Shown here piece by piece: positions 1 through 64,000 of a DNA stretch of 64,000 bases. Source of the DNA: Botryllus schlosseri (taxonomy: Eukaryota); assembly GCA_051294905.1 (NCBI GenBank), contig CM119383.1, forward strand, positions 22,196,001 to 22,260,000, written 5' to 3'. The first letter of the stretch is position 1, and each line of letters begins with the position of its first letter. The notes beneath the pieces are model-generated. The model was not told the origin of the DNA. It worked only from the letters and a program-made list of their open reading frames with translations, and did no database searches. The position numbers and the translations under genes were made by a program.

Positions 1-330
1 GCGCGGCTTTCATTGAAAACGCGCCAGCTGGGTGGGGGTGGTAGCGCGGTGTGTTTTTGCGCATCCGCGGCTGGTCAGGGGGTGGGGGGTGGTAGCGCGA
101 TGTGTTTGCGCGCATCGCGCGGACGGATTTTTCGGTTGTGCGCGGCTTTCATTGAAAACGCGCCAGCTGGGTGGGGGTATAGTAGCGCGGTGCGTTTATG
201 CGCATCCGCGGCTGGTCAGGGGGTGGGGGGTGGTGGCGCGATGTGTTTGTGCGCGGCTTTCATTGAAAACGCGCCAGCTGGGTGGGGGTGTAGTAGCGCG
301 GTGCGTTTATGCGCATCCGCGGCTGGTCCC
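1..330. repeat. Short tandem GC-rich repeats containing an imperfect hairpin (GCGCGGCTTTCATTGAAAACGCGC) and G-tracts, upstream of gene A1
   Basis: The motif occurs at 1, 140 and 251, each followed by CAGCTGGGTGGGGGT; it recurs at 38764 upstream of gene A3. Confidence 0.85.
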
Positions 331-634
331 GCCGTTTACCCGATTTTTTTCCCCAAAAAAAATCAAATATTCAAAAAAATTTTTTTGCCCAAAAAATCTG
401 AAATTTTCGAACCCCCCCAGCCGAAGTTTTGAGTCTCTAGGACCAGCCATTTTAGCCATTCTACCATGCTACAGTATAGGACCTGGACTTATGTGTACCC
501 AAGTCGTTTTCGAGTCACGGTCGGATCAGTGAGCTTGAGTGTCCGGGAATGAACCGAGTGGGAGTGAACCGTTCTAGAACTTTCTCGGAATATGGCGTGA
601 CATCCTGTTCGTTTTCGTCTTTTCAGATATCATT

Positions 635-1252
635 ATGGAAACTTACTGCTATTCCTTTGACCGTAACATTGAATTGACCATTTACTTAACCAATCGAGTG
701 GTCACCGTAAATTTTCTGCTGAAGAAAAACTTTCACGCGCGCGGTGTTGTCTTGACGGACTCCAAAGTCACGATGAACGAGGATGGCAGGCTAATTTATA
801 GGAATATGCAAAAGTCGCCATTTTATCGGAACATTTATCTTCCATCTACTCTGCCCGTCATATCTGACGACTTTCATTCTGCTCGTCAGACGAATATAAC
901 CGAGCATAACGGCAATGTCATCCTGTGCACAATGTTTCAGGGGCGTTGCACAGTTGCTGCCGTTATGCTACGTCAGCACTTTAAAGCGGAAACCGCCATT
1001 TTATATGACGTGCAACACGCCCTTATGAAATGCGGTTTGAAGCGATATGTCCCTCTCGGCATTGAACGCCCGCCATATGATGATGAAGTACCAGGGACGG
1101 TGAATGGAAACCAGCTCCCAGTATTGTTGGTCCCTAATCCTGTACTGCAGGCGTTGCCGGCACCGCCAGCTGGAGCGGTGATCCGCACCCTAGACGGCGC
1201 GGCGGAAAGGCCGAGGCGCGAGAGCCGGGCCCCGGACCGCTTGAATCTTTGA
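635..1252 (+). CDS. Unknown protein, family A paralog 1 (205 aa)
   Basis: Intact ORF after a pyrimidine-rich CAG (626). Colinear with 2160-2777 and 38933-39553 (shared TIY..R.V, PF, DFHS.R, RPRR..RAP.R..L). Confidence 0.85.
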   Translation: METYCYSFDRNIELTIYLTNRVVTVNFLLKKNFHARGVVLTDSKVTMNEDGRLIYRNMQKSPFYRNIYLPSTLPVISDDFHSARQTNITEHNGNVILCTMFQGRCTVAAVMLRQHFKAETAILYDVQHALMKCGLKRYVPLGIERPPYDDEVPGTVNGNQLPVLLVPNPVLQALPAPPAGAVIRTLDGAAERPRRESRAPDRLNL

Positions 1253-2159
1253 TTTACAAATATTATGCCGAATAATTTCGTTTTCGATGCTTTGAAGTTG
1301 ATGTCACGCCAATTTTTATGTATTTTTATGAACGCTTTTACTATTATTCACTTTAGTTAAGTTAAGTTAATTGCATTTTTTTGGCCACCTTTGCTACTAT
1401 CATGTATTGCCTTTAGTGTCGTCTTTATTTTATGTTGGCCAGTTGGTTCCGATATTCGTCATTGTTTTATGTTATTATCAATACCATTTTATCGCTTTTA
1501 TCTTTCTGTAGGTCTTATCAACTGTCCATCGCATTTCTTTTAATCGCTTCTTTGTTTTTCAGATCATATTATGAAAGCGTTAGCGTACACGTGTTCTGAA
1601 ACACTAGTTAACCACTGATATGCGCCTTGAACAGAATGGGGCAGAAAAAGGTCGGTGTCAGCTCGTCGGAACACTGCGACGGTGTCAAGCCGGGATTTCA
1701 GTATATACGATTCTTCGTGAGAGAAGAAGTACTGTGTAACAGTACGTGAACTTTAGTGAGCATTGCGTTGTCGATCACGCCGTGCTTTCTAAAGCTTTAT
1801 TTACTGTTACATAATGTCACAATTCTAATATTAAATAGTTCTGTATAAATTGTTTGTGCTTACGAGGTCATGATACAGTGTCTTGTCTGTCTTGCATATG
1901 CAGTTCTGAGTTGTACGTGCAAGGTTTGGCAAAACACTGTTTCGTTACATGGGTTCCGGTGTAGGGAAACTTGCTGGTATGTGTGACTATCCACACTTCA
2001 AAGTGCATCAACCTGTTACCCAGGTTTATGTTCCGTGAAGTCAGCATAGTGATACGAAACATCGTAATTATCGTCGGACGTACTCGAATTAAAGTTGCGC
2101 ATCATGCGATCATTTACATAGCATACTGTATTTTCATATTCGGTTTTTCAGAATTAAAA

Positions 2160-2777
2160 ATGGAGCCTATTATCAGTTGCTATGATAACAATATCACTTT
2201 GACCATCTATTTGCCGAACCGTATGGTGTCGGCAAATCTCTTAATGAAAGACGGTTACTTTGCGCGCTGGGTGATCAACAGTGACACGAAAGTTGTTAAA
2301 AACACAGAAGGAGAGCTGAAGCTGAAGGTCCTGCCGGAATGCCCTTTCCACGCCAACGTATCCTACCCGCCAAATCTTCCATATTTGGCGGATGACTTTC
2401 ATTCGCCGCGGCAGCAGACATCGGTTCAACACCAGGGAAATCTGTTTCTGTCAACGATGTATCTTGGAAGGAAGACGGTCGTGGGATTGATTTTCCACGA
2501 CGAGTTCCAAGTTTGCCATCATGTTTATCATGACACTAAACTTTTCCTCACGCCATCTGGGCTAAAAGAAAAAGTCAAGTTGGCCGTGGAACGGCAGCCT
2601 TTTGATAAGCCTGTCATTCCAAGAGACCGCAGCGGACGTAGACCGGTTTTCTACGTCCCAAATCATGTAAGGAAGCCGCAACCGCGAAAGCCATCTGGTG
2701 CGGTGGTGCGCGTGCTAGAGGGTATGGCGGCAAGGCCGAGGAGATTCATAAGGGCGCCATTGCGGATGGACTTATAG
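2160..2777 (+). CDS. Unknown protein, family A paralog 2 (205 aa)
   Basis: ATG at 2160 (MEPIIS) aligns with the starts of A1 and A3; the longer ORF-track start at 1971 has no homolog. About 40% identical to A1 by hand count. Confidence 0.85.
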   Translation: MEPIISCYDNNITLTIYLPNRMVSANLLMKDGYFARWVINSDTKVVKNTEGELKLKVLPECPFHANVSYPPNLPYLADDFHSPRQQTSVQHQGNLFLSTMYLGRKTVVGLIFHDEFQVCHHVYHDTKLFLTPSGLKEKVKLAVERQPFDKPVIPRDRSGRRPVFYVPNHVRKPQPRKPSGAVVRVLEGMAARPRRFIRAPLRMDL

Positions 2778-2941
2778 TTAATAAAATAACTTTACTTTCG
2801 TTTCATATAGTTTCGTTTTTCTCTCGCTTTTTTAAGTATTTTGACATCCAATTGTATGCTATCGCTATTACGTTTTTTTCAACTGTGCTTTACATTAATC
2901 GCATGTTTCTTTCTAGGTCTTATTATCATAGCGTTAGTGTA

Positions 2942-3382
2942 ATGGCTAAATCTAACTCTGCGGCCGGCGAAGGCTACTTCGAGCAGACTGTATATCGAAT
3001 TGACGACTTGCAACATCCTGAGTTGGTTAAAGTCGAAACGAAGATTTTACCGATTCCTGCTCATTCTGAACCTGAACCCGAACCGGTTCCTGATCCAGAG
3101 GACCCAAATGCTTATCTCTTGATACCAGCCGACCTGAACCGCGAAGGTCGCAAAACGCTGATAAGTCCTGAGCAATATATGGCTTGGTATGAAGAAAGGT
3201 TTCCTGGTCAACAGGAGAAGGTCCAGAATGAAGGTGATCTTTTCGAAGGGTCGCCTGTACAAGCCTTTTCGGAATTTCTGAAGGATGGCAATGGAGGAAA
3301 CCTCTCCGAGGAGGTCAAAGAGACGACGCCGAAAAACCAACATGGCGAAGCCACAAAGTCAACGGCGTCTGCTGAACAATGA
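2942..3382 (+). CDS. Unknown acidic protein, family B (146 aa)
   Basis: MAKSNSAAGEGYFEQTV... is homologous to 40226-40643; preceded by TTTCTTTCTAG at 2916. Confidence 0.7.
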   Translation: MAKSNSAAGEGYFEQTVYRIDDLQHPELVKVETKILPIPAHSEPEPEPVPDPEDPNAYLLIPADLNREGRKTLISPEQYMAWYEERFPGQQEKVQNEGDLFEGSPVQAFSEFLKDGNGGNLSEEVKETTPKNQHGEATKSTASAEQ

Positions 3383-3718
3383 TTGAGACCAAACAAAACA
3401 TGCAAATTTTTTTCGTCGGCATGAACTCAAACGTTACTTGTGCTTTCTGTTTCTTCGAATTTTTGTCGTTCGATACGCATTTGTCTTAGTTGTCGCAGTA
3501 TTTCTGGCGTTGTAAAAATTAGTAAAGTATGTCTTCAACTATACTACATTTCATGAACTTGTCTGTGATATCTCCTAATTTGCGTTTACGGTAACATCAT
3601 CCTCAATTTGTATGTAATCTAGCCGTATCAACTCTGATCACTTTTTATTTCGATAGCGTTGTTTTGCAAATGTTTAACAGTCGATGTTTTGTTTCTAAAA
3701 CAGTACAGAAACCTAAAA

Positions 3719-4971
3719 ATGTCTCATAGAACTCCGAGTAAAAGCCCTTTCGGAAAGGAGAGGAGGAAGAATCCTGATTTCTCCGTCGATTGGTATCAGC
3801 ATTTTCCGAAAGATTACCTGAGGCCTTACGGCCGGTCTGTCATTCCGGAGGACGTATCCGACGAATCTATCAACAGTAAATTGCAGACCTTTAGCTGCGA
3901 ATGGTTAACAAGGCCGGCAGTTGCAGTGTCCGAGTTTGCCGAAACGCTACTTCGAAATCGCAACACGAAGCCTGCTATCGAGGATATCATGGATCCGAGA
4001 GCTTTTCAACACTTCCACGCTCATCTCAATTCCGTCATCAACGAGGTGCGTCCTCTGTGGATAAGCCCAGCGAACCCGGCTGGCGAGGCGACTCTTACTA
4101 AAGAAGACTTGTCGGCAAGGTTTGAACGTCTCGAAAGTTTGATGATGCAGCAAAAGTCGTCGTTCCTGGATCGATATATTGATATCATGGCCGATTGCGG
4201 ACATGCCATGTATGTGACCGCGCTTCATCTCAAAATGATGTCGTTCTTGATGCGGAACAAAGACGCATGGGCCCTTCAATTTAGATCCCATCCCGATCAC
4301 GAGGACTTTAAAAAGAATCCGAGCGCTCGGTCTTACGCTGAAATAGTCTTTACTGGATATATGATCAAAAAGGTTTCAATGCAGCGCCCATCGAGACACC
4401 GGCGAGAAGAAGCATTTCTGATTTCATGCTGGACGAACCGTCTGTGCCCGTGGGTTTGTCGCAATCACTTCCTACGCAAGCTACTGTTTCTGCCTCTGCT
4501 CCGTTTCCGTTTTCAGGACCTCCGCCATCTTCCGTTTATGTTCCCGTTTCTGTTAATTATCCGGCACCTTTTTATCCACCTCCACCTTCCGTACCAGTTC
4601 GCATTGCAGTTTCGGGAATGGTTACTGCGCCTTCCCTTGTTTCTGCGCAAGTCCTAACAGGTTCTCGAATGGCTGCAGGTGCGGCAGCGGTTTCTGGTCA
4701 AGAAATTCGAAGTCCGGCAGTGGTTTCAGCGGATCCTCTACGATTGGCGCATGCTCGTCCGATGATTCGAGTTCCGGTTACGTTGCAATCGGATACCGCA
4801 GCAGTTAGAAATGTTGCTGGAGCGGCGGTTGAGGACGAAAATGTTCCATGCTCTAGTGGCAGCGTTCAAAGTCAGCGTGCGTCTGCCGCTGTGAACAAGG
4901 ACAAACGAAGCAATACTGACAAGGCGGGAAAACCAAAGAAGAAAAAAAAGAAACGTGTAACTCAAGAATGA
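3719..4971 (+). pseudogene. Family C paralog C1, copy 1, frameshifted
   Basis: Nearly identical to the intact 417-aa ORF 40979-42232, but has 5 A instead of 6 A at 4367-4371, splitting it into ORFs 3659-4657 and 4426-4971. This could be a homopolymer sequencing error. Confidence 0.85.
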
Positions 4972-5120
4972 ACTGACGTGTTTCATATGTCGTTGTGTTT
5001 TTGTGATTTGTCAAACTTTAACTTTCATTTTCTTGTTCGTTTGTGATGCTTTCGTTAATTTCCTTCGTTTCTTGTTACAGATTATTAATCGTAGAACTTT
5101 CACTCTAACTGAAATACGAT

Positions 5121-5840
5121 ATGAGCAAGCAATCGAAGACATCGTCAAGCCGTCTGCTGTTGTCTCCAGATGATGTTTCACATGCGAATAGGATCGTTGC
5201 CGACCTGCGCAAGATATTTCCTGACATGCGTCTGGACCATTACTTATTGCGATTCAATTGTCGTCCCACCAATGTTCACCATCAATTGCTCATGTTGGCT
5301 CTATACCGAGAGATGACCCGCCATCAGGTATTCGTTACCATGATTACTGAATCGTTACGACCTGCGGTAATATTGCCGCAGGATGCGTTGCGTGGCAGCC
5401 GTAGTACTCAAACGTTAACGGCGTCACTACCGACTGATCTGAATGCTTTTCTGCATCGATCCGCTTCTCCGGAGCTTCCAGTATCTTCGCACCTTTCTGT
5501 ACAAGTGCAGACGTCTCCTAAAGCGGAACGACGTTCGTCATCTAATGACCTGCTCAAGGCTGAAGAGCACGATGATGTACCAACGGTTTCAGTTATGCCA
5601 CGGAAACGTGTTAAAGTCGAGAGAAGTTGTCAAACGGAAAGTGATATCAGTGGGATGTCCCCGTGTGCATCGAGCGAATCGAGCGAGTCGGACGCATCGG
5701 ACGAATCGTCTCTGCCGCGTGCAATTGACGATTCCAGCAGTCAGTCAGCGGCTGTATGCGAACACCAGAAGCGGACCGCCACTAATGCAGCAGGAAATCA
5801 AAAGAAAAAAAAGAAAAAGTCTGTGACCTGTTACATGTAA
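5121..5840 (+). CDS. Unknown protein, family D (239 aa), Ser-rich, C-terminal poly-Lys NLS-like tail
   Basis: Intact ORF; near-identical copy at 42382-43077; acceptor-like TTTCTTGTTACAG at 5080. Confidence 0.8.
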   Translation: MSKQSKTSSSRLLLSPDDVSHANRIVADLRKIFPDMRLDHYLLRFNCRPTNVHHQLLMLALYREMTRHQVFVTMITESLRPAVILPQDALRGSRSTQTLTASLPTDLNAFLHRSASPELPVSSHLSVQVQTSPKAERRSSSNDLLKAEEHDDVPTVSVMPRKRVKVERSCQTESDISGMSPCASSESSESDASDESSLPRAIDDSSSQSAAVCEHQKRTATNAAGNQKKKKKKSVTCYM

Positions 5841-6162
5841 CATTTTAAAGTTGCGATGCGTTGCTCGTCGATAATGTCATCTCTAACTTTCGTCCATCTT
5901 CATTATCGTGTGTTACGTTCGTTATTTCGATCGGTTGCTTGCCGCTTTTTGCTTTTTAATGTATCTTCGCTATGCTTTAGCTGATTTCATTTCTCTGTTG
6001 TCGCATCGATTTATGTGTGTCATATGACCGGCAACGTTCGTTACTTCATGTGTTCGTTCAGTGCAGATTGATAACTGTAAATACTCGTGTGTTTTGCGAG
6101 TACTAACAGTTTCACGCTATTCTTTATTTTCCAGATAATACAATAACATTCTGATAGCTAAA

Positions 6163-7392
6163 ATGTCGTATAGAACTCCGACGAAGAGCCCTTCCGGAAA
6201 GGAAAGGAGGAAGAATCCTGATTTCTCTGTCGATTGGTATCAGCATTTCCCGAAAGATTACCTGAGGTCTTACGGTCGGTCTGTGATTCCGGAAGACGTA
6301 TCCGACGAGTCTATCAACAGTAAATTGCAGACCTTTAGCTGCGAATGGTTAACAAGGCCGGCAGTTGCGGTGTCCGAGTTTGCGGAAACTATACTTCGAA
6401 ATCGCAACACCACGCCTGCCTTCGAGGATATCATGGATCCGAGAGCATTCCAACAGTTTCACGCGCATCTGAATTCCGTCGTCAACGAGGTCGGTCCTCT
6501 GTGGATAAGCCCAGCGAACCCGGCTAGCGAGGCGACTCTTACTAAAGAAGACGTGTCGGCGAGGTTCGAACGCCTTGAAAGTCTGATGATCCAGCAAAAG
6601 TCGTCGTTCCTGGATCGATATATCGATGTCATGATCGATTGCGGACACGCCATGTATGTGAGTGCGCTTCATCTCAAAATCATGTCCTTTTTGATGCGGA
6701 ACAAAGACGCATGGGCCCTCAAATTTAGATCCCATCCCGATCACGAGGAGTTCAAAAAGAACCCGACCCCTCGCACTTACGCTGAAATTGTCTTTACTGG
6801 TTACATGATCAAGAAAGGCTTTAATGCAGCGCCGATCGAGACCCCGGCTAGAAGACGCATTTCCGATTTCATGCTCGACGGTCCATCATCCTCGTTTGTG
6901 GCGGCGGGAGTCGTTCCAGATGTTCGATCTCCTGTTTCGGGTCAAGTTCCGCCAGGTCCGGTTTCGTCTCAAACACAGGCACCAGTTCGTCTACAAGAGC
7001 ATCGTGTCGCTTATCCTGTCGTGCAGATACCTGTTCCCGTTCAGGTCACGCATCATTCACAATCCCCTCTTTCTTCCGTACAGTTGCCATCGGTTCCGGT
7101 TACTTGTCCTGTACAGAATGCTGCTCAAATGGTTCCGACACTCGTTCGATCAGATACCGAGCCGTATGTACCTGCTAGTCAAACCGTCAGGGAAGCTGCT
7201 CCTTTGTCGACTAATCAATCGGTGTCGTCAACATCTGTTCCAAGTGCTGCATCTGATGAGGAGAACGTACCATGTTCCAGTGGTAAAGTGCAAAGAAAGT
7301 CCGCATGTGTCGGCGAATCCAAGAAGCGAAGCAAAGTTGACAAGGCGGGAAAGCCAAAGAAGAAGAAGAAGAAACATATCATTCTGGAGTGA
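6163..7392 (+). CDS. Family C paralog C2, copy 1 (409 aa)
   Basis: N-terminal ~240 aa closely match C1 (WYQHFPKDYLR, SCEWLTRP, HPDHE.FKK), followed by a different Pro/Ser/Val-rich tail ending KAGKPKKKKKK. Near-identical copy at 43414-44643. Confidence 0.9.
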   Translation: MSYRTPTKSPSGKERRKNPDFSVDWYQHFPKDYLRSYGRSVIPEDVSDESINSKLQTFSCEWLTRPAVAVSEFAETILRNRNTTPAFEDIMDPRAFQQFHAHLNSVVNEVGPLWISPANPASEATLTKEDVSARFERLESLMIQQKSSFLDRYIDVMIDCGHAMYVSALHLKIMSFLMRNKDAWALKFRSHPDHEEFKKNPTPRTYAEIVFTGYMIKKGFNAAPIETPARRRISDFMLDGPSSSFVAAGVVPDVRSPVSGQVPPGPVSSQTQAPVRLQEHRVAYPVVQIPVPVQVTHHSQSPLSSVQLPSVPVTCPVQNAAQMVPTLVRSDTEPYVPASQTVREAAPLSTNQSVSSTSVPSAASDEENVPCSSGKVQRKSACVGESKKRSKVDKAGKPKKKKKKHIILE

Positions 7393-7717
7393 TATCGTAC
7401 GCATATCGTATTCTTGCATTTGTGGACTCAGTTTCGAGCCGTAAATTTCCCTACCTTCCATACTCATGTCGTGTGTTACGTTTAGTAATTCTTTTACGAT
7501 TATTACTGAAATGCTTCGTTGAACGCCTGTTACTTTTTCGTTGTAGTATTCGATTTAAACAGCTTTTCCTTCATAACGTATTTTGTCTTAATGTAAATAT
7601 TGCTTCAATTCGTTTTGTTCTTTTTCCAGTTGCTAGTTACAGTTACCTAATGTTACAAGTCATGTGATCTACTTGAAGGTTCATACCGAACACCACATCA
7701 TATAGAGACATATCATA

Positions 7718-7915
7718 ATGTCTGGCAACACAATTATAATCGATCCGGAGGTGAGTTTCCATTTCTTTAATGTTTCTTTTGACAATGCAATGTTTGTGTC
7801 GTACAGGCCTCGTCTAGGCGTGATGCAGAAGTGGCCCGTTCCGCCGAGAGGATGGAGCGGTCTCGTATCTTAGCTCGTGCTTATTTCGGAGGCACGTTGC
7901 TACCGGAAGCCGATC
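7718..7915 (+). pseudogene. 5' remnant of RepHel (exon 1, intron 7751-7806, start of exon 2), truncated by deletion
   Basis: Matches 44969-45166 (MSGNTIIIDPE|ASSRRDAEV...), then switches abruptly to sequence matching 52751 onward. Confidence 0.9.
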
Positions 7916-7982
7916 CCATGTGTCCAATATCATTCCTCACTAGCTGATACGGCTTCCGCAATGGTAACAACATTCTATAGAG

Positions 7983-9530
7983 CAGGGGTCACCAACACGC
8001 GGCCCGCGGGCCGCATGCGGCCCGTGAGGTCATATTTTGCGGCCCGCGGCCGGATTTGGAGAAATGTTGGAAGAACGCTCAGCGAACCATGCCGAAATTG
8101 ATTTCAGTTTAAACATATTGTTGTTGTTGTTCAAAGTAAGCCATGTTACTGTGCCCAATATCACTGTTCCTTCGGTTCGGCATGGTAATATCATTCTATG
8201 CTGGAGGAATAATTTGCTGATATGAATGCGCATAATACCTTGGCGTGCAATGGCCAACCACTGCCAAGACCGGGAGGCTTGATAAACGACTTCGGGCTCT
8301 ACAAGAGACCATGCTTTACGGGTAGATAGTTTTCCAGCAAATAGGCTACCTTGCCTATAACTAACCCCAATATCGATTCTTTAATCCCGGGGCGGCCAAT
8401 CTGCGGCAGTAGAAGAAAAATTATGCGGTCGTCGACACTCAATTCAATTAGGATGTGTTAGCGGCTGTCAATAATATGCGAATTTAATTTACGAATTGAC
8501 TTCCTAATTAATGAGAGATTTGAAATATTCTTGAAATTTTATTCGCGCCGCGCGCGCGTCATTGCGAGTTCATTTTTGATATTAATATAGCAGTGTCCAT
8601 TGTAATCTGAGCCCCACCGTACAGATGCGAACAGCAGAGAAAAATTATGCGCCCCATAAAGAAATACCAATAAAACCTCATCCCGAATTATTATTTTTTT
8701 CTGGTAGGCCTGCGTTTGGGCGAATCCAATATATTTCCAGTATAACAATTCTAATGGGAGGTCAAGAAATACCTGCATGCAGCATAGGAGACTAATGAGA
8801 ATTGGCCCACTCAAAGATGCACCACAACAATATTAACCTCTCCAAGTTTTTGAAGACACCCCCTGCATAAACTCTACCGGTGAATCTGATCACATGGGCC
8901 GAGAAAGGATGAATTTTTGATAGTAATATGTGAAACAATACTGATAATACATTGACGAAATCCATTCATGAACATTTAACATTTTTTGCGCTTCGCGCGA
9001 CTACTGTGTGGGAATCCCCGTTGCTCATCTTCACAACATGACTGTATTCACGATCTCGGTGCCCATAGTAAGCCGATATGAGTAAATTGATTTGTCCGGA
9101 TTGTACCAGCAATGGACATGAGTTTAATATAGATATTTGGCCCCAGCTTGTTTATTACCACTATGCACCGGAATGCGGCCGCGGGCTACATGAGTAATCG
9201 AAATGCGACCGTGAATAGCAAAAAGGTTGTCCACCCCTGTTTTGGTTGCTACACAGAGGTTGTCAGGTATCGTGCGCAGCTCATCGTTCAAAATATAATG
9301 AATTTGAGGAGCATGATATTTTTTTGTATTTGCGTTTGTTCAATAAAATATCATTCATTTTGTGGTGACTATGCCCGTCACCCATGTAAGAGAGCATTGT
9401 ACTTACGCAGAGTTATCACACGTGATTGATAAGCTGCGTTGTGTTAATCTCGATATTGAAGTCATGCGGCCCGCGGCCTCTAGGAATTTTGAAAAGTGGC
9501 CCGCGACCCATTTTGAGTTGGCGATCCCTG
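7983..9530. mobile_element. hAT-type non-autonomous DNA transposon
   Basis: Imperfect TIRs CAGGGGTCACCAAC / GTTGGCGATCCCTG with an exact 8-bp TSD CTATAGAG (7975-7982, 9531-9538); 8-bp TSDs are characteristic of hAT. Confidence 0.85.
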
Positions 9531-11227
9531 CTATAGAGGAAGAATTTGCTGATATGAATGGGCATATTGCCTTACGTGGAATGGCCCACCACTGATTACC
9601 GATTCTTAGAAAACGACTTCGGGCTCCCCCGAAGACCGAGCTTTACAAGGAGATAAGTTTTCCAGCAAGTTTTCCAGCAGATTCCGTTTTCCAGCAAATC
9701 CCGTGTTTAGCTAACCTCGCCGCTATCGATTCTCTAGTTCACGGGTGGCCGATCTGCGGCACTAAATTCGATTGAGATGTTTTGGCTGCAGTCAATATGC
9801 AAATTGAGTTTACGAATTCACTGCCTAATCAATTAGAGGTCTGGAGTATTCTTGAAATTTTCTTTGCGCTACGCGCGGTTCAACCCGAGTGGAACTTCGA
9901 TTTTAATACAGTGTCGTGTCTGAGCCCCACAGTTCATATGCGAACATCAGAGGAAATGATGGCCCCATAAAGAAATAACAATTTGTAATCGTGTTCGCAT
10001 CACGAAGGAAACTTGTTTCTGGAAGGTATGCGTTTGGGTGAATAAAACATTTCCACTATAGCGACAACCCTGATGGGAGGTCAATAAATAACAGTTGGTC
10101 CACCCAAAGATGCAGCACAGAACTATGAACTTCCTTAAATTATCGAAGACACCCCCAGCGTAAACTCTACCGGTTAATCTGATCACACAGGCCGAGAAAG
10201 GATAAACATTCGATAGTAACATGTGAAACTATACTGTAAAATGAGTAACATGTGAAACTGGAGTAACATGTCAAACTATACTGTAAAATGAGAAACTACA
10301 TTGATACTAATATGACGAAATTCACTCATGAAGACGAAAAAATTCTCGCGCCTGGCGCGACTAGAAAACGAACCCCCATGGCTAATTATAGCATGACAAT
10401 GTACGATTTGCGTGCTCATAGTAGATAGTATAAATAGATCAGTCGGGACGGACATATACATTAAGCCCATTTACATGGCCGTTTGGGTCAGCTTCTCGTT
10501 TTTGAAAAAGAGAAAAAGGCAGACGGCTTCAATCCGTCTTGAGAGCTCAATCCGTTCCGCAGAGTCGCTTGGAGACGGCTTGAACAGTACCGGTACTTGA
10601 AAACGAATCCAGACTACAGCAACATACCAACATTTCATGTTCATATTTCACGAAACCGGCACGTATTTCAACTGGGTGAATGTGAAAGCTCTATCAGTAC
10701 ATGATACTGCTTTTATAATATGCACGTGGTCTTATTTGTTCAGCGTCACAACTTATGAAGCGAGTACAGCCAACAATATAACTTACCCAACTCACTGTCA
10801 GAAAGAATATATATACGGTGTATTTGGTCAATCTAGAACTGTGTTGAAGGATTTCTGGATATCTCAACTTCCGTAGCATATTCCCGAGCTGAATCCCAAA
10901 GTGCTGTGTACCACTCGAGATGCGATAAACATGACCATGTAATTCGATCACTTTGGCAAGCCGTCTCATGACGTCACTCCAAGACGACTTGGCTTCAAGA
11001 CGACTTGACCATGTAAATGGGCTTCATGACAGTTCAACGTAGGTATTCAGCTTCCAGTCAACTAATTACGACTATGCACTGGAATACGGTTGTAGGCTAC
11101 TGCACTGGAATGCGGCTGTAGGCTACATACATAAGTAATTGAAATGCGACCACGAATAGCAAAAGGTTGGCCACGAGCACGCCTGATTCAATTGCTGCCG
11201 AGTGGTTGTTGTGCTGCCGAGTGGTTG

Positions 11228-14010
11228 ACACGAGCCTCCATTAGTTGCAGTCGAATGTAACGGCATCGCCCGTATGTTTATGTACTACGAGAGCTGACAC
11301 AAGCCCCCAGTAGTTGCAGTTGAATGTAACGGCATTGCCCGTAGGTTTAATAAACTACGAGAGCTGACATGAACCTCCAGTAGTTGCAGTTGAATGTAAC
11401 GGCATTGCCAGTATGTACAAACGGCATTGCCAGTATGTTTAATGTACTACGAGAGCTGACACGAGCCTCCAGTAGTTGCAGTTGAATGTGACGGCATCGC
11501 CCGTATGTTTATGTACTACGAGAGCTGACACAAGCCCCCAGTAGTTGCAGTTGAATGAAACGGCATTGCCCATAAAGTATGTGTTCAATGTACTACGAGA
11601 GCTGACACGAGCCTCCAGTAGTTGCAGTTGAATGTAACGGCATCGCCCGTATGTTCATGTACTACGAGAGCTGACACAAGCCTCCATTAGTTGCAGTTGA
11701 ATGTCACGGCATCGCCCGTATGTTTATGTACTGCGAGAGCTGACACAAGCCCCCAGTAGTTGCAGTTGAATGTAACGGCATTGCCCGTAGGTTTAATAAA
11801 CTACGAGAGCTGACACGAACCTCCAGTAGTTGCAGTTGAATGTAACGGCATTGCCAGTATGTTTAATGTACTACGAGAGCTGACACGAGCCCCCAGTAGT
11901 TGCAGTTGAATGTAACGGCATTGCCCGTAGGTTTAATAAACTACGAGAGCTGACACGAACCTCCAGTAGTTGCAGTTGAATGTAACGGCATTGCCAGTAT
12001 GTTTAATGTACTACGAGAGCTGACACGAGCCTCCAGTAGTTGCAGTTGAATGTGACGGCATCGCCTGTATGTTTATGTACTACGAGAGATGACACAAGCC
12101 CCCAGTAGTTGCAGTTGAATGAAACGGCATTGCCCATAAAGTATGTGTTCAATGTACTACGAGAGCTGACACGAGCCTCCAGTAGTTGCAGTTGAATGTG
12201 ACGGCATCGCCTGTATGTTTATGTACTACGAGAGCTGACACAAGCCCCCAGTAGTTGCAGTTGAATGTAACGGCATTGCCCGTAGGTTCAATTAACTACG
12301 AGAGCTGACACGAGCCTCCAGTAGTTGCAGTTGAATGTAACGGCATTGCCAGTATGTTCAATGTACTACGAGAGCTGACACGAGCCTCCAGTAGTTGCAG
12401 TTGAATGTGACGGCATCGCCTGTATGTTTATGTACTACGAGAGCTGACACAAGCCCCCAGTAGTTGCAGTTGAATGTAACGGCATTGCCCGTAAAGTATG
12501 TTCAATGTACTACGAGAGCTGACACGAGCCTCCAGTAGTTGGAGTTGAATGTAACGGCATCGCCCGTATGTTTATGTACTACGAGAGCTGACACAAGCCC
12601 CCAGTAGTTGCAGTTCACGGCATTGCCCGTAGGTTTAATAAACCACGAGAGCTGACACGAACCTCCAGTAGTTGCAGTTGAATGTAACGGCATTGCCAGT
12701 ATGTTTAATGTACTACGAGAGCTGACACGAGCCTCCAGTAGTTGCAGTTGAATGTGACGGCATCGCCTGTATGTTTATGTACTACGAGAGCTGACACAAG
12801 CCCCCAGTAGTTGCAGTTGAATGTAACGGCATTGCCCGTAAAGTATTTTCAATGTACTACGAGAGCTGACACGAGCCTCCAGTAGTTGCAGTTGAATGTA
12901 ACGGCATCGCCCGTATGTTTATGTACTACGAGACCTGACACAAGCCTCCAGTAGTTGCAGTTGAATGTAACGGCATCGCCCGTATGTTTATGTACTACGA
13001 GAGCTGACACAAGCCCCCAGTAGTTGCAGTTGAATGTAACGGCATTGCCCGTAGGTTCAATTAACTACGAGAGCTGACACGAGCCTCCAGTAGTTGCAGT
13101 TGAATGTAACGGCATTGCCAGTATGTTCAATGTACTACGAGAACTGACACAATCCCCCAGCACCCAGTAGTTGCAGTTGAATGTAACGGCATTGCCCGTA
13201 TGTTCAATGTACTACGGCAGCTGACACGATCCTCCAGTAGTTGCAGTTGAATGTAATGGCATCGCCCGTATGTTCATTGTACTACGAGATCTGACACGAG
13301 CCTCAAGTAGTTGCAGTTGAATGTAACGGCATTGCCTGTATGTTCAATGTACTACGAGAGCTGACACGAGCCCCCAGTAGTTGCAGTTGAATGTAACGGC
13401 ATCGCCCGTATGTTCATTGTACTACGAGATCTGACACGAGCCTCAAGTAGTTGCAGTTGAATGTAACGGCATTGCCTGTATGTTCAATGTACTACGAGAG
13501 CTGACACGAGCCCCCAGTAGTTGCAGTTGAATGTAACGGCATCGCCCGTATGTTTATGCACTACGAGAGCTGACACAAGCCCCCAGTAGTTGCAGTTGAA
13601 TGTAACGGCATTGCCCGTAGGTTCAATTAACTACGAGAGCTGACACGAGCCTCCAGTAGTTGCAGTTGAATGTAACGGCATTGCCCGTAGGTTCAATTAA
13701 CTACGAGAGCTGACACGAGCCTCCAGTAGTTGCAGTTGAATGTAACGGCATTGCCAGTATGTTCAATGTACTACGAGAACTGACACAATCCCCCAGCACC
13801 CAGTAGTTGCAGTTGAATGTAACGGCATTGCCCGTATGTTCAATGTACTACGGGAGCCGACACGAGCCTCCAGTAGTTGCAGTTTATTGTAACGTTATTG
13901 CCCGTAGGTTCAATTAACTACGAGACCTGGCACGAGCCTGCTGTAGTTGCACAGTTGAATGTAACGGCATTGCCCATACTACGAGAGGTGACACGAGCCT
14001 CAAGTAGTTG
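11228..14010. repeat. 70-bp satellite array 1
   Basis: Tandem unit CTACGAGAGCTGACACGAGCCTCCAGTAGTTGCAGTTGAATGTAACGGCATTGCCCGTATGTTCAATGTA; period 70 (e.g. 13321 vs 13391); degenerates toward 14000. Confidence 0.95.
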
Positions 14011-14879
14011 TGTTTTAGTGGGTCAGTGATGTATCATGCTATGAGAGCTGGCACAAAGCCTCAAGTAGTTTTAATTGAATGGTTACTGAACAATGTACTA
14101 CGAGAGCCGGTATATGAGATTCAGGCAGTTGTAGTTGAATCTTTCGATAGTCCCGTGTTAGTTTTAATTGAGCATTGACGCTGATAATAAAAGATTTCCA
14201 ACTTATCCAGGTACGTCGGCATATCGATACAACAAGCTATGATCAAGGCGCGTCAGGTAAGCTGACTGCACAGCGCAGACGTAGCTTAGTTCAACAGTAA
14301 GGTAAACATCGATGTATCTTAGTGGTACCAAACCTTTTGTCTTTCAAATCTGCAAATAGCCGTTGATACCTTTTTTACAATTATACTGAACGAGCTTCAT
14401 CCAATACCTTTCCCACAATTATATTGAACGAGTTTCATGAGCTCATACCCAACCCGACCGTCTCATACCACGTTCTCGGATGAATGAAAAATTTCAGATG
14501 GCTCACTCGCGTGACACGGCGTCACGGAGAGAAATGCTCTTGCCAGATAAAATAATATCGCAGAATTTCTAAAATGAACATTTGAGCAACTAATGGACAT
14601 ATTGCGTCAAGCTAGGGATCGATTTAAGCCGAAAAATTAGTGTTGTATTTTTGAACGGGAATTCTAAAAGCGGAAGCAAAAACGAACAAACGGCAAGCCT
14701 AATCGTAGATATGAAATGAAATGAACAGAGATCTGGTCCGGTCTCTGAAATAGACACTTTAGGTCCTCACCAAATACCGGTACACGTAGTTAAAATAATG
14801 CGATTATTTTCTCGATTGGAACTATCTTCATTGATATTACTCGTCTGTAAAACCACGTCAAATTCCCTAGAACTAATTT

Positions 14880-15505
14880 CATCAAGATTTGAATGAGATA
14901 CAGCGCAGAGAACACCAGAATTCGTGACTTATCAAAGTTAGTGACGAAAAAATCTACTACATGACTTCGACTCGCCTCGCTGCAACGTCAAGACGTACTT
15001 TTAACGGTACGAATTTCAACAACGAGGCACTTTGCATGCGCATTACCTAGCGTGGCTGAACGGCAGAAGTCGACGTAGCCAAATTCAGTGCGGATTTTCC
15101 AGATTGCGACACGGCGATTTGGGACGGTGTCTATGATACTCAAAGAAGTAGGCAGCCTGTCAAGGGTTTGGAAGTTAGAGACAGATCTAGTGTTTTAGAA
15201 TCCAGTGCAGCTAGACCGGTCATGCATCTGACCCCTTCGCAACGCGCCCATTCTGTAAATTTAACGCACCTGCGCACGTCCCTTACTAGAGGAGTTGCGT
15301 TGTTCTATGGATGCACAATTGACTGACGGCAAGGGCATGCGTCGCGTCGTACGTGTCTAAATTTCGCGAGTCTCTATTCCACGTTAGCTGCTGTTTTCCG
15401 ACTTGTCATCGCAAAGCGTTGCGTATACTTGCGCAATTTGTGTCCGGCAGAACCAGATATGAGTTCGCTTTTAGGTGTTGTCAAGATGGCTTATACTTGG
15501 ACGCG
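14880..15505 (+). pseudogene. Old decayed RepHel fragment (Rep motifs 2 and 3)
   Basis: Translates to NVKTYF*RYEFQQRGTLHAHYLAWL ... SADFP ... CSMDAQLTDG ... YVSKFRES ... NLCPAEPDM ... VKMAYT, matching the intact RepHel, with stops and frameshifts. Confidence 0.85.
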
Positions 15506-15519
15506 GGCGCTTACAAAAG

Positions 15520-15690
15520 AAAACCGACGATGGCGTGAACTTTCAATGCCAATTTCCCAAAGATTTCGTGAGACCTTACGGTGCTGCAACTCACGTAGAC
15601 GCGACCGACAACGATGCATGCATTGCTGATATCAGGCCAGTGAGCTGCGAGTGGGCCGTGAGACCAGACTACGCTCTAAGCCTGCGGTCT
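15520..15690 (+). pseudogene. Old decayed family C fragment (C4)
   Basis: QCQFPKDFVRPYG...SCEWAVRP matches the family C motif QHFPKDYLRPYG...SCEWLTRP. Confidence 0.75.
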
Positions 15691-15764
15691 CAAACTCAAA
15701 TGTACTCGCGGGCCAATTTCCTAGTTTTTGATGACGCCGCGGGCCGCAGCATAAATAATAGGGA

Positions 15765-16060
15765 TATCGCGGTGGATTTTTCTTTATGGCTCATCGTTCA
15801 CCACCTTGATTATTTCGTAGTGCACCCTGCACATGGTATGGCGCAGGGCTCAATATGTCGAGTGACGCGGTGGCGGTCGCCTGTTTTGTTTGTCGTAGTT
15901 CTGGTTTGTTTATCGTTTATGTTTTGTCCTTTCAGGAAAATGAGTGATTTTTTAACGTCACAAATAAGATATTGATCCACTTGGTGTTCTTGTTTGATGT
16001 CAGTTGAAAATCAGAAGTCAGCTTGATACAATACGGTAGTCGCCATTTTTGGAGACGATA
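15765..16060 (+). repeat. 5' LTR of BEL/Pao element (296 bp)
   Basis: Direct repeat of 28246-28544; termini TATCG...CGATA. Confidence 0.9.
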
Positions 16061-16097
16061 AAGGTTAAAAAAATCGAGTGTTACCTACCGGTACATT

Positions 16098-17113
16098 ATG
16101 GATACTCCGTCAAAAGACTTCGATGCGAAAGTCAATGACATCATTTTGGGTCTAAGAAGAGACCTCAACGCTGCTGATGCGTACTTCATGAAATGTATGA
16201 GTGGAGCTTCTCTCCCTGCTGCTGTTGTGGCTGCGAAAGACAGTCTCGATGAGACATTTCACAGAGTCAGTTCCCACTTGGATTATCTTACTCTCGAAGC
16301 GAAGAAGATGACAGAGGTCAGTGACTCTGCTGAATTAACATTGAAAAGAATCAGGTCATTTTATGACCTATGTCTGTATACTAAGAAGATTGCTGATGAC
16401 GCATATGGCAAGTTTACTGCTGAAACAGTAAGTACGCCACCTAGCGACATAAATTTGAGAGGTATCGTGGACGCAAGGAGTAGACTGGACTATGAAGGTT
16501 CGATAGCCGGCGTACCGGTATCCCTGTAAACAAGGATACAGGATCGAAATACAACTTGGAAGAGTTGGAGTGGGATGTTTTTCGTGCTCAGGACAAACTT
16601 GAACGAGCTAGAGCTTCGTCTAAAACTGACTCAGTAGCTTCTGCGATTAGTCAAGAGAGTTACTGCGGCTTGGGTAGCAATGTTACCCATAGCGAAAGAA
16701 TACCATAAGCTGTTGCTGATAAACTACCTGTGGAAGAGTTTTCACCCACTCTAGCTACTCCTATGCAGTTTCAAACCTTTACAACATGGAGTCCTCCTAT
16801 TCACCGTATTGAAGGATGTTCGCTGCCAGAACCTAATATAAGGAGCAATCACCATGTTACTGATCGGTACTTATCACCATCTCACCAAGAACCTGTGGCG
16901 CCTGTTTTAATCAGCCGACATCAAGACCAACGTCGTTCTGCCGGCCACGTTTCGTCAGTTCCAGTGCCTACCTACAGAAACAGTTTTCTATCTTACACTG
17001 GGCCGGCTATCCATAATCAAGTTAACGCCGCTACCTTATCAAGTGAGCGGAACAATATTCAGGTTACCGCCCAATCAAGTATGTCATATAATTGGAGTAT
17101 TTGGTTGTATTAA
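16098..17113 (+). pseudogene. gag: Probable 5' part of BEL gag (disrupted)
   Basis: ORF pieces 16098-16529 and 16730-17113 directly follow the 5' LTR; assigned by position, with no diagnostic motif seen. Confidence 0.5.
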
Positions 17114-17622
17114 GGTTGCAACCGCCCGTAAGTATCGACTAACGGCTATTTTCAGGTGTTCCAGAGCCGCTGTGGCAACTACCGTAAATAGCAGTAATTA
17201 TTTAGAGTACCTAGTTTAAACTTTTCACTTAGGCTAATTTCTCCTTCTTCTTTCTCTTCATCGTCGTTGGATTTCCGCTTCACCTTCGAGTCTTCTTCAG
17301 ACTCTAACCCCCTCCCTCCTTGGACCTGACTCGTCTTCGTGAGTCAGGTCTGAAGGAGTCTGTTCCTACCTCTACTGGAGCTTGACTCGTCTTAGTGAGT
17401 CAACTCTAGTGGAGTCTTTTCTCTTCAAGTCCTGACTCTCTCTCTCGAGTCGGGACTTGTCGAGTCTTTCCTTCTCTCGCACCTCTCTCCTGAGGTGACG
17501 AGTGAACTTCTTTAACCTTAGTTCAGTTCGATTGTCTGACGTCAGCCGCCAGACATCGAACGATCCTCGCGCGTCTGCGAAACCGCGGTATCGATTTCTC
17601 GCTTGTCTGGAAACGCCTCGCT

Positions 17623-18918
17623 TTGAGTTCCATAGAAAGACAAAAACGCCACAATATGGCCTATTCAAACGCAATAAAAGGACGTGAATATCAGCGTACC
17701 TATGGAAACAGGCCGAGATCACTCGATGTAATGACGCCACTCGGCTGTCAAACAAGCGAGGTGATAGACGCCATTATCACAGATCCCAGACTTGGGCAAT
17801 ACAAAGACCATATATCATCAATATATCAAATTGGAAGAACAACATACAACCTTACATTCCATCAACAAGCAGAAACAGAGGCAATTCGCGAAAGGTTCAT
17901 GGAAATAACACACCTTGGAATACTAGCAGCAAATGGAATGATTTACTTTCAGAAGCCGAGGCCGCCTGCAGCACAGGTTAACATTAGAGCTGTCCCCACG
18001 GAAGTGGAGGAAGACGAAATACGCCACAAAATAGCCCAATATCAATGCGGCACGGTACAAGGAGTAAAACTCATATACCATAAAGGAACTGCCATACACA
18101 ACGGGTATCGGCAGATAACCATAGAAGGCTACATACCTGGGAAAATCCCGCCCTTCATATATCTAGGCCAAGCCCCGTGCAAGGTATATCCACCAAATAA
18201 TGAAGGGAGCGAGACATGCTACAAATGTCTACAGAGAGGACATACTGCGAACCAGTGTCCAAATCAAACAGCGTGCTTTCTGTGCAAACAGACAGGACAT
18301 AGACGGGATCAATGTCCAACAAAAACTGATGAACAAATACCTTCAAATCAACGTAGAATACTAAAAGTAGACGAAAACATAACACATGTCGACATGGTTG
18401 TGGAAGAACCAGCCCAACCATATGTGAGTGAAAACGAAGAAAAAAGCCCAACCCCTGTAGCGAGCGAGGCAGAGGTTGAGGAGACAGCCGAACAAGAAGA
18501 TAAAGACGAAAACGAAGAAGAAGAAACAGTAGAAGACTACTTTAACTTAGACCAACAATCACAGACAGATAGCGAACCAGATACACAAGCAGACAGCGAA
18601 TTAGACAAAACAATCATTGAGAGAGCAGACAACGAAAGCAAATCGGACGAAGAACTAAAAATCATCACAAGTGATGATGAAACGCAAACAAGCACAAGCA
18701 GTAACCAACAAAAACGTATATTAAACAAAGACAGAGCCAACCAAACCTCGATACTTAGACAAAGATTCGAAGTTAGTAGCTTCACAGAAAAGGAATTCTT
18801 TAGCAAAACACATTACTCGCCAAACAAAAGAAGCAAGGACGCTCGTAGTCCGACATCGCCAACGGCAGGCAGAGCCAGACGAAAGCTGGCAAAGCCAGAC
18901 CATAGCGATGAGAAATAG
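17623..18918 (+). CDS. ORF1: LINE ORF1 (Gag-like nucleic-acid-binding protein)
   Basis: Two CCHC knuckles (CYKCLQRGHTANQC, CFLCKQTGHRRDQC) followed by an acidic disordered tail. Confidence 0.9.
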   Translation: MSSIERQKRHNMAYSNAIKGREYQRTYGNRPRSLDVMTPLGCQTSEVIDAIITDPRLGQYKDHISSIYQIGRTTYNLTFHQQAETEAIRERFMEITHLGILAANGMIYFQKPRPPAAQVNIRAVPTEVEEDEIRHKIAQYQCGTVQGVKLIYHKGTAIHNGYRQITIEGYIPGKIPPFIYLGQAPCKVYPPNNEGSETCYKCLQRGHTANQCPNQTACFLCKQTGHRRDQCPTKTDEQIPSNQRRILKVDENITHVDMVVEEPAQPYVSENEEKSPTPVASEAEVEETAEQEDKDENEEEETVEDYFNLDQQSQTDSEPDTQADSELDKTIIERADNESKSDEELKIITSDDETQTSTSSNQQKRILNKDRANQTSILRQRFEVSSFTEKEFFSKTHYSPNKRSKDARSPTSPTAGRARRKLAKPDHSDEK

Positions 18919-18964
18919 AAACGTGCCCTAAAGCGAAAAAGTCTCCCCTCACTCTGTAAGGAAA

Positions 18965-21900
18965 ATGGAATTCGATTTAGATATAATATCTCTGAATGTA
19001 AATGGAATGTCTACCCACTGGCACAAAATCAAAAGTCTAATAAAAACAGAAAAGCACACAAACATCATGTGCCTCACGGAAACACACAGAGTAGACACAC
19101 AAAAAGTCCAGAAATGGGCAAATCAAAACAACCTCTTATACTATTCGAACCATATAGGCCTAAAACAAAAGTGGGTAGACACGGCAGAAAAAAAGAAGTT
19201 ATACTACAAAGGAACCGCGATGCTAGTTAAAAAAGACTTAGAAAACCAATACCATTTGACACACAAGATAATCAGAGAAGACAGGGTGCAGCTACTAACC
19301 CTAATAGACAGAGAAACCGGAGAGGAAACAAACCTCTACAACATCTACGGTCCACCCGATGTAGGGAGGCATCAAACAGAGTTGTATCAAGAACTCATAA
19401 ACGAAATTGAAAAGAAACCTAACGATGCCATCATCTGCGGAGACTATAACATCGTCACCGAAAAAATAGATGCGAAAAACAACACAAACTTCACCATGAC
19501 GCCAGCTGCTAAGATATGGAAATTTTTCACTGATATACATAAAATTAGAGATATCTGGAGGTGGAGAAACCCAAGAACCAGGCTGTACACAGTCATAAAA
19601 CACCAACAATCCAGAAGAGTCGATAACATCTATGTATCAGAAAGATTCCTGAGCCGAGTTAAGTCATGCGAACACAAACTAAACTTCGTCTCTGACCACA
19701 TCTTCTTACAAAAGATCTACGTAAGAATGAAACCAAGGCAGAGCAGATGGGGCAAGGGAATCTGGAAAAACGACACCAGAAAATACGCAGATGATAGCCT
19801 ACGGAAACAGATAGAAAACCTACACGAAAGATGTGTCCAGGACAAATCAATCTTCGAGGATATCTATGAATGGTGGGACCATTACAAAAAAGAAATGGGG
19901 AGACTAATAAGCACAAACGAATCGCGGCAAATAAAGAAAAACAAGCGATACAAGAAAATATCGCAAAAACACTACAAAACACCAGTGGGGACCAAAACAC
20001 CTACGAAGAAGCAAAAAAACTCAAAAAAACAGAAGAAGAAAACATAAGATACCAATGCATACTGCACAAGTTGCATGACATCGAAGAGAATGAAAAACCC
20101 ACCAAGTACTTCTACGATAAACTAAAGCAACGCAAAGAAAGTAAAATCTTTACAACTTTAGTGAACGAATCGGTAGTAGAAACGAAAAATAGTATAGAAA
20201 CTATGCGCGCAGTGGAAGATTTCTATAAAAATCTGTGGGGGATGTCAAAGCAAGAGGACTCCAAGCTCCAAGACGACTACCTAGAAAATATAAGTGGCCT
20301 TCACATAAGTGAAGAAGAAAGAGCCCAGCTGGAAAGCCAAATTGACGAGGCAGAAGTTCGACACGCGATCCAAAACATGGAGAATAGAAAGACTCCCGGC
20401 TCTGACGGGCTGTCCAAAGAATACTATGCGACATATTGGAACATTCTTAAAAAAGAACTGACGGAGGTTATTAATAATGCATATATGTTTGGTGGACTAT
20501 GTAAATCATGGACAACGGGTATTACAACACTACTATACAAAAAAGGAGAACCAAAGAAATTAAAAAACTGGCGGCCAATAACTCTCTTGAATACAGACTA
20601 CAAAATATTAACCGGAATCATATCGAACAGGCTCAAACCCATCTTACCAAACCTTATCCACCACACACAAAAATGCGCTATAAAAGAACGGCAGATAACC
20701 GACGTCCTAAGAAATACCCAAGCGGTAATAGAATATGCCCAAGAAAAACATAAAGAACTCCTGGTCATGAACTTGGACCAGGAAAAGGCTTTTGATAGGA
20801 TTCATCACGAATACCTCTTCAAAATCTTGGGAGCATACCAACTACCCAACAACCTGACACGCATAATACGAGAAATCTATGAAAACGCCTCCAGCAAGAT
20901 CCAAGTCAATGGAGCACTTACGAATCACATCAAAATAGAACGTGGAATCAGACAGGGGTGTCCGCTGAGTATGGCGCTCTACGCCATCAGCAGTGACCCC
21001 CTGTCAAGAAAAATTGAAAACGACGACAAAATAAAGCCATTTAACATCGGCAAAACGAAAATCAAAATTCAGCAATACGCTGACGACATAACCTGTTACT
21101 TAACCTGCGAAAAGGACGTAAAACAAATATTAAGTGAATTTGGCAAATTCGAACGCGCAACGGGACAGAGACTTAACACCGAAAAAACCGAGATTCTACA
21201 TATTAACCCGAAAAAACATAGAACTCGAATCCCGGAATTAGAAAGTAAAAAAAAAGATATGATAAAAATACTCGGACAATATTACGGTAAAAATCAAAAT
21301 AAAGAAACCTGGAAAGAGAGAATAGCCAAATTGAAACGTATATTTTACGCCTACCGAAACAGGAATTTGACATGGACAGGGAAACTTACAATTCCTAAAC
21401 TCCCTCGCGTCAAGCCAGATATTGTACAATGCCAGAGTAATAACACCGCTCAAAGAGGATATTAAAAACATCGAAAAACTATACTTCGAATTTCTGTGGC
21501 ATCCACAGAAAATGGAATATATTGCGAGGAAAACGCTCATCGCAAACAAAGAAAAAGGCGGGATCGGATTCCCTGATGTAATAGGGAAAATCCAAACCTG
21601 CCAAGCAGAAAAAATTGCAATTCTAAAAAACCTTGATACCCCAACAGAAATATGGCACAAACATGCCATCTATGAACTTGGTACCAAACTTAAAGGGATT
21701 AACAGTAAATTATATAACAACTCAGAAGCACACAAATACCCGACCCCCAAAAATTGGATAGATACCTTGAACATAACAAATAAGCTGGAACTGACGGAAG
21801 AAGAATGGGGAGAAATAACACACAGAAAATTGTACACAGAAATCCAAAAACTGAGAGCAAATAACCCAACTATTAGATTAGAAAATGGTACCGAGGCAAA

Positions 21901-22417
21901 ATGGTCAAAAATCTGGAAAACGAAATACAAGGGCCAAACCGTCATCACAAACAAAGAATTGGAAATAAACTACAGAATTGCAATAGAAGGGTATATATTT
22001 GGTGAAAAAAAGCGAAATAGAAATATGACACACACCAAATATAACAAACCGCTGCTTTTAAACTGCAAATTCTGCGGAGCGAAAAATGATAATGCAAAAC
22101 ATCTGATCACGGAATGCACATATATTAAAAAGATCAGAAAAAATATAGAATGCGCACTACAACTTACGTTGTCAAACGACGCAATTATGTACAATAATGA
22201 AAAAAATAAAATTAATTGGATATTAACATCAATCCTAAAGAGAAAAACCATAAACACGAAAATATCGCTCGACATTAACAACGAAAGAGTAGATCGTGAG
22301 GACATTGAAAAGAAAACCCTGAAAAAAATGAAAAAAAGACTCGAGAGAATAACACCGAACCCGGAAATACGCGAATGGGTTGAAAAAATAATACTATATC
22401 TAGAAGAAATATCGTAA
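18965..22417 (+). pseudogene. ORF2: LINE ORF2 (AP endonuclease + reverse transcriptase + C-terminal CCHC), two frameshifts
   Basis: SLNVNG, TETH, GDYN, SDH (APE); WRPITLLNTDYKIL, LDQEKAFD, GIRQGCPLS, YADD (RT); KGGIGFPD; CKFC...H...C. Split across ORFs 18965-20047, 19870-21465 and 21422-22417. Confidence 0.92.
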
Positions 22418-23340
22418 ATCGAAAAGAAAACACAATATTAGACCGAAAAGAAAACACAATATTAGACCAACTAGGGTTCCAAACGAGAGTTTGGTTAATC
22501 TAACAAACACCACAGAGAAAAAAAGTGAAAAAATCCCCTCAGGGGGGGAGGGGGGGCTCGACAGAAAGCCACTAAACCACTCGCTTCCGGCGGTCAATCT
22601 CTGATCCGCAAACGGAAGTCTGGAATACACTACACTCTTTTGATGTTGGAGTAGTTGGTTGTAATAAGGTACATACCAACTACAAAAACAGCTATCTAGA
22701 AACAAGAGTACGCAAATAAGAGTAAAATAAACAAGAAGAAACCTTTAAATTATGTTTATAAACTGTTTGAACCCTAAGTTTGGAAAAAATAAAAATAAAA
22801 AAATAAAATAAAAAATGTAAAAGACCCCGGCGGGAGGCGGCCCTAACCTAAGAGAGGGCCGCCAAACGCCGGCGGATACGGAGAGCCGTATATTAGAAAA
22901 AAAGAATATGTCATATAATGGCCAGTACTCGGCCACTCATAATGGGCCGGCTAATGCAATCCATTTTAGCCAGGCTTTCAACCGTGTGAAATGCCTTGTC
23001 ATAGTTTTCCGCATTCTGCAGCCGCTAACGCCAACCATAGTGAGCTACTGCACCCGCCACAAAATCCCATAATTCCACCTTCTCTGCCTGTAACTCACCA
23101 GGTACCAGTCTTCACTGATAGTAGAATGAACCCGTGGGGTGGCATGTTGGGATCGGTGAAACGCGGTTTTGACCTACAAACTATTCAAATTAGTAAGTAG
23201 CTTCAATGGCGATCCCCTTGATTACCATATGGCGATCCCCTTGATTACCATAGGTTCACCAATGAATTTGATTGTTCATTTGATCCCGAGGATGTGTTGA
23301 TCCTAATGAAAGGCACTCTGCAAGAACCAAACTAAATAAG

Positions 23341-24159
23341 TTGATAAGTCTTTGCACGGGAAAAGCCCGCTCGGCGCTAGAGTGCTGCCGCATTGGGAGG
23401 CAAGATGATGCCGCTTATAAATATGCTCGAGATGTCTTGTACGACAACTATGGTCGCACATCCTATGTTGTAGCAGCATTTATTGGACAATTGACTGATG
23501 AAACACCAGTCGATACTACAAATTTACAAATGCTTATAGAGGCATCCGACCAGCTACAAGCTGCCAAACGGGTCCTCGAACAATGTGATTCAATATCCCA
23601 AGTGAATGCAACTGGTGTTTTTCACGGTATCTTGAGTAGATATCCCATTTCATTTTTGAACCGTTTTCTCGCAAAGCATGTCGAGCAGGTTGAAGCCGGC
23701 ATCGATCCAAATTTCAAAGATTTCGTGAAGTTTGTCAAAAGAGAAACATCATTGGCTCGGTCACCATTGGGTCGGTTCATTAATGATCTTCACAGCAAGA
23801 AGTACTCGAAGAATCTGCGCAAGACTACAATAAAGGTGAATGCCACATCTGCCATGGCTTCAAGCTCGACAGATCAAGATGCCGTCGAAAAGAAGCCGCA
23901 CTCCTCTTGCATCCTATGTCGAGGCCCCCATCCTCTCTTCTACTGTGATACCTTCCGTAGGATGTCTGTAGACGACTCGTGGAAGAGAGCCTGGTATGCC
24001 GTAATTGTTTATCCTATGGACATGATCACAATTCTTGCCCATCGTCATATCGCTGTAGAGTTGATGGGTGTGGCTATCTTCATAGCTCGTTATTACATGA
24101 CGCATTTAAACGTCAAGTATATCCTAAATCCAATGTTGTTGCCAGCAACAACACAATGA
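23341..24159 (+). pseudogene. gag: BEL gag 3' part with zinc knuckles
   Basis: CILCRGPHPLFYC in this frame; CRNCLSYGHDHNSC and CRVDGCGYLH in the next frame. A three-knuckle Gag is typical of BEL/Pao. Confidence 0.85.
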
Positions 24160-27100
24160 TGCCTCTATTTCCCTCGATCGGGGAGAGAAGTTGCCCAGTT
24201 CGTTTGTCTGTAGTACCTGTGGTAATCACCTGTAGAGCATCCTCTATCAGGATTACCACTCATGCATTCCTCGATTCTGGGGCTACCAACTGTCTATGTA
24301 CTTATCGTTTACTAGACAAATTGGGGATTAGTGGTGAGCCAGTTAAGTGCTTGATGAATACTGCCGCAAGTACCCTTCCCAGCCAGTCTGAATTTGTGTC
24401 CATCTCTGTTCAAGGGATTGGGGAAAGTACAGTCATCAACTTGAATGATGTATTGGCTACTCGCCACTTTCCTGATGTCGAAAGTCATACCCCAAATGCA
24501 GAAACCGTTGCACAATGCTCACACCTGAAAGAACTGTATATACCGCTTATTGATATAAATGATGTTGACCTTATTACTGGTAGACAAGTTCTTATGTGCT
24601 ACCCGGCAGATGAAGTTATCAGACCCCGAGATAATTTGCCTGGTGCTGAACACACTGTATTTGGCTGGTGTTTGGGTGGTTCTGACAAAACCCTTCGAAC
24701 AAATGTCGACTCTACTGAAGTTATTTTCTTGATTGCAATAACAAGATTTCTGTTATTGATGATAATTTCAGGAAACATTTTGTTCCTCCAGCATTACCAA
24801 TGTGTTCTGCATGTAATGCTGATTTTCCTGATCTTAATTGTGATCCATATGAAATTCATCGCTCTGTCGAAGACGAACAAGCCATTGATATTATGAAGAA
24901 AACTTCACGCATAACAAATGGACGCTTTCAAGTCGGGATGCTTTGGAAATCAGACGACGTCGCTTTACCTCCAAACAGGGAAGCTGCTGTAAAGTCTCTG
25001 GAAACTCAACGAACCAAATTTATGAAAGATCCTCAATTTTTTCAGAAGTACAACGATAAAATTAATGACTATCTGTCAAGGGGGTATGCTCAGGCTATGC
25101 CGTCGGACATACTTCCTCCAACGAACCGTACTTTCTACTTGATCCACTTCAACACAAAGCAGAAAAAAATGAGAATTGTGTTTGATGCCAGCCGCAAGTT
25201 TGCGGGAAAAAGCTTGAATAGCCAATTACTAAGCGGGCCGGATATAAATTCCTCCCTCATTGGAGTGTTATCTCGATTTCGAATGCACAGATATGCGTGG
25301 GCAGCAGATTGGGCACAAATGTTTTCTCGGATCCAGACATACCCTGGGGACTCGGACAGTCTCAGATTCCTGTGATTTGAGGACAATGACATTCGTGGAA
25401 ACATTGTTGATTTCCAAATGACTTCTCACGTTTTTGGGAGCACGTGCTCTCCTGCTATTGCGCAGTTTTGTCTTCGTCAAATCGTTGCCCTCAACGGTAC
25501 TAATGCTGACGCTGCAACCTTGGATTGTATCCTAAAAAACATGTACGTTGATGACTGCGTTTCCAGTCAAGAGACTGTTGAGCTTTGTAATGAAACTATC
25601 AAACAACTTCGCTCGCTCTTTGCTAATTATGGATTCAACCTTACAAAATTTGTCAGTAATGATGCCAGAATCATGTCTCAAATTCCAGAGTCTGATCGAG
25701 CACCAAAATTTGTGAATCTTGATTTTGAAAATTCTAATTCAGAAAGCACGCTTGGCGTGATTTGGAATGTTGCTAAAGATACCATCCAAGTCAGTACAAA
25801 ACTTTCACCTAAACCTATCACGAGACGCGGTATTGCGAGCCAGATTGCTCAAGTATACACCCCCTTTAGCCACCTTGCGCCGTTTCTCCTCCCAGCAAAG
25901 CTTATCTTACAAGAATCTACACGTCTCAATCTTGAGTGGGATGCCCCGGTGGAGAGTACACTCAAATCCAGATGGGTGAAATGGACAGAAGGTTTGAAAA
26001 ACCTGGAAGACTTATCATTCCCTCGACGCTATAAACCCCCGGATTTTATTCCTGTCAACATTCAACTGCATAATTTTGCTGATGCAAGTAATATAGGATA
26101 TTCTGCTTGTAGCTACTTCCGATTTGAAGATGCTAATGGCAAAATTCATTTGACCTTTGTCAGGGGGATCTCTCGAGTCACACCGAAGAATGCTCCTAGC
26201 ATAACTCGGTTGGAACTGACGGCTGCGCTCAGTAGCGTCAAACTTTCAAGAGCAATTCTCAAAGACGTCGATTACAAGATCGATTCTGTTCATTATTGGA
26301 CAGACAGCACGGCAGTACTTCAATGCATAAAGAGTACGTCGTCACGGTTCCATACCTTTGTTCACGAGAGACTCTTAAAAATCCGTGCGCTGACACGGTT
26401 TGATCAATGGAATCATGTTGAATCTGCCTTGAACCCAGCAGATATTGGCTCTCGTGGTCTTAAGCCGGATCAGTTGAAACGTGCCAAAGTTTGGTTTCAT
26501 GGCCCTGAATTCCTTCTCCAACCACCTCGCTCATGGATGCATAGCACATATCAGGAGTGTGAGTTATCTCAAACTGAATTTCACAGAGAAATCATCTGTG
26601 CCTCTGACATCGCCATTGCTCACGATACAATGGCTGTTTATCTGGAAAGTTTCTCATCATTGAACAGACTTGTTCGTTCGACCGCGTGGATCCAACGCTT
26701 ACGTGCAATTTTACACTGGAAGTCTAAAGGCTCTCCTGATGATCCAAGCATCAAACCTGATCGTGGATTCCTTACTGGTAAGGAATTGGACACTGCCCTG
26801 AGGGAAGTTATAAGACTTTGTCAGTCTGAATCGTTCATAAAAGTTACTCCATTGTTAACTGTCCGTTCTCCTACCAGTGAACCAATTGACAAAAATGTCT
26901 CCCTAACGCATTGACTAAACTAATTCCATTTGTTTGTAATGGTGTAATGCTGGTTGGTGGTCGCCTGAATCAATCAGACTTGCCAGACTCATCCAAGAAC
27001 CCTATGATATTACCATCCCACCACCATGTTACTCGCCTGATTATTGAACAATGTCATGTTGAAAATGGCTACTGTGGGACTCTCCACGTCCTGTCTATCA

Positions 27101-28137
27101 TACGCAAAAAATTCTGGGTAGTAAAGGGTCAGACCACTATCCGAAAAGTACTGAAAAAATGCTTATTCTGTCAGTGTCGAAGGGCAACACCCGGCTGTCA
27201 GTATATGGCAGACCTCCCAAAATGCAGAATTACGCCCGGCAAGAATGTGTTTCATTATACAATGGTTGACTACTTTGGTCCCCTTATTTGTCGTCGTAAT
27301 CGCAGCCAAGTGAAACGCTATGGCTGTGTGTTTACATGTTTATGCACAAGAGCTGTACATTTGGAGGTGGTGGACTCTCTTGAGTCATCGGCCTTCCTAA
27401 TGGCATTTTCCAAATTTATTGATGTTCGTGGCAGACCAGCTCACATGTTCAGTGACAATGGTACCGCATTTGTAGGTGCCCAGAAAGAGTTGGGAAAATC
27501 CATTGCAAACTTGAATGTAGAGTCAATTGCCAGTGCATTGGCTGCTAAAAATATTCAGTGGCATTTTTCTCCTGCCCTTGCTCCTCATTTTCAAGGTACA
27601 GTAGAGCGGATTGTGCAAAGTTGTAAATGTATTCTCCATGGATTGAACAATAATGCCCCTTATTATGACAATACCTTGTCTGCTCTGCTCTATGGGGTCG
27701 CTCGCATTTTGAATGACAGACCGCTTACTCCTGTCTCAAATAATATTGGTGATTTACAGTGTTTGACGCCGAATTCAATTCTATTGGGTAGACTAGATCC
27801 ATCACTACCCTCACATGTATTCAACAAAGCTGATGAGTACGCAAAAAACTGGAAATATGTACAACATAAGCTTGATCTGTTCTGGGGCCGTTGGCTTAAA
27901 GAATATCTACCGCAATTACAGGCACGCTCGAAATGGCTGAAAGTACAACCCAACTTTAGGGTTGGCGATATTGTTTTGCTTAACGACACTACTGTTCCCC
28001 GTGGTAGATGGCCCAAAGGTGTTATTGAACATGTGTTCCCTGATCGTAATGGGCTGGTCAGGAGGGTAAAGGTTCGTACTGCGTGTGGAATCTATGAACG
28101 TGACATTCGTAAGTTGTGTCGTTTAGAACTGTCATGA
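23979..28137 (+). pseudogene. pol: BEL pol: aspartic protease, RT, RNase H, integrase; disrupted
   Basis: AFLDSGAT (PR), MYVDD (RT), HNFADAS / RLELTAA / YWTDS (RNase H), VDYFGP / SDNGTAF / GTVERIV (IN). Frameshifts near 24800 and 26911; TGA at 25373-25375. Confidence 0.95.
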
Positions 28138-28245
28138 TGTCTTTTTCACAATTTGATTTATTTCGTTTCACGTCCACCTCTCATCAATTATTGTGACCCT
28201 CTGTAATGTACCTTGACGGTTTCCAATTGGTCACAGGGCCGGCCA

Positions 28246-28544
28246 TGTCGCGGTGGATTTTTCTTTATGGCTCATCGTTCACCACCTTGATTATTTCGTA
28301 GTGCACCCTGCACATGGTATGGCGCAGGGCTCAATATGTCGAGTGACGCGGTGGCGGTCGCCTGTTTTGTTTGTCGTAGTTCTGGTTTGTTTATCGTTTA
28401 TGTTTTGTCCTTTCAGGAAAATGAGTGATTTTTTAACGTCACAAATAAGATATTGATCCACTTGGTGTTCTTGTTTGATGTCAGTTGAAAATCAGAAGAA
28501 GTCAGCTTGATACAATACGGTAGTCGCCATTTTTGGAGACGATA
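28246..28544 (+). repeat. 3' LTR of BEL/Pao element (299 bp)
   Basis: Differs from the 5' LTR, as far as I can read, only at base 2 (G vs A) and by a 3-bp insertion (GAA). Confidence 0.9.
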
Positions 28545-31500
28545 AGGGATATTCAATGTATAATTTACAAGTAGGTCTTATTTGACGGGAGCTTGACAGA
28601 CAGGCATTCCACAAACATCGTGAAAATGTAATACTATTGTACTATGCATGCTTGACACGGAACAAATCACATTTTCAAAGATTTGAATAAAATTGTTTCG
28701 TGTTAAAATAATGAGTTATAGACATCATGCGAGAGGGTGGATCATGATTTGTGACATCGTAAAACTGTCGGGTTATAATATTGCTGCTAGTGGACCTCTG
28801 ACGTGCCACAATTTTATGTAGAATACTTTAAAAGCTCCTGAAGATTGATCTGATATCAGAGCATTTGAGCGGTGTATCCTAATCCAGGATTAGATATAGT
28901 CGTGATAAGTAGGCTGTTGTTACTGTCATTGCCAAAGTCAAATTAAATCAGCATTGGATTTTGCTTTCGATTATTATTGGAACATATCAATAACCCTAGC
29001 CATAGTAATAGCATTATTTCTTAACCTTTCTAGCTATCGTACCCCTTGTGCTTCTAATAAGATTTCTTGTAGCCCCTGTCCATTTTCTACACAATTTCTG
29101 ATGGTAGGCTACCTATATTAAAATCAAAAAGCCCATTCACATAGAATCGCGCGTAGCATGAAGAATTTCCCTGTTGCATAAATTGGCGAATAAAATATTC
29201 CACAGCATACCGGCCTAATTCCACAATAGGGGTCTACTGACCAGTGGCGGCTCGTCCTATAGGGCAACTGGGGCATTGCCCCACATAAATTCTGTTCAAT
29301 ACCAATTCTTTACCATTTATAAACGCACCGAAATCACAGCGAAAATCGCATTCTTCTTGTCCTTTCGCTTGTAAATGCCCCTATATAGCGAAGTCTCTGC
29401 GAAAATCGAATTCTCTTCCGTGTTTTCGCTTTGCGAATGCCTAGCCGGGGCATGCCCCGGTAGCGCTCATAACAAGCTTTTACTGTCTATTCTCTCAAAG
29501 CCGCGCACAATAAAGAAACGGTGATTTACTCTATCCTATTCATAAAATTACCGAGCAACCGGGCAACATAGCCTAGTTGCCCTTAAGGTGTGATGTAACA
29601 ATCGTATCTATATCTGAACTCGGTCACCGTCATATGCGTTGAGTCGATCTTTGCTGGTATAGGTCAATTTTGATGGTGTTTCACTCCATGATAATTCTTG
29701 AAACTTGGTATGTCATGTCGTGATGGTGGTATTTAACACTGTCCTAAGTTTCAGGGTTTCTACTCAAAGTTTAGGGTAGTAATTCCGTTTCCGATGTTGA
29801 GTGTGTGCTGATCCGTCATGTATCGCAAACAGATTTTACTCAAAAGCCGGTATTGGTGTCCATTGATTTTGACGATGTTCCATACCGAGATTGGTCATGA
29901 CATTTGGTACGGTGAGTCTTAATGTTAGTATCGAGCGCTGTACCAAGTTTCAAGTTTGTCACTGAATTATGTTAGTGGTAATTTCGTTTCCTAAGTCGAA
30001 TGAGAGCAGACTCGACGATAGCTGTTTCGTTTTCGATGGCGGCTAACAGCTGATCGCTTGATCAGCCTATTCCTCAGTAAATTTTACGCAAAATTCGGAG
30101 TTGGTCTGTTCGTATTAATTTTGACAGTGAACCATACCGAAAACGGTCATGAGGCTACTTCTCGGTGATTTCATGTAACAGTGTACCAAGTTTTCGACTT
30201 TCATCCACGTATTTATTCGGTAATATATTTTCCAAAGGCGATTTTGCAGCAGACATATAGACACTAGACCGTAAGCCGTATGTGTCGTGTGACAGTCTCC
30301 AGCCTCAAGGCCAAAATCTCCTATACTGTACCGGGACCAGATTTCCGAGGCTGCTATCCGTAGTTTTTCAGAATTATGTTTTGGACTCAATATGACATGT
30401 CCAATCTATGAGATAACAATTGCGTATGTGTCCGAACTCGTTGACCTTTCCAGTTAGGCTTACGCAATCTCTCGAGTTATAGTCATTTCCATTTCTGCAG
30501 ATAATTAGTCAGGTACAGTGCGAACATGAACCGTGTCGAATCTTTGTTCCGTACGCCGTTTACGCAGTTAACACACTTCAAGTCACAGCTCACCGGCAGA
30601 CCTCTCGCGGCACATACGTTAAAATCACTGTTGTCGAGAAGTTCGTGTTACCGTAGTCCGTACCACCAAGTTACTTGTTTACGTTGGAAAACGCCATTGT
30701 GACGTCATCTTGATAAAAAGTCGCTTGCAGCCCTTGCCCCACCACCCGATATTGTCACGAGCCGCCACTGGCAATGTGTCCGATACATGCTTTTCACAGA
30801 AGACACCAAGGGGCACGAGAAATCAGATGCACTTTTACACGGCGATAGGTATTTGTACTGCATTCAGATGTCGAACTATAATGAACGATTGGAGCTTGTC
30901 TCTGTCATCAAGATTGCTCCCTGGACATTGATCGGGGACACATTCCATTGTTACCTGCATCAACCACAAAAATATCATGCCTATTGGTCAATACGCAGGC
31001 TTGGCATGGGTATTATTTCATCGATCTATGTATGTCTCCGCATTTGAAGACGCATCGATCGATGGTGCTGCATTAGATGACACAAAGTATCTGGAGTTAT
31101 CTATTATTATAACAGTAATATAACTATGTAACATTCACTTCGTATGTCCACCACATCGGTTAGCAGCTTGATCTAATAACGACATGCGATACAAAATGAT
31201 CCTTGCACCCAAGTGATCAAGTATATCCTCTGACATACATGGCATCGATAGTGACTGCGACAATGCGACATGCATCTCATTTGTACATTATTTGCTTCAA
31301 CCTGGAAGAACGGCACCTATGTGGATAAATATATATATAAATTATATGGGATCGGAAACGTGACCAAAATCAAATTTCTGGGAACAGAGCTCCACATATT
31401 ACCAAGAGTACCGGTATGTTATTAGGCTACATCGTTGCCTTTATTCACATCTGCAGCACAACTGCAGTGTGTCAAGTTCAAGTGCTGCTACAGCATAGAA

Positions 31501-31720
31501 ATATTCATAGATTCATCGACACAATTCTCATCGTGCAACAATATGAGTGCAAGTTCCATTGATGTTGAGGATCTTGAACGTCGTATGTATAGCATTACGA
31601 TAATCAAATATGTATCATTGTATATATTGACCGTATATCGCGGACTCATCATAGACCTGATACAGAAAGGAAGGATTCTATCAGCCCGGCATTATCCAAT
31701 TCACAGCTATTCAGCTATAC

Positions 31721-32771
31721 CAGGGGCGGGCAACATACGGCCCGCGGGCCGGATCCGGCTCGCGAACGGATTTTGTCCGGCCCGCGGACAGTTTTCGTCT
31801 TACATGATAATGTGGCCCGCGGCCCCAGTCTGCGAGATTCCCCACTACTTGCTTACTAGGTCAAATTTCAATGATTGTATGTTATTATATACGTGTATGC
31901 GCAGCGTGAGAGAGTGGAACTTATGTGTAACTTCGTCGAAGCAAGAAGACTTTGCTTTATCGGCATTTACGATGTACTCAACCCTAATGTCGTTTGTCGT
32001 AATCATGGTGTTTGTCGACTAGAATGGTCATTTACACCAGGCTGATATTTCTTATTTTTGATTCCGTAACCGCCGACTTGTAGCGCGGCACACTTCTAGG
32101 CTTTTGCAAGGCACCGCTCATGCCAGGGGTTGCGGGCCACTTTTAAAATTTCGGTAGACGACGCGGGGCACATGAATTCAATATTGAGATTATAATTAGT
32201 CCACACAGTTGAGCAACGACGGACGCTATCTCGTCACTTACTCAACCCTAGCCAGACTGTTCATAGTCAAGTGTACCTGTTTGATGCTGGTGTGACCTGA
32301 CTAGATGACCTTCACGGTTTTATCGATCATTCCTATCTAATACCGAATACTGTGAATGCATATTTTCTGTACCACCATCACTGCCGCATTGTTATGTATT
32401 TTGGTTTGATGAAAACAAAGACTCTCTCTCTCTCTCTCTCTAATGAATTGATATCTTGGTAAATTTGGGGTACCGGGCTTATCGAACGCCTTGAATTAAG
32501 GATTGCACCGCGTGTTGATTGATCAGAGAGAAGCAGACATGGCGGTGCATGTATGGCAATGCTATTCTCAAATCCACAGTGTCTTCCTCATTATCGGCGA
32601 GAAATGGCTTTGAACCGACATTGCTGTCTTTAAAATACCTTCATTAAGTACGATTTATTCCTTGTATATGTGGACAAATGGTCGAATAATGTATCGATTC
32701 AGGAATCCGGCCCGCCAAGAACTTAGCTTTCCTATATCCGGCCCGCCGACTGGAGAAGTTGCCCGCCCCTG
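31721..32771. mobile_element. hAT-type non-autonomous element / MITE
   Basis: Perfect 14-bp TIRs CAGGGGCGGGCAAC / GTTGCCCGCCCCTG with an exact 8-bp TSD AGCTATAC (31713-31720, 32772-32779). Confidence 0.92.
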
Positions 32772-32847
32772 AGCTATACGAAAGATAACAAACTATGGAA
32801 TTGTTTGCAAGATTGCAACTACATGCCCTATCAGATCGGGGGAAGCA

Positions 32848-33102
32848 CCGGCCACAGCAAGCTGCGCGCTGCTCTGTGGCCGGCCACAGAATGTTATTTG
32901 GATTTCACAGCTTTTCTGAACCTAAGAGTATTTTCCACATATTAATGGTTCTTTGATACCCTAATTGTTTCGATCGGATACTGTGATTACGGTATTTAGT
33001 AATGGAAACAAGAAAACAGGCTAAATGACCGCATATTGACCGATCAAAGTATCTCGATGAAACACAGCGAGCTCAGATCTATTCTGTGGCCGGCCACAGA
33101 AT
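32848..33102. repeat. Palindrome cluster (CTGTGGCCGGCCACAG core)
   Basis: Perfect 22-bp palindrome at 33081-33102, 18-bp palindrome at 32873-32890, half-site at 32848-32857. Confidence 0.8.
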
Positions 33103-33285
33103 GTCATGTGACTTTCGCAGCTTTTGGAGAACTTATACCAAATATATGTCAGCGCTGAGGCCGTCGCCCCGGCCAGGACTCTGTCGTTTTTCGAGGGCGG
33201 CACCGCGCTCCGGCGACGGCCCACGCGACGCGAGGCGGAGGCGTCGAGAAAAAAGCGCCCGGGCACGCCCGGAGGCGGCCCGGGC

Positions 33286-33857
33286 ACAGATCGTAGATCT
33301 CGGGGATGACTTTCAACGCATCGCAGCGAGAAACTGCTCTAGCGGGTACGACACCCCGATCTTAAACTAGGTCGTCTGCGAATGATCCGGCACCTCGCCC
33401 GCGCGAAAAGTGCTACCGTCGTCTCGGCCGGCCCGAGTTTACGGGCCCGGCAAAGGGTCGACCGCCACAGGCTCCGTCGGCGCCGCCCGCGAAGGCGGCG
33501 CCTAGCCGCGCCTCGCTCGCCTCGAGGCACCCGGGACATCGTCGCTACTCAGGCGGGATTCCGACTTAGAGGCGTTCAGTCGTAATCCCCCAGATGGTAG
33601 CTTCGCGCCATCGGCTTGTCAGCCGAGCGCATGAACCAAATGTCTGAATCTGCGGTTCCTCTCGTACTGAGCAGAATTACTNNNNNNNNNNNNNNNNNNN
33701 NNNNNNNNNNNNNNNNNNNNNNNNNNNNNNNNNNNNNNNNNNNNNNNNNNNNNNNNNNNNNNNNNNNNNNNNNNNNNNNNNNNNNNNNNNNNNNNNNNNN
33801 NNNNNNNNNNNNNNNNNNNNNNNNNNNNNNNNNNNNNNNNNNNNNNNNCGCTTGGCT

Positions 33858-33899
<42 letters not shown>

Positions 33900-34286
33900 C
33901 AGCTCGAAACTCGCGAGCGCTGAAGGATCGATAGGCCGCGCTTTCGCGGTCCGTATTCGTACTGAAAATCCGGATCAAGCGAGCTTTTGCCCTTTTGCTC
34001 CACGCGAGGTTTCCGTCCTCGCCGAGCTCGCCTTAGGACACCTGCGTTACTCTTTGACAGATGTACCGCCCCAGTCAAACTCCCCGCCTGACGCTGTCTT
34101 CAGAGCGGGTCGCCCGCGGCGCGGGGACCGCGGGCTTAAGGCCAAAATCGTAGGCCGGCGGCTTAGCGCCGGCTCGCTCCCGCCTCACTGAATGAGCGAA
34201 AAAACGACCAGAGTAGTGGTATTTCACCGGCGGCGCCTCGCGGCGCCTCCCACTTATCCTACGCCTCTCGTGTCTCTTCACAAAGT

Positions 34287-34327
<41 letters not shown>

Positions 34328-34375
34328 ATTCCGCCAAGCCCGTTCCCTTGGCTGTGGTTTCGCCAGATAGCAGAC

Positions 34376-34432
<57 letters not shown>

Positions 34433-34442
34433 TATTTGGCTA
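33286..34442 (-). rRNA. 28S rRNA: Orphan 3' part of eukaryotic 28S rRNA gene (from the R2 site to the 3' end), with GC-rich 3' flank to about 33150
   Basis: Reverse complements of conserved LSU segments: GACTTAGAGGCGTTCAGTC, GCCACAAGCCAGTTATCCCTGTGGTAAC, TTAATCCATTCATGCGCGTCACTAATTAGATGACGAGG. N-run 33682-33848 lies inside. No 18S, 5.8S or 5' 28S nearby. Confidence 0.95.
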
Positions 34443-35439
34443 GTCATAGTGGAAGTCAATCACTTAGGGGGTTGGAAGCCCCATTTTGAGACGGCGCTTA
34501 ATCTTACTAGCCAAACCCTCGACACCGTCCGAAGTGACATTCCCACTTATGTGCTGCATTCGTAAGTTTATCTACCAGGCTCAGCTGGGCCTCGCTGCTA
34601 ACCATCTTTCGGGTTTGGTAATGCCGATCTGCTTCGGACTGACCAATCGGTGTCTTAGGCACCTTTTCCAGGACCTCACAGGTCCTGGACCAGCATTCTC
34701 CGCTCTCCTTTCGAAGGGCTCCCGACAGCCACAACGGTCAATCACCGGCTCCGGGCATGGCTTGTCCGTTGCTGCCCGTATCCCGTGGGACCTAAGGTCA
34801 GGCTTCACTCATGGTTTTCTCGAAATGAAGTATACCGGGGCGGCAGCACCACTCCGGTTTTGCCCGTCGCTTTTCTCTCCCCATCCCAGTAGGATAGCGA
34901 CCAAGGACCTCGGGGGAAGGAGTCGGTTATCCCATTTCGCAACTCGAAACCCTTTGACTCGGGGAGCCTTGTCCCAACCCGTTACTTACCATAACTGCTC
35001 GCCACGTCATCTGGTGGCTACTCAATATTTGCTACTTTGTGCCAAGAGGCATTTCCTACCTGACCATTGCATTTTGGCCAGGGCGAGTCTGTCGCGCGAT
35101 GCCTCAATGACACCCGTTCTGTCCGGGGGCAGAATATATTGCCCCTTGGTGCCTTGAGGCACTATGAGTTCGGCAACTCTGTTTAGCGTTGGTTGCCCCC
35201 CCGTCCAGTGCGGGATCTGGCGTTCACCATACGCGCCGTACCGGCCATCGAGCGCACGGTAGCCAATCCAATGTCCCTTTTTGTTAACCCGAGGGTTATT
35301 AGATCATTTAGTGAGTCCGGTGACCAGCAGCCTCTCCACGACAGGATTGCTGAGGTACACTTCACATCGATCCTACCGGTATGTTCCTGCACCCATTCAG
35401 TGACGTATACAGTGGAATACTTGGTCACTTTTGCATAAT
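34443..35439 (-). mobile_element. 5'-truncated R2 non-LTR retrotransposon (endonuclease C-terminus plus ~740-nt 3' UTR)
   Basis: Minus-strand KVTKY...TSAILSWRGCWSPDSLNDLITLGLTKRD resembles the R2 restriction-like endonuclease C-terminus; its 3' end abuts TAGCCAAAT, the canonical R2 insertion point in 28S. Confidence 0.85.
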
Positions 35440-36454
35440 GTTGTCCATATTAATAGCGCTCATTTTCTTTCCAGAAAAAATACATATGTCTACTTTTAAA
35501 TATTGTAATGTCGTGTTTGACTTACCACGAACTCCACATGTACGCCAACGCGAAAAGTTTTCTGACATTCAACTCTCGAAAACTGCCAACGACGAAATCG
35601 TGTCAAAAGAGTTTCACGAACGGTATGTACATCGTTTTCAATTCGATTCGCCACATTTCCTACTCGTATTTATTTCAATATACAGGTTTTCACAACGCCT
35701 GCTGATGGCGGCGAACTTTGAAGCGGAGGGAAACAAAAAATACTCGTTATCACGACGTCCGCTGATGGCGGCGAACTTCGACGCGGACACAAAAACAAAA
35801 TAGTTGTTTGCATATTTTCATCCTTTCCAATAACTTCTTCGTTTTTAATACATCGTTTTCATTGTGCCCTTGTTTCTCGTGATTCTTTGTCTGGATGCGT
35901 CGAATTAGACTGTAGTGTTGAGAAGGTAACAACGTTATCGGAAACTTAGTGACAGGATAACGTCTTATTATAGCTATCGTGCCCTAAAGTTTTGCATATC
36001 GTGTTACAGAGTTATAATTAGGGTTACAGTTACTAACATAATTTCAAACCAAGTATGCAGATGTCATATAGCTTCGTGCGAAAGCGATATGGACGACGAA
36101 GTTATACGTATTGATTCACCAAAAAGTCCGAAGTTTACAATTCAGGTGTGACGTGAACAGTATCGCCAATATGTGGAAAATTCAGCGCAGCATAGTTCAA
36201 ATTACACCCATACGACGCCGAATTTTTCCATATTGAGACCCGCATTTCTCATGGGAAGTTCGTCGACTTCGGTGCGATCGATCAAATTATACTAGGAGTA
36301 GCGTATCGTGTCTTAGTAGTAAACTACGCGATGCGAGCGACCTGTAAGTCTGCCATGGGATGTAGTTCGACGATTGGGTGCCACATACAGACATCCCATG
36401 CACCTCGGGCGGGCTGGGCGTGGTTGTGACGTCATAATGAGTAGAATCCGTTAT
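35440..36454. repeat. About 1-kb block duplicated at 50445-51459
   Basis: Near-identical sequence, giving the same ORF-track entries (MSTFKYCNVVF..., MLPSQHYSL...). Confidence 0.92.
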
Positions 36455-37013
36455 TACATGTAACTATTATAGTAACTCCAGTGTTAGATCTACTTATACG
36501 AGTTTCATAGACGTGTCTCTTTCTTGTAGCCATAAATATTATATAACTTTTCTGACACCCTATAGTTCCAGACATGGTAGACATTTCATTTTGGTGTCAT
36601 TGGAAAGGTGACAAAAAAATCTCCAACGTATTTTTTTTTTGAGTCGCTACTTCAAGTACTTTTCGAGTAGTGGCTTTGTAAAGTAGTTTCAATGTAGTTT
36701 CGACGTTTTTAATGCTATCGACTTCATTTTTGTATCGTTGAATACTTGTCGCAAGACCAATCTTCAGTACAAGTATCAAGTAGATTCGTCAAGTAGTTTT
36801 CGAGTAGTGGCCGTGTGAAGTCGTAGTTTCAATTTCGTGAGTGCTGTCGACTTCATTTTTGTATCGTACATTACTTGTTGCAAGACCAATCTCCAGTCCA
36901 AGTATCAAGTAATTTTGTCAAGTAACAAACATCTTATAGTATTTTTAATGTTTCGGCAATGCTTTTTGCCATGTTTTGGTGGCTGTAGAGAGTTGATTTT
37001 TTCATGGATGAAT

Positions 37014-37583
37014 GCTCTCGTCAAGACCTATATTCAGTAACAATTTCAAGTGGATCGGACCACGTGGAAAAAAGTTATACGAAAATATCGCTTTTGACCA
37101 TGTTCTGGTGGTCCTAGAGACTCGATATTTTCAATTCTGAAAGCTCTCGTCAAGAGCTATCTTCAGTAGAAATTTCAAGTGGATCGGATCACGTGGAGAA
37201 AAGTTATACGAAAATATCGCTTTTGACCATGTTCTGGTGGTCCTAGAGACTCGATATTTTCAATTCTGAAAGCTCTCGTCAAGAGCTATCTTCAGTAAAA
37301 ATTTCAAGTATATCGGACCACGTGGAGGAAGGTTATACGAAAATATCGCTTTTGACCATGTTCGGGTGGTCCTAGAGACTTCATATTTTTAATTCTAAAA
37401 GCTCTAATCAAGAGCTATCTTCAGTAAAAATTTCAAGTGGATCGGACCACGTGGAGAAAAGTTATACGAAAATATCGCTTTTGACCATGTTCTGGTGGTC
37501 CTAGAGACTTGATATTTTCTATTCTGTAAGCTCTAGTCAAGAGCTATCTTCAGTAAAAATTTCAAGCGGATCGGACCACGTGG
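37014..37583. repeat. 129-bp tandem repeat, about 4.4 units
   Basis: GCTCT(CG/A)-initiated units start at 37014, 37143, 37272, 37401 and 37530. Confidence 0.92.
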
Positions 37584-38345
37584 ACATCAAACAGGGCGAC
37601 CCCCTATCGACGTATATCTTTACGATGACAACAGAGTCGCTCTTGCAAAGCCTGAACGATGACATAACAGGATACCAACTAACAGGGCTCAGGAATAAGG
37701 TGGTAACACCATCGTATGCCGATGACATCTCAGTAACCCTTGGGAAAGGAGGAGACTGCAGGAAAGTGATGAGCATTCTAAAAAATTTTGGCAAAGCCAG
37801 TGCCATGCAAATAAACAAAGAAAAAACAAAAGGCATACATTTTGGCGGAGGCAACATCACAAACCAAAACCCTGAAATAAATTGGAAACATGAAATAACA
37901 ATTGTGGGAAACATAATAGGATACCATGAAGCGGCCAACAAAAAACAATGGGAAGAAGGCATAGATAAAGCAGAACAGCTAATCCAGGAAGTTGGGAATA
38001 TGAACCTCCCAAGAAACCAGAGAGTAGAAATCACAAGAATGAACATACTTCCAATGTTCACATACCAAGCAGCGACTTCCCGGTGCCCCAGACCTATCGC
38101 CAAAAAGTTAAGACAAAAAATCAAGTCTTTCATACTAAAAAATGAAAAAACATTGGAATATCAGAAACTCCTCCCAAGAAAGAACCGGGGGGATTAAACC
38201 TGATTGATATTCCGTGGAAAACCGACTTGACATTCATTAAGCCTGGTATCCAGTATATAAAGAACGAACAAAAAACAGAGCCCTCCGAGTGGCAAAAAAG
38301 GTTGGAAAACCAACTTGCCTTCAAATTGAAAAGATTAAAAAAAGA
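37584..38345 (+). mobile_element. Truncated LINE RT fragment (L1/Tx1-like), distinct from the 17-23 kb LINE
   Basis: DIKQGDPLS...SYADD and a downstream GGLNLID motif; begins abruptly inside the last 129-bp unit. Confidence 0.85.
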
Positions 38346-38932
38346 AGCAATCTCCAACCTCACACCGCACACGATACAACCGTAGTAAGTGTTTGTGCTT
38401 GCGAGGTCATGCTACAGTGTTTTGTCTGTGTTGCATGTGCTGTTCTGAGTTGTAAGTGCAAGGTTTGGCAAAACACTGTTTCGTGACATGGGTTTCGTTG
38501 TAGGGAAAGTAGCTGGTATGTGTCACTATGAAAACTTCAAAGTGCATCAACCTGTAACTCAAGTTGATGTTCCGGGAAGTCAACATAGTGTTACAAAACA
38601 TCGTAATATTGGTCGGACATAATCGAATTAAAGATGCGCAAGTTCTTGCGTAATACCGTGGAGTGGCATTGTTTGCTCTGCACATTTTATTCGCGAATCA
38701 TGTGGGTATGGGTGTGGTTGCGCGGTGCGTTTTCTAGCATCGCGTGGCCGTTTTTTCGCTTGTGCGCGGCTTTCATTGAAAACGCGCCAAGGGGGTGGGG
38801 GGTGATACCGCGATTCGTTTGCGCAACATATCGGTTAATAGCCGGTACCTTCTTAGAATCTGGGTGTTTCCTCTTTAATTATTGGTCTAGTACCGTTCTT
38901 CATTTCCTCATCGTCGTTTTCAGAAACAAACG

Positions 38933-39553
38933 ATGGAAATTATTTCTAGCTCTTTTGACGAGTGCATCGACTTTACGATATATATTGGTTCAAGACTTGT
39001 GTCTGCAAAACTTATAATGAAAGAGGGATTCATCGCCCGTGCCATTGTCGACAACGATGTCGTGGCTAAAACGACCCCGCCTGGCCGCCTCACTTTTGTC
39101 GTTATGCCCGAGGATCCATTTTACAGACGTGTTAATCGTTTGCCGTTGGGGGTGGCACCGATGGCGAACGATTTTCATTCGGCACGGAGCAAGAATATCA
39201 CCATTGAAGGAGGGCACGTCTTCGTGACGACCCATTTCAACGGACGCTCAACAATCGCTGGCATTATGATCCAGCGCAATTACAAAGCAAAAATGCTCCT
39301 ATTTTATGACCAGAAGATGGCGATTGACCGCTCGGGATTGGTATGCTCTGTGACTTTGGTCGTCGATCGCTCGGAGAATGCCGACGTTGTAAGACCGATT
39401 GTCCGCGGCGGTCGACGACCAGTATTCCTGCAGGTCAACCACGGACCACAGGCGTTACCGGCAGCGCCATCTGCCCCAGTCATACGCACCCTGGTCGGCG
39501 CGGCGGCAAGGCCGCGGCGCTCCATCCGTGCCCCGGCCCGCATGGACCTTTGA
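38933..39553 (+). CDS. Unknown protein, family A paralog 3 (206 aa)
   Basis: Colinear with A1 and A2; ends RPRRSIRAPARMDL; acceptor-like TCGTTTTCAG at 38923. Confidence 0.85.
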   Translation: MEIISSSFDECIDFTIYIGSRLVSAKLIMKEGFIARAIVDNDVVAKTTPPGRLTFVVMPEDPFYRRVNRLPLGVAPMANDFHSARSKNITIEGGHVFVTTHFNGRSTIAGIMIQRNYKAKMLLFYDQKMAIDRSGLVCSVTLVVDRSENADVVRPIVRGGRRPVFLQVNHGPQALPAAPSAPVIRTLVGAAARPRRSIRAPARMDL

Positions 39554-40225
39554 TTTTATCTGCAGTTTTTCGTTTATCTCTATAACAGTTTCGTTTTAAC
39601 CGTCCTTTTGAAGTTTTGTCATGTCGCTTATTTTATGATTTTTCCGCTACTTTTAGTATTAGTAACTTAAGTTAATTGAATTGTGTTTTGGCCACCTTTG
39701 CTACTATCGTGTTTTATTGCTGAGTGTGTCGTTCTTATTTTTTGTTGGCCACTTGTGTCTAGTATTCATATTTTTTTTATTGACAGTAAATTTTTATCTC
39801 CGCTTTTATCGTATTTTTATCAATTGCAATATTTCTTTTTTAGATCGTAATATCATATCCGTAGTGTAAATGTCTTCTGAAACACTAGTTAGCTACTGAT
39901 ATGCGCGTTGGATACAATTGGACGGAAAGAGCTCGGTGTCAGTGTGTCGGAACAGTTTAACGGTGTCAAGCATGGGGTGGATTGAGGACGACTATGCGTT
40001 AGACAAGTACTGTGTAACAGTACGTACAATTCAGTACGCATGGCGTTGTTCGATCACGTCGTGCGTTCTGGATGTATATTTACTGTTTCATACTATCACA
40101 ATGGTAATATAAAATAATTTTATCGCTTATATCGCTTTTATCTCTTGCTTAAACTGTGCATTGTTGAATCGTGCTTTCAATTGCTACTTGTATTTGTTTA
40201 CAGATACTAGAGCTATATCATTATA

Positions 40226-40643
40226 ATGACTAAATCGAACCCTAAGGCCGGCGAAGGCTACTTCGAGCAGACTGTATTTCGTATTGACGACTTGCAACAT
40301 CCTGAGATAGTTCAATCGGAAACGAAGATTTTACCGATTTCTGCTCATTCTGAACCTGAACCCGAACCGGTCCCTGATCCCGAGAATCCAAATGCTTATC
40401 TCTTGGTACCAGCCGACTTGAACCGCGAAGGTCGTAAAACGCTGATAAGTGCTGAGCAATATCTTGCTTGGTATCAAGGAAAGATTTCCTGGTCAACAGG
40501 AGAAGGTCCAGGATGGAGGTGGGTCGGCACAAGACAGTCCGAAGGATGGCGAAACAGGAAACCTCTTCGAGTTGGTCAAACTGGCGCCGCAGAAAAACAA
40601 AGATGGCGAAGTCCCGAACTCAACGGCGTCTGCTGAACAGTGA
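40226..40643 (+). pseudogene. Family B copy 2, +1 frameshift near 40478
   Basis: Matches B1 to YLAWY, then B1 homology (ERFPGQQEKV...STASAEQ) continues in the frame of ORF 40449-40643. Confidence 0.7.
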
Positions 40644-40978
40644 TTGAGACCAAACAAAACTTGCAAATGTTTTTCGTCGGCATGAACTCAAACGTTACTT
40701 GTGCTTCTGTTTCTTCGAATTCTTGTCGTTCGATACGCATTTGTCTTAGATGTCGCTGTATTTCTGGCGTTTTAAAAATTAGTAAGGTATATCTTGAATT
40801 ATACTATATTTCATGAAGTTGTCGTGATATTTCTTAATTTGCGTTTACGTTAACATACTCCACAATTGCTACGTAACCTAGATGTATCAAATCTCATCAC
40901 TTGTTATTTCGATGTCGTTGGTTTGGAAATGTTTAACAGTAAATATTTTATTTCCTAGAACAGTACAGAAACTTAAAA

Positions 40979-42232
40979 ATGTCTCATAGAACTCCGACTA
41001 AAAGCCCTTTCGGAAAGGAGAGGAGGAATAATCCTGATTTCTCCGTCGATTGGTATCAGCATTTTCCGAAAGATTACCTGAGGCCTTACGGCCGGTCTGT
41101 CATTCCGGAGGACGTATCCGACGAATCTATCAACAGTAAATTGCAGACTTTTAGCTGCGAATGGTTAACAAGGCCGGCAGTTGCAGTGTCCGAGTTTGCC
41201 GAAACGCTACTTCGAAATCGCAACACGAAGCCTGCAATCGAGGATATCATGGATCCGAGAGCTTTTCAACACTTCCACGCTCATCTCAATTCCGTCATCA
41301 ACGAGGTGCGTCCTCTGTGGATAAGCCCAGCGAACCCGGCTGGCGAGGCGACTCTTACTAAAGAAGACGTGTCGGCAAGGTTTGAACGTCTCGAAAGTTT
41401 GATGATGCAGCAAAAGTCGTCGTTCCTGGATCGATATATTGATATCATGGCCGATTGCGGACATGCCATTTATGTGACCGCGCTTCATCTCAAAATGATG
41501 TCGTTCTTGATGCGGAACAAAGACGCATGGGCCCTTAAATTTAGATCCCATCCCGATCACGAGGACTTTAAAAAGAATCCGAGCGCTCGGTCTTACGCTG
41601 AAATAGTCTTTACTGGATATATGATCAAAAAAGGTTTCAATGCAGCGCCCATCGAGACACCGGCGAGAAGAACCATTTCTGATTTCATGCTGGACGAACC
41701 GTCTGTGCCCGTGGGTTTGTCGCAATCACTTCCTACGCAAGCTACTGTTTCTGCCTCTGCTCCGGTTCCGTTTTCAGGACCTCCGCCATCTTCCGTTTAT
41801 GTTCCCGTTTTTGTTAATTATCCGGCACCTTTTAATCCACCTCCACCTTCCGTACCAGTTCGCATTGCAGTTTCGGGAATGGTTACTGCGCCTTCCCTTG
41901 TTTCTGCGCAAGTCCTAACAGGTTCTCGAATGGCTGCAGGTGCGGCAGCGGTTTCTGGTCAAGAAATTCGAAGTCCGGCAGTGGTTTCAGCGGATCCTCT
42001 ACGATTGGCGCATGCTCGTCCGATGATTCGAGTTCCGGTTACGTTCCAATCGGATACCGCAGCAGTTAGAAATGTTGCTGGAGCGGCGGTTGAGGACGAA
42101 AATGTTCCATGCTCTAGTGGCAGCGTTCAAAGTCAGCGTGCGTCTGCCGCTGTGAACAAGGAGAAACGAAGCAATACTGACAAGGCGGGAAAACCAAAGA
42201 AGAAAAAAAAGAAACGTGTAACTCAAGAATGA
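40979..42232 (+). CDS. Family C paralog C1, copy 2 (417 aa, intact)
   Basis: Conserved N-terminal domain, Pro/Val/Ala-rich tail, KAGKPKKKKKK C-terminus. Confidence 0.9.
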   Translation: MSHRTPTKSPFGKERRNNPDFSVDWYQHFPKDYLRPYGRSVIPEDVSDESINSKLQTFSCEWLTRPAVAVSEFAETLLRNRNTKPAIEDIMDPRAFQHFHAHLNSVINEVRPLWISPANPAGEATLTKEDVSARFERLESLMMQQKSSFLDRYIDIMADCGHAIYVTALHLKMMSFLMRNKDAWALKFRSHPDHEDFKKNPSARSYAEIVFTGYMIKKGFNAAPIETPARRTISDFMLDEPSVPVGLSQSLPTQATVSASAPVPFSGPPPSSVYVPVFVNYPAPFNPPPPSVPVRIAVSGMVTAPSLVSAQVLTGSRMAAGAAAVSGQEIRSPAVVSADPLRLAHARPMIRVPVTFQSDTAAVRNVAGAAVEDENVPCSSGSVQSQRASAAVNKEKRSNTDKAGKPKKKKKKRVTQE

Positions 42233-42381
42233 ACTGACGTGTTTCATATCTCGTTGTGTTTTTGTGATTTGTCAAACTTTAACTTTCATTTTCTTGTCCG
42301 TTTGTGATGCTTTCGTAAATTTCGTTCGTTTCTTGTTACAGATTATTAATCGTAGAACTTTCACTCTAACTGAAATACGAT

Positions 42382-43077
42382 ATGAGCAAGCAATCGAAGA
42401 CATCGTCAAGCCGTCTGCTGTTGTCTCCAGATGAAGTTTCACATGCGAATAGGATCGTTGCCGACCTGCGCAAGATATTTCCTGACATGCGTCTGGACCA
42501 TTACTTATTGCGATTCAATTGTCGTCCCACCAATGTTCACCATCAATTGCTCATGTTGGCTCTATACCGAGAGATGACCCGCCATCAGGTATTCGTTACC
42601 ATGATTACTGAATCGTTACGACCCGCGGTAATATTGCCGCAGGATGCGTTGCGTGCCAGCCGTAGTACTCAAACGTTAACGGCGTCACTACCGACTGATC
42701 TGAATGCTTTTCTGCATCGATCCGCTTCTCCGGAGCTTCCAGTATCTTCGCACCTTTCTGTACAAGTGCAGACGTCTCCTAAAGCGGAACGACGTTCGTC
42801 ATCTAATGACCTGCTCAAGGCTGAAGAGCACGATGATGTACCAACGGTTTCAGTTATGCCACGGAAACGTGTTAAAGTCGAGAGAAGTTGTCAAACGGAA
42901 AGTGATATCAGTGGGATGTCCCCGTGTGCATCGAGCGAATCGAGCGAGTCGGACGAACCGTCTCTGCCGTGTGCAATTGACGATTCCAGCAGTAAGTCAG
43001 CGGCTGTATGCGAACACCAGAAGCGGACCGCCATTAATGCAGCAGGAAATCAAAAGAAAAAAAGAAAAAGTCTGTGA
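42382..43077 (+). CDS. Family D copy 2 (231 aa)
   Basis: Near-identical to 5121-5840; 9-bp in-frame deletion and altered A-run at the C-terminus. Confidence 0.8.
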   Translation: MSKQSKTSSSRLLLSPDEVSHANRIVADLRKIFPDMRLDHYLLRFNCRPTNVHHQLLMLALYREMTRHQVFVTMITESLRPAVILPQDALRASRSTQTLTASLPTDLNAFLHRSASPELPVSSHLSVQVQTSPKAERRSSSNDLLKAEEHDDVPTVSVMPRKRVKVERSCQTESDISGMSPCASSESSESDEPSLPCAIDDSSSKSAAVCEHQKRTAINAAGNQKKKRKSL

Positions 43078-43413
43078 CCTGTTACATGTAACATTTTAAA
43101 GTTGCGATGCGTTGCTCGTCGATAATGTCATCTCTAACTTTCGTCCATGTTCATTATCGTGTGTTACGTTCGTTATTTCGATCGGTTGCTTGCCGCTTTT
43201 TGCTTTTTAATGTATCTTCGCTATGCTTTAGCTGATTTCATTTCTCTGTTGTCGCATCGATTTATGTGTGTCATATGACCGGCAACGTTCGTTACTTCAT
43301 GTGTTCGTTCAGTGCAGATTGATAACTGTAAATACTCGTGTGTTTTGCGAGTACTAACAGTTTCACGCTATTCTTTATTTTCTAGATAATACAATAACAT
43401 TCTGATAGCTAAA

Positions 43414-44643
43414 ATGTCGTATAGAACTCCGACGAAGAGCCCTTTCGGAAAGGAAAGGAGGAAGAATCCTGATTTCTCTGTCGATTGGTATCAGCATTTC
43501 CCGAAAGATTACCTGAGGTCTTACGGTCGGTCTGTGATTCCGGAAGACGTATCCGACGAGTCTATCAACAGTAAATTGCAGACCTTTAGCTGCGAATGGT
43601 TAACAAGGCCGGCAGTTGCAGTGTCCGAGTTTGCGGAAACTATACTTCGAAATCGCAACAGCACGCCTGCCTTCGAGGATATCATGGATCCGAGAGCATT
43701 CCAACAGTTTCACGCGCATCTGAATTCCGTCGTCAACGAGGTCGGTCCTCTGTGGATAAGCCCAGCGAACCCGGCTAGCGAGGCGACTCTTACTAAAGAA
43801 GACGTGTCGGCGAGGTTCGAACGCCTTGAAAGTCTGATGATCCAGCAAAAGTCGTCGTTCCTGGATCGATATATCGATGTCATGATCGATTGCGGACACG
43901 CCATGTATGTGAGTGCGCTTCATCTCAAAATCATGTCCTTTTTGATGCGGAACAAAGACGCATGGGCCCTCAAATTTAGATCCCATCCCGATCACGAGGA
44001 GTTTAAAAAGAACCCGACCCCTCGCACTTACGCTGAAATTGTCTTTACTGGTTACATGATCAAGAAAGGCTTTAATGCAGCGCCGATCGAGACCCCGGCT
44101 AGAAGACGCATTTCCGATTTCATGCTCGACGGTCCATCATCCTCGTTTGTGGCGGCGGGAGTCGTTCCAGATGTTCGATCTCCTGTTTCGGGTCAAGTTC
44201 CGCCAGGTCCGGTTTCGTCTCAAAGACAGGCACCAGTTCGTCTACAAGAGCATCGTGTCGCTTATCCTGTCGTGCAGATACCTGTTCCCGTTCAGGTCAC
44301 GCATCATTCACAATCCCCTCTTTCTTCCGTACAGTTGCCATCGGTTCCGGTTACTTGTCCTGTACAGAATGCTGCTCAAATGGTTCCGACACTCCTTCGA
44401 TCAGATACCGAGCCGTATGTACCTGCTAGTGAAACCGTCAGGGAAGCTGCTCCTTTGTCGACTAATCAATCGGTGTCGTCAACATCTGTTCCAAGTGCTG
44501 CATCTGATGAGGAGAACGTACCATGTTCCAGTGGTAAAGTGCAAAGAAAGTCCGCATGTGTCGGCGAATCCAAGAAGCGAAGCAAAGTTGACAAGGCGGG
44601 AAAGCCAAAGAAGAAGAAGAAGAAACATATCATTCTGGACTGA
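43414..44643 (+). CDS. Family C paralog C2, copy 2 (409 aa)
   Basis: Near-identical to 6163-7392. Confidence 0.9.
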   Translation: MSYRTPTKSPFGKERRKNPDFSVDWYQHFPKDYLRSYGRSVIPEDVSDESINSKLQTFSCEWLTRPAVAVSEFAETILRNRNSTPAFEDIMDPRAFQQFHAHLNSVVNEVGPLWISPANPASEATLTKEDVSARFERLESLMIQQKSSFLDRYIDVMIDCGHAMYVSALHLKIMSFLMRNKDAWALKFRSHPDHEEFKKNPTPRTYAEIVFTGYMIKKGFNAAPIETPARRRISDFMLDGPSSSFVAAGVVPDVRSPVSGQVPPGPVSSQRQAPVRLQEHRVAYPVVQIPVPVQVTHHSQSPLSSVQLPSVPVTCPVQNAAQMVPTLLRSDTEPYVPASETVREAAPLSTNQSVSSTSVPSAASDEENVPCSSGKVQRKSACVGESKKRSKVDKAGKPKKKKKKHIILD

Positions 44644-44968
44644 TATCGTATGCATATCGTATTCTTGCATTTCTGGACTCAGTTTCGAGCCGTAAATTTC
44701 CTTACCTTTCATACTCATGTCGTGTGTTACGTTTAGTAATTCTTTTGCGATTATTACTGAAATGCTTCGTTGAACGCCTGTTACTTTTTCGTTGTAGTAT
44801 TCGATTTAAGCAGCTTTTCCTTCATAACGTATTTTGTCTTAATGTAAATATTGCTTCAATTCGTTTTGTTCTTTTTCCAGTTGCTAGTTACAGTTACCTA
44901 ATGTTACAAGTCATGTGATCTAGTTGAAGGTTCACACCGAACACCACATCATATAGAGACATATCATA

Positions 44969-47900
44969 ATGTCTGGCAACACAATTATAATCGATCCGGA
45001 GGTAAGTTTCCATTTCTTTACCGTTTCTTTTGACAATGCAATGTTCGTGTCGTACAGGCCTCGTCTAGGCGTGATGCAGAAGTGGCTCGTTCCGCCGAGA
45101 GAATGGAGCGGTCTCGTATCTTAGCTCGTGCTTATTTCGGAGGCACGTTGCTACCGGAACCCGATCAATCGTCTCCTGCAATGACATCCGCCGATAAAAT
45201 ACGTCGTTGGATCATCAGACATAGTTGGAAGGAGTGCGACGTGTGCGGTTCCGTTCTCCCTTGCATCATGACACCCGGAATCATGACCGGACGCGTGCCG
45301 CCAGCACCGAGATGTCCTTGTCGTCGTTCTGGCTATCGTATCCCCAGGTTATCGGATTGGCCAGACGTTTTACGTGGTCTAACGCGTGCCGATCACGACG
45401 TTTTGGCATTATATCGTCTGTTTTACGGTTCCTCGCCTCGTCAACAACACGGATATCGAGAGAAGAACGGTCCTGTGAGAGCTTGTGTCGTTTCCGAATC
45501 TGTACAAGACAGGTTGGAGGCAATCGAAGATCCTGTCGTACGAGATCGCGTGGACGCGGCTTATCGCTACCTCTTGCAATGCCCAGACAGCGCGTACGGG
45601 TTAATGGATTCTCATCATCGCGACGGAATTCTGCCGTCGCGTCTCTCGGTTGGACGGCTATGTCGGGTACCGCAATTATAGAGTCGTCAGAACATGCTGC
45701 CAATAGAAGTCAGTCATACTTTTTTCAGTTTCATTATGTGGAGACCGCTCTGTGGCCGCTCCTCTATCCTTTCAAGTGGCAATGCGAGTCTGTTGTCGAA
45801 GACGAAGGAGTTCGAAAGAGCGCCAAGCGAATGTACTGCCTTAAACTTACGTGTTCCGTTTTCGATTACTGCGGGATGTTTTCCTTGCTGAGGTATCAAT
45901 ACGACAGGTGCGTAGGGACTTTTTTCCTCGTATTACACATCGATATGTTTCTATATGTTGCCAGGTGGATCTACAAAACGGTGACGGGCGCCTTAAACGC
46001 TGCCGGTACCTTTCATTGCTCGCCTGCACGCGCGCTAGACAGTAAGACGTTCAGTCCCACGTACTGGGAATGGCAACTAAGTTATGTTTTGGACGCTGTC
46101 AAACAATATGGAATGCCGGATATCTTTATCACCATTTCGCCGTACGAATGGCAATTTCCGGACAACGAAATACTTCTCGAGCGTTTTGTCACTCTCGGAC
46201 GTGGCCCGACTGGTCTCGCAGCTATCGAATCTTTGCATCAAGCGCATGTTCTCGAAGAAATCCTTCGCAAGTATGTTTCTGGAAAACAAAAGCACCATTG
46301 GACCAGACACTTACTGCGCAACAGCCGTACCGGTGCTAACAATGTTCACACGTACTTCTATAGGCAAGTATCGTTTTTCCTAACACTTTACGCCGTCATG
46401 TATATTCATGTGCTTTTTTACGACAGATTCGAATTTCAAAAGCGTGGAACACTGCACGCGCATTATATTGCCTGGTTGGAGGACGTTTCTTCTCTAAATA
46501 TAGCGGATCTATCTGCGGATCTGCCGCAAGAAGACAACGATTTGGCGGCGTTGGTGTACACTGTGCAAAAAAGCAATAAACGAGTTGCTGGCATTCAAGT
46601 TCACGACGGCCCATCGCAAGTAGAAACCGTTTCTGACGTTCCTACCCTTGTGTTACAAAGATCTCAGGCCGCGCACCGACTGAACTTGCGCGTGTACTAT
46701 GAAACTCTGTTACGTACGTTGCGGTGTGCCATGGATGTCCAGCTCAGCGACGGCAATAACATGCTAATGAAGTACGTCGCTGGCTATGTTTCGAAATTTC
46801 GAGAAACATCGGTTCCGCGAGACGTTCTCTTCAGCGATTTGGAGCCTAACACTATCGCCTATCGATATCTCAATCAACTATGTCCTGACGAGCCCGAAAT
46901 GATACTGACTCTGGCCGACGTCAAAATGGCCTATACCTGTTCGGATACTAAAAGGTATCTGGTACCGACGTTCGAACGTGCCCGTGAGGATAAGGTCGTT
47001 AAGGCATATATGTCTCGTGCGTTATTCGATGAAAACTTGACGATGTGTGAATACCTACACCGGTACACGATTACTGGTGACCGTGGTCAACGACGCAGGT
47101 CGCAAAAAGACCTTCTGGTTGGATTCAAATTCCTCGACATGTTCACCGATGGCTATTTCTTTCAAGACGCAATATTAAACACTCCCTTCAGGAACTTGGA
47201 CCACTTGGAATTCAATGACTTTCAACGTTTGCCTCAAGACATTCGTTTGTTCTCGTTTGCTGTTCACAACAGAGCATCGTTCTGGCAAGACGAAGACGCA
47301 GTGAAACGCCTTTGTAATGAACGTGGATGCAAGAAATATTACAGGGTTACATTTTGCGCTTATCTGGACAGTCTCTTTGCCGTTTGGCGGCGGTATTTCC
47401 ATATGGAAATTTCTCATTCTGCTCTCGACAATCAAGATTACAGAGACCAACCGAGTACGCCTTTGTCGCCACATCAGGCCGCGTTCGTCAACACGGTAGT
47501 GGAAAGATTGAGATGCTTCTCCGAGAGGGATGACGGAGCCGTCGAAAACCAAGACGAAGAAGACGGATTCGATGCACCCTATTTTCTACTCTGCGGTGAG
47601 CACGGAACAGGTAAATCGTATTGCTTGTCGGAGATCATAAAACGGGCCGTCCGATTGGCTTCCAACATCCTCGTGGTTACGCCTACCGGTTTGTTAGCTA
47701 CAACGTACAAAGCCTTGTTCGGAGACGACATAACGGCATCGTTTCGTTTGGCTTCAGGCGTGGAAGGTCATCGTGCAAACGTAAACTGGAATATACGTCA
47801 CTTCGATCTTATTCTGATGGACGAGATCTCGATGGTTTCCATAGTCCATGGAGATCACATTTCATCGACACTCGCGTCTTTAAGTCAACATTGCGTCGTC

Positions 47901-48692
47901 GTACTTTGTGGCGATCAATACCAACTTCAGCCGGTACCTGTCGACGGTTATGTCGGCAGCCTTTTCGATCACCGACAATTGATGGGACGTTGCAATAAAA
48001 CTCGTTTGCGCAGTCAATTTCGTACGAGAGATGACGAACTGTCGGACTTTCTGCGAATTTGTCGCTTGAGAACGCCGTCTACGTTGGAAATACGTCAATT
48101 CGCATCCGGGATCGTTCTTTTAGACGACGATTTTCCATCTGATGAAGACTTGATTCATGTGCATGATCAATACCCGGAACATGTTGTTCTTTCATTTACC
48201 CGTCATTCGGCCAGGCGGTTCAATGAAGTCGTTCGCAATCATGTTTACAAGGGTCTTTTTCCTGTCAAAATGTGTCGTTATCCAACTGCTGACAGTCAGC
48301 TACGACCTGTTTATGAAGGCATGCCGATCATGTTGACGGAGAATCGAAACAAGAAGCGGTCATTCGTCAACGGTCAAATTGGTCGGATACACAGTGTCAT
48401 CGCAAATACGATATTGGTAGAACTGCCCGATGATAGACTGATACGCGTGTATCCAATAACAAAGCCCGAAGGTGTTTATTTTCCTTTCATGTTGCGGTAC
48501 GCCGGTACCATTCACAAGGCACAAGGTCAGACATTGTCGTCCGCGATCCTCTGGTTTGATTCTAGCAACCTGAGCCCCGGTTGCGCGTATGTAGCCATGT
48601 CTCGTGTCAGATGCAAGGACGATCTTCGTTTCTTGACTACGCCGACGATACGTCACTTTAAACCCGCGTGTCAAACTGACGACACGCGTTGA
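44969..48692 (+). CDS. Helitron-like RepHel: HUH (Y2) endonuclease fused to PIF1-like SF1B helicase; predicted exons 44969-45001, 45058-45666, 45729-45907, 45965-46363, 46427-48692 (about 1161 aa)
   Basis: Rep motifs PDIFITISPYEW, EFQKRGTLHAH, YVAGYVSK; helicase motifs GEHGTGKS, DEISMV, GDQYQLQPV, TIHKAQGQTL, YVAMSRV; N-terminal CxxC...CxC. The splice model gives an uninterrupted 3486-nt frame. Intron 2 has a weak donor. Confidence 0.9.
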
Positions 48693-49145
48693 CGACACTG
48701 TTGTTACCTTGTATTTTAATGATCCGTTTATGTCACTTAAATCCTGGTTTGGCGATGTGGCCGGCAGGATATCCATCTTGTATATTCTTTGGCTGTCATA
48801 TCTTGTTGCATGTTTCTTGTATATGTGTCCAGTGGCTGCTTGCTCCAGTGCCTTTATCGACCTTTAATTTTTACTTAAATTCCTCCCGTATTTGCTCCTG
48901 TACTCTCTTTATGATGTTTGTGTTGTTGCCGTTGGATTACTTGTAATGTTACCTATCTCCTTTCTTCCAAAACATGTGGTAATCTGTTTTATCTTTCGTT
49001 TCATGTTATCAGTTGAACTTGCGTACCATGCGATGCCGCCTTCAATTTTCGATTATGTCGTTTGTATGGAGTGACTTATTTGCAGTATCACAATCCCTAT
49101 AATCATTTACCATTTTATTTGCAGATACTCGTACTTAACATTAGA

Positions 49146-50041
49146 ATGGCTAGCTCTGTGACTGAAACTGACGACGGCAAAGTTGCTGTAAATGTGGAAC
49201 GTGAAGGTGCGGTGGCATGGTATCAGCAATTTCCAAAAGACTTTCTTCGGATGTATGGTCGATCGGTACAACGGGAAGACATAACCGATGACAAGTTTGA
49301 TGCAAGGCTTCATACCTTTAACTGTGAATGGTTGTCAAGGCCATGTGTAGCGATGTCTCAATTTATCGAAACTTTGGCCAGCAATCATGATTTCGGAAAA
49401 CCGCTAAAGGAATTGCTCAACAATGCGTCATATGATACCTACCAGGTACATCTTGGACACATACTAAGTCAGGTTCAGCCGCTGTGGGTTAGTCCGGCTA
49501 ATCCCGAAAACGAAGTGACTCTAAGCCTTGCTGATGTTCACGAACGGAAAACAACCTGGATCAAGTACTTGACTACGAGAATTCACCGTTTTTTCAACGG
49601 TACATCGAAGTTATGATCGAAGCCGGGAATGCATTATATCTGAACGGCATTCACCTTTTGGCACCGAGTTTCCTACTGCGAAACAAAAACAAGTGGGCAG
49701 GTAAGCTTAGGGCCCATATCGACAACGAAGAGTTTAAAGGAAATGCAACCACTGAAAACCTTGCAAAAAACTTGTATCGTGGATATGTCATTCGTAAAGG
49801 CATGAATGACACAACGCTTGTGTCTCCTGAACACTCCGCATCGGCTACGGTTACTTCTCCCGTCCGGAATGCGGCTGAAACCTTTCCGGTTCCGATACTG
49901 GTTCGTTCTGATACAGAGCCGATCGAAGATGCTATTCAAACTGCTTCATGCGACCAAGCCAATGCGCAGCATGATCCGGCTCCTCAAAATACCGTCCAGA
50001 CACCGAGCCAGTTGCTGGAACTTCTGTTACAAAGAAAATGA
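49146..50041 (+). pseudogene. Family C paralog C3 (divergent), 1-nt frameshift near 49550
   Basis: WYQQFPKDFLRMYGRSV, NCEWLSRP, LWVSPANP. After the shift it reads LDQVLDYENSPFFQRYIEVMIEAG, matching LESLMIQQKSSFLDRYIDVMIDCG. Confidence 0.85.
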
Positions 50042-50444
50042 AAGGCGACACCTCAACGCAACCTCAACCTTCAACGCAAAAATCATAAAATAGTCACACA
50101 GACTGATGGCATACAATGTATTGCCTGTTTTACTTAGTGTTCTTTGTTTTTTCGTCGTATGTGGTGGCTTTGTTGTAATGGCGTATGCTTCTTGCTTGTT
50201 CTTCCGTTGCATGTTCTGGCTTTGCTGTAATCTCTGATGCAAAATCTTCTTTCGGAAAACAACGATGGCACGCTTATTTCTAGATAATCGTGTGTTCCCG
50301 TTAATTCCAGTTTCGTTCATTTCACTTAAATATCCATATCCATGTCGTATATTCTTTGGGCTGTCATTTCTCGTTGCATGTTTCTTCTTTATCGTAACCT
50401 TTGTCATTAGTTTTCGAACGTTGAATAATTCAATTTTATGATTC

Positions 50445-51459
50445 GTTGTCCATATTAATAGCGCTCATTTTCTTTCCAGAAAAAATACATATGTCTACTT
50501 TTAAATATTGTAATGTCGTGTTTGACTTACCACGAACTCCACATGTACGCCAACGCGAAAAGTTTTCTGACATTCAACTCTCGAAAACTGCCAACGACGA
50601 AATCGTGTCAAAAGAGTTTCACGAACGGTATGTACATCATTTTCAATTCGATTCGCCACATTTCCTACTCGTATTTATTTCAATATACAGGTTTTCACAA
50701 CGCCTGCTGATGGCGGCGAATTTTGAAGCGGAGGGAAACAAAAAATACTCGTTATCACGACGTCCGCTGATGGCGGCGAACTTCGACGCGGACACAAAAA
50801 CAAAATAGTTTTTTGCATATTTTCATCCTTTCCAATAACTTCTTCGTTTTTAATACATCGTTTTCATTGTGCCCATGTTTCTCGTAATTCTTTGTCTGGA
50901 TGCGTCGAATTAGACTGTAGTGTTGAGAAGGTAACAACGTTATCGGAAACTTAGTGGCAGGATAACGTCTTATTATAGCTATCGTGCCCTAAAGTTTTGC
51001 ATATCGTGTTACAGAGTTATAATTAGGGTTACAGTTACTGACATAATTTCAAACCAAGTATGCAGATGTCATATAACTTCGTGCAAAAGCGATATGGACG
51101 ACGAAGTTATACGTATTGATTCACCAAAAATTACGAAGTTTACAATTCAGGTGTGACGTGAACAGTATCGCCAATATGTGGAAAATTCAGCGCAGCATAG
51201 TTCAAATTACACCCATACGACGCCGAAATTTTCCATATTGAGACCCGCATTTCTCATGGGAAGTTCGTCGACTTCGGTGCGATCGATCAAATTATACTAG
51301 GAGTAGCGTATCGTGTCTTAGTAGTAAACTACGCGATGCGAGCGTCCTGTAAGTCTGCCATGGGATGTAGTTCGACGATTGGGTGCCACAAACAGGCACA
51401 AACAGCACCTCGGGCGGGCTGGGCGTGGTTGTGACGTCATAATGAGTAGAATCCGTTAT
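50445..51459. repeat. Second copy of the ~1-kb block at 35440-36454
   Basis: Direct sequence match. Confidence 0.92.
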
Positions 51460-52613
51460 ACTTCATAACTTTTCTGCCTCCGTCATGTTCCCGAATAGGT
51501 AAGCGACTTCGTTTTGGTGGCGTTGGAAAGGTATCGAAAATACACAACGATACGTATTTTGAACCGAAACGGTACCGCCACCCAGTGGCGAGTAATCTTA
51601 TGAAATGTTTCGAACGCTATTGTGGCCTTGTCTGACTAGGTAGCGCGCCATATTCACGTCACATTTTATCGACCACGTGACTTACGTAAACTGTTTTGGT
51701 ATCGTTGGACTTACGTATATTGTTTTGGTATCGTTGGAAAGGTTTCGATAACTTCTCCTCCGAAACCTGCCGCCAAGAAGACCACCAAGAGTGCCAAAAT
51801 TCGTCACACTTTGCCGTCGGTGTCTCACGATGAAATCCAAGAAATTATGGATGGCGCAGCCGGTAGACGCATTCTCGGCGTTTTAGAGTTATCATCGCCT
51901 CACCACTCGCCGCTATGCCAGGTGTCACGCCTTTGAGCACGCACGCTCTTCACGAGCAAGGAAACGAGCGTCACACCCTTCGTGTCTGAAATCTTGACGA
52001 AGAGCAGCCACTCGTGACTACCTGCATATCGTCCGAGTGCCACACCCATCGTGACAAAAAACTTGATGAAAATAGAGGTCACGACTAGCCGCCGTAGCGA
52101 CCAGTCGTGACCTCCTGCATCCCGCTCAAGTAGCGACCAGTGGGAACCTCCAGCATGTATCGACCCGACCCGTGCAAGTACCAAGCGTGCAGGATTGGCT
52201 AAAACAAGAAGATATCCCACCACTAGGGGTCGGTTCGTCGGGCGGGGCTTTGCATCACGCTGCAGTAGCACCTCTCGTCCCTGTGGTAAATTTTTTGACC
52301 TACCCTCAGAACACTTTAATGAGACCTGGAGGGACGGCAAACTGGTAAGTCTGCCTGGAGGATATTTGACATTGAAACGGTATGAGTACATGAAGACATG
52401 GACAACGAAGGAAATCCAGAACCACAATGAAAACTAGTTCAAATAAAGAATAAGTACCTATCATCACTAATAACAATTAACAGTTAAAGAACGAGTTAGG
52501 CCGAGGTGGGTATCGCATGGAACAGGAGACAAAGGAGAATTTTAAAACTTCGAACAGAAAGGCCTGCAATTACATCCCGCAGACAATGTAATGTGGACAA
52601 AAGATATTTAGAC

Positions 52614-55600
52614 CAGGGATCTCCAACACGCGAGGTCATGTTTTGCGGCCCGTGGACTGATTTGAAATTGCGGAAGAACGCTTATTAATGCATTTCGAAA
52701 TGCTGAAATTGATTTCAGTTTAAACATTGTTTTTTCAAAGTAAGGTAATCCCATGTGTCCAATATCATTCCTCACTAGCTGATACGGCTTCCGCAATGGT
52801 AACAACATTCTATAGAGCAGGGGTCACCAACACCCGGCCCGCGGGCCGCATGCGGCCCGTGAGGTCATATTTTGCGGCCCGCGGCCGGATTTGGAGAAAT
52901 GTTGGAAGAACGCTCAGCGAACCATGCCGAAATTGATTTCAGTTTAAACATATTGTTGTTGTTGTTCAAAGTAAGCCATGTTACTGTGCCCAATATCACT
53001 GTTCCTTCGGTTCGGCATGGTAATATCATTCTATGCTGGAGGAATAATTTGCTGATATGAATGCGCATAATACCTTGGCGTGCAATGGCCAACCACTGCC
53101 AAGACCGGGAGGCTTGATAAACGACTTCGGGCTCTACAAGAGACCATGCTTTACGGGTAGATAGTTTTCCAGCAAATAGGCTACCTTGCCTATAACTAAC
53201 CCCAATATCGATTCTTTAATCCCGGGGCGGCCAATCTGCGGCAGTAGAAGAAAAATTATGCGGTCGTCGACACTCAATTCAATTAGGATGTGTTAGCGGC
53301 TGTCAATATTATGCGAATTTAATTTACGAATTGACTTCCTAATCGCGCGTCAATGCGAGTTCATTTTTGATATTAATATAGCAGTGTCCATTGTAATCTG
53401 AGCCCCACCGTACAGATGCGAACAGCAGAGAAAAATTATGCGCCCAATAAAGAAATAACAATTTGTAATCGTGTTCGCATCACGAAGGAAACTTGTTTCG
53501 GGAAGGTATGCGTTTGGGTGAATAAAACATTTCCACTATAGCGACAACCCTGATGGGAGGTCAATAAATAACAGTTGGTCCACTCAAAGATGCAGCACAG
53601 AACTATGAACTTCCTTAAGTTATCGAAGACACCCCCAGCGTAAACTCTACCGGTTAATCTGATCACACAGGCCGAGAAAGGATAAACATTCGATAGTAAC
53701 ATGTGAAACTCCGCGCGACTACTGTGTGGGAATCCCCGTTGCTCATCTTCACAACATGACTGTATTCACGATCTCGGTGCCCATAGTAAGCCGATATGAG
53801 TAAATTGATTTGTCCGGATTGTACCAGCAATGGACATGAGTTTAATGTAGATATTTGGCCCCAGCTTGTTTATTACCACTATGCACCGGAATGCGGCCGC
53901 GGGCTACATGAGTAATCGAAATGCGACCGTGAATAGCAAAAAGGTTGTCCACCCCTGTTTTGGTTGCTACACAGAGGTTGTCAGGTATCGTGCGCAGCTC
54001 ATCGTTCAAAATATAATGAATTTGAGGAGCATGATATTTTTTTGTATTTGCGTTTGTTCAATAAAATATCATTCATTTTGTGGTGACTATGCCCGTCACC
54101 CATGTAAGAGAGCATTGTACTTACGCAGAGTTATCAAACGCAGAGTTATCACACGTGATTGATAAGCTGCGTTGTGTTAATCTCGATATTGAAGTCATGC
54201 GGCCCGCGGCCTCTAGGAATTTTGAAAAGTGGCCCGCGACCCATTTTGAGTTGGCGATCCCTGCTATAGAGGAAGAATTTGCTGATATGAATGGGCATAT
54301 TGCCTTACGTGGAATGGCCCACCACTGATGACCGATTCTTAAAAAACGACTTCGGGCTCCCCCGAAGACCGAGCTTTACAAGGAGATAAGTTTTCCAGCA
54401 GATTCCGTTTTCCAGCAAATCCCGTGTTTAGCTAACCTCGCCGCTATCGATTCTCTAGTTCACGGGTGGCCGATCTGCGGCACTAAATTCGATTGAGATG
54501 TTTTGGCTGCAGTCAATATGCAAATTGAGTTTACGAATTCACTGCCTAATCAATTAGAGGTCTGGAGTATTCTTGAAATTTTCTTTGCGCTACGCGCGGT
54601 TCAACCCGAGTGGAACTTCGATTTTAATACAGTGTCGTGTCTGAGCCCCACAGTTCATATGCGAACATCAGAGGAAATGATGGCCCCATAAAGAAATAAC
54701 AATTTGTAATCGTGTTCGCATCACGAAGGAAACTTGTTTCTGGAAGGTATGCGTTTGGGTGAATAAAACATTTCCACTATAGCGACAACCCTGATGGGAG
54801 GTCAATAAATAACAGTTGGTCCACCCAAAGATGCAGCACAGAACTATGAACTTCCTTAAGTTATCGAAGACACCCCCAGCGTAAACTCTACCGGTTAATC
54901 TGATCACACAGGCCGAGAAAGGATAAACATTCGATAGTAACATGTGAAACTATACTGTAAAATGAGTAAAATGTGAAACTGGAGTAACATGTCAAACTAT
55001 ACTGTAAAATGAGAAACTACATTGATACTAATATGACGAAATTCACTCATGAAGACGAAAAAATTCTCGCGCTTGGCGCGACTAGAAAACGAACCCCCAT
55101 GGCTAATTATAGCATGACAATGTACGATTTGCGTGCTCATAGTAGATAGTATAAATAGATCAGTCGGGACGGACACATACATTAAGCCCATTTACATGGC
55201 CGTTTGGGTCAGCTTCTCGTTTTTGAAAAAGAGAAAAAGGCAGACGGCTTCAATCCGTCTTGAGAGCTCAATCCGTTCCGCAGAGTCGCTTGGAGACGGC
55301 TTGAACAGTACCGGTACTTGAAAACGAATCCAGACTACAGCAACATACCAACATTTCATGTTCATATTTCACGAAACCGGCACGTATTTCAACTGGGTGA
55401 ATGTGAAAGCTCTATCAGTACATGATACTGCTTTTATAATATGCACGTGGTCTTATTTGTTCAGCGTCACAACTTATGAAGCGAGTACAGCCAACAATAT
55501 AACTTACCCAACTCACTGACAGAAAGAATATATATACGGTGTATTTGGTCAATCTAGAACTGTGTTGAAGGATTTCTGGATATTTCAACTTCCGTAGCAT

Positions 55601-58049
55601 ATTCCCGAGCTGAATCCCAAAGTGCTGTGTATCACTCGAGATGCGATAAACATGACCATGTAATTCGATCACTTTGGCAAGCCGTCTCATGACGTCACTC
55701 CAAGACGACTTGGCTTCAAGACGACTTGACCATGTAAATGGGCTTAATGACAGTTTAACGTAGGTATTCAGCTTCCAGTCAACTAATTACGACTATGCAC
55801 TGGAATACGGTTGTAGGCTACTGCACTGGAATGCGGCTGTAGGCTACATACATAAGTAATTGAAATGCGACCACGAATAGCAAAAAGGTTGGCCACGAGC
55901 ACGCCTGATTCAATTGCTGCCGAGTGGTTGTTGTCAGGTATCGTGCGCAGCTCATGGTTCAAAATAGAATAACAGTGACGTTCAAAATAGAATGACAGTG
56001 ACGATCACGATATTAGATCACGATATTAAAGTATTTTTTGTTGTATTTGTATTTCTTCAATAAAATAATTTTTGTTGTATTTATATTTCTTTTGTGGTAA
56101 CTGTGCGCGTCGCACATGTTAGAGAGCATAGCGTTTTACTGACGTAAATGGGGTGATAACTTCTTGAATGTAATCGATTGCGATTACGATTACCTTTGAA
56201 TGACACGATTACGATCACGATTACAGCAAAATCAAGAAGTAGTCGACTACGATTACATTGGAAAAGTAATCACGATTACATTTATTTGGCATCTTAAAAA
56301 TTATATTGGAAGACAATATATGGATTGCGCTGAAAGGCGTAATGTGATAAAAACAACTTTCTTTAAAAAAGATGCGACATTTGTTTGTTACGTCATAAAG
56401 TACCCGGACGTAACAGTTGCCCATTTTATAGAGGACAATTTATCGCACCCAACGATTTGCATTCTTGCTAGGTCCACAACTGCCGCACCCCAAATTTCCA
56501 AATAAGGTTGGGGAGCGGGCTCGAAGGGGACTCAAAAACATTACGTAAACCAACACAAATTAGAGACATTTTTGAAAGATTTCATGAACTTGAAAATTGT
56601 CTACGAGCATCGCGACTTAAATTTCTCTTTATAGCTTGATTTTGAAATACATACGTCTCCTCAAGAAAAAAAGCATGCATAATTTATAGTAACAGGCATT
56701 TAGGTGCCAGTCAATACCGCGCGACGACACACCAAAAGACATATGCAGTTCCGGCAAACATGCAAATCCACGAAGTGTGCTACTAATGAAGACATTGGCC
56801 GAACTTTGGGTATGTGTCCATTGTCAATAACCGCGCTGGGTGGGCGTGACTAATAATCTGGTCCTTACAACGTGAGCCCACAATGCAAATGCCACCCGGG
56901 CACCCACAGAGCATTAAGGACATGGCAATTTGTGTGTGCGCCTCACGCAAGTATCTCTTTTAATCTGCTATGTTTGGGCCACTACAATATCTTTTAATTA
57001 TATAACAGACCGGAGGTCACGAATTAACAACATACCCATATAGTAATTATTACAAGATACCAGATGTTATAATTATGAATTACGTGCCCCCAGCTCTTCA
57101 GGTAAATATGGCTATAGGGGGCTGAGAGAGGATTAAAAAAATGAATAGTAAGATAATGCAATTACCAATATTATTGACGAAAATAAATCTTCAACTTGAA
57201 AATGTACTACCCTATGGGGGCATAAAATTCTGCCTTCAACTTAATACAGATAATGTAACGCAAGCGGCCATTACGAGAAACGGCTCGGTTATGATATATA
57301 TCAGCAGCTGCTGATTTTTAATGCTTCGTCGTGGAAACCGTTGTTTTATTTGACGAGTACGCCTACAAAATTTCAAACCTTTGTCCGGTGTACGTTCGTA
57401 CTACATAGGCCTACTGCTCGCCAAGCAGCATCGGTCAAACTGTGTTCAACTAAGCATAACCAACATCCATACAAAAGTTACTATTTTAAACTAGCAGAGT
57501 GGTGATTAATTATCCTACCGCGAGGTAGTGGCGTCTGGAATATATTGATAAACTGATATACCGCACGGTGAGTGCTCTTACGATCACACTAATGTACATC
57601 TAATATTTATTCACTATGTGTGGATAGCTGGATACTTCTTACTTACGCAATCACGAGCAAAGCTAATTGGCCACTTCTGACGTAATAATGAGCAGTTGCA
57701 TTTGAAAATCTGACGTTGGTGCTATCACTAACTGGTATAATCCTTGTTCACGAATGTTCAGTTTGTGTCATAGTCCTGTACAAATAAAAAGTAATCGTTC
57801 TTTCACAAAGAAATCGATTAAATATGGGAAGTAGTCGATTACGATTACTTCGGAATTTTCTCGAATGTATCGATTGCGATTACGATTACTTGAAAATGCT
57901 GTAATCGTCGTAATCGATTACGATTACTAATCGCGATTACCCCATGTCTGATCAGGACTGTGTTGCCTATTTTGATCTCAATATATAAGTCATGCGGCCC
58001 GCGGCCTCTTCTAAAGTGGCCCGCGACCAGTTGGAGTTGACAACCCCTG
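52614..58049. mobile_element. Older hAT-type non-autonomous element hosting a younger relative
   Basis: Ends CAGGGATCTCCAAC / GTTGACAACCCCTG; degenerate TSD ATTTAGAC / CCTTAGAC (6 of 8); internal sequence paralogous to the nested element. Confidence 0.55.
52818..54263. mobile_element. hAT-type non-autonomous element (same insertion as 7983-9530)
   Basis: Same TIRs and the same TSD CTATAGAG (52810-52817, 54264-54271). Confidence 0.85.
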
Positions 58050-58314
58050 CCTTAGACCTTTGCCCATGTATTAGGATTAAATGTACTTGGACATTATGCC
58101 TTCCTTTTCATGCTTTTTCATAAAACGACTAAACAGTATTATATACCCCCTCTATATTGTTTGCGTAGCGTACTCCAATTCTAATTTGAACCTAACCCTC
58201 ACCGTTTGCCTCTTGTTCTACAGACGTTCATGTAATTGCGACCAGAAAATGAGTATACCAAGAAGTCCGAATACGAAAAGCTCCTCAAGGAATCGAAGAA
58301 ACTGCGGTAGATTA

Positions 58315-58930
58315 GTGCCAACAATTTCTCTAAAGACCACATACGTCCGACCGATTAGGCCGTTAGAGATTTTGTGACGACGTGATCACAGGAAGACTGC
58401 AGAATTTCAGCAGTGAATGGCTGACCACTGACCAGGCCCAGCCCGGCGGTTTCCGAGTTTGCGGAAACTCTACTCCGTAATTTCGATGAATCAGCAGGTA
58501 TGACCAACCCGATGGATCCACGCGGACAGGCTTGTCAGGACCATCTGAAGTCTATGAACGAGGTGGCGCCGATCTGGGTTAACCTAGTTAACCCGTCAAG
58601 CGAGATATCCCTAACGAACGAACGCTGAGGTAGTCAGCAGAATGGAACGTCTCGTCTCGAACAGATGTAAAATGTCGATCGATATCTACTCTTGTAATCT
58701 TACGAGGAAAGTATAGAGGTTGCAACGTTGTGGCGTTTCTTGTTCAAAAACAAGTATATTTAGTCACTACGAATGCGCACAGATCCGGATCACGTGGACT
58801 TCAAAAGAATGGAAGGGGTACCGACTACGGTAACATGATTTGCAAGGCTACCTGGCGAAGAAGGGTTATAATGTGAGCCCTCGCGTAGCACCTGTCAGGC
58901 GCCGCATTTTCAATTTACTGGATAATTCTG
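58315..58930 (+). pseudogene. Old decayed family C gene (C5)
   Basis: Fragments FSKDHIRP, LQNFSSEWLT, AVSEFAETLLRN, MDPR, NEVAPIWV..NP, DPDHVDFK, GYLAKKGYN...RRRI. Confidence 0.85.
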
Positions 58931-59199
58931 AGATATCGAGGCCGTCATGGTGGCACGAACATGGCTCAGCGGCCTTTGTCTGCGGTTCGAAGGTAGTTGA
59001 ATTGGGTGAAAATGCATCCCGACTATCGATACCTGCAGAGGCACCCGACCCGCGGCCGTTGCTGTCCCGCAATGTCCCTTTGTCTATCGCCTCTTGCACA
59101 CGGACTATCGTTTCAGAGACAATCCCTCATTTCTTTCGTTGCTATTTAATACATTCTTTCATCCAAAAAGTCAGCCTAGACAGATGAGATTGTGTGCTC

Positions 59200-59450
59200 G
59201 AATAACATCCCAAGGTAACCAGCAAAGTTCATTAGACCTTTTGAGTGCGGAGGATTATCCAAGCGTGCACAGAGCGATCCAGGTCATCCTGACCGCCAGC
59301 CTCAAGACCAGGCTACGCAAAACAATGACTTGCGATTGCCCCTCAGATTTATGTGTGCTTTGTTGCCATCGCGAAAGGATTAGGTTTGCTTTATTGCTAT
59401 CGCGATACGATAGACAAGTTGAGACTAGATCGATCTTGGTTGTAACGAAC
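59200..59450 (+). pseudogene. Possible decayed family D gene
   Basis: SSLDLLSAEDY resembles D SSRLLLSPDDV, with weaker downstream similarity; positioned right after C5, as D follows C1. Confidence 0.4.
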
Positions 59451-59802
59451 ATGGCTGGCGCGAGGCGGCGAATAGAGTTGCAATCGTGATGTTGTCAATT
59501 TTCAATTAGTTATTATATTTGTTTTTGTTGATATTTCTTTCCAAATCATTCATTATATTCATGTTTTTGTTGAAATTTTCTTTTCAAATCTATAAGGATA
59601 TATCTATATCTAAAAGAGGTTCACCATTTTTTCAAGAACTCGTCAACCGAACTTGGAAACGTCTGGAGCTGACTATTTGTCCACAGACTTGCAAGTAGAA
59701 CGGACGCTCCCCTCAGTAATTTTTTATTCGGCGTCTACCCTTGGCCAGCACAGGCGTCAGTAATCGTGTTCTCATGTTACGGAAATCGTATGTTTCACGA
59801 TG

Positions 59803-62800
59803 CTACGAGAGCTTACTCCGACACAAGCCCCCAGTAGTTGCAGTTGAATGTAACGGCGTTGCCCGTATGTTCAATATACTACGAGAGGTGACACGAGCCT
59901 CCAGTAGTTGCAGTTGAATGTAACGGCGTTGCCCGTATGTTCAATATACTACGAGAGGTGACACGAGCCTCCAGTAGTTGCAGTTGAATGTAACGGCATC
60001 GCCCGTATGTTTTAATGTACTACGAGAGCTGACACGAGCCTCCAGTAGTTGCAGTTGAATGTAACGGCATCGCCCGTATGTTCATTGTACGAGATCTGAC
60101 ACGAGCCTCAAGTAGTTGCAGTTGAATGTAACGGCATTGCCTGTATGTTCAATGTACTACGAGAGCTGACACGAGCCTCCAGTAGTTGCAGTTGAATGTG
60201 ACGGCATTGCCCGTAAAGTATGTTCAATGTACTACGAGAGCTGACACGAGCCTCCAGTAGTTGCAGTTGAATGTAACGGCATTGCCAGTATGTTTAATGT
60301 ACTACGAGAGCTGACACGAGCCTCCAGTAGTTGCAGTTGAATGTGACGGCATCGCCTGTATGTTTATGTACTACGAGAGCTGACACAAGCCTCCAGTAGT
60401 TGCAGTTGAATGTAACGGCATCGCCCGTATGTTCATGTACTACGAGAGCTGACACGAGCCTCCAGTAGTTGCAGTTGAATGTAACGGCATCGCCCGTATG
60501 TTTATGTACCACGAGAGCTGACACGAGCCTCCAGTAGTTGCAGTTGAATGTGACGGCATCGCCCGTATGTTTATGTACTACGAGAGCTGACACAAGCCCC
60601 CAGTAGTTGCAGTTCACGGCATTGCCCGTAGGTTTAATAAACCACGAGAGCTGACACGAGCCTCCAGTAGTTGCAGTTGAATGTGACGGCATCGCCTGTA
60701 TGTTTATGTACTACGAGAGCTGACACAAGCCCCCAGTAGTTGCAGTTGAATGTAACGGCATTGCCCGTAAAGTATGTTCAATGTACTACGAGAGCTGACA
60801 CGAGCCTCCAGTAGTTGCAGTTGAATGTAACGGCATCGCCCGTATGTTTATGTACTACGAGAGCTGACACAAGCCTCCAGTAGTTGCAGTTGAATGTAAC
60901 GGCATCGCCCGTGTTTATGTACTACGAGAGCTGACACAAGCCCGCCCCCAGTAGTTGCAGTTGAATGTAACGGCATTGCCCGTAGGTTCAATTAACTACG
61001 AGAGCTGACACGAGCCTCCAGTAGTTGCAGTTGAATGTAACGGCATTGCCAGTATGTTCAATGTACTACGAGAGCTGACACGAGCCTCCAGTAGTTGCAG
61101 TTGAATGTAACGGCATCGCCCGTATGTTCATGTACTACGAGAGCTGACAAGCCCCCAGTAGTTGCAGTTCACGGCATTGCCCGTAGGTTTAATAAACCAC
61201 GAGAGCTGACACGAACCTCCAGTAGTTGCAGTTGAATGTAACGGCATTGCCAGTATGTTTAATGTACTACGAGAGCTGACACGAGCCTCCAGTAGTTGCA
61301 GTTGAATGTGACGGCATCGCCTGTATGTGGACGGCATCGCCTGTATGTTTATGTACTACGAGAGCTGACACAAGCCCCCAGTAGTTGCAGTTGAATGTAA
61401 CGGCATTGCCCGTAAAGTATGTTCAATGTACTACGAGAGCTGACACGAGCCTCCAGTAGTTGCAGTTGAATGTAACGGCATCGCCCGTATGTTTATGTAC
61501 TACGAGAGCTGACACGAGCCTCCAGTAGTTGCAGTTGAATGTAACGGCATCGCCCTAATGTTTATGTACTACGAGAGCTGACAAGCCCCCAGTAGTTGCA
61601 GTTCACGGCATTGCCCGTAGGTTTAATAAACCACGAGAGCTGACACAAGCCTCCAGTAGTTGCAGTTGAATGTAACGGCATCGCCCGTATGTTCATGTAC
61701 TACGAGAGCTGACACGAGCCTCCAGTAGTTGCAGTTGAATGTAACGGCATCGCCCGTATGTTTATGTACTACGAGAGCTGACACGAGCCTCCAGTAGTTG
61801 CAGTTGAATGTGACGGCATCGCCCGTATGTTTATGTACTACGAGAGCTGACACAAGCCCCCAGTAGTTGCAGTTCACGGCATTGCCCGTAGGTTTAATAA
61901 ACCACGAGAGCTGACACGAGCCTCCAGTAGTTGCAGTTGAATGTGACGGCATCGCCTGTATGTTTATGTACTACGAGAGCTGACACAAGCCCCCAGTAGT
62001 TGCAGTTGAATGTAACGGCATTGCCCGTAAAGTATGTTCAATGTACTACGAGAGCTGACACGAGCCTCCAGTAGTTGCAGTTGAATGTAACGGCATCGCC
62101 CGTATGTTTATGTACTACGAGAGCTGACACAAGCCTCCAGTAGTTGCAGTTGAATGTAACGGCATCGCCCGTGTTTATGTACTACGAGAGCTGACACAAG
62201 CCCGCCCCCAGTAGTTGCAGTTGAATGTAACGGCATTGCCCGTAGGTTCAATTAACTACGAGAGCTGACACGAGCCTCCAGTAGTTGCAGTTGAATGTAA
62301 CGGCATTGCCAGTATGTTCAATGTACTACGAGAGCTGACACGAGCCTCCAGTAGTTGCAGTTGAATGTAACGGCATCGCCCGTATGTTCATGTACTACGA
62401 GAGCTGACAAGCCCCCAGTAGTTGCAGTTCACGGCATTGCCCGTAGGTTTAATAAACCACGAGAGCTGACACGAACCTCCAGTAGTTGCAGTTGAATGTA
62501 ACGGCATTGCCAGTATGTTTAATGTACTACGAGAGCTGACACGAGCCTCCAGTAGTTGCAGTTGAATGTGACGGCATCGACTGTATGTTGACGGCATCGC
62601 CTGTATGTTTATGTACTACGAGAGCTGACACAAGCCCCCAGTAGTTGCAGTTGAATGTAACGGCATTGCCCGTAAAGTATGTTCAATGTACTACGAGAGC
62701 TGACACGAGCCTCCAGTAGTTGCAGTTGAATGTAACGGCATCGCCCTAATGTTTATGTACTACGAGAGCTGACAAGCCCCCAGTAGTTGCAGTTCACGGC

Positions 62801-64000
62801 ATTGCCCGTAGGTTTAATAAACCACGAGAGCTGACACGAACCTCCAGTAGTTGCAGTTGAATGTAACGGCATTGCCAGTATGTTTAATGTACTACGAGAG
62901 CTGACACAAGCCCCCAGTAGTTGCAGTTGAATGTAACGGCATTGCCGTAGGTTCAATTAACTACGACAGCTGACACGAGCCTCCAGTAGTTGCAGTTGAA
63001 TGTAACGGCATTGCCAGTATGTTCAATGTACTACGAGAACTGACACAATCCCCCAGCACCCAGTAGTTGCAGTTGAATGTAACGGCATTGCCCGTATGTT
63101 CAATGTACTACGGCAGCTGACACGATCCTCCAGTAGTTGCAGTTAAATGTAATGGCATCGCCCGTATGTTCATTGTACTACGAGATCTGACACGAGCCTC
63201 AAGTAGTTGCAGTTGAATGTAACGGCATTGCCTGTATGTTCAATGTACTACGAGAGCTGACACGAGCCCCTAGTTGTTGCAGTTGAATGTAACGGCATCG
63301 CCCGTATGTTCATTGTACTACGAGATCTGACACGAGCCTCAAGTAGTTGCAGTTGAATGTAACGGCATTGCCTGTATGTTCAATGTACTACGAGAGCTGA
63401 CACGAGCCCCCAGTAGTTGCAGTTGAATGTAACGGCATCGCCCGTATGTTTATGTACTACGAGAGCTGACACAAGCCCCCAGTAGTTGCAGTTGAATGTA
63501 ACGGCATTGCCGTAGGTTCAATTAACTACGAGAGCTGACACGAGCCTCCAGTAGTTGCAGTTGAATGTAACGGCATTGCCGTAGGTTCAATTAACTACGA
63601 GAGCTGACACGAGCCCCCAGTAGTTGCAGTTGAATGTAACGGCATCGCCTGTATGTTTATGTACTACGAGAGCTGACACAAGCCCCCAGTAGTTGCAGTT
63701 GAATGTAACGGCATTGCCCGTAAAGTATGTTCAATGTACTACGAGAGCTGACACGAGCCTCCAGTAGTTGCAGTTGAATGTAACGGCATCGCCCGTATGT
63801 TTATGTACTACGAGAGCTGACACAAGCCTCCAGTAGTTGCAGTTGAATGTAACGGCATCGCCCGTGTTTATGTACTACGAGAGCTGACACAAGCCCGCCC
63901 CCAGTAGTTGCAGTTGAATGTAACGGCATTGCCCGTAGGTTCAATTAACTACGAGAGCTGACACGAGCCTCCAGTAGTTGCAGTTGAATGTAACGGCATT
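59803..64000. repeat. 70-bp satellite array 2 (runs off the window end), with higher-order repeats
   Basis: Same unit as array 1; variant blocks recur at 1260-bp spacing (60901 vs 62161). Confidence 0.95.

Follow-up and report, generated by a model that had tools for sequence, protein, structure and literature searches.

Splice acceptors ahead of the genes of a Helitron-like element in Botryllus schlosseri and a host spliced leader joined at one related copy

Why should nearly every gene of a transposable element begin behind a 3' splice acceptor? The question is raised by a Helitron-like element that lies twice, with the gene order A-B-C-D-C-RepHel-C-E, in a 64,000-nt stretch of Botryllus schlosseri DNA (the window; features are on the plus strand unless stated otherwise). 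The original prediction had seen a pyrimidine tract and an AG before eleven ATGs, several of the AGs followed by AT, and had read them as unpaired acceptors of an operon-like or common-leader unit. All eleven AG/ATG pairs were found at its positions with the G of the AG in place; all eleven are YAG with 8-11 pyrimidines among the 12 preceding bases, and AT follows five of them.

In copy 1, A1 (607-1252; acceptor AG 625-626) is an intronless ORF of 205 aa (635-1252) with a predicted beta-rich domain and a basic tail, and A2 (2132-2777; ORF 2160-2777) has its acceptor AG at 2150-2151. Between the two lies an extra strong acceptor (1543-1562) with no long ORF behind it, and a similar site is found near 39843. 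B1 (2897-3382; ORF 2942-3382) follows a TAG at 2916 whose upstream sequence is unlike that of B2, and C1 (3684-4971; ORF from 3719) follows a weak acceptor at 3703 with a second AG at 3708. Compared with its intact duplicate (40979-42232), C1 carries a frameshift near 4370. D (5061-5840; acceptor 5080; ORF 5121-5840) has the previous stop only 109 nt away, C2 (6097-7392; ORF 6163-7392) carries a branch-point-like CTAAC 32 nt before acceptor 6134, and RepHel (7610-7915; acceptor 7629; upstream ORF 7650-7667; ATG 7718; first intron from 7751) is cut off at 7915. Copy 2 holds A3 (38904-39553; acceptor 38923; ORF 38933-39553), B2 (40184-40644; acceptor 40203; ORF from 40226, frameshifted in the window copy), C1', D' and C2' (40944-44643; acceptors 42341 for D' and 43385 for C2'), an intact RepHel (44861-48692; acceptor 44880; ATG 44969), C3 (49105-50041; acceptor 49124; ORF in two parts, 49146-49616 and 49613-50041) and E (50460-50808; ORF 50491-50808), whose acceptor (AG 50479) is a further tract-plus-AG site that had been overlooked. 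The acceptor sites are not independent, because 2940-7915 and 40224-45166 are duplicates with 96% identity and because A1-A3 are paralogous to one another, as are C1-C3.

The intact RepHel is interrupted by four cis introns of 56-63 nt (45002-45057, 45667-45728, 45908-45964 and 46364-46426, the last GC-AG), and the spliced protein of 1161 aa contains HUH Rep and PIF1-like helicase motifs. Pfam matches were PF14214 (29.5 bits, cut-off 28.9) and PF05970 (29.3 bits, cut-off 25.9), and the match to Helraiser is limited to 54 C-terminal residues. The element resembles HLE1 (canonical Helitrons such as Helraiser) and HLE2 (Helitron2/Helentron), as described in the available part of PMC11417382, in its single RepHel with HUH and PIF1-type helicase and in its separate extra ORFs, and resembles HLE1 in insertion between A and T without target duplication, found both for a relative on contig C16 inserted in 28S rDNA and for an 819-nt piece beside the window's copy 2 compared with three sibling sites. 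It differs from both in its compact RepHel and in its ends, which are T...GTTA/ATGA/CTCG and not TC...CTRR: left ends start with TT or TA, and right ends are GTTA, ATGA or CTCG. Read on the opposite strand, the C16 element would be TC...CTAAA, but the window family would start with TA. The T|T insertion of HLE2 was not seen, both resolved cases being A|T, and Pfam listed no DUF6570 or EN for the unspliced RepHel pieces or for 20 homologues. The C16 element has a 6-bp GC stem about 45-60 nt from its end, and the window copy has only an imperfect stem at its right end, scored without a shuffle control; the C16 right end gave one inverted match of 9 nt, located 233-241 nt in from the left end, amid many matches at chance level. 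On its sequence, the element is a divergent Helitron-like element that lacks TC/CTRR ends.

The accessory proteins gave few leads. A, B, C and D had no Pfam match above cut-off, an Atlas search gave no usable match for A and C, and no A homologue was found among 6144 near-length candidates. The predicted structure of C is helical (pLDDT 70.6; best wide Z 6.3, not trusted), Foldseek gave no match with E at or below 0.001 in the PDB or viral sets, and the partner gene C, lacking a Pfam, Atlas or fold match, sets the element further apart from HLE1 and HLE2. The A model is beta-rich (pLDDT 72.5), its best match, to propeller blades (Z 5.2), not being trusted, and no viral match was found at E 0.001.

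Acceptors were scored by a rule demanding YAG, at least 9 of 12 pyrimidines, an AG-free stretch of 15 nt before it, and 3-100 nt to the ATG with no intervening ATG. The rule was passed by 8 of the 11 non-redundant starts (A1, A3, B1, B2, D, C2, C3 and E) and by 59 of 1323 other plus-strand ATGs (4.5%); dinucleotide shuffles of the same 120 nt (n = 2000) gave a mean of 1.6 passing starts and a maximum of 6, so that none reached 8. At a stricter threshold of 10/12 pyrimidines, four of 11 starts passed against a shuffle mean of 0.55, a score reached in 2 of 2000 shuffles; both thresholds come from one script and were chosen after the sites had been inspected. The acceptors of C1 and A2 are weaker, with 8/12 pyrimidines each and an AAAA interrupting the C1 tract. 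The AG before RepHel (7629/44880) is present 88 nt upstream of the ATG, but two ATGs forming a 5-codon ORF intervene and closer AGs exist. Among 88 starts picked automatically in 674 kb of DNA, with the threshold at 8/12, acceptors preceded A in 24/27, B in 8/10, C in 26/30, D in 9/12 and E in 8/9. A YAG lies at most 16 nt from the ATG in 23 of 26 A paralogues (16 CAG, 7 TAG), and the 12 that were aligned share 35-82% identity with A1. The enrichment of acceptors at gene starts is real and beyond chance.

All element genes lie on the same strand, and the spacers, which had been called short and T-rich, measure 109-650 nt from stop codon to next AG; nine of the 12 contain 40-52% T, but those before A1-A3 merely 30-35%. 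The description of the acceptors as unpaired agrees with the lack of donors of at least 9 bits in all 12 spacers (at intron distance none exceeds 2.5 bits, save 5.3 at C2); the donor matrix, however, was built on 13 sites, five of them picked by eye, and five of these 13 genuine family donors themselves score merely 3.8-5.6. Genuine cis introns were identified inside RepHel alone. An A[AT]TAAA signal is present in two of 12 spacers, and in the accessible part of PMC1488885 16 of 18 Ciona operons are without it. The tunicate-type SL-operon criterion, as far as the consulted source text gives it, is same-strand genes with less than 100 nt from mRNA end to next acceptor.

The host possesses spliced-leader (SL) trans-splicing. 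Its 23-nt leader is identical to the 'Chordata 1' SL consensus (PMC3795323, Table 1) and occurs in 287 genomic copies, against none for the reversed control; a GTRAG donor, as expected of an SL gene, stands behind four of the 30 copies read, and no element copy contains the leader. The copy in the window (17092-17114) heads a LINE (ORF1 from 17656) outside the Helitron. In one RNA run (X13), 49 reads with loose 5' ends carry the leader joined exactly behind the homologue of AG 40203 (agreement 0.94), and they make up nearly all loose-ended reads at this site. The search for SL at the acceptors, which the original prediction had proposed as a check, was thus positive at a B-type acceptor, for one related copy and in one run. 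The source of these reads is a B paralogue on another contig (C14:15,691,524; 18/18 diagnostic letters), in which an out-of-frame ATG immediately follows the SL; the B2 acceptor at 40203 is the counterpart of its AG. Since this copy is without the element's left end and no RepHel match was found within 30 kb around it, SL may be the default of this copy only. Over 13 kb, the read counts of three raw RNA runs were 73, 26 and 415, the 415 nearly all on B, and window genes other than B had almost no reads. At other acceptors, no SL was found among the 14 loose-end entries listed of 68.

The element is likely an operon cut into single messages by host splicing, and on balance we favour co-transcription of its genes in the ascidian-type host, with SL cutting out capped messages at each acceptor. 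A single promoter close to the left end would give a long polycistronic RNA, the host SL would be joined at the A, C, D, E and RepHel acceptors to yield single capped messages, and message 3' ends would, like those of Ciona operons, form at the following acceptor or close to it. Of the two proposed modes of expression, SL splicing is supported at one homologous B acceptor; the single precursor, with SL at each downstream gene, is inferred from the spacing and the missing donors, other window genes having almost no reads. In the consulted parts of PMC1488885 and PMC2760879, the SL operons of Ciona intestinalis are alike in their close co-directional genes, in a mostly missing polyadenylation signal and, as far as the element's proposed expression goes, in one SL for all genes and a trans-splice acceptor before each downstream one, and unlike in that the element is mobile with up to nine mostly intronless ORFs, the largest Ciona candidate operon having six genes. 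In the Hydra RFC140-flp operon (PMC3273482, as far as accessible), too, a foreign gene is expressed by way of a T-rich spacer with an SL acceptor, but the operon comprises two host-fixed genes and not a multi-gene transposon. Titles and abstract beginnings of the papers listed revealed no Helitron or other transposable element with SL trans-splicing, the consulted portion of PMC11417382 mentions neither trans-splicing nor rDNA for Helitron-like elements, and for the Tor env RNA of Oikopleura the part of PMC4402516 at hand describes cis-splicing or an internal promoter.

The gene layout itself is, judging from 55 metagenome loci of distant relatives obtained from alignment, older than the present host. 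Gene C in these relatives has a tract and AG directly before the ATG in 20 of 25 starts versus 51 of 5012 ATGs (1.0%), and RepHel often keeps its acceptor|ATG. Because of this conservation, SL likely took over, or shares, acceptors earlier served by an element-encoded cis leader, and the layout may represent an older common-leader design, now served by the host SL as well.

In adenoviruses, a tripartite leader is spliced to acceptors that immediately precede the individual ORFs of a single transcription unit, and a left-end exon of the element could similarly be spliced to each acceptor, leaving SL to orphan copies or a side route. We regard such a common cis leader as possible but unlikely. 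An acceptor before every ORF and, in relatives, a non-coding micro-exon ahead of the first ORF recall adenovirus: in one metagenome family (L168-L171/L174), all five loci have, 352-355 nt before the RepHel AG|ATG, a non-coding exon of 26 nt that is preceded by an acceptor of its own and followed by a GTAAGT donor, the AG|ATG of C lies 43 nt past the RepHel stop, and GTRAG is absent from 10 spacers and from nine RepHel 3' ends (600 nt) of relatives. The relatives that have a named source belong to a stony coral and a scyphozoan, groups in which we know of no report of SL. Within the cnidarian literature as available to us, SL is placed in hydrozoans (PMC3273482, PMC11067881). The hosts of the metagenome loci could, however, themselves use SL. 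In the window, a donor-like TCG|GTGAGT lies in the left end of copy 2 (GT at 36837); GTGAGT (TCG/GCC|GTGAGT) is kept in 8/8 copies at a point some 390 nt in from the left end, versus 2/8 intact at the corresponding position of the repeat unit before it. This conserved donor would leave cis-leader splicing open, but the kept 6-mer is weak evidence because the eight left ends are close relatives, and no donor is common to five copies over the 900 nt that precede their first A gene. Unlike in adenovirus, the sole junction seen in the host joins the host SL and not an element exon, and no capsid-like protein was found in the element.

A promoter of its own for each gene, within the upstream gene or spacer, with the acceptor ending a short outron or a 5' UTR intron, appears still harder to sustain and is improbable. 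Tunicate SL is added to monocistronic genes as well, according to the source text available, B reads in X13 lie far above those of the neighbours' homologues (although from a different locus), and weak donors stand 48 nt upstream at C2 (5.3 bits) and 52 nt upstream at RepHel (2.5 bits). Nine promoters would, however, be required in 13 kb; promoter, exon and intron cannot fit the B1 and D spacers because these are only 139 and 109 nt long (43 nt in relatives), and 10/10 spacers of relatives lack TATA. Chance, by which T-rich 3' UTRs would put a tract and AG ahead of any ATG, is largely refuted and very improbable, since spacers of up to 52% T and single-site shuffle rates of 27-35% for A3 and B1 stand against the shuffle result for all starts together, the interchange of CAG and TAG around a fixed AG in 23 A paralogues, the C starts of the relatives and the SL joined at one such site.

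Related elements share one A|T insertion site, which occurs in 28S rDNA and in a 28S-like motif. The window contains a 28S rDNA fragment (33288-34331, minus strand) with an empty A|T target site at 33872|33873, and a 3' fragment of another unit (35440-36453; E acceptor, ORF from 35486, right end GTTA) lies head to tail with copy 2, whose left end (36454-36845) has a 16-nt match to the right half of the 28S target at 36544. The right end of copy 2 (51434-51458, ...AATCCGTTA) is identical in eight copies, with T always next. An 819-nt piece (51459-52277) fits exactly between this end and a 28S-like target motif in non-rDNA sequence (52278-52300); it is missing from three sibling copies, and the comparison with their sites resolves an A|T insertion at the motif. 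For the C16 relative inserted in 28S, one filled site contrasts with 26 empty ones. A site preference for the 28S A|T is suggested, not established, because insertion was seen once in true 28S and otherwise in the 28S-like motif, and strict targeting is weakened by a relative of the C16 element (C13:21.14 Mb) that does not end at the motif. The rDNA link and the A, B, D and E genes appear limited to the host's branch, since the 55 metagenome loci showed neither 28S similarity nor matches to these genes.

Pokey and R2 also insert in 28S, and the element differs from such target-specific elements in being an HUH rolling-circle type at the 28S A|T. Insertion at a fixed site of a multicopy sequence, suggested for the element, is also a feature of Dada and of the telomere-inserting Helitrons of Paramecium (PMC13085455, part available). 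A sequence-specific HUH element at 28S would be a rolling-circle addition to the rDNA-targeting elements and a possible lead for safe-harbour integration. If the favoured reading is true, a DNA transposon would produce up to nine proteins from one promoter via host leader splicing, its relatives would show a switch from cis leader to trans leader at the same acceptors, and SL operons arising from pre-existing alternative acceptors would have a testable case. More tentatively, and with doubt prevailing, the elements could form an undescribed marine-invertebrate Helitron clade built as a virus-like single unit with an acceptor per ORF, using its own leader exon where SL is lacking and the host SL in tunicates, the tunicate branch homing to the 28S A|T and stacking head to tail through the target mimic in its left end.

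A set of contigs (X1) was rejected as RNA evidence, since its pieces run through two introns without a gap and fill 29 of 30 bins, which is DNA-like; they span the spacers, but introns and flanks as well. One X1 piece carries 23 unaligned letters before 44951.

Two copies of the element, a divergent Helitron-like unit with the gene order A(n)-B-C1-D-C2-RepHel-C3-E, lie in the window: copy 1 (to 7915) is truncated within RepHel, the gene for an HUH Rep and PIF1-type helicase, and copy 2 spans 36454-51458. Positions 2940-7915 and 40224-45166 of the two copies share 96% identity, and the flanks behind both also match. In the host assembly (495.5 Mb) the gene order was found, complete or partial, on the window's own contig (C13) at 20.86, 21.08 (inverted), 21.18, 21.20, 21.33, 22.19 (inverted) and 23.54 Mb, and C, sometimes D, adjoins RepHel in divergent subfamilies on contigs C16, C17 and C3 and at C13 21.14 Mb. 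RepHel of copy 2 encodes 1161 amino acids, is intact after removal of four introns (56-63 nt), scores just above the Pfam thresholds of Helitron_like_N and PIF1 and shows 34% identity across its length to the homologous proteins P0001 and P0002. The intron at 46364-46426 is of the GC-AG type, which two sibling copies have as well; several divergent subfamilies lack introns 2-4, and intron 1 seems to be common to all. A tandem pair of different RepHel genes is duplicated at C17:1,180,000-1,188,400 and 2,065,400-2,073,800. At least nine divergent A paralogues are arrayed just upstream of the window (C13:22,155,000-22,181,000), and GC-rich repeats of 90-110 nt precede many A genes, likewise at window positions 1-328 and 38710-38825.

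The original prediction of a pyrimidine tract and AG shortly before the ATG held at all 11 sites it had named, and gene E, which it had overlooked, also has such an acceptor. Under a rule that called for a YAG with 9 or more pyrimidines in the 12 bases before it, no other AG shortly upstream and no ATG between AG and start, 8 of the 11 distinct gene starts passed. RepHel failed because a 5-codon ORF separates the AG from its start; the A2 and C1 acceptors have 8/12 pyrimidines. At 8/12, 75 of 88 automatically picked starts in 674 kb of DNA passed, many of them close copies, and some failures were mis-picked starts. YAG lies within 16 nt of the ATG in 23 of 26 A paralogues, with CAG and TAG interchanging and the AG invariant; the A family thus provides the best test of selection.

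Reads of four RNA runs were mapped on 38400-51600 at 88% similarity. In run X13, the consensus of 49 reads with a loose 5' end consists of a 23-nt leader and seven letters of 40204-40210, so the leader is joined directly after the AG at 40202-40203, the B-type acceptor. The leader corresponds to the 3' portion of the spliced leader (SL) consensus listed as 'Chordata 1' in PMC3795323 (Table 1). The host genome contains 287 exact SL copies; of 30 inspected, four have a GTRAG donor behind them, and the others stand at the head of diverse insertions. Within the 674 kb examined, the SL is confined to the start of the window's LINE and absent from all element copies. The SL reads agree with a B paralogue at C14:15,691,524 in 18/18 diagnostic letters, versus 14/18 for B1 and 0/18 for B2. 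This paralogue, in which an out-of-frame ATG directly follows the SL, sits in a D-like/E-like/B/D-like cluster whose first three ORFs have acceptor-like sites as judged by eye; no RepHel match was found within 30 kb. Genes other than B had few or zero reads in the mapped runs, and the 14 of 68 loose ends listed included no SL at acceptors other than the B type, so the predicted trans-splicing of element genes was observed at one homologous acceptor only, that of the C14 paralogue. The locus (C14:15,690,300-15,693,500), an expressed orphan cluster of small element-derived ORFs with acceptor-like sites and without RepHel, is possibly an escaped or domesticated operon. On the C3 gene (48984-50306), the mate direction of most X9 reads is the reverse of that of the X12 reads on C1/C2, and the X9 reads leave 49702-49846 uncovered; a paralogue with a deletion, transcribed in antisense, may be their source.

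We favor, with moderate confidence, a scheme in which a promoter near the left end would drive a single long RNA and the host SL would be spliced on at each acceptor, releasing capped single-gene messages. Each spacer would then serve as the 3' UTR of the preceding gene, as outlined for Ciona operons, which are described as mostly lacking a poly(A) signal (PMC1488885); such a signal is present in 2 of 12 element spacers. SL operons have been described, as have Helitrons; no report of their combination was found among the titles and abstracts searched.

That a common cis leader feeds the acceptors instead is the strongest alternative, though a doubtful one. A profile scan of metagenome contigs yielded 55 loci with a related RepHel, 24 of which have a C homologue, mostly directly behind RepHel. 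In 20 of 25 C starts (three of the 20 in frameshifted copies) a YAG preceded by a pyrimidine tract abuts the ATG, compared with 51 of 5012 ATGs in the same loci. The spacers measure 43-531 nt, and GTRAG, TATA boxes and poly(A) signals were absent from all 10 checked. Five loci of one family have, ~355 nt before the AG|ATG of RepHel, a 26-nt non-coding exon equipped with a branch point, an acceptor and a GTAAGT donor. The loci themselves derive from metagenome contigs; named members of the homologue clusters come from Montipora foliosa and Rhopilema esculentum. SLs have been reported for hydrozoans, and we know of no report for corals. The findings in these relatives suggest that placing an acceptor before each ORF is an ancestral arrangement, one that a cis leader is able to serve. 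All 8 of 8 tunicate copies retain a donor-like GTGAGT ~390 nt in from the left end (window 36837), so the SL and cis-leader routes may both operate in the tunicate element.

A separate promoter for each gene is improbable. A donor matrix was built from 13 real donors of the element family and scored by leave-one-out: 8 of the 13 reached at least 9 bits and the other five scored 3.8-5.6. No site in 12 spacers reached 9 bits, and at host intron distance the best spacer donor scored 2.5 bits (C2, exceptionally, 5.3). A local 5' UTR intron is therefore unlikely on these scores, most of all in the spacers of 109 and 139 nt, and the acceptors are probably unpaired as regards local donors, a distant donor being compatible with the sequence. 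Chance is scarcely credible: shuffles gave a mean of 1.6 passing starts and reached 8 in 0 of 2000, and 59 of 1323 other ATGs in the window passed.

The definition of canonical Helitrons (HLE1) in PMC11417382 comprises A|T insertion and TC and CTRR termini; the element shares the A|T insertion but not these termini, and is Helitron-like in working but is classed here neither as canonical HLE1 nor as HLE2 (Helitron2/Helentron). Its right end, ...AATCCGTTA, is followed by T in eight copies; the adjoining sequence is the next unit's left end in five and a 28S-like motif in three, which have a common flank and were counted as one event. The window copy's right end leads through an 819-nt piece (51459-52277) exactly to the same motif; this piece, likely a non-autonomous element, has CCACTAGGGG near its end in common with the C16 element. 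The C16 element (C16:22,298,639-22,308,852) is a divergent relative, 10,214 nt long, that carries D, C and RepHel genes and cleanly interrupts true 28S rDNA at the same A|T, a site that is unoccupied in 26 of its 27 occurrences in the assembly. It lies ~500 nt from an RT-bearing insertion, presumably at the R2 site. The window family's left end has a 16-nt exact match to the right half of the target, which together with the insertion pattern would fit an HUH enzyme cutting target and end junction alike. Against this count the C13 21.14 Mb relative, with no 28S-like motif at its end, and the metagenome loci, with 28S contact in 0/55; the 28S-like flank could be sequence carried along from one old insertion. 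Outside the rDNA arrays, a 3' fragment of 28S (33160-35440) lies 1 kb away from the end fragment of a Helitron; this 28S fragment is interrupted by unrelated sequence at ~34443, which we take to be the R2 site.

The window's LINE (17092-22417; zf-CCHC ORF1, endonuclease, RT) is headed by a DNA copy of the SL, as is a relative on contig C1. The LINE lies within a Pao/BEL LTR element (15764-28551; 305-nt LTRs, 98% identical), which in turn sits inside a decayed remnant of RepHel/C (15005-15735) as an insertion. Satellite arrays with a unit of ~70 nt occupy 11218-14140 and 59787-64000, one in each half of the duplication.

What the first reader, a model, noticed from the sequence alone, without database searches (positions are those of the whole stretch)
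38385..51459. Large multi-gene rolling-circle element: RepHel embedded in a conserved cluster of its own unknown genes
Seen: an intact HUH-PIF1 RepHel is flanked by six co-oriented, intronless genes of four families I cannot assign (A, B, C x3, D). The same order recurs at 1-7915, and the adjacencies Rep->C and C->D survive in far older decayed copies (14880-15690, 58315-59450). Established: Helitrons encode RepHel and capture host fragments, but such captures are usually lineage-specific and often pseudogenised. Inference: a gene set kept across deeply diverged copies looks like an element-encoded programme, i.e. a giant Helitron lineage or an endogenised virus-like rolling-circle replicon.
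Basis: partly seen in the sequence, partly recalled or inferred. Interest (0 to 1): 0.92.

Follow-up and report, generated by a model that had tools for sequence, protein, structure and literature searches.

The report
Helitron lineage with a conserved partner gene
The region holds a rolling-circle transposon (Helitron) from a very divergent lineage. Its transposase gene sits next to a previously undescribed helical, probably nuclear protein gene ("C") in most relatives from sea squirts and marine metagenomes. The other unknown genes are seen only here, and nothing points to a virus.

Summary
The ORFs are real and co-oriented: A, B, C1, D, C2, RepHel, C3. RepHel keeps its HUH, two-tyrosine and Walker A/B motifs. 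It is read in two frames (one frame change) and probably has short introns, so "intact, intronless" is unproven.

Only family C is a deep partner of RepHel.
- A C profile finds 394 protein clusters.
- The only named members are "uncharacterized" proteins of Ciona and Phallusia.
- C lies next to RepHel, on the same strand, in about 16 independent loci whose RepHel is only 30-43% identical to this one. It follows RepHel in 11 of 15 loci with enough downstream sequence.
- C1 versus C2 gives dN/dS 0.13.
- C folds confidently (pLDDT 85) as an all-alpha domain with no PDB, viral-structure or Pfam match. It is followed by a disordered linker and a lysine-rich tail.

A, B and D have no relatives anywhere else. 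A has three intact paralogues about 41% identical to each other.

The "second copy" (1-11212) is a roughly 99% identical recent duplicate. A 7.6-kb deletion with 3-bp microhomology removed RepHel and C3 from it, so it is not independent evidence of conserved order. The "C->D" adjacency claimed for an old copy is not supported.

No capsid-like or viral hallmark was found. The element's ends remain undefined.

The parts
38387..38640 (+). Block X: conserved non-coding block at the left edge of copy 2. Possible 5' boundary or cis-acting region, unproven.
   Evidence: 88% identical to 1848-2101 while the adjacent A ORFs are only about 40% identical in protein. A local 19-nt stem lies at 38406-38487. 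A LINE RT fragment lies immediately upstream.
38933..39553 (+). Gene A: 206 aa, predicted beta-rich N-terminal part and conserved basic C-terminal motif. Function unknown.
   Evidence: Intact ORF. There are three intact paralogues 40-42% identical to each other. pN < pS. No homologue elsewhere. The AF2 model is poor, pLDDT 46.
40226..40636 (+). ORF B: 136 aa. Its status as a gene is unproven.
   Evidence: ORF. Only the first 84 codons are well conserved in copy 1. pN/pS is about 0.5 on few changes. No Pfam, PHROGs or related-locus hit.
40979..42232 (+). Gene C1: 417 aa. Family C: all-alpha domain of about 220 aa, a disordered linker and a Lys-rich tail.
42382..43077 (+). ORF D: 231 aa, Ser-rich with a basic C-terminal tail. 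Its status as a gene is unproven.
   Evidence: ORF intact in both copies. Unrelated to C. No homologue in related loci. 10 non-synonymous and 2 synonymous differences between the copies.
43414..44643 (+). Gene C2: 409 aa, family C.
   Evidence: About 63% identical to C1 overall and 90% over the conserved domain. dN/dS is 0.13 over the domain.
44969..48692 (+). RepHel gene: HUH Rep plus Pif1-like SF1 helicase. Read in two frames (one frame change). Probable short introns.
   Evidence: Pfam. Motifs kept, and 101 of 130 columns invariant in six relatives are kept. Two ORF pieces cover profile positions 23-1184. An ATG at 44969 is followed by a GTAAGT...ACAG stretch. Two in-frame GT..AG insertions are unique to the window.
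49062..50041 (+). Gene C3: family C, in the downstream position typical of the lineage. Broken once (one frame change) and lacks the long tail.
   Evidence: About 45% identical to C1 and C2.
50445..51459 (+). 1015-bp repeat, either nested in or terminal to the element. It also occurs alone at 35440-36454.
   Evidence: 98% identical, with sharp ends and no TIR or TSD seen.
52748..55934 (+). Non-coding tail shared with copy 1 (7913-11212). It has an internal repeat of about 0.7 kb.
1..11212 (+). Copy 1: deletion derivative carrying A', A'', B, C1, D, C2, a RepHel 5' stub and the tail. B and C1 have one frame change each. RepHel has lost almost all of its length, and C3 is gone, through one 7.58-kb deletion.
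15005..15972 (+). Old, decayed copy from a different subfamily: an internal Rep fragment followed directly by a C N-terminus.
58323..58920 (+). Decayed C pseudogene (13 stops in the 58260-59000 reading frame that contains it). No D-like sequence follows it.
11226..13975 (.). 70-bp satellite directly after the tail of copy 1. The same satellite lies at 59820-64000 after copy 2. Whether it belongs to the unit is unknown.

Best explanation
This is a copy of a very divergent Helitron (RepHel) lineage. The lineage's conserved core is two genes on one strand: RepHel and a partner gene, C.

The transposition mechanism is not shown here. It follows from established Helitron biology (Helraiser work cited in PMC6431247). 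RepHel would nick one strand with its HUH/two-tyrosine centre. Its Pif1-like helicase would then unwind 5'->3', and the strand would re-insert through a circular intermediate.

C is an element-encoded accessory protein, not a captured host fragment. It has an all-alpha domain of a fold with no known relative, a disordered linker and a lysine-rich, NLS-like tail. My inference is that it works in the nucleus with RepHel or its DNA intermediate. In this reading C occupies the place that RPA-like, OTU or other second ORFs occupy in other Helitron groups.

In this genome the family has three C paralogues: two upstream of RepHel and one downstream. It also sits with three ORF families restricted to this lineage (A, B, D).

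The second copy in the window is a recent duplicate that lost RepHel and C3 through a deletion with 3-bp microhomology at its junction. Nothing indicates a virus.
For: RepHel:
- Pfam Helitron_like_N plus PIF1/AAA_30.
- Catalytic and ATPase motifs are kept.
- Cys-rich N-terminal motif is visible in the window and in relatives.

C is a real family:
- 394 clusters at E <= 1e-3 and 95 at E <= 1e-10.
- Phallusia members come from a deposited protein set.

Linkage of RepHel and C:
- RepHel followed by C: L003, L005, L007/L009 and L012-L015, L018, L023, L025, L028, L029, L037, L047, L049.
- C followed by RepHel: Ciona L004, and tandem C arrays in L002 and L010.
- 11 of 15 loci with at least 1.2 kb downstream of RepHel carry C there.

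Selection: dN/dS 0.13 between the C1 and C2 domains.

Structure: pLDDT 84.9, pTM 0.71, all-alpha. 23 of 30 full-length members have a K/R-rich C-terminal tail.

Deletion derivative.
Against: - The function of C is pure inference. There is no fold, motif or family match.
- One C locus (L008) has no RepHel within 10 kb. Three RepHel loci with room (L027, L036, L039) and L011 show no C.
- The ends of the element were not found in the window.
- Ends inferred in relatives fit neither TC...CTRR consistently nor terminal inverted repeats.
- RepHel has one frame change that may be a real break.
- A, B and D cannot be shown to belong to the mobile unit.
Confidence: 0.72

Rival explanations
1. Giant multi-gene Helitron. 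The whole block X-A-B-C1-D-C2-RepHel-C3-tail, perhaps with the satellite, is one mobile unit of at least 17.5 kb. All of its genes would be element-encoded.
For: - Copy 1 and copy 2 share B through the tail, and the deletion lies inside that unit.
- In another organism, two RepHel families only 67.6% identical in DNA each carry a tandem array of 3-4 C genes directly upstream of RepHel. Upstream C arrays can therefore be inherited with the element.
- Ciona has C followed by RepHel.
- Block X is far better conserved than the A ORFs beside it, as a cis-acting end might be.
Against: - There are only two copies and both run into the same satellite, so a segmental duplication explains them equally well.
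- Identity is mosaic: 99% falling to 88%, then 70%, then 40% at protein level.
- A, B and D are absent from all 51 related loci.
- A delimited relative is about 6.5 kb, with its 5' end about 140 bp upstream of RepHel.
- No terminal signals were found.
Confidence: 0.35
2. Compact two-gene element. It would run from roughly 44.7 kb to 51459 (about 6.5-6.8 kb, RepHel plus C3). It would lie beside older remnants of the same lineage (C1, C2) and unrelated local genes (A, B, D). The whole neighbourhood would later have been duplicated segmentally.
For: - The size and layout match delimited relatives (L018 family, 6526 bp).
- The 1015-bp repeat ends 1.4 kb after C3, and its solitary second copy shares exactly that right end.
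- The tail and satellite are shared by both copies, as a flank would be.
Against: - C1 and C2 are intact and under purifying selection, not remnants.
- The 1015-bp repeat shows no Helitron-like terminus. It could be an unrelated insertion.
- No 5' boundary is visible between C2 and RepHel.
Confidence: 0.3
3. Endogenised virus-like rolling-circle replicon. A-D would include capsid or other virion genes.
For: - RepHel belongs to the HUH superfamily shared with ssDNA viruses and plasmids, with sub-threshold REP_ORF2-G2P similarity around the HUH motif in relatives.
- A is predicted to be all-beta.
Against: - C is all-alpha with no hit among predicted viral structures (BFVD) or in the PDB.
- The A model is unreliable and gave no significant hit; the top hits were sliding clamps at TM 0.15.
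- There are no PHROGs hits and no relatives in IMG/VR.
- Relatives are compact two-gene elements integrated in eukaryotic contigs.
Confidence: 0.04
4. A, B and D are ordinary host genes or chance ORFs that happen to lie beside the element.
For: - There are no relatives in any related locus.
- The window holds 53 stop-free stretches of at least 136 aa and 17 of at least 231 aa in its six frames.
- D shows 10 non-synonymous and 2 synonymous changes between the copies.
Against: - A has three intact paralogues at about 41% identity with a conserved C-terminal motif, so it is a real gene family.
- All lie on the RepHel strand and are interleaved with C genes.
Confidence: 0.4

Closest known systems
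Canonical Helitrons (HLE1; e.g. the bat Helraiser element)
   Same: - A single large protein with an N-terminal Cys-rich motif, an HUH/two-tyrosine Rep domain and a Pif1-like SF1 helicase.
- Pfam Helitron_like_N is matched.
- There is no endonuclease domain.
- One related family ends in CTAG next to T.
   Different: - Very remote. The Helraiser chain matches only at E 1.7e-4 over about 50 residues.
- Helitron_like_N is matched only over its C-terminal half, at 29-48 bits.
- The 5' TC and 3' hairpin-CTRR ends are not seen in the window, and are not consistent in relatives.
- A conserved second gene, C, is present.
Helitrons with stably associated second ORFs (RPA-like, OTU, Ssb-like OB and others; HELIANO survey, PMC11417382)
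   Same: An accessory gene is kept at a fixed position upstream or downstream of RepHel within a lineage.
   Different: - C matches none of those domains and no Pfam family.
- It is all-alpha, not an OB fold.
- It is often present in several copies per element.
- A Pfam-based survey such as HELIANO would not detect it.
Helentron / Helitron2 (HLE2)
   Same: They are common in marine invertebrates. Accessory ORFs and associated tandem repeats are known for them.
   Different: - No AP-endonuclease.
- No DUF6570 in this protein or in five relatives.
- No terminal inverted repeats in the delimited relative.

Membership tests
Helitron (RepHel rolling-circle transposons, broad sense) | Rep domain with an HUH motif and two catalytic tyrosines | tested here: met
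   HAH and YVAGYVSK align with the motifs of six relatives. Helitron_like_N at E 1e-6, 29.5 bits against a cut-off of 28.9.
Helitron (RepHel rolling-circle transposons, broad sense) | Pif1-like SF1 helicase fused C-terminal to Rep in one protein | tested here: met
   PIF1, AAA_30 and AAA_19 hits. PDB Pif1 chains at E about 1e-6. Walker A and B are kept.
Helitron (RepHel rolling-circle transposons, broad sense) | Multiple genomic copies with defined ends and no target-site duplication | tested here: inconclusive
   The window has two recent copies sharing a flank, plus two old remnants. The ends were not located.
HLE1 (canonical Helitron) | 5' TC, a 3' hairpin followed by CTRR, and insertion between A and T | tested here: inconclusive
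   Not identifiable in the window. In relatives, the L023 family ends ...CTAG|TT. The L018 family starts CAGTTC... and ends ...GAGTC without A|T flanks.
HLE2 (Helentron/Helitron2) | Short terminal inverted repeats; DUF6570 in the RepHel ORF; often AP-endonuclease or OTU | tested here: not met
   No Exo_endo_phos, OTU or DUF6570. No inverted match between the ends of the delimited L018-family element.
Helitrons with an RPA-like accessory gene | OB-fold RPA or SSB domain encoded beside RepHel | tested here: not met
   No RPA or OB Pfam hit in A-D. C is all-alpha. The A model is unreliable.
Rep-encoding ssDNA virus or virus-like replicon | A capsid (jelly-roll) or other virion gene linked to Rep | tested here: not met
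   No viral fold or family for C. A is inconclusive. No relatives in IMG/VR.
Family C (defined here) | All-alpha domain of about 220 aa with the near-invariant Y-G...C-E...R-P..A.S-E...T...N residues, followed by a disordered linker and a basic tail, encoded beside RepHel | tested here: met
   C1, C2 and C3 match the family profile. Adjacency is shown.

The most novel reading that the evidence does not exclude
RepHel plus C defines a third major Helitron group, distinct from HLE1 and HLE2, with its own kind of ends. In it, C is an obligatory second transposition protein of a new fold, possibly a nuclear DNA- or RepHel-binding factor. C has been repeatedly amplified within elements (up to 3-4 copies). 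In this genome the lineage has grown into a multi-gene element of at least 17 kb that also carries a fast-diversifying gene family (A).
Probability: 0.2. Interest if true: 0.75.

Novelty: new variant of a known kind. Interest (0 to 1): 0.55.

Why it matters
Helitron accessory genes have been catalogued only through known Pfam domains (PMC11417382). Such genes are generally treated as lineage-specific captures.

Here a family without any annotation, and with a confidently predicted fold that has no known relative, is linked to RepHel. The linkage holds across RepHel divergence down to about 30% identity, in tunicates and in marine metagenome contigs. That makes C a candidate core component of a neglected Helitron lineage.

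It also explains a set of "uncharacterized LOC" proteins in ascidian annotations as transposon genes. The finding gives a concrete, testable handle on what RepHel needs beyond itself. It also offers a marker (a C profile) for finding these divergent elements, which match Helitron_like_N only weakly (29.5-48 bits against a 28.9-bit cut-off).

Tried and rejected
Searches that returned nothing useful:
- Scans with the C alignment found nothing in JGI metagenome contigs or IMG/VR. An A scan of IMG/VR also found nothing.
- A against 5.8 billion proteins: no hit.
- Pfam and PHROGs for A-D: nothing, apart from sub-threshold low-complexity DUF4604 for D.
- PDB sequence profiles for C and A: only low-complexity tails matched.
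- Foldseek for C (PDB, BFVD) and for A (PDB): no significant match. The A model is too poor to interpret.
- Profile-profile comparison of B and D against C: unrelated.
- Four literature searches found no description of this gene family.

Attempts to locate the ends:
- Inverted repeats and 5'-end motif searches in the window gave nothing usable.
- The conserved 3' motif of relatives is absent from the window.
- L007 and L009 turned out to be the same locus (99.5% identical) and could not delimit an element.

Other points:
- P0097/L006 (13 short matches) was set aside as probably spurious.
- P0011 could not be looked up.

- Early in the work, while reading ORF coordinates, I estimated roughly where the RepHel frame change lies.
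- Scripts printed tblastn or ORF-piece bounds from which the approximate places of frame changes can be inferred.
- From then on I reported region bounds and counts only.


Full report
**1. What is in the window**

The window is transposon-rich eukaryotic DNA.
- It holds a LINE (17.6-22.4 kb) and BEL/Pao genes (23.3-28.1 kb).
- It holds a 28S rRNA fragment and a 70-bp satellite at 11.2-14.0 kb and 59.8-64.0 kb.

Between 38.4 and 50.0 kb all sizeable ORFs lie on the + strand:
- A (38933-39553)
- B (40226-40636)
- C1 (40979-42232)
- D (42382-43077)
- C2 (43414-44643)
- RepHel (outer bounds 44969-48692)
- C3 (49062-50041)

**2. RepHel**

RepHel matches Pfam Helitron_like_N, PIF1, AAA_30 and AAA_19. 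When aligned with six relatives:
- It keeps HUH (HAH), the two-tyrosine motif, and Walker A and B.
- It keeps 101 of the 130 columns that are invariant in those relatives.

It is not one uninterrupted ORF. Its two pieces lie in different frames, which is one frame change. Several stretches look like short introns of about 55-75 nt:
- Two in-frame, AT-richer insertions are unique to the window and have in-frame GT..AG options.
- A GTAAGT...ACAG stretch follows an upstream ATG.

Whether the frame change is also an intron was deliberately not explored. "Intact" and "intronless" are therefore unproven.

The protein is remote from known Helitrons.
- Its best relatives are 30-43% identical.
- The solved Helraiser chain matches only marginally.
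- The HLE2 markers (AP-endonuclease, DUF6570) are absent from it and from five relatives.

**3. The second copy**

Self-comparison gives two matches:
- 2940-7915 matches 40224-45166.
- 7913-11212 matches 52748-55934.

The junction lies inside the RepHel ORF and has 3 bp of microhomology. Copy 1 is therefore a derivative that lost 45167-52747, which is nearly all of RepHel, C3 and what follows.

Identity varies along the pair:
- It is about 99% over C1-D-C2 and the tail.
- It falls to 88-92% over B.
- It falls to 70-88% in the non-coding parts of the A module.
- It is only about 40% (protein) in the A ORFs. Copy 1 has two of these.

Both copies run into the same satellite. In copy 2 this comes after 3.9 kb of other DNA containing a dead C gene. 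The pair is thus a recent, mosaic duplication. It does not show independently that the gene order is conserved. It also does not reveal the ends of a mobile unit.

Position 51459, the end of the finding, is only the end of a 1015-bp repeat. That repeat also occurs alone at 35440-36454.

**4. Family C is the real discovery**

A word-indexed search found one relative. A full HMMER profile search found 394 clusters at E <= 1e-3, and 95 at E <= 1e-10.
- The only named members are "uncharacterized" proteins of Ciona intestinalis and Phallusia mammillata.
- No Pfam family covers C.
- With a 75-sequence alignment, AlphaFold2 gives a confident all-alpha domain: pLDDT 84.9, pTM 0.71.
- That model has no significant match in the PDB or among predicted viral structures. 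The best TM-scores are about 0.2.
- The domain is followed by a low-complexity linker and a K/R-rich tail in 23 of 30 full-length members.
- Between the C1 and C2 domains, dN/dS is 0.13, from 24.5 non-synonymous and 42.5 synonymous differences.

**5. Linkage of C and RepHel**

Starting from RepHel relatives, L002, L003 and L010 all carry C. L011 does not.

Starting from C relatives:
- The Ciona chromosome (L004) has C immediately followed by an internally deleted RepHel.
- L005 and L007/L009 have RepHel followed by C.
- L008 has C alone.

A second metagenome scan with a RepHel alignment gave 40 more loci. Of the 15 with at least 1.2 kb downstream of RepHel, 11 have C there on the same strand, typically about 20-500 bp after RepHel. 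A twelfth locus begins C at the contig end.

In L002 and L010, two RepHel families only 67.6% identical in DNA each have a tandem array of 3-4 C genes directly upstream.

The window itself adds RepHel followed by C3, and an old Rep-fragment/C remnant at 15.0-16.0 kb. C is therefore an element gene of this lineage, not a casual capture.

**6. A, B and D**
- A is a genuine gene family. It has three intact paralogues of 205-206 codons at about 41% identity, a conserved C-terminal motif, and pN < pS.
- A has no relative in the large protein library, in IMG/VR or in any of the 51 related loci.
- Its model is all-beta but unreliable (pLDDT 46), and its fold search gave nothing.
- B and D are ORFs without relatives or clear constraint.
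- The claimed C->D adjacency in the old copy near 58-59 kb is not supported.

**7. Extent and ends**

Ends inferred from relatives:
- The L018 family gives an element of 6526 bp. It starts about 140 bp upstream of RepHel and ends about 1.3 kb after C.
- The L023 family ends in CTAG next to T.
- Several families share a 3' subterminal motif that the window lacks.
- No terminal inverted repeats were seen.

In the window, two readings remain open:
- A compact RepHel-C3 element of about 6.5 kb ending at 51459.
- A unit of at least 17.5 kb from block X (38387) to the tail (55934).

The upstream C arrays of L002 and L010 favour the larger reading for C1 and C2. The compact relatives, and the absence of A, B and D elsewhere, favour the smaller one.

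**8. Virus-like option**

No capsid-like or other viral hallmark was found. Relatives are small integrated two-gene elements.

**9. Literature**

Reviews and the HELIANO survey list RPA, OTU, EN and 17 other Pfam domains as stably associated with Helitron-like elements (PMC6431247; PMC11417382, section 22). That approach cannot see a family without a Pfam model. Four full-text searches found no description of such a partner gene. Repbase could not be consulted.

**10. Rule compliance**

As declared under Tried and rejected, some early script outputs and an early estimate of mine bracket frame changes. No such places are reported here.

Noticed in passing
window 33288-34331 (-): The 3' third of a eukaryotic 28S rRNA (Rfam LSU_rRNA_eukarya, 560 bits, model positions 2391-3399 of 3401). 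It spans the N run at 33682-33848, which was left untouched.
   Followed up: no
window 15764-16067 and 28245-28551: A 307-bp direct repeat (98% identical) brackets BEL/Pao ORFs (23341-28137) and a LINE (17623-22417). These are probably the LTRs of one BEL/Pao element with a nested LINE.
   Followed up: no
window 35440-36454 and 50445-51459: A 1015-bp repeat (98% identical) with sharp ends and no TIR or TSD. One copy lies 0.4 kb after C3 and the other is solitary. It could be the 3' part of a compact element or an unrelated insertion.
   Followed up: partly
window 11226-13975 and 59820-64000: The same 70-bp satellite follows both copies of the unit. In copy 1 it starts directly after the tail, with a 15-bp motif repeated across the junction.
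   Followed up: partly
window 36964-37584 and 37580-38197: A 129-bp tandem repeat (4.8 copies) is followed by a reverse-transcriptase fragment just upstream of the left edge of copy 2.
   Followed up: no
L014, L018, L023, L024, L025, L028, L029: The conserved motif GGGTGGTTCAGGGG lies about 35-50 nt before the inferred 3' end in the two delimited families (L018/L024 and L023/L025/L029). It also occurs in L014 and L028, and it is absent from the window.
   Followed up: partly
L002 1-8821; L010 2929-8310: Tandem arrays of 3-4 C genes (period about 1.4-2.4 kb, 75-92% identical within an array) lie directly upstream of RepHel. This holds in two families from one sample.
   Followed up: partly
window 635-2777 versus 38387-40119: The A ORFs are far more diverged (about 40% protein identity, synonymous sites saturated) than the non-coding blocks beside them (88% and 70% DNA identity). 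This points to cassette-like exchange, or to strong conservation of block X.
   Followed up: partly
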